The notes under the pieces: generated by a model
The model's database searches: none
The model's input: only the letters and a program-made list of their open reading frames with translations
What the model was told of the DNA's origin: nothing
Made by a program: the position numbers and the translations under genes
Part shown: positions 1 through 64,000 of the stretch, one piece after another
Position numbering within the stretch: position 1 is the first letter of the stretch
Layout of the letters: each line of letters opens with the position of its first letter
From: Flavobacteriales bacterium
Lineage (GTDB): Bacteria; Bacteroidota; Bacteroidia; Flavobacteriales_F; PHOS-HE28
DNA length: 64,000 nucleotides
Reading direction: 5' to 3'
NCBI GenBank assembly: GCA_046329115.1
Contig: JAXLVG010000010.1
Span: 84,482 to 148,481, forward strand

Positions 1-72
1 CACGGGGCCTTGGAAGCGCGCGGCCATGCGTGCGGTAAGGTCGCGCCAGCGTTTTTCGAAGACCAGGTCCAT
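1..72 (-). CDS. hypothetical protein, N-terminal fragment only (gene continues beyond the window start)
   Basis: Minus-strand ATG near position 72 opens a GC3-rich frame (MDLVFEKRWRDLTARMAARFQGPV...) that runs to position 1. It is divergent from the cvpA-like gene. No family recognised. Confidence 0.3.
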   Translation of the reverse strand, partial: MDLVFEKRWRDLTARMAARFQGPV

Positions 73-158
73 AGCGGGGCGCGAAGATGGGGCGCGTATC
101 GGCTGCCACCGATCGCCGGGTGTTCGCCACATTCGCCCCGGAACGATCGTTGCCTGCG

Positions 159-695
159 ATGAACTGGTTGGACTGGGTGCTGCTGATCCTGGTGGCGATC
201 GCTGCCGTGCGGGGCTTCATGCGCGGGTTCATCCTGGAGCTGTGCGGCCTCATCGGGCTGGTGCTCGGCATCTGGGGGGCCATCCACCTGAACGACAGGG
301 TGGCGGCCTGGCTGGGCCTTGACGTGGCGAACGAAGCCCTGAGCTTCCTGGTGACCCTCGGGCTCATCGTTGCGCTGGTACACCTGCTGGGGCTCCTGCT
401 CACCAAGGTGCTCGAGGCGGCCCAGTTGGAGCTGCCCAATCGCTTGGGCGGCCTGCTCTTCGGGGCGGTGCGCAAGGCCTTCCTCCTGAGCGTGGTGCTG
501 AACGTGCTGCTCGCCTGGCGGGCCGCGCCGTGGGGGCCGTCCGCAGGCATCCTGGAGGGAAGCGCCCTGTTCCGGCCCCTGCGGGCCTTTGCACCGGCCG
601 TACTTCCCGATCTCGCGGGCTCCAAATGGCTTGCCGGGGCGCTGGAGGAACTGAACGGCCTGGAACAGCGCATCGACGAGCAGCGCGCGGACTGA
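159..695 (+). CDS. CvpA family membrane protein (colicin V production protein-like)
   Basis: ORF 87..695. The internal ATG at 159 (MNWLDWVLLILVAIAAVRGF...) starts a ~178 aa protein with 4 predicted TM helices, typical CvpA N-terminus. The upstream 24 codons are probably not coding. Confidence 0.7.
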   Translation: MNWLDWVLLILVAIAAVRGFMRGFILELCGLIGLVLGIWGAIHLNDRVAAWLGLDVANEALSFLVTLGLIVALVHLLGLLLTKVLEAAQLELPNRLGGLLFGAVRKAFLLSVVLNVLLAWRAAPWGPSAGILEGSALFRPLRAFAPAVLPDLAGSKWLAGALEELNGLEQRIDEQRAD

Positions 696-742
696 CGCTC
701 GTCACCACCGCCGCGCGCGCGGTAAGGGACCTTTGCAGGGCC

Positions 743-2095
743 ATGGATATCGAGCTCGTTCGCAAGTACAACGTCCCCGGACCGCGCTACACCAGCTACC
801 CCACCGTGCCGTACTGGACGCGCACGCCCAGCACGCAGGGTTGGCTGGGCCATGCGAAACGTGCGTTCGACCGGTGCAACGGCAGCGAGGGCATCAGCCT
901 CTACGTGCATCTGCCCTACTGCGAGAGCCTCTGCACCTATTGCGGCTGCAACACGCGCATCACCGTGAACCATGCGGTGGAGGGCCCGTACATCGATAGT
1001 GTGCTGGCCGAATGGCGCATCTACCGGGCAACGTTCGGTGAGGCACCGCGAATCCGTGAACTGCACCTGGGCGGCGGCACGCCGACCTTCTTCGCGCCGG
1101 CACAACTGAAGCGCCTGGTGGAGGGACTGCTTGACGGTTGCACGGTGGCCCGGGATGTGGAAATGGGGTTCGAAGGCCACCCGAACAACACCACGCGCGA
1201 GCACTTGGACACGCTGTACGCTCTGGGCTTCCGGCGCGTGAGCTACGGCATCCAGGACTTCGACGAACGCGTACAGCACATCATCAACCGGGTCCAGCCT
1301 TTCGAACGGGTCGCGCAGGCCTTCGCCGATGCGCGTGCCGCCGGGTTCACGGGCATCAACGCCGATCTGGTGTTCGGGCTTCCCTTCCAGACGCCGGAGA
1401 GCATGGAGCGCACCATCGCGCTCACCAACCGCCTCCGCCCGGACCGGATCGCCTTTTACAGCTACGCGCACGTGCCCTGGATCAAGCCCGGCCAACGGCG
1501 CTTCACCGAGGCCGATCTGCCGGCGGACGCGGAGAAGCGCACCTTGTACGAACTGGGCAAGCGGCGATTCGAGGAAGCCGGATACCTGGAGATCGGCATG
1601 GACCATTTCGCGCTGCCGCACGATGCGCTCTCCATCGCCATGGAGCGCGGCACGCTGCACCGCAACTTCATGGGCTACACGCCCGTGCGCACCGGGCTGA
1701 TGATCGGGCTGGGCGTGTCCGCCATCGGTGATGCGTGGACCTGCTTCGCGCAGAACCTGAAGACGGTGGAGCAATACCAGGATGCGGTGAACAGCGGAAC
1801 GCTGCCCATGCTCCGAGGGCACGTGCTCACGGATGATGACCTGCATGTGCGGCGCGCCATCCTCGACGTGATGTGCCGCTTCAGCACGGACCTCGCGGGC
1901 ATCGGCTGGGATGCGGATGATGTGGAGGCCCACTTCTTCGACCTGGCCGCGGACGGACTGGTGGAACAGGAGGGCACGCGCATCCATGTCACACGGAAGG
2001 GCCGCCCGTTCGTACGCAACGTGTGCATGGCCTTCGACCCCGACCTCGGGCGGGAACGCGATGGCGACCGGCCGCGGTTCAGCATGACCGTGTGA
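743..2095 (+). CDS. hemN: oxygen-independent coproporphyrinogen III oxidase (radical SAM), HemN
   Basis: ORF 530..2095. Conserved start MDIELVRKYNVPGPRYTSYPT at 743. Radical SAM CxxxCxxC motif (LPYCESLCTYCGC). ~450 aa, HemN-length rather than HemW. Confidence 0.9.
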   Translation: MDIELVRKYNVPGPRYTSYPTVPYWTRTPSTQGWLGHAKRAFDRCNGSEGISLYVHLPYCESLCTYCGCNTRITVNHAVEGPYIDSVLAEWRIYRATFGEAPRIRELHLGGGTPTFFAPAQLKRLVEGLLDGCTVARDVEMGFEGHPNNTTREHLDTLYALGFRRVSYGIQDFDERVQHIINRVQPFERVAQAFADARAAGFTGINADLVFGLPFQTPESMERTIALTNRLRPDRIAFYSYAHVPWIKPGQRRFTEADLPADAEKRTLYELGKRRFEEAGYLEIGMDHFALPHDALSIAMERGTLHRNFMGYTPVRTGLMIGLGVSAIGDAWTCFAQNLKTVEQYQDAVNSGTLPMLRGHVLTDDDLHVRRAILDVMCRFSTDLAGIGWDADDVEAHFFDLAADGLVEQEGTRIHVTRKGRPFVRNVCMAFDPDLGRERDGDRPRFSMTV

Positions 2096-2176
2096 GGAAG
2101 GCATTACCCATTATCAAGTAGTTGCTTCCGGCCCGAAGGGCGGTCATCAACCACCGATCGTGGACAGCACCGTACC

Positions 2177-2977
2177 GTGGTGCCCGTCACGCACGACCTG
2201 TTCGGATATCTTGCCCGAACAACCGGTCGCACAATGGACGAACGCGCATGGGACAAGGTGGCGGTCTCCTTCGAGGAGGAGATCTTCAACGTACCGGCCA
2301 ACGATCGCAAGGGCCTGATCATGGCACGCATCGATGCGTTGGCCTCATCAACGGCCACGGCCACCGACCTGGGATGCGGCGTGGGCCGCACGCTGCCGAT
2401 GCTGGCCCCCCGGTTCGGGCATGTGTACGCCGTGGACGTGAGCAGCCTGTGCCTCAACGAGGCCGCGGCCGGCTGCCAGGCATACGACAACATCACCTAC
2501 GTGCACGCCGACCTGACGAAGCCGCGGAGCGGGTATCCAACGGCCGACGTGGTGCTCTGCATCAATACCTGGTTGATGGCATCCCTGGAGGGACGCACGC
2601 GCATGATCGAGCACACGTGCGCAAGCGTGAAGCGCGGCGGCCACCTGCTGCTGGTGGTGCCTTCGCTCAACTCCGTCCTGCTCACCAACTTCCGGAAGCT
2701 CCAATGGAACCTGCGCGACGGCATGAGCGCACGCCGCGCGGAGCGTGAGGCAGCCCTGGACGACACCGGGCTGGCCGGCGGGCTCGTCACCATCGACAAG
2801 GTGCCCACCAAGCACTACCTCGCCGAGGAACTGGAAGCCCTGCTCGACGAACATGGACTGGACACCCTTGCGGTGGAGAAGATCGAATACCCGTGGAGCA
2901 CCGAGTTCCAGGCACCGCCGCGGTGGATGAAGGCGCCCTACCCCTGGGACTGGTTCGTCACAGCCCGTCGCCGCTGA
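2177..2977 (+). CDS. class I SAM-dependent methyltransferase
   Basis: Motif I LGCGVGRTLPMLAP and a Rossmann-fold layout. An alternative ATG lies at 2234 (MDERAWDK). Confidence 0.7.
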   Translation: MVPVTHDLFGYLARTTGRTMDERAWDKVAVSFEEEIFNVPANDRKGLIMARIDALASSTATATDLGCGVGRTLPMLAPRFGHVYAVDVSSLCLNEAAAGCQAYDNITYVHADLTKPRSGYPTADVVLCINTWLMASLEGRTRMIEHTCASVKRGGHLLLVVPSLNSVLLTNFRKLQWNLRDGMSARRAEREAALDDTGLAGGLVTIDKVPTKHYLAEELEALLDEHGLDTLAVEKIEYPWSTEFQAPPRWMKAPYPWDWFVTARRR

Positions 2978-2984
2978 TCCACCG

Positions 2985-3395
2985 ATGAAGACCGACAAAC
3001 GTTCCATCACCGCTACGCTCGACGGCGAGCCCTACGCCACGCGGCTGAGCACACGGGGCATCAGCATCCTGGCCGACGAACCCGCGGAACATGGAGGCAA
3101 GGACCTCGGACCTCGGCCGCACGAACTGCTGCTGGGGGCATTGGCCTCCTGCACCGCCATCACCCTGCGCATGTACGCGGACCGGAAGCAATGGAACGTG
3201 GGCCCCATTGAAGTGACCGCCGTGATGGACCGGTCCCAGGAAGGGAACAAGGTGGATACCCGCATCCGCCTGGAGGTCGCCTTGCGACCCGACCTGCCGG
3301 AGGACCAGCGGGCGCGTCTGCTGCAGATCGCGGCCATGTGCCCGGTGCACCGCACGTTGGAGAACCCGGTGCACATGGAGATCGTGGCCGCCTGA
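2985..3395 (+). CDS. OsmC/Ohr family peroxiredoxin-like protein
   Basis: 136 aa. Conserved OsmC Cys pair (ASCTAITL ... AAMCPVHRTL). Confidence 0.8.
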   Translation: MKTDKRSITATLDGEPYATRLSTRGISILADEPAEHGGKDLGPRPHELLLGALASCTAITLRMYADRKQWNVGPIEVTAVMDRSQEGNKVDTRIRLEVALRPDLPEDQRARLLQIAAMCPVHRTLENPVHMEIVAA

Positions 3396-3896
3396 TCAGG
3401 TCGCGAGCTTGGCGTAGACATCCAGGCTGATCCACCGGCCGTCCTTGCGCTCGCATTCGCGTAACGTGCCCTCGTGCCGGAACCCGTGCTTCAGCAGCAC
3501 CCGGGCGCTGGCGGTGTTCTCCGGCTCCACCTCGGCCGTCACGCGATGCAGCCCCAGGGTGTGGAAGGCATGGTCCAGCACGCGGCCGAGCGCCTCGTTG
3601 ACGATGCCCTTGCCCCAATGCTCCGGCAGCAGCCAGTAGCCCAGTTCGCAACGCTTGTGCACCGGGTGGATGTTGTTGATGCCGATGGCGCCCAGGAACT
3701 CCCCGTCCGCCGCAGACCGGATCGCCCACCACTTGCCCGTGCCATCGCGCTCTATGGTGGCGTACCAGTCCATCTGCTCCTGCGTGGCCTCCAGCGTCAT
3801 GAAACGCACGGCGTAGTAGCGGATCACCTCCGGGTGCGACAGGCCGCGGTGGATGTGCGTGATGTCCGCGGGGGTGATGGGGAGGAGGTCGATCAT
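3396..3896 (-). CDS. GNAT family N-acetyltransferase (RimJ/RimL-like)
   Basis: 167 aa with a GNAT fold (GYWLLPEHWGKGIVNEAL). The track ORF begins with GTG at 3899 followed directly by ATG at 3896. Its 5' end is duplicated downstream (see repeat at 4674..4729). Confidence 0.8.
   Translation of the reverse strand: MIDLLPITPADITHIHRGLSHPEVIRYYAVRFMTLEATQEQMDWYATIERDGTGKWWAIRSAADGEFLGAIGINNIHPVHKRCELGYWLLPEHWGKGIVNEALGRVLDHAFHTLGLHRVTAEVEPENTASARVLLKHGFRHEGTLRECERKDGRWISLDVYAKLAT
3823..3878. repeat. direct repeat copy A (inside the 5' end of the GNAT gene)
   Basis: atcacctccgggtgcgacaggccgcggtggatgtgcgtgatgtccgcgggggtgat matches 4674..4729 with 3 mismatches in 56 bp. Confidence 0.85.
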
Positions 3897-3902
3897 CACT
3901 GA

Positions 3903-4343
3903 TCATCGAAGAAGCTGAACGGGCACATCTCCGAACTGCTTGAACGCCTTGTCGTTGGTCACCAACACGTAGCCACCCGTTCGAGCGAAAGCGGCCAGAT
4001 AGGCATCCATCCAAAGCTTGGGCGACGCGGTGCTGGTCGCAGCGAGCTCCATCCAGACGGAATGAAGACCTACGGGCTCATCTGCGAACACGATGCGCGG
4101 ATCGTCCAGCATCCCTTGCATGGCCTTGATGGCCCCCTTGTTGGTGAGCGGGCTCAAACCGAGCGGGCTGGTAAGGGCAGCCGTGGTCAGCAGTCGCAGG
4201 GTGCTCTGCTGGGTGTATCGGCAGAAGTGAACGGAGCCGGTCCGCGCACCTTCGAACCAGTGCATGGCCTGCGGATGCAGCGGATGTGCCTCCAGGCTCA
4301 ATGCGAGCCAGACGTTGACATCGGGAAGGGTGGGCTTGCTCAT
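3903..4343 (-). CDS. vapC: type II toxin-antitoxin system VapC family toxin (PIN domain ribonuclease)
   Basis: 146 aa PIN domain: N-terminal acidic residue (LPDVNVWLAL) and C-terminal TNDKAF motif. It overlaps the upstream antitoxin gene by 4 bp (ATGA). Confidence 0.75.
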   Translation of the reverse strand: MSKPTLPDVNVWLALSLEAHPLHPQAMHWFEGARTGSVHFCRYTQQSTLRLLTTAALTSPLGLSPLTNKGAIKAMQGMLDDPRIVFADEPVGLHSVWMELAATSTASPKLWMDAYLAAFARTGGYVLVTNDKAFKQFGDVPVQLLR

Positions 4344-4588
4344 CGCATTCCGCCCCAGAGCAGTTCGTCCACCCGGTCCGGGGAAAAGTCCTCCGCATTT
4401 TTCGACTTGCCGCCCTTGATCACCGGAAAGGGGCTCCCCCGGGGCTTGCGCTTCCTGGGGCGCTCCTCCTCGGCCAGCAGGCGGCGACAGGCCTCCGCGA
4501 TCAGGTCCTTCAGCTTGGCCCCGTCCTGCGCGGCCTTCATCTTCAACCGGGTCACCAGGTCGGGCGGGAGCTCAAAGGTCATTTTCAT
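4340..4588 (-). CDS. vapB: type II antitoxin, VapB-like (small DNA-binding protein preceding VapC)
   Basis: ORF 4340..4657. Probable start MKMTFELPPDLVTRLKMKAAQDGAKLKDLIAEA at 4588 (82 aa). Placed immediately upstream of the PIN toxin with a 4-bp overlap, the classic vapBC operon layout. Confidence 0.6.
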   Translation of the reverse strand: MKMTFELPPDLVTRLKMKAAQDGAKLKDLIAEACRRLLAEEERPRKRKPRGSPFPVIKGGKSKNAEDFSPDRVDELLWGGMR

Positions 4589-4673
4589 GACCCGAAGGTA
4601 AGGCCTTTGAGGACGGCCAGCAAGCTGGGAAGCTGGTAAACCAGCTTCGCGGGACACCGTTCAGGCCAGGCTC

Positions 4674-4729
4674 ATCACCTCCCGGTGCGACAGGCCGAGG
4701 TGGATGTGCGTGATGTCCGCGGGGGTTAT
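4674..4729. repeat. direct repeat copy B (orphan duplicate of the GNAT 5' coding end)
   Basis: atcacctcccggtgcgacaggccgaggtggatgtgcgtgatgtccgcgggggttat. On the minus strand it translates to ...TPADITHIHLGLSHREVMS, mirroring GNAT residues 8-27. The two copies bracket the vapBC cassette. Confidence 0.85.
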
Positions 4730-4755
4730 TGAGCAAAGTTGGAGCCGAGAAGTTC

Positions 4756-5109
4756 TCACCGCCTCGCAAGTTCGCTCCGCAGGAAGGCCACTTCGCCCTC
4801 CAGGTGCTTGATGCGCTCCTCGTATTGCGCCATCAGCTTCTCCGGGATCTGGTTGTAGATCGTGTTCGCTTTACCCGACTGCGTGCAGTTGTGGAAGACC
4901 AGGTTGTCGTCGAAGGAGACGAGGTCCATGGGATCCATCTCGAAGACCTGCGAGATCTGGTTGATCCGTTCCCAGTCCAGTTTGGTCTCGTCCCGCTCGA
5001 GCTTGCTGTAGCCCCGCTGGCTCAGGCCGAGTGCATGGGCCATGTACTCCTGCGAGAAGCCCTTCAACTCGCGCACCATGCGGATCTTCTGGCCAAGCTT
5101 CTTCTCCAT
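4756..5109 (-). CDS. XRE family helix-turn-helix transcriptional regulator
   Basis: ORF 4756..5319. Likely start MEKKLGQKIRMVRELKGFSQEYMAHALGLSQRGYSKLERDE (HTH_XRE) at 5109; an alternative ATG lies at 5136. The C-terminal half is coiled-coil. Confidence 0.7.
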   Translation of the reverse strand: MEKKLGQKIRMVRELKGFSQEYMAHALGLSQRGYSKLERDETKLDWERINQISQVFEMDPMDLVSFDDNLVFHNCTQSGKANTIYNQIPEKLMAQYEERIKHLEGEVAFLRSELARR

Positions 5110-5164
5110 GCGTCGTCCGGATTTAGAACCAAACATAAGGCGAATAGAACGAATCGGGTGAGCG

Positions 5165-5195
5165 GCGAACAAGCGCACTGTTGAGCTTTGTTCGC
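5165..5195. promoter_or_regulatory. inverted repeat GCGAACAA-N15-TTGTTCGC between the divergent XRE regulator and LamG/T9SS genes (candidate operator)
   Basis: Perfect 8-bp arms at 5165-5172 and 5188-5195, ~20 bp upstream of the ATG at 5214. Confidence 0.45.
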
Positions 5196-5213
5196 ACCGA
5201 ACCGACCACGACG

Positions 5214-6455
5214 ATGAAACAGATTCTATCCGCACTTCTTGTAGTCGCAAGCACCTCCTGCGCGATCGGCCAGGTGCCGAGCTATGTGCCCACCAACGGA
5301 CTTGTTGGTTGGTGGCCATTCAATGGGAATGCAAATGACGAAAGCGGGAACGCCAATCACGGCACGCCTTATGGCCCAATACTCACTACAGATCGCAATA
5401 ACGTAGCGGACAACGCCTATGCGTTCAACCGCAGCGCGGTCCAAACCATCGACGTGTCGCAATCACCCACGCTGAATGGGTGTCCGGCTCTGACCATCTC
5501 CTTATGGACAATCCTGAACAGCTACGCAGCAAACGGCCAGGCCGGGTACAATCACTTCGTGAACAAGAGCCCCGGGGGATCAGACTACCAATACGCCCTA
5601 GCCAATAATACCACCGGCCTATACTTCTACTACGGCAGTGGTGGCGCCTACTTCCAGACAAGCACGCTGCCCTCGCTGAACGCATGGCACCATCTGGCGC
5701 TCACCTATACCTACGATGGTACACCGACCAATTCCTGGTGCCGGTTCTATGTGGACGGTGCTTGCACGGACAGTTTCCCCACCACCACCGTCCTTCAGCC
5801 TACGACGCATCCGTTGCGCTTCGGGTCCTTTCCAGGGGGCACGTACAACACGGTGGATGGTAAGGTGGATGACCTAGGGATCTGGAACCGTATGTTGACT
5901 GCGAACGAAGTAAGTGGGCTCTTCTCAGAGACTCCAGTGTCGCCCTGCATTAGTAGCACCCCCGTCAGCTTCATCGGGTTGAACACCTCGTACACCATTA
6001 ATGACGGCCCGTCCACCTTGGTCGGAACGCCTTCCGGCGGTGTGTTCATCGGCCTGGGAGTGAGCGGCAATAGCTTCGACCCTGCGGTGGCCGGTATCGG
6101 CATCCACAGCATCACGTACACCTACCTCGATGGCACCAATTGTGTGAACACCGCAGGCTTCTGCACCGAGGTGGCCCAGAACGTGGGAATGGGTGGCGCA
6201 GCTATGATCGCAGGCAGGGTGCATGTGTTCCCCAACCCGAACCGTGGCGTGTTCACGGTGGAGTTGGAACTTGATGGGTTGGTGTCCATGCGGGTGACCG
6301 ATGCAGTTGGGCGTCTCATGCACAGCGAGGTCTTCCATGCTAGTGGTGGGCGCACTGCGCGGACACTTGACCTTTCGATGTTAGCCAAGGGCCATTACAC
6401 CCTTCAAGTTCATAATGCCGGAGGTGTGATTGAACAGGGGATTGTCTTGGAGTAG
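5214..6455 (+). CDS. secreted LamG/concanavalin-A-like lectin domain protein with T9SS C-terminal sorting domain
   Basis: ORF 5181..6455. Signal peptide MKQILSALLVVASTSCAIGQ from the ATG at 5214. C-terminal ~80 aa (VFPNPNRGVFTVELELDG...LAKGHYTLQVHNAGG) matches the Por/T9SS type A CTD. The gene has visibly lower GC than its surroundings. Confidence 0.75.
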   Translation: MKQILSALLVVASTSCAIGQVPSYVPTNGLVGWWPFNGNANDESGNANHGTPYGPILTTDRNNVADNAYAFNRSAVQTIDVSQSPTLNGCPALTISLWTILNSYAANGQAGYNHFVNKSPGGSDYQYALANNTTGLYFYYGSGGAYFQTSTLPSLNAWHHLALTYTYDGTPTNSWCRFYVDGACTDSFPTTTVLQPTTHPLRFGSFPGGTYNTVDGKVDDLGIWNRMLTANEVSGLFSETPVSPCISSTPVSFIGLNTSYTINDGPSTLVGTPSGGVFIGLGVSGNSFDPAVAGIGIHSITYTYLDGTNCVNTAGFCTEVAQNVGMGGAAMIAGRVHVFPNPNRGVFTVELELDGLVSMRVTDAVGRLMHSEVFHASGGRTARTLDLSMLAKGHYTLQVHNAGGVIEQGIVLE

Positions 6456-6505
6456 ACCCGCAAGCGACCAAGGCGAGCGGGAGGTAGCGCATCGTTCAAC
6501 CGGGA

Positions 6506-7696
6506 TCAACCCTGCACCGCCGCGATCCCCGGCAGCACCTTGCCTTCGAGGTACTCGAGCATGGCGCCGCCGCCGGTGCTCACGTAGCTGATCTTGTCGG
6601 CCAGGCCGAACTGGTTCACCGCAGCCACGCTGTCGCCGCCGCCCACCAGAGAGAACGCCCCTTTGCTTGTAGCCTCGGCCACGGCCTGTGCGATGGCGAT
6701 GGTGCCCTGCTGGAAGGGCTTCATCTCGAACACGCCCATGGGGCCGTTCCACAGCAGCGTCTTGCTGCGGAGGATGGCGGCGCGGCAGGCCTCGATGCTC
6801 TTGGGGCCGATGTCCAGGGCCATCCAGCCGTCGGGCACGGCGTTGGCCGCGCACTGGTCGGTGTTCGCGGTCTCGGCGAAGGCGTCGGCCACCACGGCGT
6901 CGGTGGGGATGTGCAGTTTCACGCCCTTCGCCTCTGCCTCCTTGATGATGCCGCGCGCGGTGTCGAGCAGGTCGTCCTCCACGAGGCTGGCGCCGGTGCG
7001 GCCGCCCATGGCCTTCACGAAGGTGTTGGCCATGCCGCCGCCGATGATCAGCTCATCGCATTTGCCGATGAGGTTCTGCAGGACCTCGATCTTGCTGCTC
7101 ACCTTGCTACCGCCCACGATCGCCGTCATGGGGCGCTGGGGGTTCCCGAGCACCTTGCCCACACTGTCGATCTCGGCCTGCATCAGGTAGCCGAAGAGCT
7201 TGTCCTTGGGGAAGAACTTCGCCACGATGGTGGTGCTGGCATGGGCGCGGTGGGCCGTGCCGAAAGCGTCGTTCACGTAAACGTCGCCAAGCTCGCTGAG
7301 CGCCTTGCTGAAGGCTTCGTCGCCGCCCTCCTCCTCGGGGTGGAAGCGCAGGTTCTCCAGCACCAGCACCTCGCCGGGCTTCAGGGCCGCGGCCTTGGCC
7401 TTGGCGTCAGGGCCGACACAATCCGTTGCGAAGGTGACCACCTTGCCCAGCAGACCGGCCAGGTGTTCGGCGACCGGTCGCAGGCTCATGCCCGGGTTCA
7501 CCTTGCCCTTCGGGCGGCCGAGGTGGCTCATCAGCACGGCGCAGCCGCCATCCCCCAGGATCTTGTTCAAGGTGGGCAGGATGGCCCGTGCCCGGGTATC
7601 GTCGGTCACCTTGCCGCTGGCATCCTGCGGCACGTTCAAGTCCACGCGTACCAAGGCCTTGCGCCCCTTGAAGTCGAAAGCGTTCATGTTCAACAT
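6506..7696 (-). CDS. pgk: phosphoglycerate kinase
   Basis: C-terminal 396 aa of track ORF 6506..9958. [23 protein letters not shown]...GGGDSVAAV...[10 protein letters not shown] are classic Pgk motifs. Start at ATG 7696, or 7687 (MNAFDF). The upstream 750 codons of the ORF are a high-GC artefact. Confidence 0.92.
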
Positions 7697-7708
7697 GGCG
7701 GCGAAAGT

Positions 7709-7815
7709 ATCATGTGCCCATGTGTCCATGTGGGCCGCGCACGAGCGAACGCACCATGTGCCCATAGAAGCATGCCCGGATGGGCACATGCGCACATGGA
7801 GACATGGGCACATGT
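7709..7815. promoter_or_regulatory. array of CATGTGCCCATG / CATGGGCACATG palindromic motifs in the divergent pgk-holB intergenic region
   Basis: ATGTGCCCAT at 7712 and 7756; its reverse complement ATGGGCACAT at 7780 and 7804; related half-sites (catgtggg, gcacatgg, catgcccgg) in between. 7756..7789 is itself a near-perfect inverted repeat with a 14-bp spacer. Confidence 0.5.
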
Positions 7816-8953
7816 TCAGTTCCTTTGCCCCGTGCTTTTCTCCTCGGTCATCGGACATGCGGCCCTGAAGGCCAAGCTCATCGGCAATGTGCGCGAAGGC
7901 CGGATACCGCACGCACAGTTCTTCCTGGGTCCGCGCGGTAGCGGGGCCCTGCCCCTGGCGCTGGCCTACGCCCAATACCTGCTGTGCACGGACAAGGGTC
8001 CGGCGGACAGTTGCGGCCAATGCCCCAGCTGCCAGATGCTGGCCAAGCTGGCGCACCCAGACCTGCACCTGGCCTACCCCATCTTCCTGAGCGAGAAGCA
8101 GAAGACCTGCGATGGCGTGATCGCCGAATGGCGCGAGGCGGTGCGGAAGGAGCCCTACCTGGACGACGAGCGGTGGCGGGCCCAGTTGGAGGGCGAGAAC
8201 AAGCAGCTCCGCATGGGGGTGGACATCGCCGCGGAGATCCAGCGCAAGCTGAGCCTGAAGGCGTTCCAGGGCGGTTGGAAGGTGATGCTGATCTGGCTGC
8301 CGGAGTTGATGGACGCAGCGGCGGCGAACAAGCTCTTGAAGGTGCTGGAGGAGCCGGAGCCGATGACCGCCTTCCTGTTGGTAGGGTCCAGCAATGGGCA
8401 GATGCTCCCCACCATCCTGAGCCGCACTCAACTGGTGAAGGTGCCCGCCCTGAACCCCGGGGAAGTGGCCGACGGCCTGCGGACGCGCTACCCCGACCTG
8501 CCCGATGCGGAAGTGCGGGCCATCGCCGGGCGGAGCGAGGGGGACCTGCTGGAGGCCTGCGCAATCGCCGAGAAGGACGAGGAGGAGATGTTCGTGTTCT
8601 TCCGCGACTGGCTGCGGGCCTGCTACGGCAACAAGGTGCCCGATGCCGTGGAGTTCGGCGAGTACTTCGGCAAGCTGGGCCGCGAGCGGCAGAAGTCCTT
8701 CATGCGCTACGCCCTCTACCTGATCCGGCAGTGCATGCTCTTCGGCCAGCAGGTGCCCCAATTGGTGAACGTGCACGGGGAGGAGCTGGTCTTCGTGGAG
8801 AAGTTCAGCAAGCTGCTCAACCCGGGCAACGCCGGGGCCATCCGCCAGGAGCTGGAGACGGCCCACGGCCACCTGGAACGCAACGCCAACCCCAAGGTGC
8901 TCTTCATGGACCTGAGCTACCGGGTGGGGGGGCTGCTGCGGGGCCGGGCGTGA
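7796..8953 (+). CDS. holB: DNA polymerase III subunit delta' (AAA+ clamp-loader subunit)
   Basis: Downstream part of track ORF 6911..8953. [48 protein letters not shown] plus a zinc module CGQCPSCQ and the SRT-like box ILSRTQ. ATG at 7796 (METWAH) lies inside a repeat-motif array, so an in-frame GTG at 7832 (VLFSSVIGH) is an equally plausible start. Confidence 0.8.
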
Positions 8954-9031
8954 ACCCGGAGCGGGGTGCATGCGTTCATCCGGCAGGGCTGCGTACCCTT
9001 GCACCGCTTTTCTTTGCCGACCACTGAGCGC

Positions 9032-10045
9032 ATGCCGAAGGTCACCATCGACAACATCGAGATCGAGGTCCCGGACGGGACCACGATCCTGCAGGCCGCC
9101 CGCATGATCGGCGAGCGCAACAAGGCCGACCGGCACGTGGTGCCCCCGGCCATGTGCTACTACAGCAAGCTGAAGACCAGCGGGGGCTACTGCCGCACCT
9201 GCATCGTGAAGGTGACCAAGGGCAGCGAGAAGGACCCGCGCCCCATGCCCAAGCCGGTGGCCAGCTGCCGCACGGCGGTGATGGACGGAATGGTGGTGGA
9301 GAACACCACCAACCCCGACCTGCTGGATGCCCGCAAGGGCGTGGTGGAGTTCCTGCTGATCAACCACCCGCTGGACTGCCCGATCTGCGACCAGGCCGGC
9401 GAGTGCCACCTGCAGGACCTGAGCTACGAGAACGGCAAGGAGAGCAGCCGCTACCAGTTCGAGCGCCGCACCTTCGACCCCATCGACATCGGTGAGACGA
9501 TCAAGCTGCACATGACGCGGTGCATCCTCTGCTACCGCTGCGTGAAGGTGGCCGAGCAGATCACGGACGGGCGCGTGCACGGCGTGATCAACCGCGGCGA
9601 TGTGGCGGAGATCAGCACCTACATCGAGAACGCGATCGCGAACGACTTCAGCGGCAACATGATCGACGTGTGCCCCGTGGGCGCGCTCACCGACCGCACC
9701 TTCCGCTTCGCCAGCCGCGTGTGGTTCACCAACCCGCAGGACGCCCACCGGAACTGCGAGAACCCCAAGTGCAGCGGCAAGGCCGTGGTGTGGCTGAAGG
9801 GCAACGAGATCCTCCGCGTCACCGGCCGCAAGGACCAGTGGGGCGAGGTGGAGGAGTTCATCTGCAACACCTGCCGCTTCGAGAAGAAGAAGCTGAGCGA
9901 CTGGACCATCGAGGGCCCGCGGAAGATCGACCGCCACAGCGTGATCGGCCAGGGCCACTACGAGCGCAGGAACCAGCAGAAGCTGCTGAGCTCGGCCGCG
10001 CCGCAGGCACCGGACATCGAACCGTTCGACTTCACCAAGCGCTGA
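9032..10045 (+). CDS. nuoG: NADH-quinone oxidoreductase subunit G (short Bacteroidota-type, 2Fe-2S/4Fe-4S N-terminal module)
   Basis: ORF 8966..10045. Start [23 protein letters not shown] at 9032. Cys clusters CRTC...C and [14 protein letters not shown]. ~337 aa. Confidence 0.85.
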
Positions 10046-11070
10046 TGCTCACCACGCTCATCTTCCTTGCCGTGCTCCTGCTCATCACGCTGGGGGTGGC
10101 GGCGTACGAGACCTACGGGGAGCGCAAGGTGGCGGCCTTCATGCAGGACCGCATCGGTCCGGACCGCGCGGGGCCCTTCGGGTTGCTGCAGCCGATCGCC
10201 GATGGCACCAAGATGTTCATGAAGGAGGATTTCGTGCCGGCGAACGCCATCCGCTGGCTCTACTTCCTCGGCCCGGCCATCGCCATGAGCACCGCGCTGC
10301 TCACCGGGGTGGTGATCCCCTGGGGCGGCACCGTCACCGTGGGCGACTTCACCATGAACCTGCAGGCGGCGGACCCGGAGATCGGGATCCTCTACGTGTT
10401 CGCCATGGTGAGCATCGGCGTGTACGGCATCATGCTGGGCGGCTGGGCGAGCAACAACAAGTTCGCCCTGTACGGCGCCATCCGCGCCAGCAGCCAGATG
10501 ATCAGCTACGAACTGGCCATGGGCCTGAGCATCGTGGCGCTGGTGCTGCACACGGGCACCCTGAGCATGGGCGGCATCGTGGCCCAGCAGCTGGACGGGG
10601 TGTGGAACATCGTGTACCAGCCGTTCGGCTTCCTGCTCTTCATCACCTGCGCCTTCGCCGAGTGCAACCGCGCACCGTTCGACCTGCCGGAGTGCGAGAC
10701 GGAGCTGGTGGGCGGGTACCACACGGAGTTCAGCAGCATGAAGCTCGGCTTCTACCTCTTCGCCGAGTACGTGAACATGTTCATCAGCAGCGCGGTGATG
10801 AGCACGCTCTACTTCGGCGGCTACGACATCCCCTTCCTGGCGCAGACGGGCGACACCAGCGTGCTGACGGTGGCGCTGGGCACGCTGGCCCTGTTCCTGA
10901 AGATCGGCTTCTTCATCTTCCTCTTCATGTGGATCCGCTGGACGCTGCCGCGCTTCCGCTACGACCAACTGATGGACCTGGGCTGGCGCAAGCTGATCCC
11001 CCTGGCCATCCTGAACCTGCTGATCACCGGCCTCATCGCGCAGCGCCACGCGCTGCTGGCCCTCTTCTGA
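10045..11070 (+). CDS. nuoH: NADH-quinone oxidoreductase subunit H
   Basis: [39 protein letters not shown]... Its ATG overlaps the nuoG stop (TGATG). 341 aa, 8 TM helices. The track ORF 9520..11070 carries a spurious upstream extension. Confidence 0.92.
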
Positions 11071-11080
11071 CCGACGCGCC

Positions 11081-11668
11081 ATGGACAGCCCGATGCGATT
11101 GACGCAGCGCTCGCGCCAGGTGAGCAACAAGCAGATGACGCTCATGGAGCGCATCTACCTGCCGGCCATCCTGAAAGGGATGAGCATCACGCTCAAGCAC
11201 TTCTTCATCCCGAAGAAGGCCACCATCAAGTACCCGGAACAGGAGAAGCCGCGCAGCGGGGTGTACCGCGGCATGCACGTGCTGAAGCGGGACGAGCAGG
11301 GCCGGGAGCGTTGCACCGCCTGCGGGCTGTGCGCCGTGGCCTGTCCGGCCGAGGCCATCACCATGGTGGCCGCCGAACGGAAGAAGGGCGAGGAGAAGCT
11401 CTACCGCGAGGAGAAGTACGCCAGCGTCTACGAGATCAACATGCTGCGCTGCATCTTCTGCGGCGACTGCGAGGAGGCCTGCCCGAAGGAGGCCATCTTC
11501 CTGACGGACCGCCTGGTGCCCACGGACTACGAGCGGCGCCCCTTCGTGTACGGCAAGCAGTGGCTGGTGGAGCCGCTGGACCCCAGCCTGCGTGTGGACG
11601 TGAGCAAGCGGCAGACGCCCGAGGTGCTCAAGTTCAAGGAGCAGAAGCAGTACGCGCACAACCGCTGA
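11081..11668 (+). CDS. nuoI: NADH-quinone oxidoreductase subunit I (2x4Fe-4S ferredoxin)
   Basis: Two CxxCxxCxxxCP motifs (CTACGLCAVACP, CIFCGDCEEACP). The start could instead be the internal MTLMERIYLP at 11135. Confidence 0.9.
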   Translation: MDSPMRLTQRSRQVSNKQMTLMERIYLPAILKGMSITLKHFFIPKKATIKYPEQEKPRSGVYRGMHVLKRDEQGRERCTACGLCAVACPAEAITMVAAERKKGEEKLYREEKYASVYEINMLRCIFCGDCEEACPKEAIFLTDRLVPTDYERRPFVYGKQWLVEPLDPSLRVDVSKRQTPEVLKFKEQKQYAHNR

Positions 11669-11680
11669 GCGGGGCGCGGC

Positions 11681-12973
11681 TCAGTGCCAGAGCAACCAGA
11701 AGGCGGCCAGGCCGCCGAAATAGCCGATCGCGGCCGGTACGCTCATGCGCTTCAGGTACCACATGAAGTCGATACCCAGCACGCCCATGACGGCCACGCC
11801 TGCCGCGGAGCCGATGATGAGCATGCTGCCCCCCGTGCCGGCGCAATAGGCCAAAAGCTCCCAGAAGGCGTGATCGGGGGGAAAGGTCTGCAGGGAGTAC
11901 ATCCCCTGGGCCGCCGCCACCAAGGGCACGTTGTCCACCACGGCGCTCAGCACACCGATGGCGGCATTGATCACGTAGATGCTGCCGAGCGTATCGCTGA
12001 GCCAGGTGCTCAACAGGGTGAGGTGACCGGCCGTCTCCAGCCCCGCCACGGCGATCAGGATGCCCAGGAAGAAGAGGATGCCCGTGTGGTCCACCTTGCG
12101 CAGGATGGCGGTCACTTGGTACTGCCCGCGGTCCTCCATGCTGCGGGTGTGGATGAACTCGGTGTAGGCCCACAGTATCGCCAGGCCGAACATGATGCCC
12201 ATGAACGGCGGCAGGTGCGTTGCGGCCTTGAAGAGCGGAACGCCCAGCAGGGTGGCCAGGCCCAGGAAAAAGACGGTGTACTGTTCGCGTTTCGAGACCC
12301 GGGCCACGTTCGGGTCCTCCTGCACCTCCCGGCGGGTGATGTTCCCTTTCATGGAAAGGCCGATCCACAACAAGGGCAGCACCAGGCAGACCAGGCTGGG
12401 CACGATCAGCTTCAGGATGATGTTCCATGTGGTCACCTGGCCATCGATCCAGAGCATGATGGTGGTGACGTCCCCGATCGGGCTCCAGGCCCCCCCGGCA
12501 TTGGCCGCGATGATCACCACCCCGGCGTAGGTCCACAGGTCGTTGCGGTCGGCCACCAGCTTGCGGAGCAGCGCGGCCATCACGATGGCGGTGGTGAGGT
12601 TGTCCAGCATGGCCGAGAGGAAGAAGGTGAGCACCCCCACGAGCCAGAGCAGCACCCGGCGGTCGCGGGTGTTGATGCGGTCCGTGATCACCTGGAAGCC
12701 GGCGTGGGCGTCCATCAGCTCCACCACGGTCATGGCGCCCAGCAGGAAGAAGAGGATGCTGGCGATGCCGGAGAGGTGGTGGTACAGTTCATCCACCAGG
12801 TGTTCGGGCCCTCCGTGCCCTGCCGGAAAGAGCTGCGCATGGCCCAGCATGATGCAGGTCCACACCGCCATGCCGGTGAGGATGGCGGGGGCGGCCTTGT
12901 TCACCTTCAGCGGGTGCTCGAAGGCGATGGCGGCGTAGCCCAGAACGAAGAGGATGACGATCAGCGTGAACAT
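11681..12973 (-). CDS. nhaD: NhaD family Na+/H+ antiporter (ArsB/NhaD permease superfamily)
   Basis: ORF 11681..13057. Start MFTLIVILFVLGYAAIAFEHPLKVNKAAPAILTG at 12973. ~430 aa polytopic protein. It lies on the opposite strand between nuoI and nuoJ. Confidence 0.8.
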   Translation of the reverse strand: MFTLIVILFVLGYAAIAFEHPLKVNKAAPAILTGMAVWTCIMLGHAQLFPAGHGGPEHLVDELYHHLSGIASILFFLLGAMTVVELMDAHAGFQVITDRINTRDRRVLLWLVGVLTFFLSAMLDNLTTAIVMAALLRKLVADRNDLWTYAGVVIIAANAGGAWSPIGDVTTIMLWIDGQVTTWNIILKLIVPSLVCLVLPLLWIGLSMKGNITRREVQEDPNVARVSKREQYTVFFLGLATLLGVPLFKAATHLPPFMGIMFGLAILWAYTEFIHTRSMEDRGQYQVTAILRKVDHTGILFFLGILIAVAGLETAGHLTLLSTWLSDTLGSIYVINAAIGVLSAVVDNVPLVAAAQGMYSLQTFPPDHAFWELLAYCAGTGGSMLIIGSAAGVAVMGVLGIDFMWYLKRMSVPAAIGYFGGLAAFWLLWH

Positions 12974-13082
12974 GGTCGCGGAACTTGGCAGGTCCAAGGA
13001 TAGGGAACAGCGCGGCGCATGTGGTGTTGTTTCCGGGCAGCGGGCTACATTCGCCACCGTTCCGAAAAGGCCCTTCCGGGGG

Positions 13083-13595
13083 ATGCAATACCTCTTCTAC
13101 ATCTTCGCGGCGATATCGGTGCTGAGCGCCCTGGTGGTGGTGGCCGCGCGCAGCCCCGTCAACAGCGTGATCGCGCTGATCGTGTGCTTCCTCAGCATCG
13201 CCGGCCACTACATCCTGCTGAACGCCCAGTTCCTGGCGGCCGTGCAGGTGATCGTGTACACCGGGGCCATCATGGTCCTCTTCCTCTTCGTGATCATGCT
13301 GCTGAACCTGAACAAGGCCACGGAGACGCACAAGACGCTGGGCGCGCGCATCGCTGCGGTGGCCGCAGGGGGGCTCTTCCTGCTCACGCTGCTCGGGGCC
13401 GTGCGCCATGGCCTGTCCATCGCACCGCCGGCCGGGGGCTACAACCTGTCCGTGGGCTTGGTGAAGAGCGTGGGGCAGAGCCTGTTCGGTCCCTTCCTGC
13501 TCCCCTTTGAGGTGAGCAGCGTGCTCTTCCTCAGCGCCATGATCGGTGCGGTGATGCTCGGCCGCAAGGACAAAAACCCCGCACCCCAGGCATGA
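13083..13595 (+). CDS. nuoJ: NADH-quinone oxidoreductase subunit J
   Basis: ORF 12954..13595. Start MQYLFYIFAAISVLSALVVVAARSPVNSVIALI at 13083. 170 aa. Confidence 0.85.
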   Translation: MQYLFYIFAAISVLSALVVVAARSPVNSVIALIVCFLSIAGHYILLNAQFLAAVQVIVYTGAIMVLFLFVIMLLNLNKATETHKTLGARIAAVAAGGLFLLTLLGAVRHGLSIAPPAGGYNLSVGLVKSVGQSLFGPFLLPFEVSSVLFLSAMIGAVMLGRKDKNPAPQA

Positions 13596-13921
13596 ACGGC
13601 GTGGTGAGCGCGATCCAGGCGGTACCCCTGCAGCACTATGTGGTGCTCAGCTTCATCCTGTTCAGCATCGGGCTGGCGGGCGTGCTGTTCCGCCGCAACA
13701 CCATCATCATCCTGATGTGCCTGGAGATGATGTTCAACAGTGTGAACCTGCTCCTCACCGCCTTCAGCGCGCACCATGGTGATGCGGGCGGCCAGGTGTT
13801 CGTGTTCTTCATCATGCTGGTGGCCGCGGCGGAAGTGACCGTGGGCCTGGCCATCCTGGTGACCATGAAGCGCAACGTGGACAGCGTGGACATCAACCAA
13901 CTGAACCGGCTGAAATGGTGA
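13592..13921 (+). CDS. nuoK: NADH-quinone oxidoreductase subunit K
   Basis: 109 aa, VPLQHYVVLSFILFSIGLAGVLFRRN...CLEMMFNSVNLLL. 4-bp overlap with nuoJ. Confidence 0.9.
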   Translation: MNGVVSAIQAVPLQHYVVLSFILFSIGLAGVLFRRNTIIILMCLEMMFNSVNLLLTAFSAHHGDAGGQVFVFFIMLVAAAEVTVGLAILVTMKRNVDSVDINQLNRLKW

Positions 13922-15801
13922 CCACCGACCTGCTCACAGCGCTGGTGCCCGGGCTGCCCCTACTGGGCGCGGTGGTGATCGCCGTGCTGCGCCGCAAGCT
14001 CTCCGGCAACAGCGCGGGCATGCTGGCCACGGCCATGATCGCCGGGGCCTTCGTCTGCGCGCTCACCCTCTTCCTGGGCTTCGATGCGCAGGCCGGTGCG
14101 CGCACGGTGGAGCTCTTCCGCTGGATCGACATCGGGCCCATGCACGTGCCCTTCGCCTTCCGGATCGACGCCCTCTCCCTGACGATGATGCTCATCGTCA
14201 CCGGCATCGGCTCGCTCATCCACCTCTACTCCATCGGGTACATGCACGATGATGCGCGGGTGGCCACCTTCTTCGCGCAGCTCAACCTCTTCACCTTCGC
14301 CATGCTGCTGCTGGTGATGGGGGCCAACTTCGTGATGACCTTCATCGGCTGGGAGGGGGTGGGCCTCTGCAGCTACCTGCTGATCGGCTTCTGGTACACG
14401 AACCCGGCCTACAACTATGCGGCCCGCAAGGCCTTCGTGATGAACCGCATCGGCGACCTGGGCTTCGTGCTCGGGCTGGCCTGGCTCTTCGCCTCCACCG
14501 GCACGTTGGACTATGCGGAAGTGTTCGGCAAGGCCGGTGCCCTGTCCACCCCGGCGATCACTGGCATCACCCTGCTGCTCTTCGTGGGCGCCATGGGCAA
14601 GAGCGCCCAGCTGCCGCTGTTCACCTGGCTTCCGGACGCCATGGCCGGCCCCACACCGGTGAGCGCGCTGATCCACGCGGCCACGATGGTCACGGCCGGC
14701 ATCTTCCTGCTGGTGCGCAGCAGCGCCCTCTTCATGCTGGCGCCGTTCACGCAGGACGTGGTGCTGTGGGTGGGCTTGATCACCTCCCTGCTCACCGCCA
14801 GCATCGGCGTGTTCCAGAACGACATCAAGAAGGTGCTCGCCTACTCCACGGTGAGCCAGCTCGGCCTGATGTTCGTGGCGCTGGGCGTGGGGGCGTACAG
14901 CGCGGCCATGTTCCACGTCACCACCCACGCCTTCTTCAAGGCCCTGCTCTTCCTGGGCGCCGGCAGCGTGATCCACGCGCTGGGCGGCGAGCAGGACATC
15001 CGGAAGATGGGCGGTTTGAAGGGCGTTACCAAGGTGACGTACGTGACCTTCCTCATCGGCACGCTGGCCATCGCCGGCATCCCGGGCTTCAGCGGCTTCT
15101 TCAGCAAGGACGCCATCCTGATGGCCGCCTACCAGGAGCACCCATTGCTGTACGCGGCCACGCTGGGCGTGAGCCTGCTCACCTGCTTCTACATGTTCCG
15201 CCTGCTGTTCCTCACCTTCTTCGGCAGCTACCGTGGCAAGGCCCATGCGCACGAGAGCCCGGCGGTGATGACCGTGCCGCTGATGGTGCTCGCGGTGCTG
15301 AGCGTGGTGGGCGGCGCGCTCAACCTGCCGCACCTGGTGGGCGGGCACGAAACGATGAAGCACTTCCTGGCAACGGCCTCGGACGGGGTGAACGCCGAGC
15401 ACATGCACTTGGATGCCACCACGGAATGGACGCTCATGGGCATCACCGTGGCGCTGATCGCGGTGGTGATCGTGCTGGCGTGGAACCGCTTCGGCAAGCG
15501 CGCCACGCTGGATGCCGAGCCCGAACAGCTGCCCCTGCTCCAGCGCCTCATCGCGCGCAAGTGGCTGCTGGACGAGCTGTACGCCTACCTCTTCGAGCGC
15601 CCCTACACCTGGCTGAGCGACCACTTCTCCAGCATCGGCGAACGCACCCTGATGGGTCCGATGGTGGCCGGAGCGGGCCGGGGCACGCAACAGCTGGGCG
15701 ACCTTCTGCGGCGCGTGCAGACCGGCAACATGAGCGTTTACCTGTTCGGCATGGTGGTGGGCATCATCGTGCTGCTGGCATGGACCCTTTCCAACGTGTG
15801 A
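13915..15801 (+). CDS. nuoL: NADH-quinone oxidoreductase subunit L
   Basis: 628 aa antiporter-like subunit (WEGVGLCSYLLIGFWY...). Start overlaps the nuoK stop. Confidence 0.92.
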   Translation: MVTTDLLTALVPGLPLLGAVVIAVLRRKLSGNSAGMLATAMIAGAFVCALTLFLGFDAQAGARTVELFRWIDIGPMHVPFAFRIDALSLTMMLIVTGIGSLIHLYSIGYMHDDARVATFFAQLNLFTFAMLLLVMGANFVMTFIGWEGVGLCSYLLIGFWYTNPAYNYAARKAFVMNRIGDLGFVLGLAWLFASTGTLDYAEVFGKAGALSTPAITGITLLLFVGAMGKSAQLPLFTWLPDAMAGPTPVSALIHAATMVTAGIFLLVRSSALFMLAPFTQDVVLWVGLITSLLTASIGVFQNDIKKVLAYSTVSQLGLMFVALGVGAYSAAMFHVTTHAFFKALLFLGAGSVIHALGGEQDIRKMGGLKGVTKVTYVTFLIGTLAIAGIPGFSGFFSKDAILMAAYQEHPLLYAATLGVSLLTCFYMFRLLFLTFFGSYRGKAHAHESPAVMTVPLMVLAVLSVVGGALNLPHLVGGHETMKHFLATASDGVNAEHMHLDATTEWTLMGITVALIAVVIVLAWNRFGKRATLDAEPEQLPLLQRLIARKWLLDELYAYLFERPYTWLSDHFSSIGERTLMGPMVAGAGRGTQQLGDLLRRVQTGNMSVYLFGMVVGIIVLLAWTLSNV

Positions 15802-15802
15802 G

Positions 15803-17275
15803 ATGATCCTCGCTGCGCTGATCGCCATCCCCTTCCTCGCCGGCCTGGTGCTGCTGGTGGCCCGCCCGCATGCGCAGGCCCGCCCCATCGCGCTGGTGGC
15901 CGCGCTCACCTGCACGGTGGTGGTGCTGGCACAGGCCTTCCGCTATGGCGGTGGCGAGCTCACCTTCCTGGAGCACGACTGGGTGCCGGATTGGGGGCTG
16001 CGCCTGAAGCTCGGGTACGATGGCATCGGCCTGCTGATGCTGGTGCTCACGGCCGTCATCTTCCCCTTCATCATCGGCGCCGGCGCGAAGGAGGACCAAA
16101 AGGATCCGGCCGTGGCCAACGGGCTGCTGCTGCTCACCCAGAGCTTCCTCTTCGGCGTGTTCAGCGCGCAGAACGCCTTCCTCTTCTACATCTTCTACGA
16201 GCTCAGCCTGGTGCCGCTGTTCTTTTACCTGCTCTTCTGGTCCGCCCCGGTGGACCCGGCCACGGGCAAGGCGGTGGACGTGCGCGGCACCACGATGCGC
16301 TTCTTCATCTACACCCTGCTCGGGGGCCTGGCGCTGCTCTTCGGCATCGCCTATTGCGTGGTGCAGGAGCCCACCCACAGCGCCGACTTCAGCGCGCTGC
16401 ACGCACTTCAGCTGCCGGGCGATACGCAGGCCTGGTTGTTCTGGGCGTTGTTCCTGGCCTTCGCGGTGAAGCTGCCCATCTTCCCCTTCCACGGCTGGCA
16501 GCCGGACACCTACACCATGGCTCCCTTGCAGGGCACCATGACGCTGGGCGGCGTACTGCTGAAGATGGGTCTCTTCGGCGTGCTGCGCTTCGTGTTCCCC
16601 ATCGTTCCGCAGGGCACGGACCAGTGGAGCAGCACCGTGATCTGGCTGAGCATCATCGGCGCCATCTACGCCGGGTGGATCGCCTTCCGCCAGACGGACC
16701 TGAAGCGGCTGGTCGCCTACTCCTCGCTGAGCCACGTGGGCATCCTGTGCGCCGGGCTCTTCGCACGCAACACCTATGGCATTTCCGGCTCGCTCTACCA
16801 AGCCTTCGCGCACGCCGTGCTGGTGGTGAGCATGCTGTACATGGTGGGCGCCGTGCAGCGCCGCACCGGCACCACGGACCTGGGTGTCATGGGCGGACTG
16901 AAGCTGCGTTCGCCCAAGTTGGCCGCGCTCTTCTTCCTGATCATGATCAACGCCGTGGCGCTGCCGCTCACGCAGAGCTTCGTGGGCGAGTGGCTCATGT
17001 TCAACGGCCTGTGGCAGACGGACGGCGGGCGCTGGATGGCGGCTGCGGCCGTGGTCACCATCATCCTGGGCGCGGTGTACATGCTGTACGCCTACCAGCG
17101 CGTGATGCTCGGTCCGGAGAACACGCGTCTGGCGAACGTGGCCGATGCCGACCAGGCCGACCACCTGTTCCTGGTCCCGCTCATCGCCATCACCTTGGTG
17201 CTGGGCTTCCACCCCGCCCCGGTGCTGGACCTGGTGGAGGGCTCCGTGCAAACCCTGCTGAACAGCCTGAACTGA
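15803..17275 (+). CDS. nuoM: NADH-quinone oxidoreductase subunit M
   Basis: 490 aa antiporter-like subunit, immediately after nuoL. Confidence 0.92.
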   Translation: MILAALIAIPFLAGLVLLVARPHAQARPIALVAALTCTVVVLAQAFRYGGGELTFLEHDWVPDWGLRLKLGYDGIGLLMLVLTAVIFPFIIGAGAKEDQKDPAVANGLLLLTQSFLFGVFSAQNAFLFYIFYELSLVPLFFYLLFWSAPVDPATGKAVDVRGTTMRFFIYTLLGGLALLFGIAYCVVQEPTHSADFSALHALQLPGDTQAWLFWALFLAFAVKLPIFPFHGWQPDTYTMAPLQGTMTLGGVLLKMGLFGVLRFVFPIVPQGTDQWSSTVIWLSIIGAIYAGWIAFRQTDLKRLVAYSSLSHVGILCAGLFARNTYGISGSLYQAFAHAVLVVSMLYMVGAVQRRTGTTDLGVMGGLKLRSPKLAALFFLIMINAVALPLTQSFVGEWLMFNGLWQTDGGRWMAAAAVVTIILGAVYMLYAYQRVMLGPENTRLANVADADQADHLFLVPLIAITLVLGFHPAPVLDLVEGSVQTLLNSLN

Positions 17276-17276
17276 T

Positions 17277-18638
17277 ATGAGCGCGCTGATCCTCACCTCC
17301 GTGCTGGGCGTGCTGGTCCTGTACCTCGGGCTCTTCGGTCGCAAGGAGTGGCTGGCCCCCGTGGGCGTGCTGGGCCTGCTGGGCGCCATCGCCCTGCTCG
17401 CCTTCGACGGTCGTTGGACGGACCTGGCCCAATTCCACCACATGATCCGCTTCGATGGGCCGGCCGTGCTCTTCGGCATGGGGCTGCTGGCCCTCACGGC
17501 GCTCATCTTCCTCTTCGGCGTGGACTACTACGCGCGCGAGACCGAGAACGTGGCTGAGCAGTACGCGTTGATGATCTTCAGCGTGACGGGCGCACTGGTG
17601 CTGGTGAGCTACACCAACCTGCTGATGCTCTTCCTCGGCATCGAGGTGCTGAGCATCCCGCTCTACATCCTGGCCGGCGCGAAGAAGCGCAGCTACCGCA
17701 GCGGGGAGGCCAGCTTCAAGTACTTCCTGCTGGGCTCCTTCGCCAGCGCCTTCATCCTCATGGGCATCGCGCTCATGTACGGCGTGTGCGGCTCCTTTGA
17801 GCTGGAGAAGATCGCCGCCGTGGTGGCACAGGGCACCGAGCCCGCGCTGCTGCTGATGGGCGGCTTCTTCGTGCTGATCGGCCTCACATTCAAGGTGGCC
17901 GCCGTGCCCTTCCATTTCTGGAGCCCCGATGTGTACGAGGGTGCGCCCACCCTGGTCACGACCTTCATGGCCACGGTGGTGAAGATGGCGGCCTTCGCCG
18001 CGCTGTTGCGGCTGGTGCTGCTGGGCGGTCTGCCCGCCGACCTCGGCTACGCTCTGCTGGGCATCACGGCCATCACCCTGCTGGTGGGCAACCTGATCGC
18101 GGTGGTGCAGGAGCGTTTCAAGCGCCTGATGGCCTACAGCAGCGTCGCGCACAGCGGCTTCCTGCTGATGGCCGTGCTGAGCGGTGGCGCGGAGGTGCCG
18201 CAGGCGCTGTTCTACTACACCTTCACCTACGGCCTGGCCACGCTCGGGCTCTTCATGCTCATGACCATCGCCAAGCGCGCGGCCAATGGGGATGAGCACC
18301 TCAGCATCTTCCGTGGCCTCTTCCGCAGCAACGCATGGCTGGGCGTGGTGGCGCTGCTGCTGCTGCTGTCGCTGGCGGGCATCCCGCTCACGGCAGGTTT
18401 CATGGCCAAGTTCAAGGTGTTCCAGCTCGCGCTGACCGCCGGCCACGTGAAGCTCACGGTGCTGGCCGTGGCCATGGCGCTGGTAGGCATCTACTACTAC
18501 GCCGTGGTGATCCGCGAGGCCTTCTCGCCCGCGGAGCAGGCCCCTGCATTGGTGGTGTCGCCCCTCAACCTGCTGGTGATCTCCCTGTGCGGGATCGCGG
18601 TGGTGGTGCTGGGTGTGATGCCGGGGTTGGTGATGTAG
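17277..18638 (+). CDS. nuoN: NADH-quinone oxidoreductase subunit N
   Basis: 453 aa antiporter-like subunit. Its last ~130 bp is duplicated, diverged, at 19294..19425. Confidence 0.9.
   Translation: MSALILTSVLGVLVLYLGLFGRKEWLAPVGVLGLLGAIALLAFDGRWTDLAQFHHMIRFDGPAVLFGMGLLALTALIFLFGVDYYARETENVAEQYALMIFSVTGALVLVSYTNLLMLFLGIEVLSIPLYILAGAKKRSYRSGEASFKYFLLGSFASAFILMGIALMYGVCGSFELEKIAAVVAQGTEPALLLMGGFFVLIGLTFKVAAVPFHFWSPDVYEGAPTLVTTFMATVVKMAAFAALLRLVLLGGLPADLGYALLGITAITLLVGNLIAVVQERFKRLMAYSSVAHSGFLLMAVLSGGAEVPQALFYYTFTYGLATLGLFMLMTIAKRAANGDEHLSIFRGLFRSNAWLGVVALLLLLSLAGIPLTAGFMAKFKVFQLALTAGHVKLTVLAVAMALVGIYYYAVVIREAFSPAEQAPALVVSPLNLLVISLCGIAVVVLGVMPGLVM
18507..18638. repeat. direct repeat copy A = native 3' end of nuoN
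   Basis: 132 bp ending at the nuoN stop. A diverged copy (~76% nt identity, with an identical 27-bp core tcgcccctcaacctgctggtgatctcc) lies at 19294..19425. Confidence 0.8.
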
Positions 18639-19293
18639 GGCTCCACCTCCGCGCTTCCGGCGGTAAGCGATGGCCTTGCGTTCGTGTTATGGCCGGTGAT
18701 CTTGAGCTGAGGCCAGGGTATCCCGTCGCCGCCCGGCTATCTTTGAATGAACACACGGCCCCATGGGAAAGCTCGCCGAAAAGAAGGTCGCTCTGGCGGC
18801 CCAGATCCTTCGATCCGATGATGAAGGCCTGCTTCGTTCCGTGGACGAGCTGCTGAATGGCCGATCATTCCGGCTCTCTTCAGAGGAACTGAAGGACTTG
18901 GAACGCATGCGCAAGCGCTACTTGGCTGGCGACGGCAAGTCGAGCCCGTGGCCTGAGGTGGAGAAACGTCTGCGCAAGAAGCTGCGCGGATGAGCTGGCG
19001 GCTGGAGGTCCATGAAGTGGCCGAAAGCGACATCGCCTCGGCCGCTAGTTGGTACGCTCAGCAACAACCTGGCTTGGAGTCCCGGTTCATCCAAGAGGTG
19101 AAGGCCTGTTGCGCGTTCATCCTGAAGAATCCCCACGGACCAGCAAGGCAGGTGGGCCCTACCGGCAGTTCCGCCTGGAGACCTTCCCCTTCCATGTGAT
19201 CTACCTCATCATGGATGATCTCGTGCTGGTCATGCGGGTCTATCACATGAGCCGTGACCAGCGCCGCAAACTTCCGCGAGGGAGAAGGCCGCG
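18639..19293. mobile_element. integrase-less toxin-antitoxin cassette (addiction-module antitoxin plus frameshifted ParE) bounded by nuoN 3'-end duplications
   Basis: A 655-bp segment between the two nuoN-end copies, an attL/attR-like arrangement. Confidence 0.35.
18763..18993 (+). CDS. putative addiction-module antitoxin component (RelE/ParE-partner family)
   Basis: 76 aa. LSSEELKDLERMRKRYLAGDGKSSPWPEVEKRL resembles the 'putative addiction module component' antitoxins. Its stop overlaps the start of a ParE-like gene (ATGA). Confidence 0.6.
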   Translation: MGKLAEKKVALAAQILRSDDEGLLRSVDELLNGRSFRLSSEELKDLERMRKRYLAGDGKSSPWPEVEKRLRKKLRG

Positions 19294-19297
19294 ATGA
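18990..19297 (+). pseudogene. RelE/ParE family toxin gene disrupted by a frameshift
   Basis: The N-terminal 56 aa (MSWRLEVHEVAESDIASAASWYAQQQPGLESRFIQEVKACCAFILKNPHGPARQVG) are in frame 0, which ends at 19199. The conserved ParE C-terminus (YRQFRLETFPFHVIYLIMDDLVLVMRVYHMSRD) continues in the -1 frame of track ORF 19049..19297. The shift maps to ~19155-19162 (ggccctaccgg). Confidence 0.55.
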
Positions 19298-19425
19298 TCA
19301 TCGAAGCCTTCACGCCCGCCGAACAGGCACCCGCGCTCGTGGAGTCGCCCCTCAACCTGCTGGTGATCTCCTTGTGAGGGACGCGGGGGAGTGGTGCCGG
19401 GGTGATGCTGGGATCGGTGATGTAG
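19294..19425. repeat. direct repeat copy B = degenerate pseudo-copy of the nuoN 3' end
   Basis: Translates to MIIEAFTPAEQAPALVESPLNLLVISL*, versus nuoN ...IREAFSPAEQAPALVVSPLNLLVISLCGIAVVVLGVMPGLVM*. Interrupted by a stop; both copies end ...ggtgatgtag. Confidence 0.8.
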
Positions 19426-19453
19426 CCTTGCCTCGACGGTCATCCCGCAGGGC

Positions 19454-20686
19454 TCAATGCCCCAATTCCCCCTCCCACTTGCTCACCACGCTCGTGGCGA
19501 TGGCGTTACCCACCACGTTGGTGGCGCTGCGGCCCATGTCGCAGAAGTGATCGATCGGCAGGATGAGCGCGAGGCCCTCCACCGGCACACCGAACATGCC
19601 GAGCGTAGCGGCCACCACAACGAGTGATGCGCGCGGCACTCCGGCGATGCCCTTGCTGGTGAGCATGAGCGTGAGCAGCATGGTCACCTGCGTGCCGAAG
19701 TCGAGGGTGATACCGTAGACCTGGGCGATGAAGAGGCTGGCGAAGGTCATGTACATCATGCTGCCGTCCAGGTTGAAGCTGTAGCCCAGGGGCAGCACGA
19801 AGCTCACCACCTTGTCCTTGCAGCCGAAGCGCTCCAGCTCTTCCATGAGCTTGGGCATCACGGCCTCGCTGCTGGTGGTGCTGAAGGCGATGGTGATGGG
19901 CTGCAGGATGCGGCGCATCAGCTCCTTCATGCGCGCGCCGAGGAAGAGGAAGCCCACACCAAGCAGGATGGCCCACAGGATGGCGAGGCCGATGTAGAAC
20001 TGGCCGATGTAGACGGCGTAGGTGCTCAGCACGCCCAGGCCGTGGATGGCGATCACCGCCGCGATGGCGCCGAAGACGCCGAGCGGAGCGAAGTTCATCA
20101 CGTAGCCCACCATCTTCAGGATCACGTGGGCCACGCTCTCCAGCAGGTACACCACGGGCTTCGCGTAGTCGCCGATGCTGGCGCAGGCCACACCGAAGAA
20201 GATGCTGAACACCACGATCTGGAGCACTTCGTTCCGCGCCATGGCCTCCACCATGCTGCTGGGGAACACGTGGGCGATGAAGTCCTTCAAGGTGAACGCC
20301 TTCGTCTTGTCGAGCACATCGGCCACATCACCGCTCGCCTCCAGGTGCAGGCCCACACCGGGCTGCAGCAGGTTCACCAGGAACATGCCCAGGGCTAGCG
20401 ATACCAGGGATGCGGTGATGAACCACAGCAGCGCACGGCCCCCCACACGTCCCACGGTCCTCATGTCGCCCAGCTTGGCGATGCCCACCACCAGCGTGCT
20501 GAACACCAGCGGCGCGATGATCATCTTGACCAGGCGCAGGAAGATGTCCGTGAGCAGTTTGAGGTTGTCGGCCACGCCTTTGCGCGCCACCTCCTCCATG
20601 TTCACGTGCATCACATAGCCCAGCGCGATGCCCAAGGCCATGGCCACTAGGATGTAGAGCGTGAGCCGGTTGGTCTTCGAGAGCAT
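19454..20686 (-). CDS. dicarboxylate/amino acid:cation symporter (DAACS family, GltP/DctA-like)
   Basis: 410 aa, ~8 TM helices plus re-entrant hairpins. Conserved SSEAVMP and NLDG motifs of the sodium:dicarboxylate symporter family. Confidence 0.85.
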   Translation of the reverse strand: MLSKTNRLTLYILVAMALGIALGYVMHVNMEEVARKGVADNLKLLTDIFLRLVKMIIAPLVFSTLVVGIAKLGDMRTVGRVGGRALLWFITASLVSLALGMFLVNLLQPGVGLHLEASGDVADVLDKTKAFTLKDFIAHVFPSSMVEAMARNEVLQIVVFSIFFGVACASIGDYAKPVVYLLESVAHVILKMVGYVMNFAPLGVFGAIAAVIAIHGLGVLSTYAVYIGQFYIGLAILWAILLGVGFLFLGARMKELMRRILQPITIAFSTTSSEAVMPKLMEELERFGCKDKVVSFVLPLGYSFNLDGSMMYMTFASLFIAQVYGITLDFGTQVTMLLTLMLTSKGIAGVPRASLVVVAATLGMFGVPVEGLALILPIDHFCDMGRSATNVVGNAIATSVVSKWEGELGH

Positions 20687-20794
20687 GGCGTGAAAGTAGG
20701 AGGCCTGGAATGAACGCAGGGTCCCTTGCGGAGACCCTGCGTAAGGTGATGATCCACGGCACGCGGAAACACCGGCTGGAAGCCGGTGGCCCCA

Positions 20795-22447
20795 CTAGTC
20801 GCAGGTGCCGGGCGTCACGTCCTTCAGCTCCTTGGTCTTCAGCATCACGTCCGTCACCTGCTTGGTAATGCTCGTACCGGCGTTGAGCGCCACGATCTTC
20901 TCGAAGTAGCACTTCGAACGGGGCAGGTCGCGCGCGTCCTTGCTGTACAGGTAGAAGAGGCCCATGTAGTTCAGTGCCTCCTCCAGATCGGCCTTGTACT
21001 TCTCCTTCTCCTCCGGCTTCATCTTCAGCAGCATCTCGTCGTAGAAGGGCTTCGCCACGAAGGTCTTCGTCTCGGTGCTGTCCATGCCGTTCTGGGCGCG
21101 GGCCCGGAACTTGTAGCCTTGATAGGCGTTCGGGTTGCGCTCGATGTAGGTGGCCCAGGCGCTGTCGGCGGTCATCCAGCGTTTGCCCTTGTTGGCAGCA
21201 TCGCCCAGGTAGTAGTAGTCGTTGGTCTCGGGCTTGCCGGCCGCGATCTTCTCTTTCATCGCCGCAACGGCCTGGTCGTACCGCTTCGCCTTGCTGAACG
21301 CCTTGCTCGCCTCCACGAAGAGGTAATCCTTGGTGCGGTCCATGCGGGCACCCTTCAGCATGCTCTCGCCGGCCAGCGAATCGTTTCCGAGGGCGGCCAG
21401 CGCCTTGCCGTAGTACTCATGGTCGGTGGCCACGTGCTTGTCCGCCGGCTGCTCGCTGAAGTAGGCATCGAGCGTGGCCTTTCCGGCCGTAGCGTCCTTC
21501 ATCTCCACCTGGTCGTAGCCCTTCAGGCGCTTCAGCACGATGTTCTTCACGCCCTCCCCTTCGAGCGCGCTGATCTCGTTGAGGCTCTCCTGGTACTTGC
21601 CGGTGAGGAAGAGGAACTGGGCGTTGCGGATGCGCGCGCTCTGGTTGCCCTTGTTCAGCTCCAGGTACTTGTTCATGTCAGCTGTGGCCTTGTCGAAGTC
21701 ACGCTTCTTGAACCAGGCCTCGGCACGACCACGGTAGGCGGGCGCGAACGCTGCATCCACGGCGATGGCATTGTCGTACTCGCTGATGGCCGCATCCAGG
21801 TTGTTGGCGCGGTAGTACATGAAAGCCTTGCGCGTCACCGGCTTCGGGTTCAGCGCGTCCATGTTGATGGCGGTCTTGTAGTTCTCCAGCGGTGCCGAGC
21901 CATCGCGCGGGTTCTGGTCGAACAGCACATCGCCCTTGAGCACATAGGTCTCCGGGTTCTTGGGGTCCATCTCCAGCGCTTTGGCGATGAACTCCTGCGC
22001 CTTGATCAGGTCCTTGCTGTTGCCCTGGGCGATGGCCTCGGCCACCTCGCGATAGGTGTTGCCCTGGAGGGGCTTGGGGAACTTGTTGGCCTTGTCGCAG
22101 GCGGTGGAGACCGCCTCGGTGAACAGGGCCTGCGCATCGGCGGTGCGGCCCTGCGACCACAGCACCTTGCCGAGGCCCACCTTGTTCAGCGGATACTTCG
22201 GGTTGGCGCCCACACCCATGCGGTAGCAGGCCTCGGCACTGTCGGCCCGTTCGTTCTCCCAATAGCTCTCGCCGAAGTAGAACCAGGCCTCCGCGTTCTG
22301 CGGCTCGGCCGTCACCAGCTTGCGGAACGCACCGGTGGCCTTCTCGAACTGTTCCTTGTCCGTCAGCTTGATCGCATCGCCCAGGGTCTGGGCCGTAGCG
22401 CCAGCAGCCGTGACCAGCACGGCCACCGTCATCAGCAACTTCTTCAT
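20795..22447 (-). CDS. tetratricopeptide repeat (TPR) protein, secreted
   Basis: The track ORF starts with TTG at 22462; the first ATG is at 22447 (MKKLLMTVAVLVTAAGATAQ, signal peptide). Multiple TPR-like AEAWF/YxxA repeats. Final gene of the exbB-exbD-tonB cluster, as in other Bacteroidota. Confidence 0.7.
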   Translation of the reverse strand: MKKLLMTVAVLVTAAGATAQTLGDAIKLTDKEQFEKATGAFRKLVTAEPQNAEAWFYFGESYWENERADSAEACYRMGVGANPKYPLNKVGLGKVLWSQGRTADAQALFTEAVSTACDKANKFPKPLQGNTYREVAEAIAQGNSKDLIKAQEFIAKALEMDPKNPETYVLKGDVLFDQNPRDGSAPLENYKTAINMDALNPKPVTRKAFMYYRANNLDAAISEYDNAIAVDAAFAPAYRGRAEAWFKKRDFDKATADMNKYLELNKGNQSARIRNAQFLFLTGKYQESLNEISALEGEGVKNIVLKRLKGYDQVEMKDATAGKATLDAYFSEQPADKHVATDHEYYGKALAALGNDSLAGESMLKGARMDRTKDYLFVEASKAFSKAKRYDQAVAAMKEKIAAGKPETNDYYYLGDAANKGKRWMTADSAWATYIERNPNAYQGYKFRARAQNGMDSTETKTFVAKPFYDEMLLKMKPEEKEKYKADLEEALNYMGLFYLYSKDARDLPRSKCYFEKIVALNAGTSITKQVTDVMLKTKELKDVTPGTCD

Positions 22448-22462
22448 CGTCAGAGGGTTCAA

Positions 22463-23416
22463 CTAGGGTGCAACGACCTGGATCTCGCGGGGGGGCACCT
22501 TGTTCGGTGCGATGCCGTGCTTCAGGATGATGCGTTGTCCTTTATGGTTCGCCACAAAGGAAACAAACCCGGTGCCAAGACCGCTTTTGCCCTCGGCCAG
22601 CACCATGTACACGGGTCGCCGGAGCGGGTAGGAACCGTCGGCCAGTGTGCTTTGCGAGGGCATCACCGCAGGGGAGGCTGCATCGCGGGCCACGGGGAGG
22701 ATCCGCACCTGCTGCCGCAGGGGCAGCACGGCCGGATCATCCAGGTCGCTGATGGCCGAGAACGGAATGAGCCCGATGGCGTGGGGGTCGCGCGCCACCA
22801 AGGCCACCACCGAGTCCACCGAGGCGCCGGCCTGGGCGCGCAGGATGTTGGCACCGGCCAGCAAACTGTCCACCAGCGATCGCGCCACCCCGCTGCCCCG
22901 GCCCGCCACCACCGCGGTAGGCAGGGCGTGGGTGGGCATGGCCGGATCGCAGACACCCCAGCCGGATGACTTGTCGTGCTCCTGGGAGAGCAGCTCCCGC
23001 AGCTCCTGCAGCGTGGGCGGCCGCAGTGCACAACCTGCGTTCACCACCACGGCGATCGCGTCCATGGCGATGGGCACCACGTGCGCCTTCACGTTCCGCT
23101 CAGCGTAGTAGGCCTCCTGCTCCCCTCCCGGCCGCACCGTGGCGATGTAGCATCGCACGCTGTCGTTCCGCACGGACTTGAGCAGCTCGGCCTCTGGCAG
23201 GTAGCGCACATGCAGATGCGCCTTCGAGTAGAGCGCCTCGAACATGGTGCGCTCCGCTTCCACCAGCGCACGCAGATCCTCATCCGCCAGGATCAGCACC
23301 TCGCCACTGGTGGGCGTGTCGTCGGTCCAGGGGTCCTTGGGCGTAGAGCATCCCCAAAGGACAAAGGCCGCAGCTGCGGCCATGCCCGGGAAAAGAAGCT
23401 GTGCGAGGCGTTGCAC
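22463..23416 (-). CDS. PstS-like periplasmic substrate-binding lipoprotein (PBP superfamily)
   Basis: GTG start at 23416 (ATG alternative at 23383). Lipobox FVLWGCS, PBP type-2 fold. This is the conserved position downstream of tonB in Bacteroidota exbBD-tonB clusters. Confidence 0.65.
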   Translation of the reverse strand: MQRLAQLLFPGMAAAAAFVLWGCSTPKDPWTDDTPTSGEVLILADEDLRALVEAERTMFEALYSKAHLHVRYLPEAELLKSVRNDSVRCYIATVRPGGEQEAYYAERNVKAHVVPIAMDAIAVVVNAGCALRPPTLQELRELLSQEHDKSSGWGVCDPAMPTHALPTAVVAGRGSGVARSLVDSLLAGANILRAQAGASVDSVVALVARDPHAIGLIPFSAISDLDDPAVLPLRQQVRILPVARDAASPAVMPSQSTLADGSYPLRRPVYMVLAEGKSGLGTGFVSFVANHKGQRIILKHGIAPNKVPPREIQVVAP

Positions 23417-23601
23417 TAGGTGTTGGCGTCATCGGCGTACTTACGGCGCCAGAGGTAGGCCCGCACCACGCCATAGCCCACCAGCAGCAGGCCGAGGGGG
23501 GCGCGGAAGCGGGGGATCACCTCGCCGAACGCGTCGGTGAAGAGGAAGGCGGCACCGACCCCCACATAGAACGCGCACATGAACAGCCCGAAGTACTTCA
23601 C
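23416..23601 (-). CDS. small hydrophobic protein (hypothetical)
   Basis: 61 aa: one TM helix then a basic tail (MKYFGLFMCAFYVGVGAAFLFT...WRRKYADDANT). GTG start, with an ATG at 23580. Tightly packed between tonB and the PstS-like gene. Confidence 0.3.
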   Translation of the reverse strand: MKYFGLFMCAFYVGVGAAFLFTDAFGEVIPRFRAPLGLLLVGYGVVRAYLWRRKYADDANT

Positions 23602-23610
23602 GGCGCGAAG

Positions 23611-24477
23611 CTACTTGGTGCGGAACTCGATGGGGAGCACGAGCACGCAGGCCACCCGCTTGCCCTTCCGCACGGCGGGCTTCCACTTGGGCATGCCGGA
23701 CACCACGCGTTCCGCAGCGGCACCGTGCGCCTTGCTGGCCCGGCCCTTGGCCTTCACCTGCACAACGGTGCCGTCCGCATCCACCACGAACTGGACGAAC
23801 TCCTTCTGCGCACCGGGGTCGTCCTCCGGGAACCGGATGTGGTCCTGCACGTAGCGCACCATGGCGCCATAGCCACCGATGAACTCGGGCATGGAGTCCA
23901 CATCGGCCGCGGAGGCCGGGTTTGTGCTGGTGCCCAGGTCGGAACCGAAGGGCGATCCGCCCGTCCCCGGGTCACCACCCGGATCGGTGGGTCCTCCGGA
24001 AGGGCCGGTGACCGCCGGGCCGGGGTCCGGCTGTGGAGCGGGGCCGGGATCCGTCGGGAGGCTGTCCACCACCAGGGGAATGGCCGCCGGCGAGGGCTGA
24101 GGAGCCGGTGCGGGTGATGGCGGTGCTGGAGCGGTGGCTTTCACCGGAGCGGCCTTGGGCAGTTCGATCGGCGGCACCTCCACTTCCACCACGATCTCAC
24201 CCCTCGTCCGTTCGACCGCCGCGCTGACATGCCCGAACAAGCGCACCCAGGCCGTGGGCACCAGTACGGCAGAGCCCAGCAGGGCCATGGCGCCAACGAA
24301 CGCGAAGAGGAAGCGCCGGTCATACTCCCGGCGCAGCACAAAGGCCCCATAGGAGCGGTTGCGCCCTTCGAAAACCAGGTCGTTGCGACCGCGCATGGTG
24401 ACATTGTCCCATGCTCGATCGCCACTGAGGAGGAGGCACACGAGGGTGAACGCGAGCAGCACGAACAGGGTGATCAT
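23611..24477 (-). CDS. tonB: energy transducer TonB (copy 1)
   Basis: 288 aa: N-terminal TM anchor, Pro-rich linker (PAPPSPAPAPQPSPAA...) and a C-terminal TonB domain. Confidence 0.8.
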   Translation of the reverse strand: MITLFVLLAFTLVCLLLSGDRAWDNVTMRGRNDLVFEGRNRSYGAFVLRREYDRRFLFAFVGAMALLGSAVLVPTAWVRLFGHVSAAVERTRGEIVVEVEVPPIELPKAAPVKATAPAPPSPAPAPQPSPAAIPLVVDSLPTDPGPAPQPDPGPAVTGPSGGPTDPGGDPGTGGSPFGSDLGTSTNPASAADVDSMPEFIGGYGAMVRYVQDHIRFPEDDPGAQKEFVQFVVDADGTVVQVKAKGRASKAHGAAAERVVSGMPKWKPAVRKGKRVACVLVLPIEFRTK

Positions 24478-24592
24478 GGCAACTTGGGTTTAAGCGTGAA
24501 GCGTAGCGGTGTCCCCATCGAGCAGTACAACCGTGGTGCGTCCGGGTTCATTGCCGGGGCGGGCGGCGGACACCAGCAACGGTGCGCACGGT

Positions 24593-25078
24593 TCAAGGAA
24601 CGGCCGTTGGGGCCATCCCCGCCACGGCGTTCTGTTCGGCCTGGGACCAGCCCTCCTGCACCGCACGGCGCCGCAGTCCGTGCCGTTCCAGCAGGTCCAC
24701 CATGCGCACCAGGTCCTGATAGCGGGTGCGGTCAAGCGGCTTCACCACCACCTGCAGATCGGTGGTATCCGGTATGGCCTTCAAGGCCGCGTTCACCTGA
24801 TCGCGGCCCAGCCGCTTGGGCGGGGTGGTCACTGGATCGAAAGGTCCTGCGTAGCCGAAGATGGAATCGCGCCCGGCCAGCAGGAAGGTGAGCGAACGGT
24901 GCTCCATGCCCGGACCGGCGCCGAGCGGCACCAGCAGGTCGAGCCCCTCCAGGCGCCGCAAGCTGGTGGTGAGCACGAAGAAGGTGAGCAGCAGGAAGGC
25001 CAGGTCCACCATCGGCGTCATGTCGATGCGGATCGCGGGCGCACGGCCCGGAGCGGGATGAACAGGAAGGTCGGCCAT
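24593..25078 (-). CDS. exbD: biopolymer transporter ExbD/TolR (copy paired with TonB copy 1)
   Basis: ORF 24593..25297. Start MADLPVHPAPGRAPAIRIDMTPMVDLAFLLLTFFVL at 25078. The TM segment is almost identical to that of the ExbD at 27320..27952. Confidence 0.8.
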   Translation of the reverse strand: MADLPVHPAPGRAPAIRIDMTPMVDLAFLLLTFFVLTTSLRRLEGLDLLVPLGAGPGMEHRSLTFLLAGRDSIFGYAGPFDPVTTPPKRLGRDQVNAALKAIPDTTDLQVVVKPLDRTRYQDLVRMVDLLERHGLRRRAVQEGWSQAEQNAVAGMAPTAVP

Positions 25079-25302
25079 CGGTGTTCGTACGGGTGATGCG
25101 AGGAGAACCGCCTGCTCCACTGGATCCGTATGCGGCGTTGCGCCACGTGCACGAGGTCCGCTACAGGTCCAACGGACCAGCGCATGCATCGGACCCAGGT
25201 CGTCAACCATCCTTCCCACTTCATCCACCGCCAGTTGCCCAGTAGGTCCGGCTCCATGAACCTTGTCCTTTGAACGGTGTTCTACCGACATACCCATTCT
25301 GC

Positions 25303-26163
25303 ATGCTCAAGCGCCGAACCCTGCAAATACTCTCCATTCCAGCCGCGATCGTGCTCACGGCGGGGGTCATGAGCGACGATGGCAAAGCCGGCCGGACCGG
25401 CTCACCGGGCGAGCTTACCTGCATCGAATGCCACGATGACTTCACGCAGAACTCGGGCGGTGGGTCCATCGCTCTTTCCTCCACGAACATGACCGGGTGG
25501 GAGTACGTGCCGGGCACGACCTACCACATGACCGCGACCGTCAGCCGCGCTGGCAACGCGCTCTTCGGTCTGGGCTTGGAAGCGCTGAACAGTACGAACG
25601 GAAATGCCGGCACCCTGGTGATCACCAACACCGCTTCCACGCAGATCAAGAACGCTGTGGTGAACGGGGTATCACGCCGGAACGTGGTGCACACACTGGA
25701 CGGCGGTGTCGGCACGGGATCGAAGGCCTTCCAGTTCGATTGGAACGCACCCTCGAGCAACATTGGCAACGTGACGTTCTACTATGCCGGTGTGGCCGCG
25801 AACGGCGATGGCAACGAGGAGGTCGGGGACCATGTGTACACCGGCAGCCAGGTGGTGACCCCCGCCGTGAACACGGGCCTGGAAGAGGTTGCGCTCGATG
25901 CCGTGATGCGCATGGAGCCGAACCCGGTGACGGACCGCTTGACCCTCAGCTATGGGCTGATCAGCCCGGACCATGTGACCGTGGACCTGTACGCCATGAA
26001 CGGCGCGCTGGTGCGGGGTCTGGTGAACGCCGAACGCGGGTACGGTCGTCATGTGGAAACGATCACCGGCCTGTCCGATCTGCAAGCTGGCGTATACATG
26101 CTGCGCACCGCCATCGGCAGCAAGGTGAAGGTGACGCGTATTGTGATCGAGCCGATGCACTAG
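25303..26163 (+). CDS. T9SS C-terminal-domain cargo protein with a CXXCH motif (function unknown)
   Basis: The track ORF starts with TTG at 25270; the ATG is at 25303 (MLKRRTLQILSIPAAIVLTAG signal peptide). TCIECHDD is a single c-type heme-binding-like CXXCH motif. C-terminal ~75 aa (MEPNPVTDRLTLSYGL...LQAGVYMLRTAIGSKVKVTRIV) match the T9SS CTD. Lower GC than its neighbours. Confidence 0.65.
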   Translation: MLKRRTLQILSIPAAIVLTAGVMSDDGKAGRTGSPGELTCIECHDDFTQNSGGGSIALSSTNMTGWEYVPGTTYHMTATVSRAGNALFGLGLEALNSTNGNAGTLVITNTASTQIKNAVVNGVSRRNVVHTLDGGVGTGSKAFQFDWNAPSSNIGNVTFYYAGVAANGDGNEEVGDHVYTGSQVVTPAVNTGLEEVALDAVMRMEPNPVTDRLTLSYGLISPDHVTVDLYAMNGALVRGLVNAERGYGRHVETITGLSDLQAGVYMLRTAIGSKVKVTRIVIEPMH

Positions 26164-26442
26164 GCGCGACCGAGGTCATTACGATGTGTGTTGGTAGGGG
26201 CTGCTTCCTTCGGGAGGTGGCTCCTTCCATGTTGAGCGGGGACAAGCGGGCTGCGGAAGTGTGCTCACCGCATTCGCCGTGGAAGCCGGGCACGCGCTCA
26301 ACCGGGACGATCGCATGTGCGCCACTTCAGCATCGCACACGATGGCCCGCGCGTGAACGCCGAACGCAGTGCTCAGCCCAGGACAGGCTTGTAACGAACG
26401 AGGCCCGCATGTGCGGGCCTCGTAGGAGATCATGGGGTCGGT

Positions 26443-27282
26443 TCACTTCAGCTTGAACACCACCGGCAGGTTGAAGCGGCACTTCACGGGCTTGCCCCCC
26501 ATTTTGCCGGGGCTCCACTTGGGCATGCTCTTCACCAGGCGCAGGGCTTCCTTGTCCAGGCCATCGCTCACGCTGCGGAGCACCTTGGCCTCCTCGATGG
26601 AGCCGTCCTTCGCTACGGTGAACTGCACGTACACCTTGCCCTGGATGCCGGCCTCGTACTCCATGTCGGGGTACTTCTGGGTGCGCTGCATGAACTCGTA
26701 CATCTTCTCCATGCCACCGGGGAACTCGGGCTGCTCCTGAACGGCGGCGAGGTCGAAGGTCTCCTCCTCCACCGGGGGCGGGGGCGGGGGCGCATCGATG
26801 TTCTGGCCCTCCTGCGTGGTGGTACTGGCCGTGGTCTCCTGCAGTTCGTTCTGGGTGGGGGGCGGCTCCTCCACGGGCTCGTCCGCAGCCTCCACGGCCA
26901 CGAACTGCACGGTCTCGATCTGGGGCTGCGGCGGCGGGATCACCTCGGGGGGCGGGGGCGGTTCCTCGGGCTGCTCCTCGAAGAGCTCGAGGTTCACGTC
27001 CACGATCTTCTTCTTCTTCTCCTCCTCCACCTCGCCCGAGCCGAGCTTGTTGAGCACATAGGGCGTGCCCACGGCCACGATCATGAAGCCGACGGCACAG
27101 GCCAGCGCCAGACCGAGCCGCTTGTTGTAGTCGCGGCGCAGGACGAAGGCACCGTATGCCTTGTTGTGGTTGGCGAAGACCACGTCGTTGCGCACGGCCT
27201 GCAACACGTTCATCCAACTGTTGTCCATGGTGAGCAGGATGCTCAGCACAAGGAGAACGACGATGGCGATCAAAGCGACCAT
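26443..27282 (-). CDS. tonB: energy transducer TonB (copy 2)
   Basis: 279 aa. The N-terminus parallels copy 1 (MVALIAIVVLLVLSILLTMDNSWMNVLQAVRNDVVFANHNKAYGAFVLRR). Glu/Pro-rich linker and a TonB C-terminal domain. Confidence 0.8.
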   Translation of the reverse strand: MVALIAIVVLLVLSILLTMDNSWMNVLQAVRNDVVFANHNKAYGAFVLRRDYNKRLGLALACAVGFMIVAVGTPYVLNKLGSGEVEEEKKKKIVDVNLELFEEQPEEPPPPPEVIPPPQPQIETVQFVAVEAADEPVEEPPPTQNELQETTASTTTQEGQNIDAPPPPPPVEEETFDLAAVQEQPEFPGGMEKMYEFMQRTQKYPDMEYEAGIQGKVYVQFTVAKDGSIEEAKVLRSVSDGLDKEALRLVKSMPKWSPGKMGGKPVKCRFNLPVVFKLK

Positions 27283-27319
27283 GGGGCTGTGCGCCGAAGC
27301 CCGGCGCAGGCGTTTCGGT

Positions 27320-27952
27320 TCAGAACTTGGCTTTCTCGATGTCGATCAGGGCCTGCTCGTCGGGCTTGATGGTATCCTGCACGGCGTATTTGCCGATGCC
27401 CGTGATGTCCATCTCGTCCACGATGTCGATCATGTTCCGGTAGCGCGCGTCCTTCTCGGGCTTGATGATCACGTACAGGGCCTCCTTCTTCTTCTGCGCC
27501 TCGTTCTTCAGGCTGTCGAACACCTCCTCGGTGATCTTCTTCTCGTTGAACTGGCGGGCCAGATCATTGATCCGGTCGAAGGTGCTCTTGTTCATCTCCA
27601 CGAGCATCTTGCGCACGTCCTTGAAGTTGGTCACGCTCATCTGGGTCTCCCCGGGCTTGAAGGCATCCTTGTAGTACACGATGCGATCGGCCTTGGTGAG
27701 GAACAGGGTGAGCGCGTTGTTCACCTTGTCGAGCTCCTTGGGCTGGTCCTCCTCCGGCGGCACCGGGAAGGTGAGCTGCAGGGTGCTCGGCTTGTACATC
27801 GTGGTGGTAAGGATGAAGAACGTGAGCAGCAGGAAGGCCAGGTCCACCATCGGCGTCATGTCGATGCGCGTGCTGCCCTTCTTGGCGCGTTTCTTCTGGT
27901 GTCGTCCCCCGCCTGGGGCTCCTCCACCGTCTCCTCCTGGTGCTTCTGCCAT
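27320..27952 (-). CDS. exbD: biopolymer transporter ExbD/TolR
   Basis: 210 aa, RIDMTPMVDLAFLLLTFFIL TM segment with an extended C-terminal periplasmic domain. Confidence 0.8.
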   Translation of the reverse strand: MAEAPGGDGGGAPGGGRHQKKRAKKGSTRIDMTPMVDLAFLLLTFFILTTTMYKPSTLQLTFPVPPEEDQPKELDKVNNALTLFLTKADRIVYYKDAFKPGETQMSVTNFKDVRKMLVEMNKSTFDRINDLARQFNEKKITEEVFDSLKNEAQKKKEALYVIIKPEKDARYRNMIDIVDEMDITGIGKYAVQDTIKPDEQALIDIEKAKF

Positions 27953-28066
27953 GGTCGTCAGCGGCCTGCGCCGCCGGGTCCGTTAGGTTGGTCCGTTGAT
28001 CCGATCAGGTCTTCCACCCGGTTCCCAAGACGCTGTACACGCCAGCGGGATCCGGGTTCAAAGGGT

Positions 28067-28702
28067 TCACATCCGGCTCTCCTCCAGGTCCGTGATCATC
28101 TTGAAGCGGTTGATCTTTATCGTCGGCCCCTGGAAGATCTTGATCACTTCGTTGATCGTGGAATACTTCGCGTTGCCATCGCCCTTCAGCGCCACCAACG
28201 GGTTCTTCCCCCCGCCTTCGCTGCTGAAGATCATCTGGGTCACGCGGATCCAGTCCTGCAACTGGTTGTTCGCATCGTCGTAGGGGATGCCTTTGGACTG
28301 CTGGTCCACCTCCTTGCGCTCGGTGCCGTTGTCCAGGTCCAGGTAGCCCGGCAGCATGGCCATGGGCACCCCGATGTTGTTCAGGTTGGTGAAGCGGGTC
28401 ACCTGGTCTTCCGTAAGCGGCGGCAGGTTGTAGCGCTTGGCCATCTCCACCACCACCGCGGTGCGCACCTTCTTGTCCGTGAAGTCCCAGAACACGCGTC
28501 CGGCACTGTCCACGGTGATGGTCATCAGGTTCTCCGTGGGGATGGGGCTCTGGCTCATGCTGCTCGGCGTGTCCACGGCAACGGCCTCCTCCGGCCGGAA
28601 CTGCGCGGTGAGCATGAAGAAGGTCACCAACAGGAAGGCCAGGTCCACCATCGGGGTCATGTCCAGCGAGGGACTGCTCCGGGGCATCTTGATCTTCGGC
28701 AT
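28067..28702 (-). CDS. exbD: biopolymer transporter ExbD/TolR (second ExbD type of the cluster)
   Basis: 211 aa, LDMTPMVDLAFLLVTFFML. Confidence 0.8.
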   Translation of the reverse strand: MPKIKMPRSSPSLDMTPMVDLAFLLVTFFMLTAQFRPEEAVAVDTPSSMSQSPIPTENLMTITVDSAGRVFWDFTDKKVRTAVVVEMAKRYNLPPLTEDQVTRFTNLNNIGVPMAMLPGYLDLDNGTERKEVDQQSKGIPYDDANNQLQDWIRVTQMIFSSEGGGKNPLVALKGDGNAKYSTINEVIKIFQGPTIKINRFKMITDLEESRM

Positions 28703-28770
28703 GATGCGTCAGATGGGGTTGGTTGGTTCCTTGTGCGTCCGTCCGCCACAACAGCGGCACGGGATGTTCA

Positions 28771-29586
28771 TCACTTGTGGCTGGCGAGGGTCTGGCTCAC
28801 GCTGAAGCCGGCCTCGTCGATGCCGTGGGTGATGGCATCGATCTTCGTGCTGAAGTAGTTGAACATGATGATCGCGATGCACGAGCCGGTGATGCCGAGG
28901 GCCGTGTTGATCAGGGCCTCGGAGATACCGGTGGACAGTGCGGTGGCGTCGGGCGTACCGGCGGTGGCCAGCGCGGAGAACGAACGGATCATCCCCAGCA
29001 CCGTACCGATCAGACCCAGCAGGGTGCTGATACTGGCGCAGGTGGAGAGGATCACCAGGTTCTTGCTGAGCATGGGGAGCTCCAGCGCAGTGGCCTCCTC
29101 CAGTTCCTGCTTCACGGCCTGCAGGCGGGTCTCTTTGTCATGGCTGGCATCATACAGCACCCGCTTGTACTTCTCCAGGCCGCTGCGCATCACGTTGGCC
29201 ACACTGCCCTTCTGCTCATCGCAGCTGCCGATGGCCTCGTCGACCTGGTCGTTGGCCAGGTACTGGCGCACCTTGCCAAGGAAGGCCTCGATACGGCCGC
29301 TGCCCTTGGCCTTGCTGAGGGTGAGGAAACGCTCGATGCTGAAAATGATCACCAGCAGGTTCACCGTGATCAGGATGGGAACGATGAAGCCCCCCTTGTG
29401 GATGATACCGAAGGTATGGGCCGGTTCAGCCTCCACCGGGTGCCCCTTGATCGGGTCGCCGCCTTCGAAGTTGGCCGGGTCGCCCAACACGAACATGTAG
29501 AAGAGGATACTCACCAGCAGGGCCAGGGGGATCACAATGGCCACGAACATGCTGGACATCTTTCCGTCTTTGCTTTCAGCGCTCAT
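28771..29586 (-). CDS. exbB: MotA/TolQ/ExbB proton-channel family protein
   Basis: 271 aa, 3 TM helices. Conserved C-terminal region TALGITGSCIAIIMFNYF. First gene of the exbB-exbD-exbD-tonB cluster. Confidence 0.85.
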   Translation of the reverse strand: MSAESKDGKMSSMFVAIVIPLALLVSILFYMFVLGDPANFEGGDPIKGHPVEAEPAHTFGIIHKGGFIVPILITVNLLVIIFSIERFLTLSKAKGSGRIEAFLGKVRQYLANDQVDEAIGSCDEQKGSVANVMRSGLEKYKRVLYDASHDKETRLQAVKQELEEATALELPMLSKNLVILSTCASISTLLGLIGTVLGMIRSFSALATAGTPDATALSTGISEALINTALGITGSCIAIIMFNYFSTKIDAITHGIDEAGFSVSQTLASHK

Positions 29587-29908
29587 CGGTGGAGGGGTTG
29601 CGTTTCGGGGTTGCTTATGCCGCAGTGCGGCGTGATCGCGGTGGTCCGCCTTTTTTTCAGGCTGGCAAACATAGCAAAGGGTACGTTCGGCCTATGTTAC
29701 CGTTCTGTGCACCCAAGTGCCCGCCCGGACCCGCGCGCGGAGCCCCCCATTGCGCTGGGAGGCCGCTCCGGACAAGGGTGTATGGCGGTTCCGGTGGACA
29801 GGTGGAACGAACGGCACGTCCCACCGGCCTGGTACGTCCGATGCGGCCGGTCCGGGGAACGGTACGGGGCCGGCAGGGAACGGCGTGGCGGACAAGCTCC
29901 CTTCCGAG

Positions 29909-31507
29909 ATGAGCGCACGCATGGAGAAGGTCCCGTGGTCATCCCTGCTGGCCTGGCTCATCCTTGGAGCCACGGCCACCGCCCCCTTGTGGTTCACCTA
30001 CTTCCTCACCCTGGACGGCCCCATGCACGTGCTCCACACCTGCGCGCTGAAGGCCCAGTGGTTCAGCGGGCGCTATGACACGGCACAGGTCAGCTACGAT
30101 GCCAGCGACCGTTTCGATCCGAGCGACCTACTGCTGATGCCGCTCACGGTGCTGTGTTCGCCGGAACAGGCCCATGCCGCCTATGCGTCGCTCGCGCTGC
30201 TCACGCTGTTCGCAGGGATCGGCCTCGCCACCCGGTCCCTTGGGCGGAGTTCCGCATGGGCCATGGCCTGGTGCGCACCGCTCGCATGGAGCTACGTCCT
30301 CATCCTGGGCTTCCTTCCATTCGTGTTCGCCGTGGGCTGGGCGCTGGTGGTGGTGGGCTGGTGGAACGGCCTGCGCCGCGTGGAGGGCCGCCATGCCTGG
30401 TCGCTGTTGCTTGGTGCCGCCATCGCCCAATGGCTGCACCGCAGCGGTGGCACCGTGCTATTGCTCGGTCTGTGCACCACCGAACTGATGCGGTGGGCAG
30501 GTGACCGCGTTACGGCCCGCGAACGCCTCGCGTCGCTGCCCATGGGCTGGCGCTGGGCGGCCGTGTTGGCGGTCTTGGGGGCCTTGCTGTATACCGGGCT
30601 GGTGCTGGCACGCACACCGATCACGGAGATGCCGGCGCCCCGCGATGCGATGCAGGGCTTGCTCAGCTTGCGTGCGTTCCTGCTGCTGCATGCGGAGGCG
30701 GAAGCGCCCCACTTGCTGGTCCTGGGCGGCCTGTTGATCACGGCCGTGAGCGTGTCCATTGTCCGCAGGCTTCGAGGAATGGCCCCGCGCGGCGCAGCGG
30801 ATGGGCTGTGGGTGGCAGCGCTGCTCCTGTTCGCGGCCTCCGTGCTGGTGGACACCCCCTACGCCCGGTTGCTGTTCCTGCCCATCAGGGCGCAATGGCT
30901 CGCGTGGGTGCTGCTGGGGTGCTGGACCATCGTGTCACTTCCGCGGACATGGTGGGCGCATGCGCTCGTCGCGGGCATGGTGGTGGCGCACGGCCTGCGG
31001 ATCGTCGATGTGGAGCAGCGCATGGCCGGCTCCCGTATCACGCACGAAGAACTGCTCGCCGCCGTGGACCACCTGAAGCCCCACGGCGTGGTGATGCCCT
31101 TCAACCGCGACGACAACTGGCTCCATGATCACCTGGGCGCCTACCTCGCCGCACGGTATGAAGGTGTCCTCTTCAGCCCGCACGATCACCTGCGGTTCCG
31201 ATACGCGCAACCGGTCGCAACGCCCGTCCGTCTGTTCGGCACGGGCCCGCAGCACGGCCTGCGCTGGCTGGAGGCACATGTGGCCGGCGGTGGGCCGCCC
31301 GTGATCGACCACGTGGTCCTGATCGGCCACGGCGACCGGCCGGATGAGCGGTACCGCAACCTGGAGCGTGTGCTCGTGCGACACTTCGGGCTCACCTGGC
31401 GCAACCGGTATGTGGAGATCTGGACGAGGAACGGTGCGGGAACCACCGCGGACCACAAGGACCCCGGCCTTAACCTTGCGCCGCCACCAAGGGGTCGCGC
31501 CGAATGA
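29909..31507 (+). CDS. hypothetical polytopic membrane protein (possibly a GT-C-like glycosyltransferase)
   Basis: ORF 29717..31507. Likely start at ATG 29909 or 29921 (MEKVPWSSLLAWLILG). Numerous TM helices rich in W/R. Translationally coupled (ATGA) to the downstream GT61-like gene. Confidence 0.5.
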   Translation: MSARMEKVPWSSLLAWLILGATATAPLWFTYFLTLDGPMHVLHTCALKAQWFSGRYDTAQVSYDASDRFDPSDLLLMPLTVLCSPEQAHAAYASLALLTLFAGIGLATRSLGRSSAWAMAWCAPLAWSYVLILGFLPFVFAVGWALVVVGWWNGLRRVEGRHAWSLLLGAAIAQWLHRSGGTVLLLGLCTTELMRWAGDRVTARERLASLPMGWRWAAVLAVLGALLYTGLVLARTPITEMPAPRDAMQGLLSLRAFLLLHAEAEAPHLLVLGGLLITAVSVSIVRRLRGMAPRGAADGLWVAALLLFAASVLVDTPYARLLFLPIRAQWLAWVLLGCWTIVSLPRTWWAHALVAGMVVAHGLRIVDVEQRMAGSRITHEELLAAVDHLKPHGVVMPFNRDDNWLHDHLGAYLAARYEGVLFSPHDHLRFRYAQPVATPVRLFGTGPQHGLRWLEAHVAGGGPPVIDHVVLIGHGDRPDERYRNLERVLVRHFGLTWRNRYVEIWTRNGAGTTADHKDPGLNLAPPPRGRAE

Positions 31508-32550
31508 CCATCCTGCTCAAGGGCCACACGGCTCACCGACGCCCGCCGCTCAACCTGGTGGAGGCCGACAGGCACTTGTTCGCCCACGAGCAGACACGCC
31601 GGATCGGAGACACGCGGCTCCACCACCTGCGCAACGCGCACATCCTGGACGGCCTGGTGTGCACCGTGCTGCCCCCCTGGCACTACGCACGCCTCACCTA
31701 CCTCACCGGGCAGGGCTGGCGCCCGCATGCGCGCGGCTGGCGCATGGCCCTGACCACGGCCCCGGGCCTGTTCCGCCCAGCAACGGTGATCGAGCGCGGT
31801 GTGTGGATCTGCGATGCCGGAAGCGGGAACTTCTTCCATTGGATGCTCGATGCCCTGCCGCGCCTGCTGGCAGCGGAAAGCGTGTCGGCCGGGTATGAAC
31901 TGCTGCTCCCCGAGCCGTTCGCCCGCGCCGGCTTCATCAAGTCCTCACTGGCCCGCCTGGGCATCGATCGGTACCGCGTGATCCCGACCGGCCAGCACGT
32001 GGTGGTGCGGGAACTACTGGTTCCTGACTACACGGCGGAGTCCGGCAACTTCAACGAGCCGCACGTCCGCGGTCTGCGCGATCGGTTCCGGCGGGAGTTC
32101 AACGCCGTGCGGAAGGACCGGCGCATCTTCATCAGCCGGGCCAAGGCGGCCACCCGGAGGATCAAGAACGAAGAGGCCCTGCTTCCCTTATTGCACGATC
32201 ACGGATTCGAGATCCACCACTTCGAGGACCTCCGGTTCGAGCAGCAGGCGGCGCTCATGGTGGAGGCAAGCCACCTGGTGGGCGTGCACGGCGCCGGGCT
32301 GACCAACATGCTGTACATGGAGGATGGCGGCTCCGTGCTGGAATTGCGGATACAGGACGATTCCCACAACAACTGCTATTTCGCCCTCGCATCGGCGATG
32401 GGGCTGGACTATTGGTACGTGCAGGCCACTGCCGGTCACAAGCTCACCCAACTTGCTGACCTTGAGGTGGATGTGGCGGCGTTTGCGAAGGCCTTGGAAG
32501 CCATGATGGCGGGCGGCCGTCCGGCCACGGTGAACATCCAAGGACGGTAA
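31504..32550 (+). CDS. glycosyltransferase family 61 / DUF563 protein
   Basis: 348 aa. GSGNFFHWMLDALPRL ... ISRAKAATRRIKNEEALLPLLHDHGF ... HLVGVHGAGLTNMLYM are the characteristic DUF563 blocks. Confidence 0.7.
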   Translation: MTILLKGHTAHRRPPLNLVEADRHLFAHEQTRRIGDTRLHHLRNAHILDGLVCTVLPPWHYARLTYLTGQGWRPHARGWRMALTTAPGLFRPATVIERGVWICDAGSGNFFHWMLDALPRLLAAESVSAGYELLLPEPFARAGFIKSSLARLGIDRYRVIPTGQHVVVRELLVPDYTAESGNFNEPHVRGLRDRFRREFNAVRKDRRIFISRAKAATRRIKNEEALLPLLHDHGFEIHHFEDLRFEQQAALMVEASHLVGVHGAGLTNMLYMEDGGSVLELRIQDDSHNNCYFALASAMGLDYWYVQATAGHKLTQLADLEVDVAAFAKALEAMMAGGRPATVNIQGR

Positions 32551-32641
32551 CGCCTTTTAACAGGGTGTGGCATACACCCCGGTACTGTCACCACGTCATA
32601 AGGGTGACGATCGGCATGGGAAGTGCCGTGAACTGAACACC

Positions 32642-33109
32642 ATGGACAAGCAAACAACGGTCGAACGGACACTGTACATCGACGCGCCCCCTGGCGTTGT
32701 GTGGAAGGCGATGACGGAGAGCCACTTGATCCGGCTCTACCGGCTGAACTCCTCCATCCAGGGCGAGTGGCGGAAGGGCGCCATGATCCAGTGGTTCGAA
32801 CTGAAGGACGGTAAGGAAGTGCTGCAGGCCAAGGGCAAGGTGATGGAGCTGATGCCGGGTCACCGGCTGCGCCACACGACCTACACGCCCGCATCCGGCC
32901 TGCCGGACGAGCCCGCGAACTACACCACCGTGGACATCACCTTGGATGTGGAGAAGGACGGTCGCACACGCCTGCAGCTCTGGCAGGGCGAGTTCGCTGG
33001 ACTGCCGCACGCCGAGCGCATGGCGCGTGAAGCGGGCCGCCGCTGGGTGGAGGCCTTGGTGGGCCTGAAGCGGGTCGCCGAGGAGGAGGCGCGCGACATG
33101 GCCGCTTAG
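32642..33109 (+). CDS. SRPBCC domain protein (Aha1/AHSA1-like)
   Basis: ORF 32567..33109. ATG at 32642 (MDKQTTVERTLYIDAPPGVVWKAMTESHLIRLY). ~155 aa. Confidence 0.7.
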   Translation: MDKQTTVERTLYIDAPPGVVWKAMTESHLIRLYRLNSSIQGEWRKGAMIQWFELKDGKEVLQAKGKVMELMPGHRLRHTTYTPASGLPDEPANYTTVDITLDVEKDGRTRLQLWQGEFAGLPHAERMAREAGRRWVEALVGLKRVAEEEARDMAA

Positions 33110-33181
33110 TTGGCTCCGTAGGCGCTCGGACCGTAGCTTCCGACCGTGCCATCTAACTTCGCGGCCCTTTCAGAAGCCGCG

Positions 33182-36100
33182 ATGGACAAGCGTTTCCCGC
33201 AGTACGACGAGCTCGACCTGCCCAAGGTCGCCGAGGAGGTGTTGACCCAGTGGGAGGCCGAGGACACCTTCGGCCAGAGCCTGCAGCTGCGCAAGGACGC
33301 GCCGCCCTTCGTGTTCTACGAGGGCCCGCCCAGCGCCAACGGCCTGCCCGGCATCCACCACGTGATGGCGCGCACCATCAAGGACATCTTCTGCCGCTAC
33401 CAGACGCAGAAGGGCCACCGCGTGGACCGCAAGGCCGGCTGGGACACGCACGGCCTGCCGATCGAGCTGGGTGTGGAGAAGGAGCTCGGCATCACCAAGG
33501 AGGACATCGGCAAGACCATCAGCATCGAGGAGTACAATGCCGCGTGCCGCAAGGCCGTGATGCGCTACACCGATGTGTGGAACGACCTCACCAAGCGCAT
33601 CGGCTTCTGGCTCGACCTGGAGAAGCCCTACGTCACCTACCACACGAAGTACATCGAGAGCGTATGGCACCTCTTGAAGCAGCTCTACGACCAGGATCTG
33701 CTGTACAAGGGCTACACCATCCAACCGTACAGCCCCGCTGCGGGTACGGGCCTTTCCTCGCACGAACTGAACCAGCCCGGCACCTACAAGCCGGTGAAGG
33801 ACACCAGCGTGGTGGCGCAGTTCAAGGTGAAGCGTGATGCGAACAGTGAGTGGCTGTTCAAGGACGCGTTCGGGGAGGTCTTCATCCTCGCGTGGACGAC
33901 CACACCGTGGACCCTGCCCAGCAACTGCGCGCTCACCGTGGGCCCCAAGCTGGACTATGTGCGGGTGAAAACCTTTAACCCGTACACGCATGCGCCACAG
34001 ACCGTGGTGCTGGCGAAGGCCCGGTTGAACGCGTACTTCAAGCCGGACAATCAGAACGCTTCGTTCGAGGACTACAAGAAGGACGGCAAGAACATCCCCT
34101 GGAGCATCCTCGATGAGTTCTACGGCCACCAGCTGGAAGGCGTCCGCTACGAGCAATTGCTGCCCTACGCCCAGCCCGAAGGCGGCGATGCCTTCAAGGT
34201 CATCGGCGGGGATTTCGTCACCACGGAGGACGGCACCGGCGTGGTGCACACGGCGCCCAGCTTCGGTGCGGATGACCAACGCGTGGCGCGCCAGCACGGC
34301 ATCGGTTCGCTGACGCTTGTGGACCTGCGCGGCCGCTTCAAGCCCGAGGTCACGGACTTCGCGGGCGAGTACGTGAAGGCCGAGTACCTCAACGCGGAGG
34401 AGCAGGCCGCTGAGGCGAAGAAGCAGGGGCGCGACAAGTACCTCAGCGTGGACGAGCGCATCGCCATCAAGCTGAAGACCGAAGGCCGCGCCTTCAAGGT
34501 GGAGAAGTACGAGCACAACTACCCGCACTGCTGGCGGACCGACAAGCCCGTGCTCTACTACCCGCTCGACAGCTGGTTCGTGCGTGTGACCGCGAAGAAG
34601 GACCGGTTGATCGCGCTCAACAAGACCATCACCTGGAAGCCCGAGAGCACCGGCACCGGCCGCTTCGGCAACTGGCTGGAGAACCTGCAGGACTGGAACC
34701 TCTCGCGCAGCCGCTACTGGGGCATCCCGCTGCCCATCTGGCGCACGGAGGACGGCAGCGAGGAGCTCTGCATCGGTTCGTTGAAACAACTGAAGGAGGA
34801 GATCGCCCGCAGCGTACAGGCAGGCATCCTGCCTGCCGATCCGTACGCTGCGTTCGATCCACAAGACATGAGCGATGCCAACTACGACCGCATCGACATC
34901 CACCGTCCGTACGTTGACAACATCGTGCTGGTGAGCCCCAGCGGCAAGCCCATGCACCGCGAGACCGACCTGATCGACGTATGGTTCGACAGCGGCGCGA
35001 TGCCCTACGCGCAGTGGCACTATCCCTTCGAGAACGAGGCCACCTTCAAGGAGAAGTTCCCAGCAGCCTTCATCGCCGAGGGCGTGGACCAGACGCGCGG
35101 CTGGTTCTACACGTTGCACGCCATCGCCACGCTCACGCAGGACAGCGTGGCCTACCGGACCGTGGTGAGCAACGGCCTGGTGCTCGACAAGGTGGGCCAG
35201 AAGATGAGCAAGCGCCTGGGCAACGCCGTTGATCCGTTCAAGACACTGGACCAGTACGGTGCCGATGCCGTGCGTTGGTACATGATCAGCAACGCTTCGC
35301 CGTGGGACAACCTGAAGTTCGACGCCGAGGGCATCACCGAGGTGCAACGCAAGTTCTTCCGCGCGCTCTTCAACACCTACAACTTCTTCGCGCTGTACGC
35401 GAACATCGATGGATTCGACGGGAAGGGCGAGGCGATGTTGACGGAGAGCGACCGCTGGATCCTCTCGCGCCTCAACAGCGTGCTGAAGCTGGCCGACGCG
35501 AGCTACGCCGATTACGAGCCCACCATCGCCGCGCGCGCCATCCAGGATTTCGTGGTGGAGGACCTCAGCAACTGGTACGTGCGCCTCAATCGCCGTCGCT
35601 TCTGGAAAGGTGAGCTCGGCGCCGACAAGAACGCGGCGTTCCGCACGTTGCACCGCTGCCTGGAAGTGATCGCGATGCTGAGCGCGCCCATCGCGCCCTT
35701 CTTCAGTGATCGCCTGTACCGGGACCTGAAGGGCACGAGCGTTCACCTGAGCGATTGGCCGAAGCACGACGAGTCACTCATCGACACCGAGCTCGAGCAG
35801 CGCACCGCGCTCGCACAGAAGCTCACCTCGCTCGTGCTCAGCATCCGCAAGAAGGAAGGCCACCGCGTGCGCCAGCCCTTGCAGAAGATGCTGGTGCCCG
35901 TGACCGACGCAGCGATACGCACGCGCCTGGAGGCCATCCGCGACCTCGTGCTGAGCGAAGTGAACGTGAAGGAGCTGGTGATCCTCGACGCCAGCGAGAG
36001 CAAGCTCACCAAGAAGATCAAGCCCGACTTCAAGAAGCTGGGCGCCCGCATGGGCAAATTGATGAAGAGCGTGGCCGCTGCGGTGAACGCGTTCTCGCAA

Positions 36101-36565
36101 GCGCAGATCGCCGAATTGGAGGCGAACGGCAGCATGAAGCTGAGCGTGGAGGGTCAGGAGGTGGAGCTGCTGCGCGACGACGTGGAGATCACCGCCGAGA
36201 ACGTGCCGGGGCTGAGCGTGGCCAGCGATGGGGCGCTTACCGTAGCGCTCGACATCACCCTCACCGATGAGCTGGTGCAGGAGGGCATTGCCCGCGAGCT
36301 GGTGAGCCGGATCCAGACCCTTCGGAAGGAGAGCGGCTTCGAAGTGACGGACCGTGTACAGCTGCACATCCATGACAACGGCGATCCGCGCCTTCGGTCG
36401 GCGGTGGTGGGCCACGCCTCGTGGATACTGGCGGAGACCCTGGCCACAACCCCTGTGGATCAAGTACTTGTGAGCACCCTGCCAGCGGAAGGGGCCGGGG
36501 TGCACGAGGTTGAGCTGGACGAGACCTTGCGCTGCGGGCTGATGCTGGTGCGTTCCGTGAACTGA
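33182..36565 (+). CDS. ileS: isoleucine--tRNA ligase
   Basis: ORF 33146..36565 (GTG). The conserved N-terminus begins MDKRFPQYDELDLPKVAEEVL at ATG 33182. HIGH-type motif (PSANGLPGIHH) and KMSKR-type motif (KMSKRLGN). ~1127 aa, Bacteroidota-type long IleS. Confidence 0.95.
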   Translation: MDKRFPQYDELDLPKVAEEVLTQWEAEDTFGQSLQLRKDAPPFVFYEGPPSANGLPGIHHVMARTIKDIFCRYQTQKGHRVDRKAGWDTHGLPIELGVEKELGITKEDIGKTISIEEYNAACRKAVMRYTDVWNDLTKRIGFWLDLEKPYVTYHTKYIESVWHLLKQLYDQDLLYKGYTIQPYSPAAGTGLSSHELNQPGTYKPVKDTSVVAQFKVKRDANSEWLFKDAFGEVFILAWTTTPWTLPSNCALTVGPKLDYVRVKTFNPYTHAPQTVVLAKARLNAYFKPDNQNASFEDYKKDGKNIPWSILDEFYGHQLEGVRYEQLLPYAQPEGGDAFKVIGGDFVTTEDGTGVVHTAPSFGADDQRVARQHGIGSLTLVDLRGRFKPEVTDFAGEYVKAEYLNAEEQAAEAKKQGRDKYLSVDERIAIKLKTEGRAFKVEKYEHNYPHCWRTDKPVLYYPLDSWFVRVTAKKDRLIALNKTITWKPESTGTGRFGNWLENLQDWNLSRSRYWGIPLPIWRTEDGSEELCIGSLKQLKEEIARSVQAGILPADPYAAFDPQDMSDANYDRIDIHRPYVDNIVLVSPSGKPMHRETDLIDVWFDSGAMPYAQWHYPFENEATFKEKFPAAFIAEGVDQTRGWFYTLHAIATLTQDSVAYRTVVSNGLVLDKVGQKMSKRLGNAVDPFKTLDQYGADAVRWYMISNASPWDNLKFDAEGITEVQRKFFRALFNTYNFFALYANIDGFDGKGEAMLTESDRWILSRLNSVLKLADASYADYEPTIAARAIQDFVVEDLSNWYVRLNRRRFWKGELGADKNAAFRTLHRCLEVIAMLSAPIAPFFSDRLYRDLKGTSVHLSDWPKHDESLIDTELEQRTALAQKLTSLVLSIRKKEGHRVRQPLQKMLVPVTDAAIRTRLEAIRDLVLSEVNVKELVILDASESKLTKKIKPDFKKLGARMGKLMKSVAAAVNAFSQAQIAELEANGSMKLSVEGQEVELLRDDVEITAENVPGLSVASDGALTVALDITLTDELVQEGIARELVSRIQTLRKESGFEVTDRVQLHIHDNGDPRLRSAVVGHASWILAETLATTPVDQVLVSTLPAEGAGVHEVELDETLRCGLMLVRSVN

Positions 36566-36613
36566 GGGCCTGAAGCCTCTATATTCGCGGATCCTTTCAA
36601 AAAGGGGTACGCC

Positions 36614-37516
36614 ATGGCCAAGAAACCCGCACCCAAAAAGGCCGCCAAGCCTGTGAAGAAGGCGGCCACGAAGCCGGTCAAGAAGGCGGCACCGGCGAAG
36701 AAGCCTGCTGCCAAGAAGCCGGTATCGAAGCCCAAGCCGAAGCCTGCGGCGAAGAAACCGGTGAAGGCCGCGGCCAAGCCTGTTGCGCCCAAGAAGGTCG
36801 CCAAGCCGGCCCCCCCGAAGAAGGCAGCGCCCGCGCCGAAGAAGGCCGTGGCCAAACCCGCGCCCAAGTCGGCACCGAAAGCGGCACCGAAGCCCGTTGC
36901 GAAAGCACCGGCACCCGCCCCGAAGGCACCGGCCAAGCCGGCTCCCGCCGCCAAACCGGCGCCGGCCCCGAAGCCTGTCGCCACCAAGCCTGTAGCAGAG
37001 AAACCCGTAGCGAAAGCCACCGTGAAGAAGGAAGAGACCTCGAAGACCGCGGCCAAGCCGCTCGTTACGCAGACCAGCGCCCCCATGATCCACAAGGCAG
37101 CGCCGATGGTCAAGAAGCAGGTGAGCACGCTGGAGTCCTCCGGCAAGGAGCGCTACAGCGACGCCGAGCTGGATGAGTTCAAGAAGATCATCCTGTCCAA
37201 GCTGGAGGAGGCCCGTAAGGATTACGACCTGCTGAAGCAGACGCTGGCGAACACGGACAACAACGGCACGGAGGACACGAGCCCCTCGTTCAAGATGATC
37301 GAGGACGGCAGCGAGACCCTGAGCCGCGAGGAGACCGCCCAGCTGGCCGCCCGCCAGGAGAAGTTCATCAAGCACTTGGAGGACGCGCTGCTGCGCATCC
37401 GCAACAAGACCTACGGGATCTGCCGCGTCACCGGCCGCCTGATCAGCAAGGAGCGCCTGCGCCTCGTGCCGCACGCCACCCTCAGCATCGAGGCGAAGCA
37501 GCAGATGAGCAGCTAG
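36614..37516 (+). CDS. DksA/TraR family C4-type zinc-finger regulator with a ~150 aa histone-H1-like Lys/Ala/Pro-rich N-terminal extension
   Basis: The C-terminal 135 aa (ERYSDAELDEFKKIILSKLEEA...NKTYGICRVTGRLISKERLRLVPHATLSIEAK) form the DksA/TraR domain found downstream of ileS in Bacteroidota. The upstream in-frame region 36614..37084 encodes AKKP/AKPA repeats with GC3-biased codons. Alternative starts lie at 37085 and 37106. Confidence 0.65.
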   Translation: MAKKPAPKKAAKPVKKAATKPVKKAAPAKKPAAKKPVSKPKPKPAAKKPVKAAAKPVAPKKVAKPAPPKKAAPAPKKAVAKPAPKSAPKAAPKPVAKAPAPAPKAPAKPAPAAKPAPAPKPVATKPVAEKPVAKATVKKEETSKTAAKPLVTQTSAPMIHKAAPMVKKQVSTLESSGKERYSDAELDEFKKIILSKLEEARKDYDLLKQTLANTDNNGTEDTSPSFKMIEDGSETLSREETAQLAARQEKFIKHLEDALLRIRNKTYGICRVTGRLISKERLRLVPHATLSIEAKQQMSS

Positions 37517-37538
37517 GGCGCACCGCACCGGCGAAGCC

Positions 37539-38306
37539 TTGAAGCGCGCGCTGATCGTTGTCCTGCTGGTCATCGTGGCCGACCAGGTCCTGAAGATCTG
37601 GGTGAAGACCCATTTCCAACTGGGCGAGTACATCCGCCTGTTCGGACCGGACAGCAACAAGGCCTACCTGCAGTTCGTGGAGAACGACGGCATGGCCTTC
37701 GGCCTGCGCTTCGGTGGTTCCGCGGGCAAGCCCCTGCTCACCCTGTTCCGCATCGTGGCCGTGGTGGTGATCGGCATGATCATGCGCCAGATGGCGCGCC
37801 AGGGGCGCAGCACCTGGCAGGTGGTGAGCATGGCCCTGATCTTCGCCGGCGCATTGGGCAACATCATCGACAGCGCCTTCTACGGGATCCTGTTCGACAA
37901 GGGGACGGTATACGATCCGGTGACGGACACGGCCATCGGCTACAAGGGACTGGCCGCCTTCGGTCAACCGGGCTATGCATCGTTCCTGCACGGCTCGGTG
38001 GTGGACATGTTCTACTTCCCGCTCTGGCAAGGGCGGTTCCCGGACTGGCTGCCGATCTGGGGTGGCACCTACTTCGAGTTCTTCAAGCCCGTGTTCAACA
38101 TCGCCGATGCGGCGATCAGTGTGGGCGTTGTGCTGATGCTGCTGACCAGCGGGCACCGCAGCGAGCCGGAGCCCGCGAGCGCGGCCGCACCGGACAAGGG
38201 GACAACACCTGCTGACGCGCTGGCTCCGGCTGCCGATGCGCACAGCGGGCAGGTATCCGACAGTGACCGCACGGACCGGGACCCCGGCGCGGTCGACCCG
38301 AAATGA
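37539..38306 (+). CDS. lspA: signal peptidase II (lipoprotein signal peptidase)
   Basis: TTG start per the track. Conserved LspA motifs (GNIIDSAFYG, FNIADAAISVG). Sits in the ileS-dksA-lspA arrangement. Pro/Ala-rich acidic C-terminal tail. Confidence 0.85.
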   Translation: MKRALIVVLLVIVADQVLKIWVKTHFQLGEYIRLFGPDSNKAYLQFVENDGMAFGLRFGGSAGKPLLTLFRIVAVVVIGMIMRQMARQGRSTWQVVSMALIFAGALGNIIDSAFYGILFDKGTVYDPVTDTAIGYKGLAAFGQPGYASFLHGSVVDMFYFPLWQGRFPDWLPIWGGTYFEFFKPVFNIADAAISVGVVLMLLTSGHRSEPEPASAAAPDKGTTPADALAPAADAHSGQVSDSDRTDRDPGAVDPK

Positions 38307-38380
38307 AAGCTTCACCCCGGCGCACCATCAATGGCGGCCGGGCGCATTCGCCGACGGATGCGGCATGAACCTGTCCCTGC

Positions 38381-39388
38381 TCAGGCGACCGCCTGCCGCA
38401 TCCCCACCAACCCCTTCTTTACCAACAGTTCTGCTATCTGCACCGCATTGGTCGCAGCGCCTTTTCGGAGGTTGTCCGCCACGATCCACAGGTTGAGGGT
38501 GCGCGGCTGGGTCTCGTCGCGGCGGATGCGGCCCACGAACACCGCGTCGCGGTCGTGCGCGATCAGCGGCATGGGGTACTCGTCCTTCGCGGGGTCGTCC
38601 AGCACCACCACGCCCGGTGCTTCGCGCAGCAGGCGGCGGGCCTCCTCGATCTCGAATTCGCGCGTGCACTCGATGTTCACCGCCTCGCTGTGGCCGCCGG
38701 TCACGGGCACGCGCACGGCCGTGGCGGTAACGCGGATCGCGGGGTCCAGGATCTTCTTCGTCTCGTTCACCAGCTTCATCTCCTCCTTCGTGTACCCGTT
38801 CTCGATGAACACGTCGCAGCGCGGGATCACGTTGCGGTCGATCGGGAAGGGATAGGCCATGTCGCCGCTGATGCCCTTGCGCTCGTTCTCCAGCTGCTGC
38901 ACGGCCTTCATGCCGGTGCCGGTGACGGCCTGGTAGGTGCTTACGATCACGCGTTCAACGCCGAAGGCCTTGTGTAGCGGCGCCAGGGCCATAACCAGTT
39001 GGATGGTGCTGCAGTTCGGGTTGGCGATGATGCGGTCGTCAGCCATCAGGACCTCACCGTTCACCTCGGGCACCACGAGCTTCTTGTCGGGGAACATGCG
39101 CCAGGCACTGCTGTTGTCCACCACGGTGCAGCCCACCTCGGCGAAGCGGGGTGCCCACTCCAGCGAGGTGGTGCCACCAGCGGAGAACAGGGCGATATCG
39201 GGCCGGGCCGCGATGGCCGCTTCCATGCCGATCACGGAAACGTCCATGCCACGGAAGCGGACCACCTTGCCGGCGCTCCGATCGCTGGCCACGGCCAGCA
39301 GTTCATCCACAGGGAAGCGGCGCTCCTCGAGCACCTTGAGCATGACCCCACCGACCAGCCCGGTGGCACCGACGACAGCGACCTTCAT
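38381..39388 (-). CDS. asd: aspartate-semialdehyde dehydrogenase
   Basis: 335 aa. MKVAVVGATGLVGGVMLKVLEERRFP (NAD-binding) and the active-site Cys region (NPNCSTIQLVMALAPL). Confidence 0.92.
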   Translation of the reverse strand: MKVAVVGATGLVGGVMLKVLEERRFPVDELLAVASDRSAGKVVRFRGMDVSVIGMEAAIAARPDIALFSAGGTTSLEWAPRFAEVGCTVVDNSSAWRMFPDKKLVVPEVNGEVLMADDRIIANPNCSTIQLVMALAPLHKAFGVERVIVSTYQAVTGTGMKAVQQLENERKGISGDMAYPFPIDRNVIPRCDVFIENGYTKEEMKLVNETKKILDPAIRVTATAVRVPVTGGHSEAVNIECTREFEIEEARRLLREAPGVVVLDDPAKDEYPMPLIAHDRDAVFVGRIRRDETQPRTLNLWIVADNLRKGAATNAVQIAELLVKKGLVGMRQAVA

Positions 39389-39449
39389 GATGTCCGGTTA
39401 ACGTTCAACGATGGCCGAAAGTACTACCTTGCCTGCCACGCTGAAGTCC

Positions 39450-42041
39450 ATGATCCGCGCCACTTTCCGGGCATCCTTGGGTCCGCTCGCCGCACTGCTC
39501 GCCTTGGCGGCAACGGCCCAGGTGGCCGATGATTTCACCGACAACGACTTCACCAACGCGCCCACGTGGAGCGGCAACGATGCGCTCTTCACCTGTGTGG
39601 GCGGACAGCTGCGCAGCAACAGCCCCGGCGCAGCGAACTACCACCTGAGCACACCCAGTACACAAGCCACGCTGGCCCGGTGGGAGTTCTTCGTGAACCT
39701 GAAGTTCAGCACCAGCGGCGCCAACTACGCGGACGTATACCTGATGAGCAGCGCGGCCGACCTGGCCAGCGGGGTGAACGGCTACTTCGTGCGCATCGGC
39801 GGTACGGCCGACCGCGTGGAGCTGTTCCGCAGCGACGGAGGCTCGGCCAGCAGCCTTGTGGCCAGCGCGGACGGGATCGTGAACAGCAGCAGCGACAACC
39901 CCTTCCGGATCCGCGTGGAACGCGATGCGGCGGACCTCTGGACCCTGTGGACCGATGATGGCAACACGGGCATATGGACCGTTGCCGGCAGCGTGACCGA
40001 CGCCACCCATGGCAGCTGCACCCACTTCGGCATCCGCATCGAACAGAGCACCGCGGCCAGTGCGGTGAACAACCACTTCTTCGACGACGTGAGCGTGGGG
40101 CCGATCCCGGTGGACCTGACGCCGCCGACGGTGGTGAGCGTGACGGCCACCAGCGCCACCAACGTGGACGTGGTGTTCAGCGAGCCCCTGAACGGAGCGG
40201 CGCTCGGCAGCTTCGACATCATCCCGTTCATCGGTGTGAGCGCTTCCGTGCTGGATGGCACGGACCCCACGCTTGTGCATGTGACGCCGGCCATCGCGCT
40301 CACCAGTGGGAACACGTACAGCCTGCTGACCAGCGGTGCAGAGGATCCGGCCGGCAATGCTGCAGCGAGCGCCTCCACGGACTTCGCGTGGATCGTGCCG
40401 GCCGTAGCGGGCTTCCGCGATGTGGTGATCAATGAACTGATGCCCGACCCTTCCCCGGTCGTTGGTCTGCCGGATGCCGAGTTCGTGGAGCTGTACAACC
40501 CCGGCACCGAGGCCTATGCGCTTGCCGGCTGGACCTTCACCGACGGGAGCACCACGGCCACCCTGCCCAGCTTCCTGCTCGGCCCCGGGGCCTACTGCAT
40601 CATCGTGGATGACGCGGTGGCCGCGCTCTTCAGCGCGTTCCCGAACGTGGTGGTGGTCAGCAGCTTCCCCAGCATGAACAACGACGGCGACCCGCTGGAA
40701 CTGCGGAACGCGGGGGGCGTGCTGATCGACGCAGTGACCTACGACCTCACCTGGTACCAGGATGCGTTGAAGTCCCTGGGGGGCTGGTCCTTGGAACAGG
40801 TGGACCCCACCACGCCGTGCAGTGCGGCGGTGAACTGGCGCGCCAGCAATGCCGGCGCAGGTGGCACCCCGTCCGCGCAGAACAGTGTGTTCGCCATCGT
40901 TCCGGACAACACGGCGCCGGCGCTGATCTCCGTGCTGGTGAACAGCGCCACCTCGATCGAGCTCGTGTTCGACGAGGCGATGAACACCGCCAGCCTGGCC
41001 GCCGGTTCCTACGTGATCACCCCAACTGTGGGCGTGAACAACGCCATCGCGAACGGGACAACCAACGTGGTGCTCACGCTCGCCGCACCGCTCACCGTCG
41101 GTCAGCTTTACACCATCACGGTGGGCGGGGTTACCGATTGTCCCGGCAACGGCATCGGCGCGGCGAACGCGGCCACTTTCGCACTGCCGGAGCCTGTACT
41201 GCCGGGCGATGTGGTGATCAACGAAGTGCTGTACGACCCGCCCACCGGCGGGAGCGATCTGGTGGAACTGTACAACCGGAGCCAGAAGGTGCTGAGCCTG
41301 GCAGGCTGGAAACTGGCCAATGAAACGAATGGCGTCATCGACGATGTGTCCGTGATCACCAACAACGCGTTCCTGCTGATGCCCGGGGAATACGTACTGA
41401 TCACGGAGGACGCCGCCAACATCGCCCAGGCCTATCCCGGTTCGCGCACGGACCGGTTCGTTCAAGCGGACATGCCGGGCTACAACAATGGCGAAGGTGT
41501 GGTGGTGCTCCAGGATCCCCTGGGCGACACGCTGGACCGCTTCGCCTACAATGACGACCTGCACTTCGAACTGCTGAACAGCACCGAAGGCGTGAGCCTT
41601 GAGCGTGTGAGCCCGGACCGCCCCGCGGACGATCCCACCAACTGGCACAGCGCATCGGAACAGGTGGGCTATGCCACACCGGGCTATCGCAACTCACAAT
41701 ACACGCCCGACCCGATCGCCAGTGGTGCGCTGAACATCGATCCCCGCATCTTCTCGCCGGACAACGATGGCTTCCAGGACCTGATCACCATCGGCTACCG
41801 GTTCGACGCCCCGGGGTTCACGGGCACCCTGTCCATCTTCGACGTGGCCGGGCGCGAGGTGGTGAAGCTGCTGGACAACGAGCTGCTTGGCACTTCAGGG
41901 GCGGTGAGCTGGAACGGGATCATGAGCGGCGGAGAACTGGCCCGGATGGGCGCCTACGTGGTGGTGTTCGAGGCCTTCGACCTGAACGGGAACGTGGAGC
42001 GGTTCCGCGAGACCATCGCCCTGGCCCAAAAGCTGAACTGA
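39450..42041 (+). CDS. secreted protein with two lamin-tail domains (LTD) and Ig-like domains, T9SS type B (gliding-motility-associated) C-terminal domain
   Basis: ORF 39411..42041. Signal peptide from ATG 39450 (MIRATFRASLGPLAALLALAATAQ). Two LTD signatures (VVINELMPDPSP...EFVELYNPG and VVINEVLYDPPTGGSDLVELYNRS). C-terminus IFSPDNDGFQDLITIGYRF...TLSIFDVAGREVVKL matches the T9SS type B CTD. Confidence 0.75.
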   Translation: MIRATFRASLGPLAALLALAATAQVADDFTDNDFTNAPTWSGNDALFTCVGGQLRSNSPGAANYHLSTPSTQATLARWEFFVNLKFSTSGANYADVYLMSSAADLASGVNGYFVRIGGTADRVELFRSDGGSASSLVASADGIVNSSSDNPFRIRVERDAADLWTLWTDDGNTGIWTVAGSVTDATHGSCTHFGIRIEQSTAASAVNNHFFDDVSVGPIPVDLTPPTVVSVTATSATNVDVVFSEPLNGAALGSFDIIPFIGVSASVLDGTDPTLVHVTPAIALTSGNTYSLLTSGAEDPAGNAAASASTDFAWIVPAVAGFRDVVINELMPDPSPVVGLPDAEFVELYNPGTEAYALAGWTFTDGSTTATLPSFLLGPGAYCIIVDDAVAALFSAFPNVVVVSSFPSMNNDGDPLELRNAGGVLIDAVTYDLTWYQDALKSLGGWSLEQVDPTTPCSAAVNWRASNAGAGGTPSAQNSVFAIVPDNTAPALISVLVNSATSIELVFDEAMNTASLAAGSYVITPTVGVNNAIANGTTNVVLTLAAPLTVGQLYTITVGGVTDCPGNGIGAANAATFALPEPVLPGDVVINEVLYDPPTGGSDLVELYNRSQKVLSLAGWKLANETNGVIDDVSVITNNAFLLMPGEYVLITEDAANIAQAYPGSRTDRFVQADMPGYNNGEGVVVLQDPLGDTLDRFAYNDDLHFELLNSTEGVSLERVSPDRPADDPTNWHSASEQVGYATPGYRNSQYTPDPIASGALNIDPRIFSPDNDGFQDLITIGYRFDAPGFTGTLSIFDVAGREVVKLLDNELLGTSGAVSWNGIMSGGELARMGAYVVVFEAFDLNGNVERFRETIALAQKLN

Positions 42042-42098
42042 TCCGACCGGTCGGCTGTTGGAATTCCATGGGAACGAGCTGCTGCGCCGGGCCCGGCA

Positions 42099-43430
42099 AT
42101 GCACAACTTCGTCGCCGAAATGACCGAGCAACTTACCCGGAGCCAGGAGCTCATCGCCCGCCGCAAGGCCGCCATCCCGAACGGCGTGGGCATGTTCAAC
42201 CACGCCACGGCCGCGCAGGCCAGCGGTGCCACCATCATCGATGCGGACGGCCGCGAACTGATCGACTTCGCCGGGGGCATCGGCGTGGTGAACGCGGGGC
42301 ACTGCCCACCGCCGGTGGTGAAGGCCATCCAGGAGCAGGCCGCGAAGTTCCTGCATGTGAGCTTCAACGTGGCCAGCTACGAGCCGTACATCGCGCTCTG
42401 CGAGAAGCTGAACGCCCTGCTGCCCCACGGCGGCCCCACCAAGACCATGCTGGTGAACACCGGCGCCGAGGCGGTGGAGAACGCCATCAAGATCGCACGC
42501 CAGGCGACCAAGCGTCAGGGGGTGCTCTGCTTCACCGATGCCTTCCACGGCCGCACCATGATGGCCATGACGCTCACCAGCAAGGTGGGCTACAAACCCG
42601 ACTGCGGTCCGTTCGCACCCGAGGTGTACCGCACGCAATACCCCAACTTCTTCCGCTACGGCGCGGGGCGCAGCGAGGCCGAGTTCGCGAAGGCGGAGCT
42701 GCATCGCCTGGAGGAGCTCTCCCACAACCTCGTCGACCCGAAGAACCTCGCCTGCGTGATCATCGAGCTGGTGCAGGGCGAGGGCGGCTTCAACGTGGCG
42801 CCCAAGGCCTATGTGGAGGGCCTCCGGAAGTGGTGCGACCAGCATGGCATCCTGCTCATCTTCGACGAGGTGCAGGCGGGCTTCGGCCGCACCGGTGCCT
42901 GGAGCGCTTACGAGCACTTCGGCGTGATCCCCGACCTGAGCACCTGGGCCAAGAGCCTGGGCAGCGGCATGCCTATCGGCTGCGTGATGGGCAAGGCGGA
43001 GCTCATGGACAAGGCGGCGCCCAGCAGCATCGGCGGCACCTACATCGGCAACCCGGTGAGCTGCGCTGCGGCCCTGGCCACGCTGCAGTACATGGAGGAG
43101 ATCGACATCAACGCCAAGGGGCGCCATGTGGGCGAGGTGATCCGCAAGCGTTTCGAGAAGATGAAGGCGAAGCACGCCTGCATCGGCGATGTGCGCGGGC
43201 TCGGTGCCATGATGGCCATGGAGTTCAACGTGAACCGCGACCCTTTGCGGCCCGATGCGGACACCTGCACCAAGCTGATGAACGCCTGCGCCAAGCGTGA
43301 CCTGGTGGTGATCACCGCCGGCACCGACAAGAACGTGATCCGCGTGCTCAGCCCCCTCGTGATCAGCGACGAGCTCCTGAACAAGGGGCTGGACATCATG
43401 GAGGAGGAGCTGGAGAAGATCTGCGGGTGA
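42099..43430 (+). CDS. class III PLP-dependent aminotransferase (4-aminobutyrate/putrescine aminotransferase-like)
   Basis: 443 aa. DEVQAGFGRTG and PLP-lysine region (TWAKSLGSGMPIG). Alternative start at 42120. Confidence 0.85.
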   Translation: MHNFVAEMTEQLTRSQELIARRKAAIPNGVGMFNHATAAQASGATIIDADGRELIDFAGGIGVVNAGHCPPPVVKAIQEQAAKFLHVSFNVASYEPYIALCEKLNALLPHGGPTKTMLVNTGAEAVENAIKIARQATKRQGVLCFTDAFHGRTMMAMTLTSKVGYKPDCGPFAPEVYRTQYPNFFRYGAGRSEAEFAKAELHRLEELSHNLVDPKNLACVIIELVQGEGGFNVAPKAYVEGLRKWCDQHGILLIFDEVQAGFGRTGAWSAYEHFGVIPDLSTWAKSLGSGMPIGCVMGKAELMDKAAPSSIGGTYIGNPVSCAAALATLQYMEEIDINAKGRHVGEVIRKRFEKMKAKHACIGDVRGLGAMMAMEFNVNRDPLRPDADTCTKLMNACAKRDLVVITAGTDKNVIRVLSPLVISDELLNKGLDIMEEELEKICG

Positions 43431-43433
43431 GGA

Positions 43434-43546
43434 AACCACAGAGGCCACACAGAACACAGAGAGATCCACATCCCACCCGCACACGCCCAAAGCCTCACAC
43501 GCGTGCATCGCGCATTGCCTCTGTGACCTCTGTGGCCTCTGTGGTT
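43434..43546. repeat. palindromic intergenic repeat element, CACAGAG-heptamer family, copy 1
   Basis: Left arm aaccacagaggccacacagaacacagagag, right arm cctctgtgacctctgtggcctctgtggtt, ~55-bp spacer. Lies between the aminotransferase and C-N hydrolase genes. Confidence 0.8.
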
Positions 43547-43557
43547 GATCGATCGAC

Positions 43558-44532
43558 ATGAAACCCTTCTCCATCGCCGGCATCCAGATGCGCACCAGCG
43601 CCGCCTACCCCAACGTGGAGGCGATGAAGACCAAGCTGGACCTGCTCATGGCCATCTACCCGTGGGTGGACATGGTGATGTTCAGTGAGCTGTGCGCTTA
43701 CGGCCCGCACATCCAGCATGCCCAGCCGGTGCCCGGCGAGTTCGAACAGGAGATGTGCGCGATGGCCGCCAAACACGGGATCTGGCTGCTGCCCGGCAGC
43801 ATCTTCGAGAAGAGGGACGGCAAGGTGTACAACACCGCGAGCGTGATCGATCCCGAAGGCAGTGTGGTGACGCGCTACCGCAAGATGTTCCCCTTCTATC
43901 CGTACGAGGTGGGCGTCACCGGAGGCGATCAGTTCTGCGTGTTCGACGTGCCGGATGTGGGCCGCTTCGGCGTGAGCATCTGCTACGACATGTGGTTCCC
44001 CGAGACCACGCGCACCCTGGCCGTGATGGGCGCCGAGGTGATCCTGCATCCCACGCTCACCGGCACCATCGACCGCGACATCGAGCTGAGCATCGCGCGT
44101 ACCAGCGCCGCGGTGAACCAGTGCTACTTCTTCGACATCAACGGGCTCGACGCAGGCGGCAGCGGTCGCAGCATCGTGTGCGGTCCGGAGGGGCGGGTGA
44201 TCTACCAGGCCGACGTGAACGAGGAGTTCATCCCGATCGAGATCAACCTGGAGAAGGTGCGCCGCAGCCGCGAGCTGGGCGTGCTGCGTCTGGGCCAGCC
44301 GCTGAAGAGCTTCCGCGACCGGCCGGTGGATTTCGGCATCTACACCCCCGGCGTGAAGCACCCTGCGCTCGAGAGCCTGGGTCCGCTGATCAAGCCCGCG
44401 CGCGTGCAGGAACTGAGCGAGCTGGAAGTGAAGGACGAAACGCGCAGCCCGCACGAGCCGCCGAAGCATGACCTGTCCCGCCACAGCGGGATCATCACCT
44501 CGTTCCGACCGCCGAGCGAACAAACCGAGTGA
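43558..44532 (+). CDS. carbon-nitrogen hydrolase family protein (nitrilase/amidase superfamily)
   Basis: 324 aa. Catalytic E-K-C triad context (FSELCAYG, RYRKMFP, GVSICYDMWFPE). Confidence 0.85.
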   Translation: MKPFSIAGIQMRTSAAYPNVEAMKTKLDLLMAIYPWVDMVMFSELCAYGPHIQHAQPVPGEFEQEMCAMAAKHGIWLLPGSIFEKRDGKVYNTASVIDPEGSVVTRYRKMFPFYPYEVGVTGGDQFCVFDVPDVGRFGVSICYDMWFPETTRTLAVMGAEVILHPTLTGTIDRDIELSIARTSAAVNQCYFFDINGLDAGGSGRSIVCGPEGRVIYQADVNEEFIPIEINLEKVRRSRELGVLRLGQPLKSFRDRPVDFGIYTPGVKHPALESLGPLIKPARVQELSELEVKDETRSPHEPPKHDLSRHSGIITSFRPPSEQTE

Positions 44533-45017
44533 CCATGGGAAGCCTTGCCGGACAACGCCACATCAAGCTGAAGGACTTCGTCAGCTGGTTCGAGATCCCC
44601 GTGTACGACATCCGTCGTGCTGCGCGGTTCTATGGCACCCTCTACAACATGGAGATGGAGGTGAGCGTGAACGGGGAGTTCGCCATGGCCTACTTCCCCG
44701 CCGACAAGGGCATCGGGGGCGCGTTGATCTACGGTCCGGGCTGCGTGCCCAACGACACCGGCACGCTCGTGTACCTCAACGCAGGGAACGACCTGGACGG
44801 CATCCTGAGCCGCGTGGAGCTCGCGGGCGGCCGCGTGATCATGCCAAGGACCCTGATCAGCGAGGAGGCCGGCTGGTTCGCCCTTTTCATCGATTGCGAG
44901 GGCAACCGTGTCGCGTTGCACGAAGGCACGGCCACCAAGGCTCCGGCCAAGCCCGCCACCAAGCCTGCGGTGAAGAAGGCCCCCGCGAAAAAGGCGGCCC
45001 CGGGCAGGAAGCGCTGA
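44529..45017 (+). CDS. VOC (glyoxalase/bleomycin-resistance fold) family protein with a C-terminal Lys/Ala/Pro-rich tail
   Basis: GTG at 44529, ATG at 44535. VOC-like beta-alpha-beta-beta-beta core, followed by ATKAPAKPATKPAVKKAPAKKAAPGRKR. Confidence 0.65.
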   Translation: MTMGSLAGQRHIKLKDFVSWFEIPVYDIRRAARFYGTLYNMEMEVSVNGEFAMAYFPADKGIGGALIYGPGCVPNDTGTLVYLNAGNDLDGILSRVELAGGRVIMPRTLISEEAGWFALFIDCEGNRVALHEGTATKAPAKPATKPAVKKAPAKKAAPGRKR

Positions 45018-45029
45018 GGCCGCGAGCCC

Positions 45030-48000
45030 TCAGGCCGTGACCACGCGGGCCTCGACCTTCCTGCGCTTGCGCCCGAAGCGGAACCCCGACACCTTCTCCA
45101 TCAACCGGGTCATGATGTAGTACATCGCCGGCACGATGAAGAGGGTGAGGATGAGCGAGCTGGTGAGCCCGCCGATGATCACCCAGGCCATGCCGTTCTT
45201 CACCTCGGCGCCGTCGCCGCTGGCCAACGCGATGGGCAGCATGCCGAAGATCATCGCCACGGTGGTCATGAGGATCGGGCGCAAACGCTCGCGACCCGCC
45301 TCCACCAGGGACTCGATCAGCCCCATGCCCTCGCGCCGCAGGTGGTTGGCGAAGTCGACGATGAGGATGCCGTTCTTGCTAACCAGGCCCAGCAGCATGA
45401 TGAGGCCCACGATCGCGAAGATGCTCAGGGGCTGCATCGAGAGCGCCAGGGCGAGGAAGGCGCCCACCAGCGCCACCGGGATGGAGAAGAGCACCACGAA
45501 GGGATAGAGCGCGTTCTCGTACAGCGCCACCATGATCAGGTACACGAGCAGGATGCCGAGCACGAGCGCCAGGCCCAGGCTGCCGAAGGCCTCGCCCTGG
45601 TTCTTCGCGTCGCCGAGGTAATCGATGATGATGCCGGGAGGCAGCTGCTCCCGGGCCATGGCCTTCTGGATCTCGGCCACGATGGTGCCGCTGGGGCGGC
45701 CCACGGCCGCGCTGTTGATGGTGATGCTGTTCAGGCGGTCGGTGCGTTGCAGCACGCTGTTGCCGAGCGTCTCGTACACATCGGCGAGCTGATCCAGCCG
45801 CACCGTGGCACCGCGGGCGTTCGTCACCATCAGGCCACGCACGCTCTGCACGTCCTGGCGGTCGGCCTGGTCCAGCCGCACGTTGATCGGGTACTCCTCA
45901 CCGGCCTCCTTGAACTTGAAGCGGTCGTTGCCACGGAAGGCGGTCTGCACCGCGATGCCGATGTCGTTGCTGGTGAAGCCGAGCGTGCCCATGCGGTCCT
46001 GGTCCAGGCGCACCTTCACCTCGGGCTTCGGACTGCGGGTGCTGAACTGCACATAGTCCGTGCCGGGCGTGCCCTCGGTGATGCGTTTCACGATGCGGGC
46101 GGCCTTCCACAGGCTGTCCATCTCCACCCCCTTCACCGCGATCTGGATCGGGGTCTGCGCGCTGCCGGTGATGTTGGTCTGCGTCACCGTCACCTTGATG
46201 CCGGGGATGGCGCCCAGTTCATCGCGCAGGAGGGTGCCGAACTGCTCCGAGGTGATCCGGCGGTCGTGCTTCGGCACCAACTTCACGTTGATCTCCGAGA
46301 GGTTGGCGTTCGCGCTCCCCGCAGCACCGCGCTGTCCGCTCTGGGTGCCCACGTTGGTGAAGGCGTCGATCACCTCGGGATACTTGAGGATCACGCGTTC
46401 GGCGGCCAGCGTGAGGCGGTCGGTCTCCGCAAGCGAGGCTTGGGGCGCGGTCTCGAGCTGCACCAGGAACTCGCCACGGTCGCTGGGCGGAATGAAGGTT
46501 GCGCCGATGAAACCCGCGGGCACCAGCGCGATGGCGGCGATGAGGAGCGCGAGGATGGCGGACAATACATAGCGTTTGCGACGAAGTGCCTTGCCCAAGG
46601 CGCGGCCATACCAGTCCTGCAGGGCGGTCACCCCGCGTTCGAAGGTCAGGCTGAAGCGGCCCCAGAGGGTGCCGGTGGTGAGATGCTCGAGCCTGCCCCA
46701 GCGCGAGGCGAGCAGCGGCGTGAGGGTGAAGGCCACCACCAGGCTCATGAGGGTGCTGATCACCACCACCAGGGAGAACTCGCGCAGGATGTTGCCGATG
46801 AGACCGCCGGTGAGCGCCAGGGGCAGGAACACCACCACGTCCACCAAGGTGATGGCCATGGCGGTGAAGCCGATCTCGTTGCGTCCTTCCAGCGCCGCGC
46901 TCCAGCGGGTCTTGCCCATCTCCAGGTGACGGTAGATATTCTCCAGCACCACGATGCTGTCGTCCACCAGGATGCCGACCACCAGCGACAGCGCCATCAG
47001 GGTCATCAGGTTCAGCGAGAAGCCGAGGGCGTACATCAGGATGAACGTGGGGATCATGGCGCTGGGCAGGGCCACCAGCACGAAGAGCGAGCTGCGAACG
47101 CTGTGCAGGAAGAGCAGCATCACCAGGCCCACGATGAGCACCGCGAGCATCAGGTCGTCCATCACGGCGTTGGCGCTGGAGAGCGTGTACAGGCTCTGGT
47201 CGATGGCGATGCGGTAGTCGAAGCCGGTGTCGGCGAGCTGCGTCTTCAGCTCGGCCAGGCGCTTCTTCACCCCCTGGCTCACCTCCACCGCGTTGGCATC
47301 GCTCTGTTTCACGATCTGCATGCCGATGCCGGGCTGCCCGTTGATGCGGTTGAAGGTGGTGGCCTCGCTTAGGCCGTCCATGACGGAGGCGACGTCCTTG
47401 AGCTGGATGCGCGAGCCGTCCGCGCCCTCGCGCACCACGGTGTTGCGCAGGTCCTCCACGGTGCCGGCGCGGGCATCGAGGTTGATGGAGAGCCGGTCGG
47501 CGCGGGTCTCCACGTTGCCAGCGGGGAAGGTGGTGCTGTTGGCGCCCACGGCCTGCGCCACCTGGGCCGGGCTGATGCCGTAGGCCTTGAGCTTGTCGTT
47601 GTCCATCACCACCTGGATCTCGCGCTGCTGCGCACCGATCAGGGTCACGCTGCCCACACCGCCCACGTTGCTGATCATGGGGGCCACGCGGTCGTCCAGC
47701 AGCTGGTACAGGTCGGCGGGCGCGAGGTTGCTGCTGATGCTCAGGCGCAGGATGGGGATCTCGTCGGTGCTGAAGCGGCGCACCACGGGATCATCGGCAT
47801 CCTCCGGCAACAGGGCGCGCACCTGGTCGATGCGGCGCTCGGCATCGCGCTGGGCGTCGTTCACATCGGTGCCCTGCTTCAGCGTGATGGTGAGGGCGGA
47901 CACCCCCTCGGTGCTGGTGCTGGTGATCTGGTCCACCCCTTCGATCGCGCTCACCGCGTCCTCGATGGGCTTGGTGAGCGTGTTCTGGACCTCCTCGGGC

Positions 48001-48164
48001 GACGCACCGCGGTAGGTGGTCTGCACCATGATCACGTTGGCCTCGAACTTGGGCAGCAGGTTGTAGTTGAGCTGCTTGTAGCTGAGGAAGCCGAACAGGA
48101 TCAAGGTGACGAAGATCACCGTGATCAGCAGCGGGCGTTTGATCGCGACTTCGGTAATGGACAT
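45030..48164 (-). CDS. efflux RND transporter permease subunit (AcrB/CzcA-like)
   Basis: The track ORF 45030..48197 starts with TTG; the ATG is at 48164 (MSITEVAIKRPLLITVIFV). ~1044 aa with 12 TM helices and two large periplasmic loops. Confidence 0.9.
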   Translation of the reverse strand: MSITEVAIKRPLLITVIFVTLILFGFLSYKQLNYNLLPKFEANVIMVQTTYRGASPEEVQNTLTKPIEDAVSAIEGVDQITSTSTEGVSALTITLKQGTDVNDAQRDAERRIDQVRALLPEDADDPVVRRFSTDEIPILRLSISSNLAPADLYQLLDDRVAPMISNVGGVGSVTLIGAQQREIQVVMDNDKLKAYGISPAQVAQAVGANSTTFPAGNVETRADRLSINLDARAGTVEDLRNTVVREGADGSRIQLKDVASVMDGLSEATTFNRINGQPGIGMQIVKQSDANAVEVSQGVKKRLAELKTQLADTGFDYRIAIDQSLYTLSSANAVMDDLMLAVLIVGLVMLLFLHSVRSSLFVLVALPSAMIPTFILMYALGFSLNLMTLMALSLVVGILVDDSIVVLENIYRHLEMGKTRWSAALEGRNEIGFTAMAITLVDVVVFLPLALTGGLIGNILREFSLVVVISTLMSLVVAFTLTPLLASRWGRLEHLTTGTLWGRFSLTFERGVTALQDWYGRALGKALRRKRYVLSAILALLIAAIALVPAGFIGATFIPPSDRGEFLVQLETAPQASLAETDRLTLAAERVILKYPEVIDAFTNVGTQSGQRGAAGSANANLSEINVKLVPKHDRRITSEQFGTLLRDELGAIPGIKVTVTQTNITGSAQTPIQIAVKGVEMDSLWKAARIVKRITEGTPGTDYVQFSTRSPKPEVKVRLDQDRMGTLGFTSNDIGIAVQTAFRGNDRFKFKEAGEEYPINVRLDQADRQDVQSVRGLMVTNARGATVRLDQLADVYETLGNSVLQRTDRLNSITINSAAVGRPSGTIVAEIQKAMAREQLPPGIIIDYLGDAKNQGEAFGSLGLALVLGILLVYLIMVALYENALYPFVVLFSIPVALVGAFLALALSMQPLSIFAIVGLIMLLGLVSKNGILIVDFANHLRREGMGLIESLVEAGRERLRPILMTTVAMIFGMLPIALASGDGAEVKNGMAWVIIGGLTSSLILTLFIVPAMYYIMTRLMEKVSGFRFGRKRRKVEARVVTA

Positions 48165-48236
48165 GGTTCCTGTTCTGTTGAACCGCTCGGGGGTCAAAGG
48201 GCTCCGTAGCGGCCGTTCACCTGCGTTGATCGATGA

Positions 48237-49316
48237 TCAGTGCTTGCCGCTCAAGCGCACCTTGCTTCCGTCCGTGAGGTTCAGCTGGCCGCTCAGCACC
48301 ACGGTCTCACCCGCGACCAGTCCCTTCAGCACCTCCACGCGCTCGCCCACTTCTCGGCCCAGTACCAGGTCGCGGCGTGTCGCGCGCAGGTCAATGCTGT
48401 CGCCCGTCACCGCGTACACGTACGGTGTCTTGATCCCTTCCGCCAGGGCCTCCTTGGGGATGGCGAGCATGCGCACGGCCTCGCCACCGGTGAAGCGCAC
48501 GCTGACGAAGGTGCCGCTCTTCAGCGGGTGCGCCTTGCCGTTCTGCACGGCCACCTCCACCAGGTAATTGTGGCTGGCATCGCCCCGCGGGCTCACGAAG
48601 GTCACCTTGCCCTGGAAGGTCTCCCCGGGGAACACATCGCTGGTCACCGACACGGCCAGGCCCTCCTTCACACGGTAGGCATCGCGCTCGCTCACGTGCA
48701 CCCGGGCCTTCAGGCGGCTCACGTCCACCACCTCCACCACGGCCGTGTTGGCGCCCACGTACTCGCCCACCTCCACGTTCTTCGCCACCACCACGCCGGT
48801 GACCGGACTGATCACCTGGGCATCGCGGATCTGTTGACGGATCTGGTCGGTGCGTACCTGCTGGTTCCGGTAGTTGTAGTGCACCTCGTCGTAGTTCGCT
48901 TCGGGCACGGCCTTGCCCTCGAACAGGTCCTTGTAGCGCAGATCGTCCTTCCGCAGCTTCTCCAGCGCGAGTTCGGCCGCCTCCAGTTCAAGCTGCTTCT
49001 GCGCCACGTCCAGGCTGCCGAGCACCTGTCCCTTGCTCACCCGCGAACCAAGGTCCACGTTGAGGCTGGCGAGCTTGCCCTGGGCCTGCACCATCACCTT
49101 TGCATGGTCGTAGGGCTCCAGCGTGCCCGGCACGGTGAAGGTGCCTTCCACGTCGGTGATCGCGGTGGTGAAGGCGGTCACCGGGATGGCGAACCCGCTG
49201 CGGTCCACGGGCTGTTTGGCCGCGTCGAGCTTCTTCTTGTTCGCGGCCAGTTTCAGGCCGATGCCCAGGGCCAGCGCGACCAGCACAAGGGGCAACATCC
49301 ATTTACGGTTCTTCAT
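48237..49316 (-). CDS. efflux RND transporter periplasmic adaptor subunit (membrane fusion protein)
   Basis: C-terminal 359 aa of ORF 48237..49757, from ATG 49316 (MKNRKWMLPLVLVALALGIG). Coiled-coil and beta-barrel MFP domains. The upstream part of the ORF is an artefact. Confidence 0.85.
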   Translation of the reverse strand: MKNRKWMLPLVLVALALGIGLKLAANKKKLDAAKQPVDRSGFAIPVTAFTTAITDVEGTFTVPGTLEPYDHAKVMVQAQGKLASLNVDLGSRVSKGQVLGSLDVAQKQLELEAAELALEKLRKDDLRYKDLFEGKAVPEANYDEVHYNYRNQQVRTDQIRQQIRDAQVISPVTGVVVAKNVEVGEYVGANTAVVEVVDVSRLKARVHVSERDAYRVKEGLAVSVTSDVFPGETFQGKVTFVSPRGDASHNYLVEVAVQNGKAHPLKSGTFVSVRFTGGEAVRMLAIPKEALAEGIKTPYVYAVTGDSIDLRATRRDLVLGREVGERVEVLKGLVAGETVVLSGQLNLTDGSKVRLSGKH

Positions 49317-49342
49317 GGCGCCGTGGCGTCTGTGGGGTTCGA

Positions 49343-50665
49343 TCAAAGTGTCTTGGCGTAGTCGAGCAGGGTGCCCTTCGCCTTCTCCAGGTCGATCAGG
49401 GCGATGATGCGGTTGAGGTGCGAGGTGACCCAGTTGTTGCGGGCCTCCTTCAACTGGTAGTCGGCGTTCAGCAGGTCGCTGAGGGAGGCCGTGCCCTGCT
49501 GGTACTTGAGGTTGGTGTTGGCGAACACGTCCTGGGCCAGTTGCAGGTTGGACTCGTCGCTCTCCACGTTGGCATTGCTGGCGAGCAGGCGCGTGTCGGC
49601 GTTCTGGTAGTCGAGCTGGAACCCGAGGATGTTGTCGCGCTGGCGCTCGCGGGCGTTCTCCAGGGCGATGCGGCTCTGCTGGATCTGGCTGCTGCGGCGC
49701 AGACCGCTGAACACCGGCACGTTCAGCTTCAGGCCGATCGAAGCGAAGTCGTACCACGAGTTGAAGCTGGCGCCCAGATCGTTGCCTTGGGCCATTGTTC
49801 CCACGCGGCCATAGGCGCTCAGGGTGGGGATGAAGGCGTTCCGCTTGCGGCGCAGATCGATGGACTGCATGAGCACGGATTGCTCGTCGAACTGGTAACT
49901 GAGCAGGTTGGCGGGTGCGAAGGAGGTGGCACTGGGCTGGCGCATGTTCTCCGAGGTCCGCTGCGGCTCCGTCAGCTCCAACGGCTCGCTGATGGGCATG
50001 CCGATGATGCGCTTGAGGCGGGCGACCGCGAGGTCGTAATTGGCCTGGGCCACCGTGCGCTGCGAGGCGATGTTCCGCCGTGTCACCTCCACGCGGTCCA
50101 CGTCCAGTTCTTGCACCACGCCCTTCGCCAAGCGCAACTGCAGGATGGGTACCAGCGCATCGTACTGCTTCAGGTTCTCGTCGAGCAGGCGTACCTGCTC
50201 CCGGTAGGTCTGGGCCTGCGCATAGGTGTGTGCCACATCGTACACCAATTGCTCCTCCACCTGCCGGGAACGGATGTCGGCCATCGCCTGGTTCGGGCGG
50301 CTGGCCTGGATACCGTTGAGCTGCGCCACGTCCACGAGCACCTGCTCGGCCTGCAGGTTCACGTTGGTGATGTACTGGGTGCCGAACTGCACCGGCGTGG
50401 GCCGGTCGCTGAACACACCGGCCGGCAGGATGGTGGTCTGGCGCTTCAGGTTGTCGTCCAGCTGCCCGTAGCCGTTCACCTGCGGGAGGTACCCGCTCAC
50501 GGCCTCCTGGGCCTGGGCATCGGCCCGGCGCCGTTCGTTCGCGGCGATGACCATGTTCGCACTGTGCACCCGACCGTAGTCGAGGGCCTCGCGCAGTGTG
50601 AAGGCCTGCTGGGCCTGGATGACAGAGGCACCGAATAAGGCGAGGGAAAGAATGCTGCTCCTCAT
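49343..50665 (-). CDS. TolC family outer-membrane efflux protein
   Basis: 440 aa with a signal peptide (MRSSILSLALFGASVIQAQQ) and two TolC repeat halves. Confidence 0.85.
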   Translation of the reverse strand: MRSSILSLALFGASVIQAQQAFTLREALDYGRVHSANMVIAANERRRADAQAQEAVSGYLPQVNGYGQLDDNLKRQTTILPAGVFSDRPTPVQFGTQYITNVNLQAEQVLVDVAQLNGIQASRPNQAMADIRSRQVEEQLVYDVAHTYAQAQTYREQVRLLDENLKQYDALVPILQLRLAKGVVQELDVDRVEVTRRNIASQRTVAQANYDLAVARLKRIIGMPISEPLELTEPQRTSENMRQPSATSFAPANLLSYQFDEQSVLMQSIDLRRKRNAFIPTLSAYGRVGTMAQGNDLGASFNSWYDFASIGLKLNVPVFSGLRRSSQIQQSRIALENARERQRDNILGFQLDYQNADTRLLASNANVESDESNLQLAQDVFANTNLKYQQGTASLSDLLNADYQLKEARNNWVTSHLNRIIALIDLEKAKGTLLDYAKTL

Positions 50666-51105
50666 TTCACGTCCCCGGAATTGGCTGTTTCATCCATCGT
50701 GCGCAGGACCTTGAGGAAGACCGACAGGTCCTTCTCCCCGATACCGCCGAGCACCTGCGCGAAGACCTTGGAGCGCAGCTTCGAGGCCTTGCGGTGGATC
50801 TCCTGGCCCGACCTGGTCACCACCAGGATCTTCCGCCGCCGGTCGTCCGGGTCCATCTGGCGCTCGATCCAGCCGGCCTGCTCCATCTCGTCGATCTGGC
50901 GCAGCATCACGCTCTTGTCCTTCGCGAAGTGGTTGGCCAGATCCGTCTGCACCGCCCGGCTGTTGGTGAGCAGGAAATCCAGCACGCCGAACTGCGGCAG
51001 CCGCAGCTCGGATCCGTGGCTGTCCAGTTCCACGGCCATGAGGCGCACCACGCTGCGCATGGTGGTGGGCAGAAGCTGTGCGATGTCGTCCGTTAGGATG
51101 CTCAT
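50662..51105 (-). CDS. MarR family transcriptional regulator
   Basis: ORF 50662..51159. ATG at 51105 (MSILTDDIAQLLP). Winged HTH. 4-bp overlap with tolC; first gene of the efflux operon. Confidence 0.8.
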   Translation of the reverse strand: MSILTDDIAQLLPTTMRSVVRLMAVELDSHGSELRLPQFGVLDFLLTNSRAVQTDLANHFAKDKSVMLRQIDEMEQAGWIERQMDPDDRRRKILVVTRSGQEIHRKASKLRSKVFAQVLGGIGEKDLSVFLKVLRTMDETANSGDVK

Positions 51106-51113
51106 GTCGATAG

Positions 51114-51174
51114 TTGCGTTCTGCAACGGCACAAATGTATGCATTGTTGTCTTTTGCAACTATTGCTTTGTGCC
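51114..51174. promoter_or_regulatory. AT-rich operator/promoter region upstream of the marR-tolC-MFP-RND operon with nested inverted repeats
   Basis: gttgcgttctgcaacggcacaaatgtatgcattgttgtcttttgcaactattgctttgtgcc contains GTTGC/GCAAC and GGCACAAA ... TTTGTGCC. Divergent from the decarboxylase gene. Confidence 0.4.
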
Positions 51175-51376
51175 TCTATTTGGGATGGACGGTTCCACAG
51201 GGCCCTCCAGTGGCGTATGCCGGCCATGGGTCCATGCGCCTCCCCCATGGGTCAACGGCGCCACGACCCCCTGACCCTCAAACGGTCCCACACGTATGTT
51301 CGCCCTTGGACCGCACCCGATCGATGGCGGTACCGCTTCCCTATCTTGTCCCGCACGGTCCCAGCCTGCCTTGCCC

Positions 51377-54136
51377 ATGCCCAACGCCACGGCCGTCCAC
51401 ACCCGCTCCCACTACAACGCCGCCCGGCGCCGGTCCCACACCTGGGACCAGTTGAAGCTGGCCTGCATGGACCTCGATGAAGGCCGTGGCACCCCGCAGG
51501 AGGTCGAGGCCATCCTGAAGGACCTCCACGCCATCGAGCTGTATTGGGCCTTCCCCGGCCGGGAAACGGTGCAGCAACTGAGTGACATGCTCCGCAGCAA
51601 GGAGCACCACGGGCTTCATCTTGCGGTGAACCACGTGGTGCGCATGCTCAGCAGCGGCTCGTTCCGCAGCGACACGGTGGCCATGCTCGATCCCCGCTCG
51701 GGGCGCAACGAGCTGCTCGCCGATGAGGCCGAAAAGCCGCGCCCCAACTACTTCGAGGTGCTTTTCGTCGACGACATCGACGACGTGGAGGAGGAGGCGC
51801 TGAAACAGAAGCTGAAGAAGGTCCGCGACAAGAGCGACGAGTTCGTGTACGACACCGTAGTGGTGCGCACCGTGCAGGACGCACTGATCGCACTCCTCTT
51901 CAACCACAACATCCAGGCGGTGGTGGTACGCTTCGGGGTGCCCTACCCCAGCAGCAACCACAAAGGCGTGCTGCGGGAGTTCACCCGTGCCATCGACGCG
52001 CTCAACCCCGGCGACATCGGCCGCGCCAACATGGGCCCCTACCTGGGCCGCATCTGCCGCTGGTTCCGCCCCGAGGTGGACCGCTACTACGTGACCGACA
52101 CGCCGGTGGACGGGCTGAAGGACACCACGCTGGCCACCTTCAAGCGCATCTTCTACCGCACCGAGGACCTCACCGAGTTGCACCTCACCATCCTGCGCGG
52201 CACGATGGAGAAGTTCGAGACGCCCTTCTTCACCGCGCTGAAGGACTACAGCCGCCGGCCCATGGGGGTGTTCCACGCCATGCCCATCAGCCGCGGCAAC
52301 AGCGTGTTCAAGAGCCGGTGGATCCAGGACTTCGGCGAGTTCTACGGCCGCAATCTCTTCCTGGCCGAGACCAGCGCCACCACCGGCGGCCTCGATTCGC
52401 TACTGCAGCCCACCGGTCCGCTGAAGAAGGCGCAGGAGCTGGCCGCGCGCGCCTTCGGTAGCCAGCACACTTTCTTCGCCACCAACGGCACCAGCACCAC
52501 CAACAAGATCGTGGTGCAGGCGCTGGTGGAGCCCGGCGACATCGTGCTCATCGACCGCGACTGCCACAAGAGCCACCACTACGGCATGGTGCTGAGCGGC
52601 GCGTACCCGGTGTACCTGCACAGCTACCCGCTCACCAAGTACAGCATGTACGGCGCGGTGCCGCTGTCGCACATCCGCGAACAGCTCTGCGCGCTGCGGA
52701 AAGGCGGGCGGCTGGACAAGGTGAAGATGCTGCTGCTCACCAACAGCACTTTCGACGGCGTGGTGTACAACGTGGAGCGCGTGATGGAGGAGGTGCTCGC
52801 CATCAAGCCCGACATCGTGTTCCTGTGGGACGAGGCCTGGTGGGCCTTCGCCCGCTTCAGCTACGTGCTGCGCCAGCGCACCGCGATGCACGTGGCCGCC
52901 AAGCTCGCCCGCAAGTACCGCACGCCCGAGTACCGCGCCGAATACGCCGCGCACATCAAGGGCCTGAAGAAGGGCGAGGAGCCGCGCCTGCCCGACCCCG
53001 ACAAGGTGCGCATCCGCGTGTACGCCACGCAGAGCACGCACAAGACGCTCACCTCGCTGCGCCAGGGCAGCATGATCCACATCTGGGACGAGGACTTCGT
53101 GAAGAAGAGCGAGGCCAGCTTCCACGAGGCGTACATGACGCACACCAGCACCAGCGCCAACTACCAGATCCTCGCCAGCATGGACGTGGGCCGGCGGCAG
53201 GTGGAGTTCGAGGGCTTCGAGCTGGTGGAGAAGGCCATCGAGCTGGGGCTGCTGCTGCGGCGTACCATCCGCGAGAACCCGCGGCTGAACAAGTGGTTCG
53301 ACATCATCACCATCGGCGAGCTCATTCCCAGTGAATACCGGCAGAGCGGACTGGACAGCTACTATCGCCGCGACCAGGGCTGGAACGCGATCGAGAAGGC
53401 GTGGGCCACGGACGAGTTCGCGGTGGACCCCACCAAGATCAACCTCTACACGGGCAAGACCGGGATCGACGGGGACACCTTCAAGAACAAGTTCCTGATG
53501 GACAAGCACCAGATCCAGATCAACAAGACCTCGCGGAACTCGGTGCTCTTCATGACCAACATCGGCACGACGCGGGGCTCGCTCGCGTACCTCACCAAGG
53601 TGCTGCTGCACATCGCGGACGAGCTGGAGGCGCGCAACGCCGGTTTCGAGCACGACGACAAGCGCGCACATCTGGCCCGGATCCGTGCGCTCACCGAGGA
53701 GATCCCGCCCCTGCCCGATTTCAGCAGCTTCCACCGCAGTTTCCAAGGCCAGCCCGGCGTGCCCGGCGGTGACCTCCGTTCCGCGTACTTCCTCGCCTAC
53801 GACGAAAAGCGATGCCGGCACGTGAAGCTCGACGCCGCGCTGGCCGAGATGAAACAGGGGGGCGAGCTGGTATCCGCCTCCTTCGTGATCCCCTACCCAC
53901 CGGGCTTCCCCGTGCTGGTGCCGGGGCAGGTCATCAACAAGGAGATCATCGACTTCCTCATCGCCATCGACGTGAAGGAGATCCACGGCTACCGCCCGGA
54001 GCTGGGCCTGCGCGTGTTCACCGATGCAGCACTGGGAAGGCAACGGACCACGACGGCCATGGGGGGGATGAAGCAAATGACAAGCTCCAAGTCCTACGTG
54101 TCAAGCCTCAAGACATCCGCACGCAAGAAGAAGTAA
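51377..54136 (+). CDS. Orn/Lys/Arg decarboxylase family protein, large AAT-fold type (~920 aa)
   Basis: ORF 51296..54136. ATG at 51377 (MPNATAVHT). PLP-binding STHK motif (YATQSTHKTLTSLRQGS) and DRDCHKSHH block typical of CadA/AdiA/SpeF-type decarboxylases. Long N-terminal wing-like region. Confidence 0.8.
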   Translation: MPNATAVHTRSHYNAARRRSHTWDQLKLACMDLDEGRGTPQEVEAILKDLHAIELYWAFPGRETVQQLSDMLRSKEHHGLHLAVNHVVRMLSSGSFRSDTVAMLDPRSGRNELLADEAEKPRPNYFEVLFVDDIDDVEEEALKQKLKKVRDKSDEFVYDTVVVRTVQDALIALLFNHNIQAVVVRFGVPYPSSNHKGVLREFTRAIDALNPGDIGRANMGPYLGRICRWFRPEVDRYYVTDTPVDGLKDTTLATFKRIFYRTEDLTELHLTILRGTMEKFETPFFTALKDYSRRPMGVFHAMPISRGNSVFKSRWIQDFGEFYGRNLFLAETSATTGGLDSLLQPTGPLKKAQELAARAFGSQHTFFATNGTSTTNKIVVQALVEPGDIVLIDRDCHKSHHYGMVLSGAYPVYLHSYPLTKYSMYGAVPLSHIREQLCALRKGGRLDKVKMLLLTNSTFDGVVYNVERVMEEVLAIKPDIVFLWDEAWWAFARFSYVLRQRTAMHVAAKLARKYRTPEYRAEYAAHIKGLKKGEEPRLPDPDKVRIRVYATQSTHKTLTSLRQGSMIHIWDEDFVKKSEASFHEAYMTHTSTSANYQILASMDVGRRQVEFEGFELVEKAIELGLLLRRTIRENPRLNKWFDIITIGELIPSEYRQSGLDSYYRRDQGWNAIEKAWATDEFAVDPTKINLYTGKTGIDGDTFKNKFLMDKHQIQINKTSRNSVLFMTNIGTTRGSLAYLTKVLLHIADELEARNAGFEHDDKRAHLARIRALTEEIPPLPDFSSFHRSFQGQPGVPGGDLRSAYFLAYDEKRCRHVKLDAALAEMKQGGELVSASFVIPYPPGFPVLVPGQVINKEIIDFLIAIDVKEIHGYRPELGLRVFTDAALGRQRTTTAMGGMKQMTSSKSYVSSLKTSARKKK

Positions 54137-54139
54137 GCC

Positions 54140-55843
54140 ATGAGCAAGAAGACCAAGGCGACCGCGAAGAAGACCCCGGCCCGCCGCAAGGCCGCCAAGA
54201 AAGCCCCCGCCAAGCGCACGGCACGCAAGGCTGCGAAGCCCGGAACGAGCCGACCGGTGAAGAAGACCGCTACGAAGAAGAAGGCGCCGGTCAGGAAGCT
54301 GGTAGTGCGCAAGAAGAGCGTTTCGCGACGCCAGCCCAACGGGCGGGTCGAGGCCCGGCGTGGCAGCGCCGCACTCAAGGGCATCAGCGACATCCGGCGC
54401 TTCTTCCACCGCAACGAGGTGCCGCTCTATTTCATCAGCGCCACCAACTTCAACCTGCTGGGCGCGGACGAGTGGATCAAGGGCTTCAAGTTCATCACCT
54501 ACATCGACTGCTTCGACGGGCTGCACCCCAACCTGATGAGCCCGCGCACCGAGGAACCGCACGAGGAGTTCCAGAGCATCGAGGACATCAACAACTACCT
54601 GCTCACGCACAGTGAGGTGCGCGACTTCATCGAGAGCAGGAGGATGAGCGGGAAGACCGCAGGGAAGGCCCTATTCCTGATGTTCGATGAGAAGACCGAA
54701 GCGCTGGCGAAGAAGGCCGGGCTCGAGGTGATCTTCCCGCCCGCCAAGCTGCGCAGCTGGCTGGACAACAAGGTGAACACCAACCGCGTGGCCGAGAAAG
54801 CCGGCGTGCCTTGCGTGCCCTATGTGCTCAGTCCCGTGAAGAACTACGCGCACCTCCTGCAGGTGGCCGCGAAGGGCAAGCTCGGCAGCGACCTGGTGGT
54901 GCAGACCCCCTACGGCGACAGCGGCCACACCACATTCTTCATCAAGAACGAGGCGGAGTACGCCAAGTACGCCAAGGAGATCGAGGCGGAGAAGGAGTGC
55001 AAGATCATGAAGCGCATCAACTGCCGCGGTGCGGCCATGGAGGCCTGCGTCACGCGGCACGGCACCATCGTGGCCCCGTTGATGACGGAGCTGGTGGGCT
55101 TCAAGGAGCTGACCCCGTACAAGGGCGGCTGGTGCGGCAACGAGATCTACGCCGACACCTTCACGCCGGAGATCCGTGCGAAGGCCCGCCGCTATGCGCG
55201 CAAGTTCGGCGACCAGCTGCTGAAGGAGGGCTACAAGGGCTACTTCGAGCTCGACTTCCTGATCGACACCGACAACGGCGAGATCTACCTCGGCGAGCTG
55301 AACCCGCGCGTGACCGGCGCGAGCTCCATCACCAACCACGCCGCCTTCGCCCTGGCGGACGCGCCGCTCCACCTCTTCCATACGCTGGAATGGATGAACG
55401 TGCCGTACGAGCTGAGCGTGAACGCGCTGAACCGGCGTTGGAGCGATGAGCGCAACATCGACAGCTGGGGCCAGATGGTGATCAAGTACACCGCCGATGA
55501 TGTGCAGCGCGTGACCGACGCGCCCCGCAGCGGCATCTGGCGCATGCGCGACGACGGCAGCATCTACTTCTGGCGCATGGACACGCACCGTCGCTATGTG
55601 GAGAAGGACAACGAGGCCTTCTTCCTGCGGATCACGCGTCCCGGCGACTGGTTCTACGAAGGTGCCGACATGGGCATCCTGGTGATGCGCGACCGCATGA
55701 TGACCGACGACTTCCAGCTCACCGAACGCGCCAAGAAGTGGCTGGCGGCCATCCGCGGGCAGTTCAAGAGCATGGCCCCCGGAGCGCATGGCACCAACGG
55801 GCATGAGCACCTGCTGGAGGTGGGCGGGTTCAAGATGATGTAA
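54140..55843 (+). CDS. ATP-grasp domain protein (carboxylate-amine ligase type) with a ~70 aa Lys/Arg/Ala-rich N-terminal tail
   Basis: 567 aa. N-terminus MSKKTKATAKKTPARRKAAKKAPAKRTARKAAKPG... ATP-grasp core with a CPSase-like ELNPRVTGASS motif. Starts 4 bp after the decarboxylase stop. Confidence 0.7.
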   Translation: MSKKTKATAKKTPARRKAAKKAPAKRTARKAAKPGTSRPVKKTATKKKAPVRKLVVRKKSVSRRQPNGRVEARRGSAALKGISDIRRFFHRNEVPLYFISATNFNLLGADEWIKGFKFITYIDCFDGLHPNLMSPRTEEPHEEFQSIEDINNYLLTHSEVRDFIESRRMSGKTAGKALFLMFDEKTEALAKKAGLEVIFPPAKLRSWLDNKVNTNRVAEKAGVPCVPYVLSPVKNYAHLLQVAAKGKLGSDLVVQTPYGDSGHTTFFIKNEAEYAKYAKEIEAEKECKIMKRINCRGAAMEACVTRHGTIVAPLMTELVGFKELTPYKGGWCGNEIYADTFTPEIRAKARRYARKFGDQLLKEGYKGYFELDFLIDTDNGEIYLGELNPRVTGASSITNHAAFALADAPLHLFHTLEWMNVPYELSVNALNRRWSDERNIDSWGQMVIKYTADDVQRVTDAPRSGIWRMRDDGSIYFWRMDTHRRYVEKDNEAFFLRITRPGDWFYEGADMGILVMRDRMMTDDFQLTERAKKWLAAIRGQFKSMAPGAHGTNGHEHLLEVGGFKMM

Positions 55844-55845
55844 AT

Positions 55846-55925
55846 GCGAGTGGCGAGTAGTGAGTGGCGAGTAGTGAGTGGTAGCTGCAGCGGCAGACTC
55901 ACCACTCACTACTCGCCACTCGCCA
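55846..55925. repeat. long GC-rich hairpin built from 7-bp units (gagtggc/gagtagt) between the ATP-grasp and C45 genes
   Basis: gcgagtggcgagtagtgagtggcgagtagtgagtgg [tagctgcagcggcagac] tcaccactcactactcgccactcgccactcc. The arms pair over ~27-34 bp, with no T-run after the stem. Confidence 0.7.
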
Positions 55926-55938
55926 CTCCTCGAACGAA

Positions 55939-56940
55939 GTGAGAGCGATGTACGTCCACCTGAAACTCGTCAAGGAACCCTGGCCCAGCGACCGCTGGCA
56001 GAAGTTCTTCGACCATGCCTGGCCCCTGTTCCGCATCTGGTACGAGAGCGAGGGACTGGAGAAACGCCCCGACCAGGCGACCTGCCGGAACATGCTGGAG
56101 CTGCACATGCCGGAACTGATCCCGGTGTACAACAGCCTGTGCCGCCTGGCGAACAACGACGATGTCGCCTCGCGCTTCCTGAGCATGTGGAACCCGCCGC
56201 CCTACATGGCCGGGTGCTCGCAGGTGGCGTGGACCAAGGGCGCGCCCACCCTCATCCGCAACTACGACTTCGACCCGCGCTACTTCGATGGGCGCCTCCG
56301 CTACACCGAGTACTGCAAGCCCGTCATCGGCATCCAGGACAGCGCCTGGGGCCTGCTCGACGGCATGAACGTAGACGGCCTGGCCGTATCGCTGGCCTTC
56401 GGTGGCCGCAAGGTGTGGGGCTCCGGCTTCGGCATCCCGCTGGTCATCCGCTACGTGCTGGAGACCTGCAGCACCACCGATGAAGCGTGCGCTGTGCTTT
56501 CCCGCATCCCGGTGCACATGGGGTACAACGTCACCGTGGTGGATAAGAGCGGCAAGTACGCCACCGTGTACATGAACCACGACAGGCCGGCCCAGGTGAT
56601 CTACCAGGCCGTGGCCTGCAACCACCAGCACCAGGTGGAGTGGGACGAGTACGCCGCCTTCACCCACACCATCGAGCGCAAGCACCACCTGGAGCACAGC
56701 ATCGCGCAGCCCAAGCTCACTCGGGCCGCGCTCATCAAGCAGTTCCTCAAGCCACCGCTGTACAGCCAGCAATACCTGCGCGGCTTCGGCACGCTGTACA
56801 CCGCAGCCTACGACGTGGCCAAGGGCCGGGTGCAGATCATCTGGCCGGACAAGCAGGTGGAGGCGAGCTTCACGCGTTTCGAGGAGCAGGAGGTGCAGGT
56901 GGTGCTGTTGAGGCCGGTGGGGAGGTACTTGGCGAAGTAG
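55939..56940 (+). CDS. C45 family Ntn-hydrolase (acyl-CoA:6-aminopenicillanic-acid acyltransferase-like)
   Basis: GTG at 55939, ATG at 55948 (MYVHLKL). Probable nucleophile Cys in MAGCSQVAW. ~330 aa, the size of C45 autoproteolytic acyltransferases. Confidence 0.6.
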   Translation: MRAMYVHLKLVKEPWPSDRWQKFFDHAWPLFRIWYESEGLEKRPDQATCRNMLELHMPELIPVYNSLCRLANNDDVASRFLSMWNPPPYMAGCSQVAWTKGAPTLIRNYDFDPRYFDGRLRYTEYCKPVIGIQDSAWGLLDGMNVDGLAVSLAFGGRKVWGSGFGIPLVIRYVLETCSTTDEACAVLSRIPVHMGYNVTVVDKSGKYATVYMNHDRPAQVIYQAVACNHQHQVEWDEYAAFTHTIERKHHLEHSIAQPKLTRAALIKQFLKPPLYSQQYLRGFGTLYTAAYDVAKGRVQIIWPDKQVEASFTRFEEQEVQVVLLRPVGRYLAK

Positions 56941-56968
56941 TGCTCGGGACGGAGAGTTATCATTGTTT

Positions 56969-57055
56969 GAACCACAGAGGCCACAGAGAACACAGAGGAC
57001 AGCGTTCAACACCACTCATGGCATTTCTCTATGCCCTCTGTGCTCTCTGTGGTTC
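56969..57055. repeat. palindromic intergenic repeat element, CACAGAG-heptamer family, copy 2
   Basis: gaaccacagaggccacagagaacacagagg ... cctctgtgctctctgtggttc. Directly upstream of, and overlapping, the GxxExxY track ORF. Confidence 0.8.
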
Positions 57056-57081
57056 AGTTGGATGAGCGCGGCGAATGCACA

Positions 57082-57492
57082 GCGATGAACTCCACCATGA
57101 ACAAGTCCTGGTCATACAATGAGCTCAGTGGAGAGATCATTGGCGCTGCGATCGAAGTGCATCGGGAGCTCGGTCCTGGGTTGCTCGAAAAGGTCTATGA
57201 GGAGGCGCTTTGTCATGAACTACGACTGCGCGGCATCCCGTTCAGGCGTCAGGTCCTTGTGCCTGTTCTTTACAAGGGTGCTGAGCTGAAGGCTCCCTGT
57301 AAATGTGATCTCTGGGTTGCCGGAATGATCATCGTGGAGAACAAAGCGGCATCCGCGTTGACCCCGATCGATGACGCACAATTATTGGGATACCTGAAGC
57401 TCATGGACCAAAGGCTCGGCCTCCTGATGAACTTCAATGTCAAGTTCCTGAAGCAAGGCGTCCGCCGTATTGTGAACGGTTCGTTGGAATGA
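57082..57492 (+). CDS. GxxExxY family protein (PD-(D/E)XK-like small protein)
   Basis: ORF 57031..57492. The first 17 codons lie within a repeat element. Likely start MNSTMNKSWSYNELSGEIIGAAIEVHRELGPGLLEKVYEEAL at 57082 or 57094 (G-x-x-E-x-x-Y signature). GC is clearly lower than in flanking genes. Confidence 0.65.
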   Translation, partial: AMNSTMNKSWSYNELSGEIIGAAIEVHRELGPGLLEKVYEEALCHELRLRGIPFRRQVLVPVLYKGAELKAPCKCDLWVAGMIIVENKAASALTPIDDAQLLGYLKLMDQRLGLLMNFNVKFLKQGVRRIVNGSLE

Positions 57493-57533
57493 TCACTTAG
57501 GTCTTAAAGCGGTTCACTGACTAAGACCCCGGC

Positions 57534-57571
57534 ATTCCTCTGTGCCCTCTGTGCTCTCTGTGGTTGATCCA
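57534..57571. repeat. CACAGAG-heptamer family, copy 3 (single arm)
   Basis: cattcctctgtgccctctgtgctctctgtggttgatcc, directly downstream of the GxxExxY gene. Gives the same spurious MPSVLSVV peptide in the ORF track as copy 2. Confidence 0.75.
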
Positions 57572-57602
57572 AGGCCGCTTCAGCGGCCCATAAATTCGCA
57601 CC

Positions 57603-59048
57603 ATGCCCGCCACGCTCACCTCCCTCTTCACCCCCGCCAACCTGATCAACGGCTCCTGGTCGTTCGAGGGCGATGGCACCTTCAACACGGTCGTGGACAA
57701 GTACCACGGCACCGAGTTGGCCCGGATACCCCACGCCACCGAGGCGCAGATGGAGGAAGCGATCGCCGCGGCATATGCCAGCCGTGACGCGCTCCGGAAG
57801 ACGAGCGCCGGGGAGCGCAGCGCGAAGCTGGATGCGCTTGCTGACCGGATCGCGAAGCATGAAGCGGAGGTCGTCGAGCTGATGGTGAAGGAGGCCGGCA
57901 AGCCGATCGGTGCGGCACGGATCGAGGTCGCGCGCAGCATCACCACGGTGCGGACAGCCGCAGCGGAGGCCCTGCGTTTCAGCGGTGAGGTGACGCCGAT
58001 GGACTTCGGCGCCGGTGCAGGGAAGACCGCCTTCACGAAGCGCTTCCCCATCGGCGTTATCGCCGCTATCACGCCCTTCAACTTCCCGCTCAACCTCGTG
58101 CTGCACAAGGTGGCCCCGGCCATGGCAGTGGGCTGCCCCGTGGTGCTGAAGCCCTCACCCCAGGCGCCGCTCTGCTCCTACGTGCTCGCACGCTTCATGG
58201 AGGAGATCGGGTGGCCGAAGGGCGCCTTCCACGTACTGATGTGCGGTGTGCCCGTGGCCGAGAAGCTGGTGAAGGACGAGCGCGTGGCCATGCTCAGCTT
58301 CACCGGCAGCGACAAGGTGGGCTGGCACCTGAAGAACATCTGCGGCAAGAAGAAGCTCGCCCTGGAGCTCGGTGGCAACGCGGCGGTGATCGTGGACGCC
58401 GGCGTGGACCTCGCCGCAGCGGCGAAGACCGTGGCCGCCGGAGCGAACGCGTACGCGGGCCAGACCTGCATCAGCACACAGCGCATCTATGCGGTGAAGA
58501 GCGTCTCCGCGACTTTCCGTGACCTGCTCGTGAAGGAGTACGCAGCGCTGAAGGCCGGTGATCCGAGCGATACGCAAGTGACGGTGGGCCCCATCATCGA
58601 CAAGGGCCATTTCGAGCGCATCGGCAGCTGGGTGGATGAAGCGGTGAAAGGCGGCGCCACCCTGCTCGCGGGTGGCAAGCCGGTCGATGCGGATCGCAAC
58701 GTTTACGCCCCCACCCTGCTCACCGACACGAAGAACAGTATGCGCGTGAGCTGCGCCGAGGTCTTCGGGCCGGTCGCGGTGATCGAGGAGGTGGCCGACT
58801 TCGACGAGGCCATCGCCCGGGTGAACGACAGCACCTACGGCCTGCAGGCCGGCGTGTTCACCGACTCTGTGGCGCACATGAAGAAGGCCCACGAGGAGCT
58901 GGAGGTGGGCGGCGTGATCATCGGCAATGTGCCGGGCTTCCGCATTGACAGCATGCCCTACGGCGGCATCAAGGACAGCGGCCTGGGGCGTGAAGGCCTG
59001 AAGTACGCGATGGAGGAGATGAGCGAGCCGCGGTTGCTGGTATGCTGA
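57603..59048 (+). CDS. NAD(P)-dependent aldehyde dehydrogenase family protein
   Basis: 481 aa. Catalytic Cys region (GQTCISTQRIY), ELGGNAAVIV, and the Glu-containing LELGG block. Confidence 0.9.
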   Translation: MPATLTSLFTPANLINGSWSFEGDGTFNTVVDKYHGTELARIPHATEAQMEEAIAAAYASRDALRKTSAGERSAKLDALADRIAKHEAEVVELMVKEAGKPIGAARIEVARSITTVRTAAAEALRFSGEVTPMDFGAGAGKTAFTKRFPIGVIAAITPFNFPLNLVLHKVAPAMAVGCPVVLKPSPQAPLCSYVLARFMEEIGWPKGAFHVLMCGVPVAEKLVKDERVAMLSFTGSDKVGWHLKNICGKKKLALELGGNAAVIVDAGVDLAAAAKTVAAGANAYAGQTCISTQRIYAVKSVSATFRDLLVKEYAALKAGDPSDTQVTVGPIIDKGHFERIGSWVDEAVKGGATLLAGGKPVDADRNVYAPTLLTDTKNSMRVSCAEVFGPVAVIEEVADFDEAIARVNDSTYGLQAGVFTDSVAHMKKAHEELEVGGVIIGNVPGFRIDSMPYGGIKDSGLGREGLKYAMEEMSEPRLLVC

Positions 59049-59160
59049 GGTTCACCACAGAGGCACGGAGGGCACAGAGAAATACATCCGCTTGGGCGGT
59101 GTCCGATCTCATAGTCCGATCCGCATTCCTCTGTGTGCTCTGTGGCCTCTGTGGTTCACC
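59043..59160. repeat. palindromic intergenic repeat element, CACAGAG-heptamer family, copy 4
   Basis: ggttcaccacagaggcacggagggcacagag ... cattcctctgtgtgctctgtggcctctgtggttcaccc. Lies between the ALDH gene and the lpxD 3' end; the right arm reaches the lpxD stop codon. Confidence 0.8.
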
Positions 59161-60172
59161 CTTCGCGCTTCTCCAGCTTATCGATCCGCTCCACGATCTT
59201 GTCCAGGTTTCGGAAGTGTATGTAGCTCTTGCGGTACTTCTGCACCTCGAAGGCCGGTGAGCCCATGTAGGCCTCGCCCGGCTTGGTGTCCTTGCTGATG
59301 CCGCTCTGGGCCGCGATGATGGTGCCGTCCGCGATCTTCAGGTGGCCGATGATGCCGACCTGTCCGCTGAACATGCAGTTCTTCCCGATCTTGGTGGAAC
59401 CCGCCACCACGCCGCCAGCCGCGTAGTACGTGTTCTCGCCCACCTCCACGTTGTGCGCGATGTGGATGAGGTTGTCGAACTTGACCCCCTTCCGCAGGAT
59501 GGTGCTGCCCAGCGTGGCGCGGTCGATGGCGCAGTTCGCGCCGATCTCCACATCGTCCTCGATCACCACGTTGCCGATCTGCGGGATCTTGGCACCACCA
59601 TCGGGACCGGTCGCGAAGCGGAAGCCGTCGCTGCCGATCACCGTGCCGCTGTGGATGATGCAATTGGCGCCCACCACGCAGTCCGAATAGATGGTGACGT
59701 TGGCGAACACCGTGGTGTTGTCGCCGATCGTGACGTTGTCCCCGATGTAGCTCTGGGGGTAGATCTTCACGTTGTTCCCCAGCTTCACGTTCTCCCCGAT
59801 GAAGGCCAGCGGACCGATGTAGCAGTTGTCACCGTGGGTGGCGCCGGCGCTGAGCACGGCCTGCGGGGAAATGCCCTTCTTGTCGAGCTTGATCGTATTG
59901 TACATCGCCAGCACCTTGGCGAATGCGCCCTGGGCATCGGCCACGCGCACCAGCGTGGAAGTGACCGGTCCGGTGAGCTCGAAGGCGTTGCCGATGATGA
60001 CCACGCTCGCCGTGGTTGTGTAGAGGTACTGGGCATAGGCCGGGTTGGCCAGGAACGAAAGCGAACCAGGGCCACCCTCCTCGATCTTGGAAAGACGGGA
60101 AACGGTGGCGTTCGGGTCCCCCTCCACGGTGCCTTGGAGGAGCTGGGCGATCTGGGCGGCGGTGAACTGCAT
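59156..60172 (-). CDS. lpxD: UDP-3-O-(3-hydroxyacyl)glucosamine N-acyltransferase
   Basis: 338 aa. Left-handed beta-helix hexapeptide repeats. N-terminus MQFTAAQIAQLLQGTVEGDPNATVSRLSKIEEGGPGSLSFLANPAY. Confidence 0.9.
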   Translation of the reverse strand: MQFTAAQIAQLLQGTVEGDPNATVSRLSKIEEGGPGSLSFLANPAYAQYLYTTTASVVIIGNAFELTGPVTSTLVRVADAQGAFAKVLAMYNTIKLDKKGISPQAVLSAGATHGDNCYIGPLAFIGENVKLGNNVKIYPQSYIGDNVTIGDNTTVFANVTIYSDCVVGANCIIHSGTVIGSDGFRFATGPDGGAKIPQIGNVVIEDDVEIGANCAIDRATLGSTILRKGVKFDNLIHIAHNVEVGENTYYAAGGVVAGSTKIGKNCMFSGQVGIIGHLKIADGTIIAAQSGISKDTKPGEAYMGSPAFEVQKYRKSYIHFRNLDKIVERIDKLEKREG

Positions 60173-60230
60173 GGTGCCAAGGTATCGACCCGTTCAACGC
60201 TGCAAAAGCGGTGTGCGATCTTTGGCGCGT

Positions 60231-62027
60231 ATGACCGAGCTGGACGTCCGTGACAAGGTGAAGCTGCTGCCCCATCAGCCGGGGGTGTACCAGTTCTTCG
60301 ACGTGGAGGGCAAGATCCTCTACGTGGGCAAGGCGAAGGACCTGCGCAACCGCGTCAGCAGCTACTTCGCCAAGTCGCACCTGGACGGCAAGACCGCGGC
60401 GCTGGTGCGCAAGATCGTGGACCTGCGCACCATCGTGGTGCCCACCGAGTTCGAGGCGCTGCTGCTTGAGAACTCGCTGATCAAGGAGCACCAGCCCCGG
60501 TACAACATCCTCCTGCGCGACGACAAGAGCTTCCCGTGGATCCGCATCCGCAACGAGGCCCTGCCCCGTGTGGAGGGCATGCGCAATCCCGAGGAAGACG
60601 GCGCCGAGTACTACGGTCCGTACGCCAGCGTGCGCACCATGCGCACCGTGCTCGACCTCGTGCACAAGCTCTACAAGCTGCGCACCTGCAACTACGACCT
60701 CAGCCCCGCCAACGTGGCCAAGGGAAAGTACAAGCGCTGCCTGGAATACCACATCGGCAACTGCAAGGGTCCGTGCGAAGGGCTGCAGTCGGCGGAGGAA
60801 TACGAGGCGAACGTGGCGCTCGTGAGGCAGATCGTGAAGGGACGCGTGAACGGCGTGCAAAAGCTGCTGAAGGAGCTGATGCATGCACACGCCGAAAAAC
60901 TCGAGTTCGAGGAGGCCGAGGAGCTACGGGAGAAGATCGCGCGGATCGAGCAGTACCGCTCGCGCAGCATCGTGGTGAACCCCGACATCGGCGACGTGGA
61001 CGTGTTCGGCATGGCCGGCGACACCAGTGGCATGTGCGTGAACTACATGCGCGTGATCGATGGCGCGGTGGTGCACGGCATCACCATCGAGCTGAAGCGC
61101 CGGCTCGACGAGACCGAGGAGGAGCTGCTGCAGCTGGCCATCGCCGAGCTGCGCCAGCGCTACCAGAGCAACGCGTCCGAGGCCATCGTGCCCTTCGACC
61201 CGGGGCTGGAGGTGCCAGGCGTGCAATTCACCGTGCCCCAGCGTGGCGACAAGAAGCAGCTGCTGGAGCTCTGCGAGCGCAACGCCAACTTCTTCTTCCT
61301 CGACAAGCAAAAGCAGGAGAAGCTGGTGGATCCCGAGGCCGCCACCAACCGCATCCTTGAGCAGATGAAGCAGGACCTGCGCCTGCAAGAGCTGCCGCGC
61401 CACATCGAGTGCTTCGACAACAGCAACACCCAGGGCACCGACCCGGTGAGCGCCTGCGTGGTGTTCAGGGACGCCAAGCCCAGCAAGAAGGACTATCGGC
61501 ACTTCAACATCCGCACCGTGGAAGGTCCGGATGACTTCGCCAGCATGGAGGAAGCGGTGGAACGGCGCTACAGCAGGTTGATCAAGGAAGGCGAGCCTCT
61601 GCCCCAGTTGGTGGTGATCGACGGCGGCAAGGGTCAGTTGGGTGCCGCGCTGAACGTGTTCGACCGGCTCGGTCTCCGGGGCAAGGTGGCCTTGGTCGGC
61701 ATCGCGAAGCGGCTGGAGGAGCTGTACTTCCCCGGGGACCCCGTTCCCCTGCACATCGACAAGCGCAGCAGCACCCTGAAGGTGATCCAACAGATGCGCG
61801 ACGAGGCGCACCGCTTCGGCATCACGCACCACCGTGGCAAGCGCAGCAAGCGCATCGTGCGTACCGCACTGCAGGACATACCGGGCATCGGTCCGGAGAC
61901 GGCGCGCAAGTTGATCGTGCGCTTCGGCAGTATCAAGGGTGTTCAGGAGGCTTCGCTGGACCAGCTCATCGCCGAGGTGGGCGAGCGCAAGGCGGCGTTG
62001 CTGAAGGAACGCTTGAACGCGCAGTGA
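60231..62027 (+). CDS. uvrC: excinuclease ABC subunit C
   Basis: Part of ORF 60045..62027, from ATG 60231 (MTELDVRDKVKLLPHQPGVYQFFDVEGKILYVGKAKDLRNRVSSYF, GIY-YIG domain). UvrBC-interaction region and C-terminal RNaseH-like/HhH domains. 598 aa. Confidence 0.92.
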   Translation: MTELDVRDKVKLLPHQPGVYQFFDVEGKILYVGKAKDLRNRVSSYFAKSHLDGKTAALVRKIVDLRTIVVPTEFEALLLENSLIKEHQPRYNILLRDDKSFPWIRIRNEALPRVEGMRNPEEDGAEYYGPYASVRTMRTVLDLVHKLYKLRTCNYDLSPANVAKGKYKRCLEYHIGNCKGPCEGLQSAEEYEANVALVRQIVKGRVNGVQKLLKELMHAHAEKLEFEEAEELREKIARIEQYRSRSIVVNPDIGDVDVFGMAGDTSGMCVNYMRVIDGAVVHGITIELKRRLDETEEELLQLAIAELRQRYQSNASEAIVPFDPGLEVPGVQFTVPQRGDKKQLLELCERNANFFFLDKQKQEKLVDPEAATNRILEQMKQDLRLQELPRHIECFDNSNTQGTDPVSACVVFRDAKPSKKDYRHFNIRTVEGPDDFASMEEAVERRYSRLIKEGEPLPQLVVIDGGKGQLGAALNVFDRLGLRGKVALVGIAKRLEELYFPGDPVPLHIDKRSSTLKVIQQMRDEAHRFGITHHRGKRSKRIVRTALQDIPGIGPETARKLIVRFGSIKGVQEASLDQLIAEVGERKAALLKERLNAQ

Positions 62028-63025
62028 TGGCGCAGGTCACCATCCTCCTTCCCTTCCGCAACGCGGCCCGCACCCTGGATGCCGCCATCGCCTCCATCGC
62101 GGAGCAGTCCTTCGGCGACTGGCACCTGTTGCTGATCGACAACGCGAGCACCGACGATGGTCCAGCGATCGCCGCGCGCTGGGCGCGAACGGATGGCCGC
62201 ATCACACTTCTGACCGAACCCACCATCGGGATCGCGCACGCGCTCAATGCCGGACTGGCACACTCGACAACGCCCTTGATCGCCCGGATGGATGCGGATG
62301 ATGTGTGCCATCCTGATCGGCTTGCCCGGCAGGCGGCCTACCTGGACGCGCACCCGGAGGTCGGTGTGCTCGGCACGCGCACGGTGTTCGCCACCACGGT
62401 GGAGAAGAGCAGCGGTATGGCCTGGTACGTTGAATGGCAGAACGCCATCCTCACACCACATGACCACTACGTAAAACGCTTCGTGGATGCTCCGCTGGCG
62501 CACCCCACGGTGATGTTGCGCCGCGCATTGGTGGAGCAGCTTGGCGACTACAGCACGGAGCCCCTTCCCGAGGACCATGAGCTGTGGCTGCGCTGGATGG
62601 ACGCCGGCGTGCGCTTCGCGAAGCTGCCCGAGACCCTGCTCACCTGGAACGACCATGCCGAGCGCCTGAGCCGCACGCACCCCAACTACAGCATCAATGC
62701 CTTCTTCCGTACCAAGGCGAAGTGGCTGGCGCGGTGGATCCGGCGGCAGACCCCTGATCGGCCGGTGATCATCGCGGGCACCAGTGGATTGTGCCAGGCC
62801 CGCACCGCGCTGCTCGAGGCCGAGGGCATCGTGGTAACGGCCTACACCGACGTGAAACCCCGCGAGGTGCCCGGCTATGCGTTCATCCCGCACGATGCGC
62901 TCCCACCGCGTGGCGAGGCCCTGATCGTGTCCTTCATCTCGCAACGGGGAACCGGCGACCGCATCGCGGCATACTTCACCGGCATGGGACTCGTGGAGGG
63001 CGAGGACTTCATCCTGGCCGCCTAG
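62027..63025 (+). CDS. glycosyltransferase family 2 protein
   Basis: The track ORF begins with GTG at 62024; ATG at 62027 overlaps the uvrC stop. VTILLPFRNAARTLDAAIASIAEQSFGDWHLLLIDNASTDD and a DAD-type motif (ARMDADDV). Confidence 0.8.
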   Translation: MAQVTILLPFRNAARTLDAAIASIAEQSFGDWHLLLIDNASTDDGPAIAARWARTDGRITLLTEPTIGIAHALNAGLAHSTTPLIARMDADDVCHPDRLARQAAYLDAHPEVGVLGTRTVFATTVEKSSGMAWYVEWQNAILTPHDHYVKRFVDAPLAHPTVMLRRALVEQLGDYSTEPLPEDHELWLRWMDAGVRFAKLPETLLTWNDHAERLSRTHPNYSINAFFRTKAKWLARWIRRQTPDRPVIIAGTSGLCQARTALLEAEGIVVTAYTDVKPREVPGYAFIPHDALPPRGEALIVSFISQRGTGDRIAAYFTGMGLVEGEDFILAA

Positions 63026-63046
63026 TCGCCAGTACCTTTCCGCACC

Positions 63047-64000
63047 ATGGTCACGCCACCTGTGTTCACGGACCAGCACATGGAACGGCTGCGCGCCTTC
63101 CATGCGAACGGGGCCACACGCCCGGCCACTTTCCGCCGCAAGGCCTTGCAGGCGCTTGACCGGTCGCTACGCGCCGAAGAGAACGCGTTGCTCGCGGCCA
63201 TGCACGCGGACATGGGCAAGCCCGTGTTCGAAGCGTACATGAGCGATGTGGGCCTCGTGTACAAGGAACTGAACCATGCGCTGGAGCATCTGGACGCATG
63301 GATGCGGCCCACCGCGGTGCCCACGCCCACCGCGCTGCAACCCGCGTCCAGCAAGGTGCACAAGGAGCCGCTCGGCGTGGTGCTCATCATCGCACCCTGG
63401 AACTATCCAGCACTGCTGCTCCTGTCCCCGCTCATCGGCGCCATCGCCGCCGGCAACTGCGCCGTGGTGAAGCCGAGCAACGAGGCGCCGCGGACCGCTG
63501 CGGTACTGGAACGCATCGTACGGAACGCGTTCGCGGAAGAGCACGTCACCCTGGTGCAGGGGCCCGGACGATCGATCGGCCCCGCGTTGATCGAACGGCA
63601 TCGCTTCGACCACATCTTCTTCACCGGAAGTGCGGCGGTGGGTGCGCAGGTGATGGCGATGGCCGCGCGGCACCTCACGCCCGTCACCCTGGAGCTGGGT
63701 GGCAAGAGCCCGGCGATCGTGGACCGCCGCGTGGACCTGCGGGTGGCGGCAGGGCGCGTGGCCTGGAGCAAGTTCTTCAACGCCGGACAGACCTGCATCG
63801 CCACCGATCACGCCTTCGTGCACGCGGACGTCCTTGAGCCGTTCCTGCAGGAATTGCAGCGGTCCGTGCAGCGCTTCTACGGCAGCGATCCGCGCCAGAG
63901 CCCGCACTTCGCGAGGCTGGTGAACACGCGGCGCTTCAACACTGTAAAGGGATACCTCGGCGAGGGCCGCATCCACATCGGCGGGGAGCACGATGCGGGT
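63047..64000 (+). CDS. aldehyde dehydrogenase family protein (ALDH3-like), 3' end beyond the window
   Basis: Open frame from ATG 63047 to the window end; it has no stop, so it is absent from the ORF track. MVTPPVFTDQHMERLRAF...EPLGVVLIIAPWNYPA...VTLELGGKSPAIVD...NAGQTCIATDH are ALDH signatures. Confidence 0.8.
   Translation, partial: MVTPPVFTDQHMERLRAFHANGATRPATFRRKALQALDRSLRAEENALLAAMHADMGKPVFEAYMSDVGLVYKELNHALEHLDAWMRPTAVPTPTALQPASSKVHKEPLGVVLIIAPWNYPALLLLSPLIGAIAAGNCAVVKPSNEAPRTAAVLERIVRNAFAEEHVTLVQGPGRSIGPALIERHRFDHIFFTGSAAVGAQVMAMAARHLTPVTLELGGKSPAIVDRRVDLRVAAGRVAWSKFFNAGQTCIATDHAFVHADVLEPFLQELQRSVQRFYGSDPRQSPHFARLVNTRRFNTVKGYLGEGRIHIGGEHDAG

Follow-up and report, generated by a model that had tools for sequence, protein, structure and literature searches.

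A family of intergenic hairpin cassettes enclosing a predicted PD-(D/E)XK nuclease gene resembles 23S rRNA intervening sequences

A 64-kb stretch of Flavobacteriales DNA, which we refer to as the window, contains four sites built from the heptamer CACAGAG and its complement CTCTGTG, and this raises the question of what kind of element these palindromes represent. An earlier note on this DNA had placed them close to REP/BIME or MITE-like elements. All four palindromic sites it reported are present in the sequence and exceed chance expectation. Eighteen of the 19 occurrences of CACAGAG/CTCTGTG in the window fall in them, and, when up to 3 mismatches were allowed, the window had 16 matches to the two-unit pattern CTCTGTGNNCTCTGTGG compared to 3.3 expected, a count reached by none of 100 shuffled sequences. 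RNA folding, proposed earlier as a check, gave a long hairpin for every copy on either strand (z-scores –3.7 to –6.4), and we agree that the sites are not CRISPR. The description of the repeats as heptamers holds for their core, but the period is 8–9 bp (the core plus 1–2 spacer bases) rather than that of a plain heptamer. In all, the window holds three elements, which are one cassette and two hairpins, A and D (Table 1).

The cassette emerged from two sites that had been listed separately. The left arm of copy 2 (56969–56999) and a supposed lone arm (57534–57571) bound a single 600-bp cassette on its two sides, so that the latter closes a gene-carrying element on the right. The outer inverted repeat that defines it (56963–56999 with 57536–57572) spans 37 nt with 81% complementarity, has its two parts 536 nt apart, and is absent from the earlier note. 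In the RNA minimum-free-energy fold, these outer arms pair around the nuclease gene. The short hairpin that had been taken as copy 2 has arms at 56968–56997 and 57027–57056 that are 83% complementary. Its second arm, R', differs from the outer right arm at 2 of 35 positions and has decayed in the relative L201. The composite form with an internal R' is found in a minority of cassettes, approximately 3–5 of 63. The same cassette architecture is seen in L113, L081, L108, L030, and L063, and it is common to six genome loci and the window cassette.

Hairpins A and D are gene-less derivatives of the cassette family and are decaying. They share with the cassette 13 kb away the same core, the AACC/GGTT terminus, and the pattern of two-base (NN) spacers between units; in hairpin A these spacers (GC, AA) repeat the pattern of the cassette left arm. 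The inverted arms of hairpin A (43434–43461 and 43519–43546) are 89% complementary, and the left arm of hairpin D lacks 1 nt through a deletion and includes one CACGGAG unit. Hairpin D fills the gap from the Aldedh stop codon (59046–59048) to the lpxD stop codon (59156–59158, minus strand), and therefore the earlier statement that one copy overlaps the lpxD stop was correct.

Table 1. Positions of the cassette, its parts, and the gene-less hairpins in the window.
Feature	Position	Strand	Description
Complete cassette	56966..57572	+	left arm, decaying internal right arm, nuclease gene, right arm
Left arm	56969..56999	+	GAAC + CACAGAG GC CACAGAG AA CACAGAG G
Internal right arm R'	57027..57056	+	forms short hairpin 'copy 2' with left arm; duplicate of outer right arm
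GxxExxY / PDDEXK_3 nuclease gene	57085..57492	+	intact, 135 aa; PF13366, TIGR04256
Right arm	57534..57571	+	CTCTGTG CC CTCTGTG CT CTCTGTG GTT
Hairpin A (copy 1)	43434..43546	.	gene-less; between aminotransferase stop codon (43428–43430) and CN-hydrolase start codon (43558)
Hairpin D (copy 4)	59049..59160	.	gene-less; between convergent Aldedh and lpxD stop codons

By its sequence, the enclosed protein belongs to the GxxExxY / PDDEXK_3 family and has the putative catalytic D...ExK motif. It passes the curated cut-offs of both Pfam PF13366 (E = 8.6e-39; 133 bits with a cut-off of 22) and NCBIfam TIGR04256 (137 bits with a cut-off of 35). D75 and K87 are invariant among 73 homologues, E85 is invariant in a five-sequence alignment, and among homologues Y103 of the Q99xxxY103 motif is fully invariant and Q99 nearly so. 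The AlphaFold2 model of the protein (pLDDT 92.7) has lambda exonuclease and Cas4 as its nearest folds, although these are weak matches (E > 0.02). The cassette protein, typically ~125 aa, is predicted to be a minimal RecB/Cas4-type PD-(D/E)XK enzyme. The gene has a GC3 of 0.66 compared to ~0.9 in the adjoining genes. The PDDEXK_3 family is very large, with at least 8000 candidates of which nearly all score. A 2012 survey of the superfamily listed its function as 'Unknown' and noted many horizontal transfers (PMC3424549). In the literature on GxxExxY, PF13366, CACAGAG, REPIN/RAYT, and S23p we found no account of such arms.

Across genomes the family has a consistent anatomy, in which a full copy of ~460–600 bp consists of two inverted arms of ~28–37 bp and one enclosed nuclease gene. 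Each arm has a TT(C/A)AC terminus followed typically by three 8–9-bp units with the core CRCNRAG, which is CACAGAG in the window. In the terminal consensus of 109 arms, TT(C/A)AC precedes the CRCNRAG units and conservation ends at position –5. The arms and the nuclease gene are linked. Metagenome PDDEXK_3 genes had a flanking inverted repeat in 63 of 69 cases compared to 18 of 140 shifted controls, and tandem CRCNRAG units in both arms were found with 50 of the 69 genes and with none of the 140 controls. When the ORFs within 900 nt of 146 arms, drawn from at least 120 genome loci, were clustered, PDDEXK_3 was the sole family confined to the inner side of the arms. The family is dispersed rather than confined to this locus: the genome collection contains at least 120 matching loci, at least 83 of them with a third unit or a partner arm, and some MAGs supply at least 3–5 loci each among the matches listed. 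Many bacterial phyla and two archaea have hairpins with CACAGAG arms. Carriage by phages was rejected, as cassettes were rare in viral contigs (2 loci matched), and the family HMM detected no gene remnants in the short hairpins.

The closest relatives of the window, like the closest protein homologues, are MAGs labelled Flavobacteriales, which does not fit the cyanobacterial framing given to the repeats before. The elements sit just after stop codons. Only 16 of 52 short hairpins lie inside an ORF compared to 81% of random segments, and of the 33 that have an ORF no more than 400 nt away on each side, 30 adjoin at least one gene 3' end. These data support the earlier view of a non-coding, 3'-intergenic, palindromic, and dispersed family. 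The nuclease gene is co-oriented with the upstream gene at 40 of 47 loci, which fits read-through expression of the nuclease, and neither an intrinsic terminator (U-tract) nor a sigma-70 promoter was found at the elements. Among the relatives, four intergenic sites are re-used by other hairpins or cassettes, showing that different elements of this kind come to occupy the same sites. Exchange of alleles through the flanking genes, rather than targeting, could account for this re-use.

On balance, we think it somewhat probable that these elements are small selfish hairpin cassettes with the design of 23S rRNA intervening sequences, set in ordinary intergenic DNA. These intervening sequences (S23p / four-helix-bundle ORF; Leptospira, Coxiella, and Brucella) are the closest known design. 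Both have a total length of ~430–600 nt, one small ORF in the loop, and terminal inverted repeats whose pairing gives a long stem (~28 bp in intervening sequences; the 81% complementary 37-nt repeat in the window). In both, the arm on the start-codon side has tandem heptamers, which are GACAGAT x3 in Coxiella, CACAGAG x3 in the window, and CACAGAT in L145. RNase III cuts the Coxiella element, which has a 28-bp terminal stem in addition to its three tandem GACAGAT heptamers; such elements are regarded as selfish and of unknown origin, and their origin and mobility have been debated since ~1990 (PMC4990558). The two differ in location, cargo, and copy structure. Intervening sequences sit in helix 25 or 45 of the rRNA, whereas the window elements lie between protein-coding genes; Rfam gave no rRNA context in the window or 10 cassette loci, and no case inside an rRNA gene was found. 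The cargo of the former is S23p (PF05635) and that of the window cassette is a PF13366 PD-(D/E)XK nuclease. Dispersed, gene-less miniature copies are a feature of the window family, unlike 23S rRNA intervening sequences.

If these are selfish cassettes, the predicted nuclease would act in cis or trans on the arms, either as duplex units or as a DNA hairpin or cruciform. The resulting breaks would be repaired from another arm-bearing copy, and such repair may exchange or copy cargo and hairpins at hairpin sites in a homing-like manner, irrespective of orientation. Once transcribed, the arms would pair into a long stem that RNase III could cut, as with rRNA intervening sequences, and the relative L229 has an rnc gene. 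Cutting of the stem might remove the insert from host mRNA and limit expression of the nuclease.

A wider grouping is also possible, although we hold it with more doubt. Two 23S_rRNA_IVP (PF05635) genes, in L172 and L189, are flanked by inverted arms of tandem units, and one small GIY-YIG gene among the loci examined also has flanking inverted arms; these observations also speak for the selfish cassettes. GxxExxY genes, and probably S23p four-helix-bundle and small GIY-YIG genes as well, may be cargo of one previously unrecognised class of prokaryotic mobile element that has inverted arms of tandem units and, without duplicating its target, moves or is exchanged among intergenic sites with hairpins. 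Classical intervening sequences of 23S rRNA would then be a special case that landed in rRNA. Because the nuclease genes sit in hairpin cassettes of the intervening-sequence type that have defined termini, leave miniature hairpins, and take one another's place at shared sites, the puzzle of this nuclease family and that of intervening sequences become one testable system. It offers an obvious candidate enzyme, an obvious candidate substrate, and clear ends.

The best of the other explanations, though an unlikely one, is that the stems are sites of mRNA processing, stability, or insulation (for instance, through RNase III) that the host keeps between cistrons and convergent genes, with the nuclease gene domesticated or a passenger and nothing mobile now. 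The window cassette and hairpin D do have syntenic orthologues in relatives over a long divergence, although the hairpin D orthologue is decayed in L206, L209, and L210. Being old and syntenic, the two could be domesticated or simply tolerated. The nuclease gene and the unit cores of its arms are under strong purifying selection, which counts in favor of the selfish cassettes too: comparison of the window with relatives gave a dN/dS of 0.04 at a dS of 1.3–1.6, and the window, L201, and L205 agree in every one of the six unit cores although dS exceeds 1, while the NN spacers differ among the three and R' decays. At the aminotransferase|CN-hydrolase site, every relative also carries a tandem-unit hairpin of some kind, built from other units (GTTG/CAAC). 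Location beside gene 3' ends and the precedent of RNase III cutting the stems of intervening sequences point the same way. By contrast, host-kept hairpins would not lead us to expect the same arm sequence and terminus in genomes of 31–73% GC across phyla and archaea. Nor do they account for one site holding different cassettes in opposite orientations, for a cassette in place of a hairpin in the closer relative, or for the decay of gene-less copies. The lack of a U-tract terminator also argues against this idea, as does the lack of G·U bias in the arms. An element acting at the RNA level was rejected as well, with no sense-strand wobble bias in 63 cassettes (74 G·T and 83 A·C arm mismatches) and no Rfam match at the gathering score in the window and 10 cassette loci; the matches at E ≤ 10 were due to chance, all to microRNA-precursor and a few snoRNA/lncRNA models and far below gathering scores.

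It is less probable still that the gene-less hairpins grew in place, with a short stem lengthened by replication slippage and template-switch 'quasipalindrome correction' without transposition and with only a secondary likeness to cassette arms. This would agree with the many other unit types at intergenic sites (GTTG/CAAC, GAGTRGY, and CATGTG), with the variable number of units, and with units being homogenised throughout an element instead of within a single pairing register. However, slippage predicts that the NN spacers are homogenised too, and they are not. Growth in place is also hard to reconcile with the features that hairpins A and D share with a cassette 13 kb off, and with an identical 17-nt terminus that recurs across phyla. 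The uniform unit type within one element, which counts against the selfish cassettes as well, is accounted for neither by pairing in one register nor by slippage. Same-register base-pair covariation was rejected since shifting the register, or comparing adjoining units, gives an equal identity at variable positions. Protein specificity was rejected as the cause of unit type, as proteins 73–81% identical carry different types and the nearest-neighbour concordance of 0.54, compared to 0.32 after shuffling, fits simple co-inheritance. CpG decay was rejected as the cause of a concerted switch from CGCAGAG to CACAGAG because the observed/expected CpG ratio of the window is 0.99.

Affiliation with REP/BIME (REPIN) elements mobilised by RAYT, an IS200/IS605-type Y1 transposase, is very improbable. 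Descriptions of REPIN-RAYT systems fit in general look (intergenic palindromes at gene 3' ends, a single gene between inverted copies, and vertical persistence over long times), and both systems have one small enzyme gene between inverted repeat copies, gene-less doublet hairpins scattered in intergenic DNA, and no target-site duplications. However, a REP is characterised as an imperfect palindrome of 20–40 bp with a GTAG or CGTC tag at one end (PMC3733652), whereas the terminus here is TT(C/A)AC with no such tag, the arms are made of tandem 8–9-bp units, and the family is spread across phyla. The check for associated IS200/IS605-type tnpA genes revealed no Y1 transposase adjoining the arms in at least 120 loci; only the PF13366 / TIGR04256 nuclease, of the PD-(D/E)XK fold rather than the HUH Y1 type, recurs inside them. 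GxxExxY genes can also recur on one contig (L108 and L205), unlike in REPIN-RAYT systems. Equally hard to credit is an ordinary MITE, in which case the elements would derive by deletion from a DDE-transposase insertion sequence at some other place and the nuclease gene would be a passenger: terminal inverted repeats and bimodal sizes (62–163 and 453–673 nt) would suit it, but the arms have no transposase either between or next to them, conservation among copies is limited to the arms, with unrelated spacers in copies from one genome, and direct repeats of 3–6 nt at six boundary offsets were found in 0–2 of 52 elements, equal to the control. The elements have defined ends without target-site duplication. 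What stands of the MITE comparison is the existence of a miniature gene-less form; bacterial MITEs such as Correia/NEMIS, ERIC, and RUP are likewise 60–160-bp intergenic inverted-repeat hairpins co-transcribed with adjoining genes, but the cassette family is without their target-site duplication and DDE parent.

The selfish cassettes that we favor also share features with free-standing homing endonuclease genes (the PD-(D/E)XK enzyme I-Ssp6803I; phage GIY-YIG/HNH), namely a small nuclease gene between conserved host genes and site re-use, with presence/absence and replacement among relatives. Those genes are without conserved inverted arms or gene-less hairpin copies, whereas the cassette family has both, and those between phage genes contrast with the rarity of cassettes in viral contigs.

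The arms also have a bearing on gene annotation. The ORF beginning MPSVLSVV that had been considered spurious is a 5' extension (from 57031), and the PDDEXK_3 gene that it extends is real. Cassette arms explain one class of spurious ORFs and misplaced gene starts, an example being a 153-aa gene call whose start lies inside arm R'.

All four palindromic sites described in the earlier note are present where it placed them, and all but one of the window's 19 CACAGAG/CTCTGTG heptamers fall within these sites. With up to 3 mismatches allowed, the two-unit pattern matched 16 times in the window against 3.3 expected, and none of 100 shuffles reached 16. The arm repeat of the window has a period of 9 bp, consisting of a 7-bp core and two variable bases. 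Folding, which the note had proposed as a check, gave a long hairpin for every copy on either strand. A repeat search recovered the short hairpins and also a 37-nt inverted repeat (56963-56999 and 57536-57572, 81% complementary) with 536 nt between its halves, and in an RNA fold of 56960-57580 the outer arms pair around a gene. Because of the gene order and arm layout, we conclude that what had been taken as a separate single arm is the right end of a cassette, the left end of which is the left arm of the second copy. The supposedly spurious ORF beginning MPSVLSVV in fact comes from the nuclease ORF, which extends upstream into the internal right arm (R').

Features at and around the repeat elements, in window coordinates
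Feature	Position	Remarks
Nested hairpin	7711-7814	8-nt CATGTG/CACATG units; z = -7.2; apparently divergent intergenic region
Aminotransferase gene	42099-43430	before hairpin A
Hairpin A	43434-43546	gene-less
CN-hydrolase gene	43558-44532	after hairpin A
Hairpin upstream of AAT	55846-55928	7-nt units GAGTGGC/GAGTAGT; z = -9.7; second kind of intergenic hairpin
AAT-family gene	55939-56940	before cassette
Cassette	56966-57572	left arm, spacer, R', gene, right arm
Left arm	56969-56999	
Arm R'	57027-57056	
PDDEXK_3 gene	57085-57492	
Right arm	57534-57571	
Aldehyde dehydrogenase gene	57603-59048	between cassette and hairpin D
Hairpin D	59049-59160	gene-less
lpxD	59156-60172	minus strand; after hairpin D

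The cassette gene encodes a GxxExxY protein (PF13366, E = 8.6e-39; TIGR04256, 137 bits) with intact D...ExK and QxxxY motifs. Its AlphaFold2 model is of high confidence (pLDDT 92.7), and the nearest solved folds, lambda exonuclease and Cas4, are weak matches; no solved structure matched in a search by sequence. When all ORFs lying up to 900 nt from 146 arms were compared, no family other than PDDEXK_3 was confined to the arms' inner side. The left arm-gene-right arm layout recurs in several loci fetched for comparison from genome and metagenome collections (L113, L108 twice, L081, L030 and L063), and the composite form with the extra arm R' is common to the window, L113 and L081. For a reverse test we took PDDEXK_3 genes from metagenomes (the best 80 of 587 confirmed stretches; 69 genes scored). 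A flanking inverted repeat was present at 63 of the 69 genes compared with 18 of 140 shifted controls from the same loci, and tandem CRCNRAG units occurred in both arms at 50 of 69 compared with 0 of 140. The unit differs by locus (CACAGAG, CGCAGAG, CACGGAG, CGCGGAG, CACGAAG, CGCAAAG, CGCCGAG, CGCCAAG or CACAGAT), with a period of 9 bp in 114 cases and 8 bp in 84 across the metagenome cassettes. Most cassette arms have three units, and most cassettes have 4-25 nt between arm start and the start or stop codon. The outer end is TT(C/A)AC, conservation ends at position -5, and no target-site duplication was found at the element ends. Of 47 loci, 40 have the nuclease gene running in the same direction as the gene upstream of it. 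Short hairpins avoid ORFs, and 30 of the 33 that have ORFs on both sides within 400 nt adjoin at least one gene 3' end.

A motif search with CTCTGTGNNCTCTGTGGTT across one genome per species returned at least 120 loci, so the family is dispersed beyond the window locus. By our own arithmetic, about 70 matches to 17 specified bases are expected by chance in the scanned collection. A third unit occurs in 87 of 135 arms (chance rate below 1%), and a partner arm lies within 300 nt of 59 of 135 arms compared with 14 of 405 control 28-mers. Because these frequencies are far above chance or control, at least 83 of the 120 listed loci are genuine. The listed loci span Planctomycetota, Acidobacteriota, Chloroflexota, Cyanobacteria, Bacteroidota, Desulfobacterota, Nitrospirota, Firmicutes, Proteobacteria and Chlamydiae, plus two archaea, at 31-73% GC; several MAGs contribute 2-5 loci each among the matches listed. 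Hairpin sizes are bimodal (n = 58), with 44 of 62-163 nt and four gene-bearing ones of 453-673 nt. L022 (100-700) holds a tandem array of a ~187-bp repeat, every copy beginning with a CACAGAG left arm, and L086 (1114-1230) has three right arms in tandem, spaced 45-49 nt; arms can therefore also belong to satellite-like arrays. On the reverse strand of L109 (2110-2560), CACAGAG, CGCCAAG and an ACCACAAAAA/TTTTTGTGGTT pair form hairpins nested within one another, three unit types in all.

The window locus has its closest relatives in MAGs labelled Flavobacteriales bacterium. L201 and L205 (90% PDDEXK_3 protein identity to the window), L216 (76%), L219 (73%) and L206-215 (67%) all keep the AAT, PDDEXK_3, Aldedh order. 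Purifying selection acts on the nuclease gene (dN/dS 0.04, dS 1.3-1.6 for the window gene). Its GC3 is 0.66 compared with ~0.9 in neighbours, an odd composition that persists, the gene being syntenic in relatives and dS saturated. The six unit cores are the same in the window, L201 and L205 while spacer bases differ; R' is decayed in L201. In more distant relatives CGCAGAG replaces CACAGAG in intact units of both arms, and L206-215 retain the left-arm spacers GC and AA. Because unit cores are kept while hairpin D orthologues are decayed, gene-flanking arms are maintained and gene-less copies are not.

Sites are also re-used. Upstream of AAT, the window and outgroup L230 have orthologous GAGTGGC-unit hairpins, and L205, a closer relative than L230, has exactly there another PDDEXK_3 cassette, its arms being of CGCAACG type. 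The unit class of this hairpin, NAGTRGY, is also seen in L007 (Planctomycetaceae, 37% GC) and L092. Relatives have hairpins with GTTG/CAAC units instead at the hairpin A site. At the AAT|Aldedh junction, where the window and other relatives have the nuclease cassette, L230 has a Fic-domain gene (17274-18548) with no visible arms around it. In the SIS-LplA interval, L227 and L222 hold different cassettes in opposite orientation, with 66% nucleotide identity in the cassettes and 80% in the flanks.

We propose that the nuclease would act on the arms, that cassette copies may be swapped or copied at hairpin sites, and that the stem could let RNase III-type cutting take the insert out of host transcripts. 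The chief alternative is that the elements are domesticated processing hairpins. Arm-arm mismatches are symmetric (74 G.T and 83 A.C), and there is therefore no visible selection for a sense-RNA stem. No Rfam family matched, and searches at the elements gave neither a sigma-70 promoter nor an intrinsic terminator. Units are uniform over a whole element, with core positions 2 and 5 reaching a purity of 0.96-0.97, while core position 4 and the spacer bases vary freely. At positions 2 and 5, left-right identity within an element is far above that between elements. Pairing in one register fails to explain this uniformity since identity is equal whether units are compared in register, one unit out of step or with their neighbours; slippage, CpG decay and protein specificity fail as well.

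The REP/BIME affiliation suggested earlier does not hold, the REP tag (GTAG/CGTC) being absent and the flanked gene being PDDEXK_3, a different enzyme. The likeness to MITEs stands as far as dispersed gene-less hairpins (A and D) go, but membership does not, as there is no target-site duplication. In design, the best match is the 23S rRNA intervening sequence. That of Coxiella is 428-444 nt with a 28-bp terminal stem, has three tandem GACAGAT heptamers ahead of the S23p ORF and is cut by RNase III, its origin and mobility being unknown (PMC4990558). Because the window elements lie outside rRNA and carry other cargo, we file them as related to these sequences, yet not among them. Two 23S_rRNA_IVP (PF05635) genes among the fetched loci have tandem-unit inverted arms (L172 3649-4199 and L189 1296-1931; units GATTTTA and CGAAAT). 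In L034 (6580-6950), a 25-30-nt inverted repeat beginning with two GAGCG units encloses a small GIY-YIG gene. Another small GIY-YIG gene, in L120, has two direct copies of a short REP-like hairpin motif (GTCATTSCCSG...CSGGSAATCCAG) on either side (3560-3600 and 3960-3990).

Follow-up and report, generated by a model that had tools for sequence, protein, structure and literature searches.

Tails rich in lysine, alanine and proline (K/A/P) on a DksA/TraR-family protein, a VOC protein and an ATP-grasp ligase, all encoded in the window (the whole 64-kb stretch of DNA that was analysed), are genuine and translated, and evolution has retained them. Two are carried by enzymes from a single amine-metabolism gene cluster conserved in Bacteroidota, which probably means that the pathway is tethered to a negatively charged component of the cell. 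As the best explanation overall, to which we give about an even chance, selected polycationic tails on consecutive enzymes of a single Bacteroidota cluster would tether the pathway. This estimate is a joint one and includes the claim that the tails are under selection for net positive charge and for the absence of acidic residues, not for sequence. The features concerned are, in window coordinates:

36614..37516, plus strand: DksA/TraR-family protein, outside the cluster, whose N-terminus is extended by about 150 aa of K/A/P type (Pfam zf-dskA_traR)
42099..43430, plus strand: class-III (GABA-type) aminotransferase, first cluster gene (Pfam Aminotran_3, E 4e-116; synteny)
43558..44532, plus strand: carbon-nitrogen hydrolase, a nitrilase superfamily amidase (Pfam CN_hydrolase, E 5e-31; synteny)
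44529..45017, plus strand: small VOC (glyoxalase/bleomycin-resistance fold) protein (Pfam PF00903)
44919..45017, plus strand: K/A/P tail at the C-terminus of the VOC protein (32 aa, residues 131-162, net charge +9), with the stop codon
45030..51159, minus strand: inserted block that splits the cluster, with an RND pump (AcrB family), membrane-fusion protein, outer-membrane factor and MarR regulator (Pfam)
51296..54136, plus strand: AAT-fold Orn/Lys/Arg decarboxylase, exact start codon uncertain (Pfam OKR_DC_1)
54065..54136, plus strand: short basic stretch at the decarboxylase C-terminus, 3 nt ahead of the ATP-grasp ATG
54140..55843, plus strand: ATP-grasp ligase of the PRK06524/NF005096 family, 567 aa (NCBIfam NF005096)
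54140..54367, plus strand: polycationic stretch covering residues 1-76 of the ATP-grasp ligase, its N-terminal tail (K+R 41%, D+E 1%, net charge +30)
55939..56940, plus strand: C45-family Ntn hydrolase/acyltransferase, downstream of the ATP-grasp gene (Pfam AAT, E 3e-33)
57594..59048, plus strand: aldehyde dehydrogenase, frequent last cluster member (NCBIfam E down to 1e-130, below cutoffs; synteny)

Using a 25-aa window with at least six Lys and at least 18 Lys, Ala and Pro residues, we scanned every stop-to-stop ORF of 60 aa or more in six frames. A K/A/P-rich, acid-free stretch occurred in exactly three ORFs of the 64 kb, those of the DksA/TraR, VOC and ATP-grasp proteins, which is more than chance. 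The three tails have K+R fractions of 0.29-0.41 and D+E fractions of 0.01-0.03. GC3 of the tail codons is 0.79-0.88 in-frame versus 0.56-0.68 in the two other frames. The ATG of the ATP-grasp gene at 54140 is the first possible start past the in-frame upstream stop, and an independent metagenome gene call yielded the same 567-aa product with the same start. Among the matches listed, an extension at the same end with an intact frame was present in 115 of 120 ATP-grasp homologues (tail of at least 24 aa), 119 of 120 VOC proteins and all 120 DksA relatives. Mis-called starts or stops are ruled out by the GC3 per frame, the first ATG, the independent gene call and a frame that stays open in about 120 relatives of each protein. 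The tails lie inside coding regions and are H1-like in composition, as a sequence-only reading had described them, and its four statements on the sequence (the DksA, VOC and ATP-grasp tails and a basic decarboxylase end) hold in the window. A mobile 'KAP cassette' copied among the three genes is likewise ruled out, the longest common DNA word being 14 nt. TRF picked up no tandem repeats in either the VOC or the ATP-grasp tail, neither a current tandem-repeat expansion nor a KPAA-like array.

The ATP-grasp protein matched NF005096 with 769.2 bits (curated cutoff 684), residues 74-546 covering profile positions 11-478 of 493. The tail falls outside this match; the ORF starts with MSKKTKATAKKTPARRKAAKKAPAKRTARKAAKPG..., and the basic segment extends to about residue 76. 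Over 35 aligned relatives the core is 71-91% identical and the tail is not alignable. Among the 120 listed homologues (72-95% identity), the 115 tailed ones have 24-126 aa ahead of the core, nearly all basic, and the other five 12-22 aa. Tails of at least 30 aa are present in 48 of 70 species-level genomes spanning 34-70% GC, with an average K+R of 0.33 and D+E of 0.019 (versus 0.14 and 0.14 in the core) and a median net charge of +19. Bacteroidota tails range from 14 to 114 aa and their sequences cannot be aligned. Since about one third of the Bacteroidota orthologues have just 14-30 residues ahead of the core, the long tail is dispensable. It is absent from most of the distant family members (29-57% identity) and from four Balneolaceae-type loci (L026, L060, L077, L078). 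Judged from this sequence comparison, the ATP-grasp tail dates far back in the Bacteroidota subfamily. The tails are probably disordered: in the AF2 model, residues 1-75 of the ligase have a pLDDT of about 35 and no secondary structure, which is weak evidence for disorder because the whole model is weak (mean pLDDT 60.8).

The K+R fraction of the ATP-grasp tails shows no correlation with GC (rho 0.16, p 0.27), while with rising GC A+P (rho 0.67) and R (rho 0.84) increase and K decreases (rho -0.52). This pattern suggests that the charge is selected, and the 'KAP' flavour appears to be GC filler. In genomes of 34-45% GC the tail is present with lysine but little Ala or Pro. There is a weak correlation between tail length and GC (rho 0.26, p 0.03), and tails look longer in the high-GC Flavobacteriales clade. 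Of 162 protein families sampled in the window and in 24 clade loci, 4 have a KAP stretch, and 41 of 742 ORFs in 56 other Bacteroidota loci were strongly polybasic, 29 of these being ATP-grasp orthologues; the base-rate sample is biased, as every locus was collected around an ATP-grasp gene (10-kb flanks around chosen genes).

The tail of the VOC protein has a narrower distribution. The protein passes PF00903 marginally (21.3 bits, gathering 20.6, residues 19-129) with the tail outside the domain; its start overlaps the CN-hydrolase stop and its C-terminus reads ...HEGTATKAPAKPATKPAVKKAPAKKAAPGRKR. Among its listed relatives, which share 63-96% identity, the single exception is P0193, a protein that ends early. 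In the high-GC Flavobacteriales clade, all orthologues in the 11 loci containing the gene are tailed at 55-95% core identity, and the end is usually K/R, often KKR. None of the 37 orthologues found in other Bacteroidota loci carries the tail: 36 stop 3-4 residues past the core (...HSKN), and one (L063) has a 14-residue non-basic end. On this distribution, the VOC tail originated in the high-GC Flavobacteriales clade alone and is a later gain than the ATP-grasp tail. Two loci with a GC of about 0.6 (L029 and L061) lack it, so high GC by itself does not make tails; the ATP-grasp N-terminus of L029 is 33 aa and weakly basic, and that of L061 was read as 13 aa in the first scan.

The DksA extension (36614-37063, net charge +41) is probably also a later gain in this clade, which holds stand-alone KAP proteins as well. 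In relatives with a locatable core boundary it has a median length of 175 aa (K about 28%, A about 28%, P about 20%); the 120 listed relatives are 228-354 aa long and form a sample in which the protein search returned only tailed ones, the tail adding to the score, and dksA was in one fetched locus (L010). PF01258 (zf-dskA_traR) matches residues 266-296 with 30.2 bits versus 24.9, the DksA equivalog models give 44-46 bits (cutoffs 105-115), and the translation shows just one Cys in the finger region, where a complete zinc finger of this kind has four. TRF found weak 12/24-nt tandem repeats in this tail (2-3.6 copies, 70-85% match).

Could the tails be a product of lineage-wide compositional drift, in which high-GC pressure and slippage make near-neutral K/A/P ends in the Flavobacteriales clade that serve no specific function? 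We consider this unlikely. The restriction of the VOC tail to the clade, the trends of tail length and of Ala, Pro and Arg content with GC, the fast turnover of tail sequence and length, the repeats in the DksA tail and the co-occurrence of KAP-extended DksA with stand-alone KAP proteins all fit drift. But acidic residues are nearly excluded (2% versus 14% in cores) in more than 100 independent lineages, just those few of the sampled families contain the stretch, and the ATP-grasp tail persists at 34-45% GC. Moreover, the two high-GC loci without a VOC tail, one of them with a short and weakly basic ATP-grasp N-terminus, the retention of the tail by every clade VOC orthologue and the missing repeats in the VOC and ATP-grasp tails speak against drift. 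The reading of the tails as merely a compositional quirk, which the sequence-only reading had named as a refuting outcome, is not supported by the family count in the clade, the low-GC ATP-grasp tails, the GC-independent cationic fraction and the share of ATP-grasp orthologues among the polybasic ORFs of other Bacteroidota. A lineage component, also raised there, is supported by the VOC tail, the longer-looking ATP-grasp tails, the extended DksA and the stand-alone KAP proteins of the high-GC clade; the ATP-grasp tail itself is phylum-wide.

The sequence-only reading had regarded the tailed enzymes as unrelated. Instead, the VOC, decarboxylase and ATP-grasp genes belong to one conserved Bacteroidota cluster with the order class-III aminotransferase, CN-hydrolase, VOC, decarboxylase, ATP-grasp, C45 hydrolase and often aldehyde dehydrogenase. 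Aminotransferase, CN-hydrolase, decarboxylase and ATP-grasp genes are collinear in 52 of 80 Bacteroidota loci and all six genes in 37; the C45 gene is present in 69 of the 80, and VOC precedes the decarboxylase in 48 (median gap 52 nt). The RND/MarR block between VOC and decarboxylase occurs only in this genome and in L001, and an APC permease is inserted in the cluster in Cyclobacteriaceae. The decarboxylase carries the major domain PF01276 (262 bits, gathering 27) and scores far below cutoff with all NCBIfam Ldc/Odc/Adc models (208 versus 968 and similar). All NCBIfam decarboxylase, transaminase and amidase models stay under cutoff; GABA-transaminase models fit the aminotransferase best, yet below cutoff. 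The C45 hydrolase reaches 159.6 with C45_proenzyme (cutoff 85), and Pfam Aldedh is recorded for the aldehyde dehydrogenase on an identical contig. This enzyme content points to a pathway that processes basic amino acids or polyamines. In a literature search on this cluster, on 'PRK06524' and on polybasic tails of bacterial metabolic enzymes, we found nothing specific.

Across the loci, no basic tails were found on the aminotransferase, CN-hydrolase and aldehyde dehydrogenase. The C45 C-terminal extensions are variable and mostly mixed-charge, flagged basic only in two Psychroflexus loci (L068, L071). The decarboxylase ends with ...KSYVSSLKTSARKKK (last residues SSLKTSARKKK), and in nearly all Bacteroidota orthologues its end consists of a flexible G/S/T/M linker followed by a K/R cluster. 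The end is acidic in the four Balneolaceae-type loci, and these combine an acidic decarboxylase end with a missing ATP-grasp tail.

According to the tethering explanation, the tails would be non-specific electrostatic tethers that hold the ligase, and in the high-GC clade the VOC protein too, on a polyanion such as nucleoid DNA, RNA/ribosomes or polyphosphate. The proposed site would also be where the polyamines of the cell accumulate. In the high-GC Flavobacteriales clade, GC pressure would fill the spacer positions with Ala, Pro and Arg, resulting in the H1-like look. Polyanion binding, which the sequence-only reading had also put forward, would be their most economical function, with localisation to the nucleoid or to polyphosphate as a hypothesis; the identity of the polyanion and the chemistry of the pathway are both things that we infer. 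No polyphosphate genes were seen in the window, and the neighbourhood indicates no particular polyanion.

In bacteria, H1-like polycationic tails have mostly been described for nucleoid proteins, organisers of granules and proteins that handle DNA or RNA. Here the same device is found on metabolic enzymes of a conserved, uncharacterised Bacteroidota cluster. As in our case, AlgP (AlgR3) and PhaF of Pseudomonas carry a Lys/Ala/Pro-dominated, acid-poor tail on a folded domain, predicted-disordered for them and probably so here, and their KPAA-type tails bind DNA, polyphosphate granules (AlgP) and RNA (PhaF) via lysines (PMC9239181; PMC12818456). However, AlgP and PhaF are structural or regulatory proteins with long arrays of 22-25 or more KPAA units, whereas the tails described here (VOC 32 aa, ATP-grasp 76 aa) share the composition without the tandem array, sit on metabolic enzymes, in one case at the N-terminus, and lose the Ala/Pro character altogether in low-GC relatives. 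Lysine-rich low-complexity regions are in general enriched in nucleic-acid-binding proteins (PMC6821194). The PAKKA-type tails of mycobacterial Ku, HupB and topoisomerase I modulate non-specific DNA binding and are likewise basic, of low complexity, gained by a high-GC lineage and absent elsewhere (PMC3553676; PMC6821194). Their hosts already act on DNA, in contrast to the VOC-fold, PLP decarboxylase and ATP-grasp hosts, which have no known nucleic-acid role. The C-terminal domain of eukaryotic linker histone H1 and chlamydial Hc1/Hc2 are similar in composition, but the winged-helix globular domain is missing here and the resemblance is compositional, not homology. The ATP-grasp tail reached 21.4 bits (E 2e-4) with the NCBIfam Hc2 model NF038052, below the cutoff of 135; one DksA relative (P0338) has a precomputed Pfam HC2 match.

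In eukaryotic class IIb aminoacyl-tRNA synthetases (LysRS, AspRS), a lysine-rich N-terminal extension raises tRNA affinity without sequence specificity. Like the ATP-grasp tail, it is a polybasic N-terminal add-on of one major lineage that is absent from homologues elsewhere, but these synthetases have a nucleic-acid substrate and none is indicated for the ligase. For the cluster itself, analogies are found among amine-handling operons (cadBA/adiAC/speF-potE, Puu gamma-glutamylation, glutathionylspermidine synthetase/amidase). Like them, the cluster joins genes for an AAT-fold basic-amino-acid decarboxylase (plus, in Cyclobacteriaceae, the APC permease) with ATP-dependent ligase, amide hydrolase, transaminase and aldehyde dehydrogenase genes, and the logic is to protect, oxidise and deprotect. 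They differ in that our ligase is an uncharacterised ATP-grasp protein (PRK06524) rather than the glutamine-synthetase-like PuuA, that the hydrolases are of the C45 and CN-hydrolase types, and that no cluster member is called at an NCBIfam equivalog cutoff. We know of no amine-handling system that carries polycationic tails.

A role at the protein level is improbable in our view, whether as binding of an acidic partner or carrier, an intramolecular pseudo-substrate, a solubilising entropic bristle or a weak anionic-lipid anchor. Tails on consecutive enzymes of one pathway would suit it, and the pathway appears to handle basic amines (decarboxylase, Cyclobacteriaceae APC permease, transaminase, aldehyde dehydrogenase); the pseudo-substrate idea builds on the resemblance of lysine side chains to cadaverine and polyamines. 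The amino-group carrier pathways built on LysW and the ATP-grasp LysX also depend on electrostatic contacts between enzyme and carrier, which we count in its favour. However, an unsystematic look noticed no gene for a small acidic protein in the cluster, the other cluster enzymes are mildly acidic at most (net charge -9 to +4), and a hydrophobic or amphipathic segment that could anchor the tails in a membrane is missing. Charge compensation, where a tail would offset an unusually acidic core, was rejected: VOC cores average -4.4 in the tailed clade versus -3.8 elsewhere, and tail and core charges of the ATP-grasp proteins are not anticorrelated.

It is very unlikely that selection acts on the mRNA, with Lys codons (AAG/AAA) around starts keeping initiation regions open and the basic peptides as a by-product. 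The premise is that Bacteroidota start translation without Shine-Dalgarno pairing and need initiation regions that are unstructured and A-rich; in Flavobacterium johnsoniae, mRNA structure and Kozak-like bases, not Shine-Dalgarno sequences, tune translation (PMC6847099). Basic runs do flank start codons: the decarboxylase ends 3 nt ahead of the ATP-grasp ATG with its last 23 codons at a GC of 0.51 (versus about 0.65 for the genome), the ancestral arrangement puts the VOC tail just upstream of the decarboxylase start, and the ATP-grasp and DksA proteins start with MSKK and MAKK. But an M[AS]KK start is confined to these two among 48 window ORFs, and the long tails run for 30-110 codons, far past the initiation region. 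Nor are they AT-rich, since their mean GC, about 0.68 for ATP-grasp and 0.72 for VOC, equals or exceeds that of the genome. The decarboxylase end also stays basic where it is 1.2-4.7 kb away from the ATP-grasp gene, and this genome kept the VOC tail though a converging RND gene comes next.

If the tails localise the pathway, as tethering would have it, they would be a simple and testable case of bacterial metabolism organised sub-cellularly by disordered electrostatic tethers. The comparison over GC contents separates apparent selection (charge, acid exclusion) from what mutation bias supplies (Ala, Pro, Arg); even inert tails would still show how selected low-complexity tails can be told from compositional noise. 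A bolder version is a long shot: Bacteroidota may run a basic-amino-acid/polyamine pathway as a polyanion-scaffolded assembly in which the tail doubles as a sensor of polyamine occupancy. The ligase tail, together with the VOC and decarboxylase tails in some clades, would place the enzymes on nucleic acid, ribosomes or polyphosphate; tail and polyamines would compete for the same phosphate charges, and the enzyme would be released or activated as polyamine levels change. To our knowledge, metabolic control by such a disordered-tail sensor has not been described for bacterial metabolic enzymes.

Tethering, if true, would also offer a way into what the PRK06524 ATP-grasp family does, a family whose database name 'biotin carboxylase' is apparently without support. 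The ligase scored 21-33 bits with AccC and pyruvate-carboxylase models (cutoffs 597-1114), its PDB sequence matches to biotin-carboxylase domains were weak (E 1e-7), and the conserved cluster contains no BCCP or carboxyltransferase gene. The PDB sequence search and Foldseek with the AF2 model returned only generic biotin-carboxylase/ATP-grasp folds at low TM-scores (0.3-0.45) and no clue to the substrate. Two distant homologues (P0364, P0366) lie on short contigs with uninformative context, and a third (P0363) adjoins an amidase in a setting that resembles amine catabolism.

The window segment has a GC content of 59-69%, and the nearest relatives of the window are uncultured 'Flavobacteriales bacterium' genomes, many of them from wastewater plants. 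Translation gave the following basic ends, rich in lysine, alanine and proline (K/A/P) in the first, second and fourth proteins:

36614-37516, DksA/TraR protein, K/A/P-rich N-terminal half of about 150 aa
44529-45017, VOC protein, C-terminal end ...ATKAPAKPATKPAVKKAPAKKAAPGRKR
51296-54136, decarboxylase, C-terminal end ...SARKKK
54140-55843, ATP-grasp protein, N-terminus MSKKTKATAKKTPARRKAAKKAPAKRTARKAAKPG..., basic up to about residue 76

Every tail sequence quoted by the sequence-only reading was reproduced by ORF translation, so the observation is real. Its worry that the tails might fall outside real coding regions was dispelled by their coding signature and conserved open frames. GC3 within the tails was 0.79-0.88 in frame versus 0.56-0.68 in either shifted frame, and lysine was encoded by AAG nearly throughout; that is, the tail codons carry the coding signature of the genome. 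Because the decarboxylase stop lies 3 nt before the ATP-grasp ATG at 54140, an earlier start is impossible, and the same 567-aa ATP-grasp product was obtained by an independent gene call on a JGI metagenome contig. Among the relatives listed, the ATP-grasp tail comprised at least 24 aa in 115 of 120 proteins and 12-22 aa in the other 5, with the frame open. The VOC C-terminal extension was an open frame in 119 of the 120 relatives listed (P0193 ends early), and for DksA every one of the 120 listed relatives had an open extension at the same end. Since the relatives keep the extensions in open frame, and in view of GC3 by frame and the independent gene call, mis-called starts or stops were ruled out.

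Using a six-frame scan (stop-to-stop ORFs of at least 60 aa; 25 residues with K at least 6 and K+A+P at least 18), K/A/P stretches were detected in only three window ORFs, namely DksA/TraR, VOC and ATP-grasp. A looser scan (K+R at least 8 of 20, D+E at most 1) added just short patches within ordinary proteins or at their ends. When the window and 24 loci of its high-GC Flavobacteriales clade were subjected to a crude gene call (335 ORFs), 4 of 162 families had such a stretch in any member: DksA, VOC, ATP-grasp and decarboxylase (1 of 18 decarboxylases). Across 56 other loci, 41 of 742 ORFs of at least 100 aa contained a strongly polybasic stretch, and 29 of these 41 were the ATP-grasp orthologue. 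Gathering all loci around the ATP-grasp gene biases the sample; it still argues against ubiquity, and the proposal that the tails are a ubiquitous compositional quirk was not borne out in it. The longest DNA word common to the three tails is 14 nt, which indicates independent origins. By TRF, the VOC and ATP-grasp tails are free of repeat arrays, and the DksA tail shows only weak 12/24-nt repeats. Among 48 window ORFs, an M[AS]KK start occurs solely in DksA and the ATP-grasp protein.

We then mapped the window proteins onto 80 species-level loci taken around ATP-grasp homologues (Flavobacteriales, Cytophagales/Cyclobacteriaceae, Saprospiraceae, Chitinophagales, Balneolaceae and others). A class-III aminotransferase, a CN-hydrolase, the decarboxylase and the ATP-grasp gene were collinear in 52 of the 80 loci, and all six genes including VOC and a C45 hydrolase in 37, often followed by an aldehyde dehydrogenase; the median VOC-to-decarboxylase gap was 52 nt. 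Thus the sequence-only reading was right about real, coding tails and mistaken in calling the enzymes unrelated, as VOC, decarboxylase and ATP-grasp belong to one conserved cluster. Given this synteny, two of the three tails and the basic decarboxylase end lie on consecutive members of one operon-like cluster. No basic tails were found on aminotransferase, CN-hydrolase or aldehyde dehydrogenase across the cluster loci. The C-terminal extensions of C45 hydrolases vary and are mostly of mixed charge; only in two Psychroflexus loci were they flagged as basic.

In the window the cluster spans 42099-59048. Genes inserted into it, here or in related loci, were:

window 45030-51159, minus strand, RND block (AcrB-type pump, HlyD-type membrane-fusion protein, outer-membrane factor, MarR regulator)
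window 57031-57492, PDDEXK_3 / GxxExxY gene, also in L005, L012, L019 and L023
locus L033 8313-9758, APC-family amino-acid permease, also in L027-L037 and L072-L076

The RND/MarR block breaks the otherwise contiguous cluster; apart from the window, only the nearest relative (L001) has it between VOC and decarboxylase. The PDDEXK_3 / GxxExxY gene lies between C45 hydrolase and aldehyde dehydrogenase in the window and between ATP-grasp and C45 elsewhere, and behaves like a mobile insert. The permease separates decarboxylase and ATP-grasp in Cyclobacteriaceae, a placement resembling the decarboxylase/antiporter pairs cadBA, adiAC and speF-potE. With its decarboxylase (AAT-fold), GABA-type transaminase, aldehyde dehydrogenase, two amide hydrolases and ATP-dependent ligase, the gene content suggests handling of basic amino acids or polyamines; no cluster member reached an NCBIfam equivalog cutoff. 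Literature searches turned up no paper on this gene cluster, on the PRK06524 family or on bacterial metabolic enzymes with such tails. What is new is to find the tails on metabolic enzymes, encoded in a single conserved, uncharacterised gene cluster of Bacteroidota.

The ATP-grasp ligase belongs to NF005096/PRK06524 (769 bits versus a cutoff of 684), and since the match covers residues 74-546, its tail lies outside the family profile. The database name of this family, 'biotin carboxylase', appears unsupported: AccC-type models, with cutoffs of at least 597 bits, scored 21-33 bits, PDB biotin carboxylases reached E 1e-7 at best, and no carrier or carboxyltransferase gene was found within the conserved cluster. 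Distant family members (29-57% identity, from a search of 1.84 billion representatives) mostly have 5-20 residues ahead of the core; independent basic tails occur in a few (P0361, P0364, P0404). The gene of one tail-less homologue of 49% identity (P0363; L081 1319-4210, L082 3-2789) abuts its upstream gene without intergenic gap, in L081 an Amidase (PF01425). A PucR-type regulator, a saccharopine-dehydrogenase-like gene and a class-III aminotransferase lie nearby, and by its gene content this is another putative ligase/amide hydrolase pairing in an amine-metabolism setting.

Over 35 aligned relatives the ligase core was 71-91% identical, and the tail was not alignable. For the 70 species whose tail boundary could be set, 14-114 aa (median 42) precede the conserved DIRRFF motif. 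Tails of at least 30 aa, present in 48 of the 70, had mean fractions of 0.33 K+R and 0.019 D+E, versus 0.14 and 0.14 in the cores, and the median net charge of the tails was +19. The tail is also found in genomes of 34-45% GC, where it is rich in Lys, Thr, Ser and Val with few Ala or Pro; at 41% GC, L033 has 33 Lys within 76 tail residues. Four Balneolaceae-type loci have a non-basic ATP-grasp N-terminus of 15 residues. The cationic fraction was independent of genomic GC (rho 0.16, p 0.27), whereas with GC A+P rose (rho 0.67), Arg rose (rho 0.84) and Lys fell (rho -0.52). Selection therefore appears to act on charge, the K/A/P composition that recalls H1 being the spacer filler of a 65% GC genome. 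The comparison sets charge, which appears selected, apart from a K/A/P flavour due to mutation bias, and on the ligase the tail is a phylum-wide family trait; both points are new.

The VOC tail has a narrower distribution. It was basic and 35-59 aa long in the 11 clade loci having the gene (among L001-L024, GC 0.56-0.70), and in the 120 VOC relatives listed it measured about 30-63 aa, with K/R as the usual end and KKR a frequent one. None of 37 orthologues from other Bacteroidota loci had it; 36 stop 3-4 residues past the core (...HSKN) and one (L063) has a 14-residue non-basic end. Present in these 11 clade loci and absent from the other Bacteroidota loci with a VOC orthologue, including two of 59-60% GC (L029, L061), the tail is a clade-specific gain, and on this comparison high GC by itself is insufficient for it. 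Neutral lineage-wide drift would account for this clade-restricted gain and for the GC-dependent filler residues; it leaves the exclusion of acidic residues, the low-GC tails and the rarity in other families unexplained, and we consider it unlikely. Over long evolutionary spans charge is kept and acidic residues are excluded while sequence and length drift. That the tails are real and under selection is near-certain.

The tails might serve as non-specific electrostatic tethers to a polyanion. Cellular polyamines are mostly bound to the same polyanions, so tethering amine-pathway enzymes there is a coherent reading. The tails add a net charge of +9 (VOC), +30 (ATP-grasp) and +41 (DksA) to near-neutral folded domains. 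From an AlphaFold2 model, weak as a whole, in which ATP-grasp residues 1-75 have a pLDDT of about 35 and no secondary structure, we infer that they are probably disordered. Precedents close in composition exist: the AlgP tail, of KPAA type, binds DNA and is required to position polyphosphate granules (PMC9239181), the homologous PhaF tail activates translation and binds RNA through lysine residues (PMC12818456), DNA binding by mycobacterial Ku is modulated by PAKKA tails (PMC3553676), and nucleic-acid-binding proteins are enriched in lysine-rich low-complexity regions (PMC6821194). The tails lack repeat arrays of the AlgP/PhaF type and score below the Hc2 profile cutoff. They are histone-H1-like in composition and probably in physics; they are convergent low-complexity segments rather than family members. 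A tether function has roughly even chances, and for the explanation as a whole we would lean neither way. Similarly doubtful to drift is a protein-level role, in which the tails bind an acidic partner, autoregulate as pseudo-substrate, solubilise or bind membranes weakly: no gene for an acidic partner caught the eye in the cluster, and a charge comparison ruled out compensation for an acidic core.

Nearly every Bacteroidota decarboxylase orthologue closes with a short K/R cluster behind a flexible G/S/T/M linker, and in L007 and L009 this end has become a KAP-like run. Balneolaceae-type decarboxylases end acidic, in the same loci that are without the ATP-grasp tail. Two features flank the ligase gene:

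window 54065-54145, decarboxylase/ATP-grasp junction (stop TAA 54134-54136, ATG 54140, 3 nt apart)
window 55846-55935, near-perfect hairpin between ATP-grasp stop and C45 start, stem of about 33 bp, GAGTGGCGAGTAGT repeats

The junction is locally AT-richer and AAG-rich (GC 0.51), and its 3-nt spacing suggests translational coupling in an organism without Shine-Dalgarno use. Selection at the mRNA level for A-rich, unstructured initiation regions in Shine-Dalgarno-independent Bacteroidota (PMC6847099) is plausible for the first few Lys codons and for the last 23 decarboxylase codons (GC 0.51, directly upstream of the ATP-grasp ATG), but the long tails run for tens of codons at a computed 68-72% GC, making it the least probable explanation. 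The hairpin (RNA MFE -63.2 kcal/mol, z-score -9.9) occurs once in the window; as no T-run follows, it is not a canonical intrinsic terminator; it may act in attenuation or RNA stability, or be the scar of an insertion.

The DksA relatives listed (n=120) were 228-354 aa long, and in those with a locatable core boundary the median extension was 175 aa, its composition being about 28% K, 28% A and 20% P. The window protein scored below the DksA equivalog cutoffs. Its 'C4 zinc finger' region (37400-37516) contains one cysteine (…YGICRVTGRLISKERLRLVPHATLS…), so it is probably a zinc-independent DksA-like variant. Stand-alone K/A-rich proteins were also present in relatives:

L011 5478-6974, minus strand, stand-alone K/A-rich protein
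L022 14661-15389, plus strand, stand-alone K/A-rich protein
L038 7047-7454, minus strand, stand-alone K/A-rich protein

Two have no Pfam match and a common C-terminal motif, DATFDPTPDT.VPM, and one joins a K-rich N-terminus to a SWIB/MDM2 domain.

Follow-up and report, generated by a model that had tools for sequence, protein, structure and literature searches.

A characterised relative of the long decarboxylase encoded at this locus is Rv2531c of M. tuberculosis (PDB 9n0n/9n0o/9n0p; PMC13506015, PMC12329521), for which L-glutamate decarboxylase activity was demonstrated biochemically and genetically in 2026 (PMC13506015). The enzyme forms GABA with a K0.5 of 509 mM for glutamate and a kcat of 69 per second, needs Mg2+, shows hysteresis and does not use lysine, ornithine or arginine (PMC13506015). 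In the canonical GABA shunt, glutamate decarboxylation, GABA transamination and semialdehyde oxidation are carried out by GadB, GabT and GabD. The Puu pathway of E. coli (PuuA ligase, PuuB oxidase, PuuC aldehyde dehydrogenase, PuuD hydrolase, PuuE GABA transaminase) also ends in GABA and then succinate.

The 64,000-nucleotide stretch of Flavobacteriales DNA analysed here (the window) appears to encode the same three steps as the shunt and the same function set as the Puu pathway, with several differences. Compared with the shunt, the decarboxylase is a member of the Orn/Lys/Arg decarboxylase family and not of the GadB group, the aldehyde dehydrogenase (ALDH) is not of the SSADH type, and four extra genes are conserved, including one for a putative ATP-dependent ligase. 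Compared with Puu, the ligase would be an ATP-grasp protein instead of a glutamine-synthetase-type enzyme, the hydrolase is a C45 Cys-Ntn protein instead of a class-I amidotransferase-type one, the oxidase is lacking, and the amine would be supplied by a glutamate decarboxylase rather than by a diamine. The decarboxylase shares its four-domain architecture with Rv2531c, which we take to be a stand-alone gene, whereas in the window it shares an operon with GabT-like, ALDH, ATP-grasp, C45, CN-hydrolase and VOC genes. The gene neighbourhood of Rv2531c is not discussed in PMC13506015 or PMC12329521. We propose that the locus is a GABA-shunt backbone joined to an ATP-grasp/C45 amide module in a split seven-gene operon, and put the probability of this reading as a whole at about one half.

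The initial annotation had described a tight cluster of decarboxylase, ATP-grasp and C45 genes at 51377-56940. All three ORFs are present as described (Table 1), and the ATP-grasp gene starts 3 nt past the decarboxylase stop. The conserved cluster is larger: three further genes (42099-45017), absent from that annotation, lie upstream of an efflux operon that had been taken as a neighbour. The trio is the distal part of an ancestral seven-gene operon, whose order across Bacteroidota is GabT-like aminotransferase, CN-hydrolase, VOC, decarboxylase, ATP-grasp, C45 and ALDH. The efflux operon (Pfam matches ACR_tran, HlyD_D23, OEP and MarR) is an insertion that splits this operon and is outside the system. 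It is headed by the MarR gene (50662-51159), which is divergent from the decarboxylase, as had been noted. The VOC gene is directly 5' of the decarboxylase in loci L014 and L019 and in most Bacteroidota loci; only L002, the closest relative, resembles the window, with a MarR match directly 5' of the decarboxylase and the VOC gene ~6 kb further upstream. The GxxExxY protein gene between C45 and ALDH is a second, lineage-specific insertion outside the system, found in few close relatives only and at varying positions (cluster x19). The ALDHs said to flank the cluster come down to one downstream, itself a cluster member, and none upstream; a second ALDH-like stretch lies at ~63128-63994 in the window.

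Table 1. Genes of the split operon and of the two insertions, in window coordinates.
Feature	Coordinates	Strand	Family
Class-III aminotransferase, GABA-transaminase-like, 443 aa	42099..43430	+	PF00202
Carbon-nitrogen hydrolase (CN-hydrolase), nitrilase-superfamily amidase, 324 aa	43558..44532	+	PF00795
Small VOC/glyoxalase-fold protein, 162 aa	44529..45017	+	weak PF00903
MarR / outer-membrane factor (OMP) / membrane-fusion (MFP) / RND efflux operon (inserted)	45030..51159	-	Pfam
Long-form four-domain PLP decarboxylase, Rv2531c subfamily, 919 aa	51377..54136	+	OKR_DC_1
ATP-grasp protein, 567 aa	54140..55843	+	NF005096/PRK06524 (NCBIfam)
C45 Ntn (N-terminal Cys) autoproteolytic amidohydrolase/acyltransferase, 333 aa	55939..56940	+	PF03417, NF040521
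GxxExxY / PD-(D/E)XK-3 small protein	57031..57492	+	PF13366, TIGR04256
NAD(P)-dependent aldehyde dehydrogenase, 481 aa	57603..59048	+	PF00171

Conservation was counted in 78 other genome loci, of which 70 have enough flank to place the decarboxylase. The decarboxylase is directly 5' of the ATP-grasp gene in 55/70 loci and nearby in 11 more, and C45 is directly 3' of it in 48/75. These counts put the co-occurrence of the trio above chance, and a literature search found no published account of the combination, in agreement with the initial view that it is not a described operon. Strong co-conservation is the opposite of what the initial annotation had named as refuting it. The trio is a tight, co-conserved and undescribed combination. 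Around it, the VOC gene lies between CN-hydrolase and decarboxylase in 50 loci, the aminotransferase is the first gene of the ancestral operon and in most Bacteroidota loci lies 5' of the decarboxylase, and an ALDH is found 3' of the ATP-grasp/C45 genes in 56/80 loci.

The decarboxylase ORF spans 51296-54136, with an alternative upstream ATG at 51296; since most homologues begin at window residue 28-30, ATG 51377 is the likelier start. The protein matches OKR_DC_1 (E=1e-77) and OKR_DC_1_C. Its match to Rv2531c (PDB 9n0n/9n0o; 800 bits) aligns residues 41-918 with 21-906 at 45% identity over 886 residues and covers the full length and all four domains, including the extra N-terminal one. The PLP lysine (Lys583 in window numbering) and five of six PLP/glutamate-binding residues (His424, Lys425, Arg589, Thr619 and Asn743) are kept, the sixth being a conservative change from R718 of Rv2531c to Lys730. 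The Rv2531c pocket residues Arg576, Thr606 and Asn731 are all kept in the window protein. Residues assigned to substrate-carboxylate binding (PMC13506015) do not vary: 68/68 long-form homologues carry Arg589, Lys730 and Asn743, at positions occupied by Ser or acidic residues in E. coli AdiA and CadA. Judged by sequence, the window enzyme is probably an L-glutamate decarboxylase making GABA. The earlier assignment to lysine, ornithine or arginine decarboxylation, yielding a di- or polyamine, is not supported, given the relationship to Rv2531c, the cationic pocket and the conserved partners, namely a GABA-type aminotransferase and SSADH-type ALDH, or acidic-amino-acid antiporters. Subfamily, pocket and partners together point to GABA, and not a polyamine conjugate, as the likely metabolite.

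The remaining backbone genes fit such a product. The aminotransferase (PF00202, E=4e-116) has 4-aminobutyrate transaminase models as its top five NCBIfam matches, falls just under the equivalog level of TIGR00700 (488 bits, cut-off 506.65) and is 77% identical to the gene in the same position of locus L014. The ALDH (PF00171, E=2e-140), last gene of the conserved cluster, is of the SSADH type in most loci (NF006915, 491 bits). The window ALDH is not, and its ~28% identity to the SSADH-type enzymes of most loci points to a non-orthologous replacement. The Rv2531c-type decarboxylase would convert L-glutamate to GABA, the aminotransferase GABA to succinate semialdehyde and the ALDH the semialdehyde to succinate. 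A GABA shunt as the operon backbone is well supported, although the high K0.5 of Rv2531c for glutamate, the identity of only 45% between that enzyme and the window decarboxylase, and the departure of the window ALDH from the SSADH type would count against it.

The ATP-grasp protein gives only a marginal Pfam match (CPSase_L_D2, 20.1 bits) and is assigned to NCBIfam NF005096/PRK06524 at 769 bits (cut-off 684). Its basic low-complexity Lys/Ala/Pro tail is N-terminal (about residues 1-75) and not C-terminal. Residues K211, Q255, G262, T265, E386, N388, R390 and H414 are invariant among 36 sequences of 24-47% identity. The AF2 model, of moderate confidence (pLDDT 67), is nearest to biotin carboxylase (BC), PurK and carbamoyl-phosphate synthetase (CPS), the closest PDB structures, which share the fold and the Lys / Glu-x-Asn-x-Arg nucleotide/Mg2+ site at 10-18% identity and a TM of about 0.5. 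Unlike in BC, the motif EMNTRIQVEH reads ELNPRITGAS, Glu296 is replaced by Ala, and the ATP-site Lys159 is an invariant Gln. No biotin carrier or carboxyltransferase gene was found in the Bacteroidota and proteobacterial neighbourhoods examined. The NCBIfam name 'biotin carboxylase' is ruled out as a function, given the missing Glu296 equivalent and biotin partner.

The C45 protein (PF03417, E=3e-33; NF040521, 160 bits, cut-off 85; alternative start 55948) has a processing site at Gly92-Cys93. It keeps the nucleophile Cys and the Arg, Asp and Asn residues of known C45 enzymes (Cys93, Arg107, Asp110, Asn197, Asn228 and Arg247, each present in 95% or more of 62 homologues) and scores above the curated cut-offs. 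A PDB sequence search returned no significant match, and the protein has no close characterised relative; its constant pairing with an ATP-grasp protein, in contrast to known C45 enzymes, is undescribed for the family. Isopenicillin-N acyltransferase and Drosophila Tan, a beta-alanyl-amine hydrolase, are C45 enzymes that act on short omega-functionalised acyl amides. Such an amide is also cleaved by AzsT, a C45 desuccinylase (PMC10445470). The CN-hydrolase (PF00795, E=5e-31) has its Glu44-Lys109-Cys142 triad and Glu117 kept in at least 95% of 61 homologues, so that catalytic residues are intact in all three of ATP-grasp, C45 and CN-hydrolase. Its best PDB relatives are remote (mouse Nit2 omega-amidase, 1e-20; N-carbamoylputrescine amidohydrolase, 3e-18), and it is 53% identical to the enzyme of the Shinella cluster and 58% to a Cupriavidus one adjoining the ATP-grasp gene. 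The VOC protein has a weak PF00903 match (21.9 bits), PDB matches to Rv0577 and uncharacterised glyoxalase-family proteins, and a basic, Lys/Ala/Pro-rich C-terminal tail.

The ATP-grasp gene is followed by an adjacent C45 gene in Bacteroidota, Rhodobacterales, Rhizobiaceae and Cupriavidus, i.e., the arrangement extends to Alpha- and Betaproteobacteria. In a distant ATP-grasp subfamily, the next gene encodes not C45 but a beta-lactamase-fold serine hydrolase (58/80 loci). The presence of one or the other beside the ATP-grasp gene suggests that a ligase and an amide hydrolase form the invariant unit. In loci without the long decarboxylase, the pair is embedded in routes from arginine or agmatine whose end product is likewise GABA, with D-amino-acid dehydrogenase, 5-guanidino-2-oxopentanoate decarboxylase, ALDH and an agmatinase-family enzyme. 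All contexts in which the pair recurs produce GABA, through glutamate decarboxylation or through conversion of arginine/agmatine to 4-guanidinobutyrate.

Because neither ATP nor a ligase nor additional hydrolases are required for a plain GABA shunt, we infer the roles of these proteins from context only. ATP-grasp and C45, in most cases joined by the CN-hydrolase, may tentatively be seen as a separate mobile module. The former would be an ADP-forming amide ligase and the latter a Cys-Ntn amidohydrolase acting on its product, so that the pair would first form and afterwards hydrolyse an amide of GABA or of a related 4-carbon omega-amino or guanidino acid, by a logic like that of PuuA/PuuD in putrescine catabolism or of carnosine synthase with the Tan hydrolase. 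An amide-forming ligase with an amide hydrolase, as first suggested, is still the most reasonable reading of the pair, and for its product our best guess is an amide formed with GABA or a related 4-carbon omega-amino acid. Ligase and hydrolase acting on one bond would amount to a futile cycle, except where other steps come between them or C45 is a transferase. Against a ligase, the structures nearest to the ATP-grasp model form carboxyphosphate and are not amino-acid ligases.

The ligase could instead act before the decarboxylase. The ATP-grasp protein would conjugate an amino acid (a gamma-glutamyl amide, or N-omega-(carboxyacyl)-Orn/Lys), the decarboxylase would act on the conjugate, the aminotransferase and ALDH would oxidise the newly formed amine end, and the group would be stripped by C45 or the CN-hydrolase, in an amide-protected route to GABA or succinate. 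Francisella FslC decarboxylates N-citryl-ornithine. This scheme gives every gene of the operon a role and fits the 3-nt gap and the frequent adjacency of decarboxylase and ATP-grasp genes; the Arg/Lys pocket would equally suit the distal carboxylate of a longer side chain, and the C45 precedents include a desuccinylase. The very high K0.5 of Rv2531c means that free glutamate is perhaps not the best substrate, which would make it a poor surrogate here, and the Mg2+ need and hysteresis would also fit the scheme. Yet we consider the scheme rather unlikely. Of ~40 long-form decarboxylases carried on plasmids, about 17 are on a plasmid record that lacks any ATP-grasp match, and in the two neighbourhoods inspected, of Ensifer and Rhodobacter, the same decarboxylase with the same pocket residues occurs without ATP-grasp and adjoins antiporters of the AspT family, named for aspartate/alanine exchange. 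This suggests that its substrate there is an acidic amino acid in free form. Some loci have the ATP-grasp/C45 pair but no decarboxylase, and purified Rv2531c does turn glutamate into GABA at the rate given above (PMC13506015).

A polyamine route, as first proposed, is improbable. Ornithine, lysine or arginine would give putrescine, cadaverine or agmatine, the ATP-grasp protein would acylate or gamma-glutamylate the diamine like PuuA, the aminotransferase and ALDH would oxidise the free end, and C45 would deprotect like PuuD. Each Puu step does have a counterpart in the operon (ligase, amine-oxidising enzyme, ALDH, amide hydrolase, GABA transaminase), and decarboxylase-free contexts contain, besides agmatinase-family enzymes, PuuC-like ALDH, copper amine oxidase or FAD oxidase, and APC permeases. 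However, the substrate range of Rv2531c, the cationic pocket and the AspT-family antiporters all argue against it, and the Shinella-type cluster encodes a complete route from D/L-arginine through 2-ketoarginine to 4-guanidinobutyrate that produces no free diamine. What stands of the initial interpretation is the co-conserved, undescribed trio and the ligase/hydrolase pair; its polyamine premise gives way to GABA.

The carboxyphosphate-forming relatives raise another reading, in which the ATP-grasp protein would be a biotin-independent, bicarbonate-dependent N-carboxylase or a carbamate-forming enzyme of PurK/CPS type that activates an amine, ureido or guanidino nitrogen (of GABA, urea or 4-guanidinobutyrate), with C45 and the CN-hydrolase hydrolysing the product in an ATP-driven deamidation like that of urea amidolyase or guanidine carboxylase. 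Its motif ELNPRITGASS resembles that of CPS, EMNPRVSRSS. An agmatinase-family, urea-releasing gene is directly 5' of the ATP-grasp gene in 15-16 soil loci, Rhizobium clusters encode an amidase-signature enzyme, and the best NCBIfam match of the CN-hydrolase is N-carbamoylputrescine amidase, at only 83 bits. We nevertheless find this quite unlikely: the Bacteroidota and Rhizobium clusters hold no urea- or guanidino-producing enzyme, a fold likeness at such low identity does not fix the chemistry, and the Glu296 equivalent of BC is missing. Very unlikely, finally, is that the CN-hydrolase (or the Rhizobium amidase) acts as a glutaminase, as CN-hydrolase domains do in NAD synthetase, feeding ammonia to an ATP-grasp protein that amidates a carboxylate in the manner of glutamine-dependent amidotransferases: its gene is directly 5' of the ATP-grasp gene in Cupriavidus and the glutamate released would tie the module to the decarboxylase, but it lies two genes away in Bacteroidota and divergent, ~8 kb off, in Shinella, was not detected by similarity search in Rhizobium or soil loci, and nothing supports an ammonia channel or complex.

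At E<=1e-30, the ATP-grasp protein is matched by 317 50%-identity clusters. As an NCBIfam name, 'biotin carboxylase' labels this family without standing for a function established by assay; the ATP-grasp protein and its hydrolase are a widespread, mislabelled enzyme pair.

Three consecutive genes, for a long Orn/Lys/Arg-family decarboxylase, an ATP-grasp protein and a C45 protein, were recovered by ORF calling, Pfam and NCBIfam where the initial annotation had placed them, and Pfam also confirmed the MarR efflux operon diverging from the decarboxylase gene. Only 3 nt separate the decarboxylase stop from the ATP-grasp start. Most homologues of the decarboxylase begin at residue 28-30 of the window ORF, which makes the ATG at 51377 its likelier start. 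The cluster is nevertheless larger than the interval first assigned to it (51377-56940), since three further genes and an aldehyde dehydrogenase (ALDH) belong to it. The ALDH genes said to flank it are found downstream; none lies upstream.

Genes of the cluster and neighbouring features in the window
Feature	Position	Strand	Placement	Family match or remark
DksA/TraR zinc-finger protein	36614-37516			Lys/Ala/Pro-rich N-terminus at 36614-36700
Lamin-tail + Big_5 protein	39411-42041 (876 aa)		directly upstream of aminotransferase gene	
Class-III aminotransferase	42099-43430		first gene of cluster	
CN-hydrolase	43558-44532		second gene of cluster	PF00795 (E=5e-31)
Small VOC protein	44529-45017		third gene of cluster	
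MarR / outer-membrane factor / membrane-fusion / RND efflux operon	45030-51159		divergent, upstream of decarboxylase	Pfam
Decarboxylase	ORF 51296-54136, likelier start 51377 (919 aa)	+		Pfam OKR_DC_1 + OKR_DC_1_C
ATP-grasp	54140-55843 (567 aa)	+		Pfam CPSase_L_D2 (marginal); NCBIfam NF005096/PRK06524
C45	55939-56940 (333 aa)	+		Pfam AAT/C45; NCBIfam C45 proenzyme family
GxxExxY / PD-(D/E)XK-3	57031-57492		between C45 and ALDH	
ALDH	57603-59048		downstream of C45; end of cluster	
Second ALDH	~63128-63994		downstream	

Homologues of the ATP-grasp protein number in the thousands; the best 120, at 72-95% identity, derive mainly from Flavobacteriales MAGs of high G+C. When GTDB was scanned with one genome for each species, 80 loci spread over Bacteroidota were obtained, with carriers including Flavobacteriales, Cyclobacteriaceae, Saprospiraceae, Salegentibacter, Maribacter, Brumimicrobium and Flavobacterium. 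When the ORFs of the 10-kb flanks were clustered, a recurrent order emerged: class-III aminotransferase, CN-hydrolase, small VOC protein, decarboxylase, ATP-grasp, C45 and ALDH. The decarboxylase gene is directly upstream of the ATP-grasp gene in 55 of 70 loci, and close to it without adjacency in another 11; the C45 gene is directly downstream in 48/75, and the complete set of seven is present in 22 of 55. The co-occurrence of the three genes on which the initial annotation built is thus well founded, and the recurrence of the arrangement within and outside Bacteroidota rejects chance or a single-lineage accident as its explanation. Additions in some lineages are an APC permease between decarboxylase and ATP-grasp or, upstream of the cluster, an Lrp/AsnC or Crp regulator. 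Because the first three genes also occur in the window, apart from the others, we consider that the 6-kb MarR-RND efflux operon has divided an ancestral operon. The efflux operon is complete and separates the VOC and decarboxylase genes; since these are adjacent in most relatives, it has the look of an insertion specific to this lineage. The closest relative, a MAG, also has MarR upstream of the decarboxylase.

The G+C content of the window is 62-69%, one stretch at 59% excepted, and an identical contig was found in a JGI metagenome. A scan for sigma-70 promoters and terminators was uninformative, the counts not exceeding those expected from shuffled sequence. The GxxExxY gene of the window has been inserted between C45 and ALDH; its homologues occur in a few close relatives (L006, L009, L011 and L019 among the collected loci) at differing intergenic positions, a pattern suggestive of a small gene that is mobile or selfish. 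The Lamin-tail/Big_5 protein is probably secreted or surface-exposed, with no tie to the cluster. A 234-aa protein without Pfam or NCBIfam match is encoded near the ATP-grasp gene in L040, L055 (11452-12156), L056, L071 and L078, and in the first four fills the C45 slot between ATP-grasp and ALDH. The basic tail described for the ATP-grasp protein exists, as an N-terminal extension. Such Lys/Ala/Pro-rich, histone-H1-like tails are carried by three window proteins: ATP-grasp (N-terminus, 54140-54365), VOC (C-terminus, 44920-45017) and DksA/TraR (N-terminus). In Bacteroidota ATP-grasp homologues, the N-terminal extension has a median of 50 aa and is ~29% K+R, and an actinobacterial homologue (Allobranchiibius, P0124) has a similar basic tail.

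The initial annotation read the decarboxylase as a source of di- or polyamines. The protein belongs to OKR_DC_1 (PF01276, E=1e-77), and its PLP lysine (Lys583, in QSTHKT) aligns with K570 of Mycobacterium tuberculosis Rv2531c and with the STHK motif of AdiA/CadA. The NCBIfam models for LdcC, CadA, SpeF and AdiA all score far under their cut-offs on it, e.g., 208 vs 968. Its nearest solved structure by far is Rv2531c (PDB 9n0n/9n0o, 800 bits): one alignment at 45% identity joins residues 41-918 to 21-906 of Rv2531c, and thus includes the extra N-terminal domain and matches the four-domain architecture. The median homologue length, 919.5 aa, is close to the ~920-950 aa expected of this long form. 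Purified Rv2531c converts L-glutamate to GABA in a Mg2+-requiring reaction (kcat 69 per second, K0.5 509 mM, Hill coefficient 4). Lys, Orn and Arg are not substrates of Rv2531c, and a deletion mutant loses 84% of its GABA together with the entire labelling of GABA from 13C-glutamate (2026 PNAS, PMC13506015). The same study links H405, K406, R576, T606, R718 and N731 to the binding of PLP and substrate, and places Flavobacterium and Salegentibacter sequences in the similarity-network cluster of Rv2531c (PMC13506015). Five of these six residues are identical in the window protein, R718 being replaced by Lys, and their equivalents are invariant across Bacteroidota and Proteobacteria homologues. 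We aligned the pocket in 68 long-form homologues with E. coli AdiA and CadA: Arg589, Lys730 and Asn743 (window numbering) are invariant in 68/68, whereas AdiA/CadA have Ser, Glu/Asp and Thr/Glu, so the window enzyme does not match their cationic-side-chain pocket. These sequence comparisons strongly support its placement in the Rv2531c glutamate decarboxylase subfamily.

Long-form decarboxylases are also found by themselves. Of ~40 detected on plasmids by tblastn, ~17 were on plasmid records without any ATP-grasp match; the carriers are Ensifer, Phyllobacterium, Rhizobium sp., Rhodobacter and two S. meliloti plasmids. In both loci inspected (Ensifer adhaerens, L173:6008-12471; Rhodobacter sp. 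CZR27, L174:7926-14242), one or two AspT-family "aspartate-alanine antiporter" genes flank the decarboxylase gene. A decarboxylase with an antiporter is the classical precursor/product-antiporter arrangement, and the AspT family is named for an acidic amino acid. The association may represent a proton-consuming glutamate/GABA exchange system, undescribed for this decarboxylase family.

The ancestral operon encodes all three enzyme types of the GABA shunt: a probable glutamate decarboxylase, a GABA-transaminase-like aminotransferase and an SSADH-type ALDH. The window aminotransferase scores 488 bits against TIGR00700, just below the cut-off of this GABA-transaminase equivalog (506.65). Most Bacteroidota loci carry an SSADH-type ALDH; by NCBIfam, that of the window is not of this type. 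The cluster-end ALDHs form two unrelated subfamilies, ~28% identical (window vs L057:13215-14573), lactaldehyde-dehydrogenase-like in the window and close relatives and SSADH-type in most Bacteroidota. The position in the operon is fixed, and the ALDH has changed by non-orthologous replacement. Operon linkage of the decarboxylase to a GABA transaminase-like aminotransferase and an ALDH is strongly supported. Rv2531c-type residues, AspT neighbours, the GabT-like aminotransferase and the SSADH-type ALDH together make a GABA backbone the best reading, in which glutamate would be converted to GABA, then succinate-semialdehyde, then succinate. The polyamine premise is contradicted by the relationship to Rv2531c, the pocket residues, the GABA-type partners and the AspT neighbours.

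The ATP-grasp protein is assigned to NF005096/PRK06524 (769 bits vs a cut-off of 684). The family, named "biotin carboxylase" by NCBIfam, comprises 317 clusters at 50% identity (E<=1e-30) and spans Bacteroidota, Alpha- and Betaproteobacteria and at least one Actinobacterium, with one Allobranchiibius and one Pseudomonadota MAG in the cluster-member taxonomy; between Bacteroidota and Proteobacteria, its members are ~60% identical. It shares with biotin carboxylase the ATP-grasp fold and the Lys / Glu-x-Asn-x-Arg ATP/Mg2+ site, whose K211, E386, N388 and R390 are invariant across 36 sequences of 24-47% identity. Fold searches rank biotin carboxylase domains first, and the AlphaFold model (pLDDT 67) is closest to biotin carboxylase, PurK and CPS, at 10-18% identity and a TM of ~0.5. 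A function as a primary-metabolism biotin carboxylase is rejected: the models for AccC and pyruvate carboxylase, whose cut-offs are 600-1100, give it only 23-33 bits, and the motif EMNTRIQVEH reads ELNPRITGAS, which turns the Glu296 equivalent into Ala. The catalytic Glu296/Arg338 set is thus not retained, and the Lys159 position is an invariant Gln in the family. Among the recurrent neighbour genes annotated in ~170 loci from four collections, there was no biotin carboxyl carrier protein or carboxyltransferase.

The C45 protein is a predicted autoproteolytic Ntn acyltransferase/hydrolase (PF03417, 116 bits vs a curated cut-off of 23.2; NF040521, 160 vs 85), in which the nucleophile Cys93 (preceded by Gly92 in the window), Arg107, Asp110, Asn197, Asn228 and Arg247 are kept in at least 95% of 62 sequences. 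A PDB sequence search with it gave nothing significant, and one with the VOC protein gave uncharacterised glyoxalase-like proteins only. Known enzymes of the C45 family cleave short omega-functionalised acyl amides, e.g., the desuccinylase AzsT (PMC10445470). In the CN-hydrolase, the Glu-Lys-Cys triad (E44, K109, C142) and E117 are kept in at least 95% of 61 homologues; every specific model scores far under its cut-off, so we assign no subfamily. The conservation strongly supports intact catalytic residues in all three of C45, CN-hydrolase and ATP-grasp.

Outside Bacteroidota, loci were found by tblastn against plasmids and the matches were annotated. Roseobacter and Pseudorhodobacter encode gabT, then CN-hydrolase, decarboxylase, ATP-grasp, C45 and a peptide-type ABC transporter. 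Symbiosis plasmids of Rhizobium leguminosarum and S. meliloti have decarboxylase, ATP-grasp, C45, an SBP5 ABC transporter and an amidase, with an RpiR regulator in both annotated Rhizobium loci. The cluster of Cupriavidus necator N-1 has no decarboxylase and combines a PuuC-like ALDH, an MFS transporter, an SBP5 ABC transporter, CN-hydrolase, ATP-grasp, C45 and a MocR/GabR-like regulator. In Shinella, Roseateles and Sinorhizobium sp. RAC02, the CN-hydrolase and Lrp genes, both divergent, are followed by an APC permease, USP, an agmatinase-family enzyme, 5-guanidino-2-oxopentanoate decarboxylase, ALDH, ATP-grasp, C45, D-amino-acid dehydrogenase, a racemase-like protein and RidA. This is the route from arginine via 2-ketoarginine and 4-guanidinobutyrate to GABA. 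The window CN-hydrolase is 53-58% identical to those of the Shinella and Cupriavidus clusters. GABA production is the point at which most annotated contexts converge, from glutamate or from arginine/agmatine.

Two of these loci have further peculiarities. The Shinella "alanine racemase" (L084:12779-14566), encoded within the arginine-catabolic cluster that holds ATP-grasp and C45, is a 595-aa fusion of Ala_racemase_N (fold-type III PLP) with an arginase-family domain. On one R. leguminosarum symbiosis plasmid (L086, 1-5139 and 6201-11471), decarboxylase, ATP-grasp and C45 adjoin nifHDKE, and the transporter, amidase and RpiR genes come after C45. GABA is abundant in nodules, and the nifHDKE neighbourhood hints at a role there.

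A distant ATP-grasp subfamily was sought in soil metagenomes with an 8-sequence alignment, the 36-sequence one being too diverse. In 58 of 80 loci, the next gene encodes a beta-lactamase-fold serine hydrolase, not C45; an ALDH then an agmatinase-family gene precede ATP-grasp in 15-16 loci, and some have a copper amine oxidase or an APC permease. As the partner differs, the invariant unit is an ATP-grasp protein with an amide hydrolase. The soil hydrolases (L092-L171, e.g., L092:1678-3129) have N-terminal repeated "TGAIPV" motifs, and some soil ATP-grasps (P0122, P0149, P0173) combine a membrane-anchor-like segment at the N-terminus with a Pro-rich linker. No informative fusions were found in the N-terminal extensions of distant ATP-grasp homologues, which are low-complexity, basic or membrane-anchor-like tails.

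We rate the whole as a probable GABA shunt on an unusual decarboxylase, extended by an uncharacterised ATP-dependent ligase/hydrolase module. Tentatively, with a probability of about 0.3, the pair of ATP-grasp and C45 with the CN-hydrolase represents a step of GABA or 4-carbon omega-amino-acid metabolism that consumes ATP and has so far gone unrecognised. By analogy with PuuA/PuuD and carnosine synthase/Tan, the ATP-grasp protein would form an amide involving GABA, or a 4-carbon omega-amino or guanidino acid related to it, to be cleaved by C45, the CN-hydrolase or both; our confidence in these roles is low. The step could amount to a branch of the GABA shunt with amide protection, or to an N-carboxylation that needs no biotin; the fold neighbours of the ATP-grasp protein permit the latter. 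An amidotransferase fed by the CN-hydrolase is a rival to the amide-forming role. A scheme in which ligation precedes decarboxylation is weakened by the stand-alone decarboxylases with antiporters. The Puu-like diamine pathway of the initial annotation conflicts with the pocket residues and with Rv2531c biochemistry, and the window cluster shares the logic of that pathway but not its members, having an ATP-grasp ligase and a C45 hydrolase and lacking the PuuA glutamine-synthetase-type ligase, the PuuB oxidase and the PuuD class-I amidotransferase-type hydrolase.

For the decarboxylase subfamily, a function has been published; its operon context is not discussed in either Rv2531c paper (PMC13506015, PMC12329521), nor did we find a description of the ATP-grasp/C45/CN-hydrolase module in literature searches on PRK06524 or on ATP-grasp enzymes together with C45, CN-hydrolase, guanidinobutyrate or the GABA shunt. 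Coming from another phylum, the operon lends independent genomic support to the view, put forward in 2026, that long Orn/Lys/Arg-family decarboxylases are glutamate decarboxylases, so far based on one mycobacterial enzyme with a K0.5 of 0.5 M. The ATP-grasp/hydrolase pair could let these kinetically odd enzymes work efficiently in vivo. The cluster is real, widespread and mis-annotated, and a large, highly conserved family bears the name "biotin carboxylase" without key features that define the enzyme. The ligase and amide-hydrolase module recurs in routes that yield GABA, also on symbiosis plasmids of rhizobia beside nifHDK, and offers a concrete and testable way into a so far undescribed reaction of GABA, glutamate or arginine metabolism.
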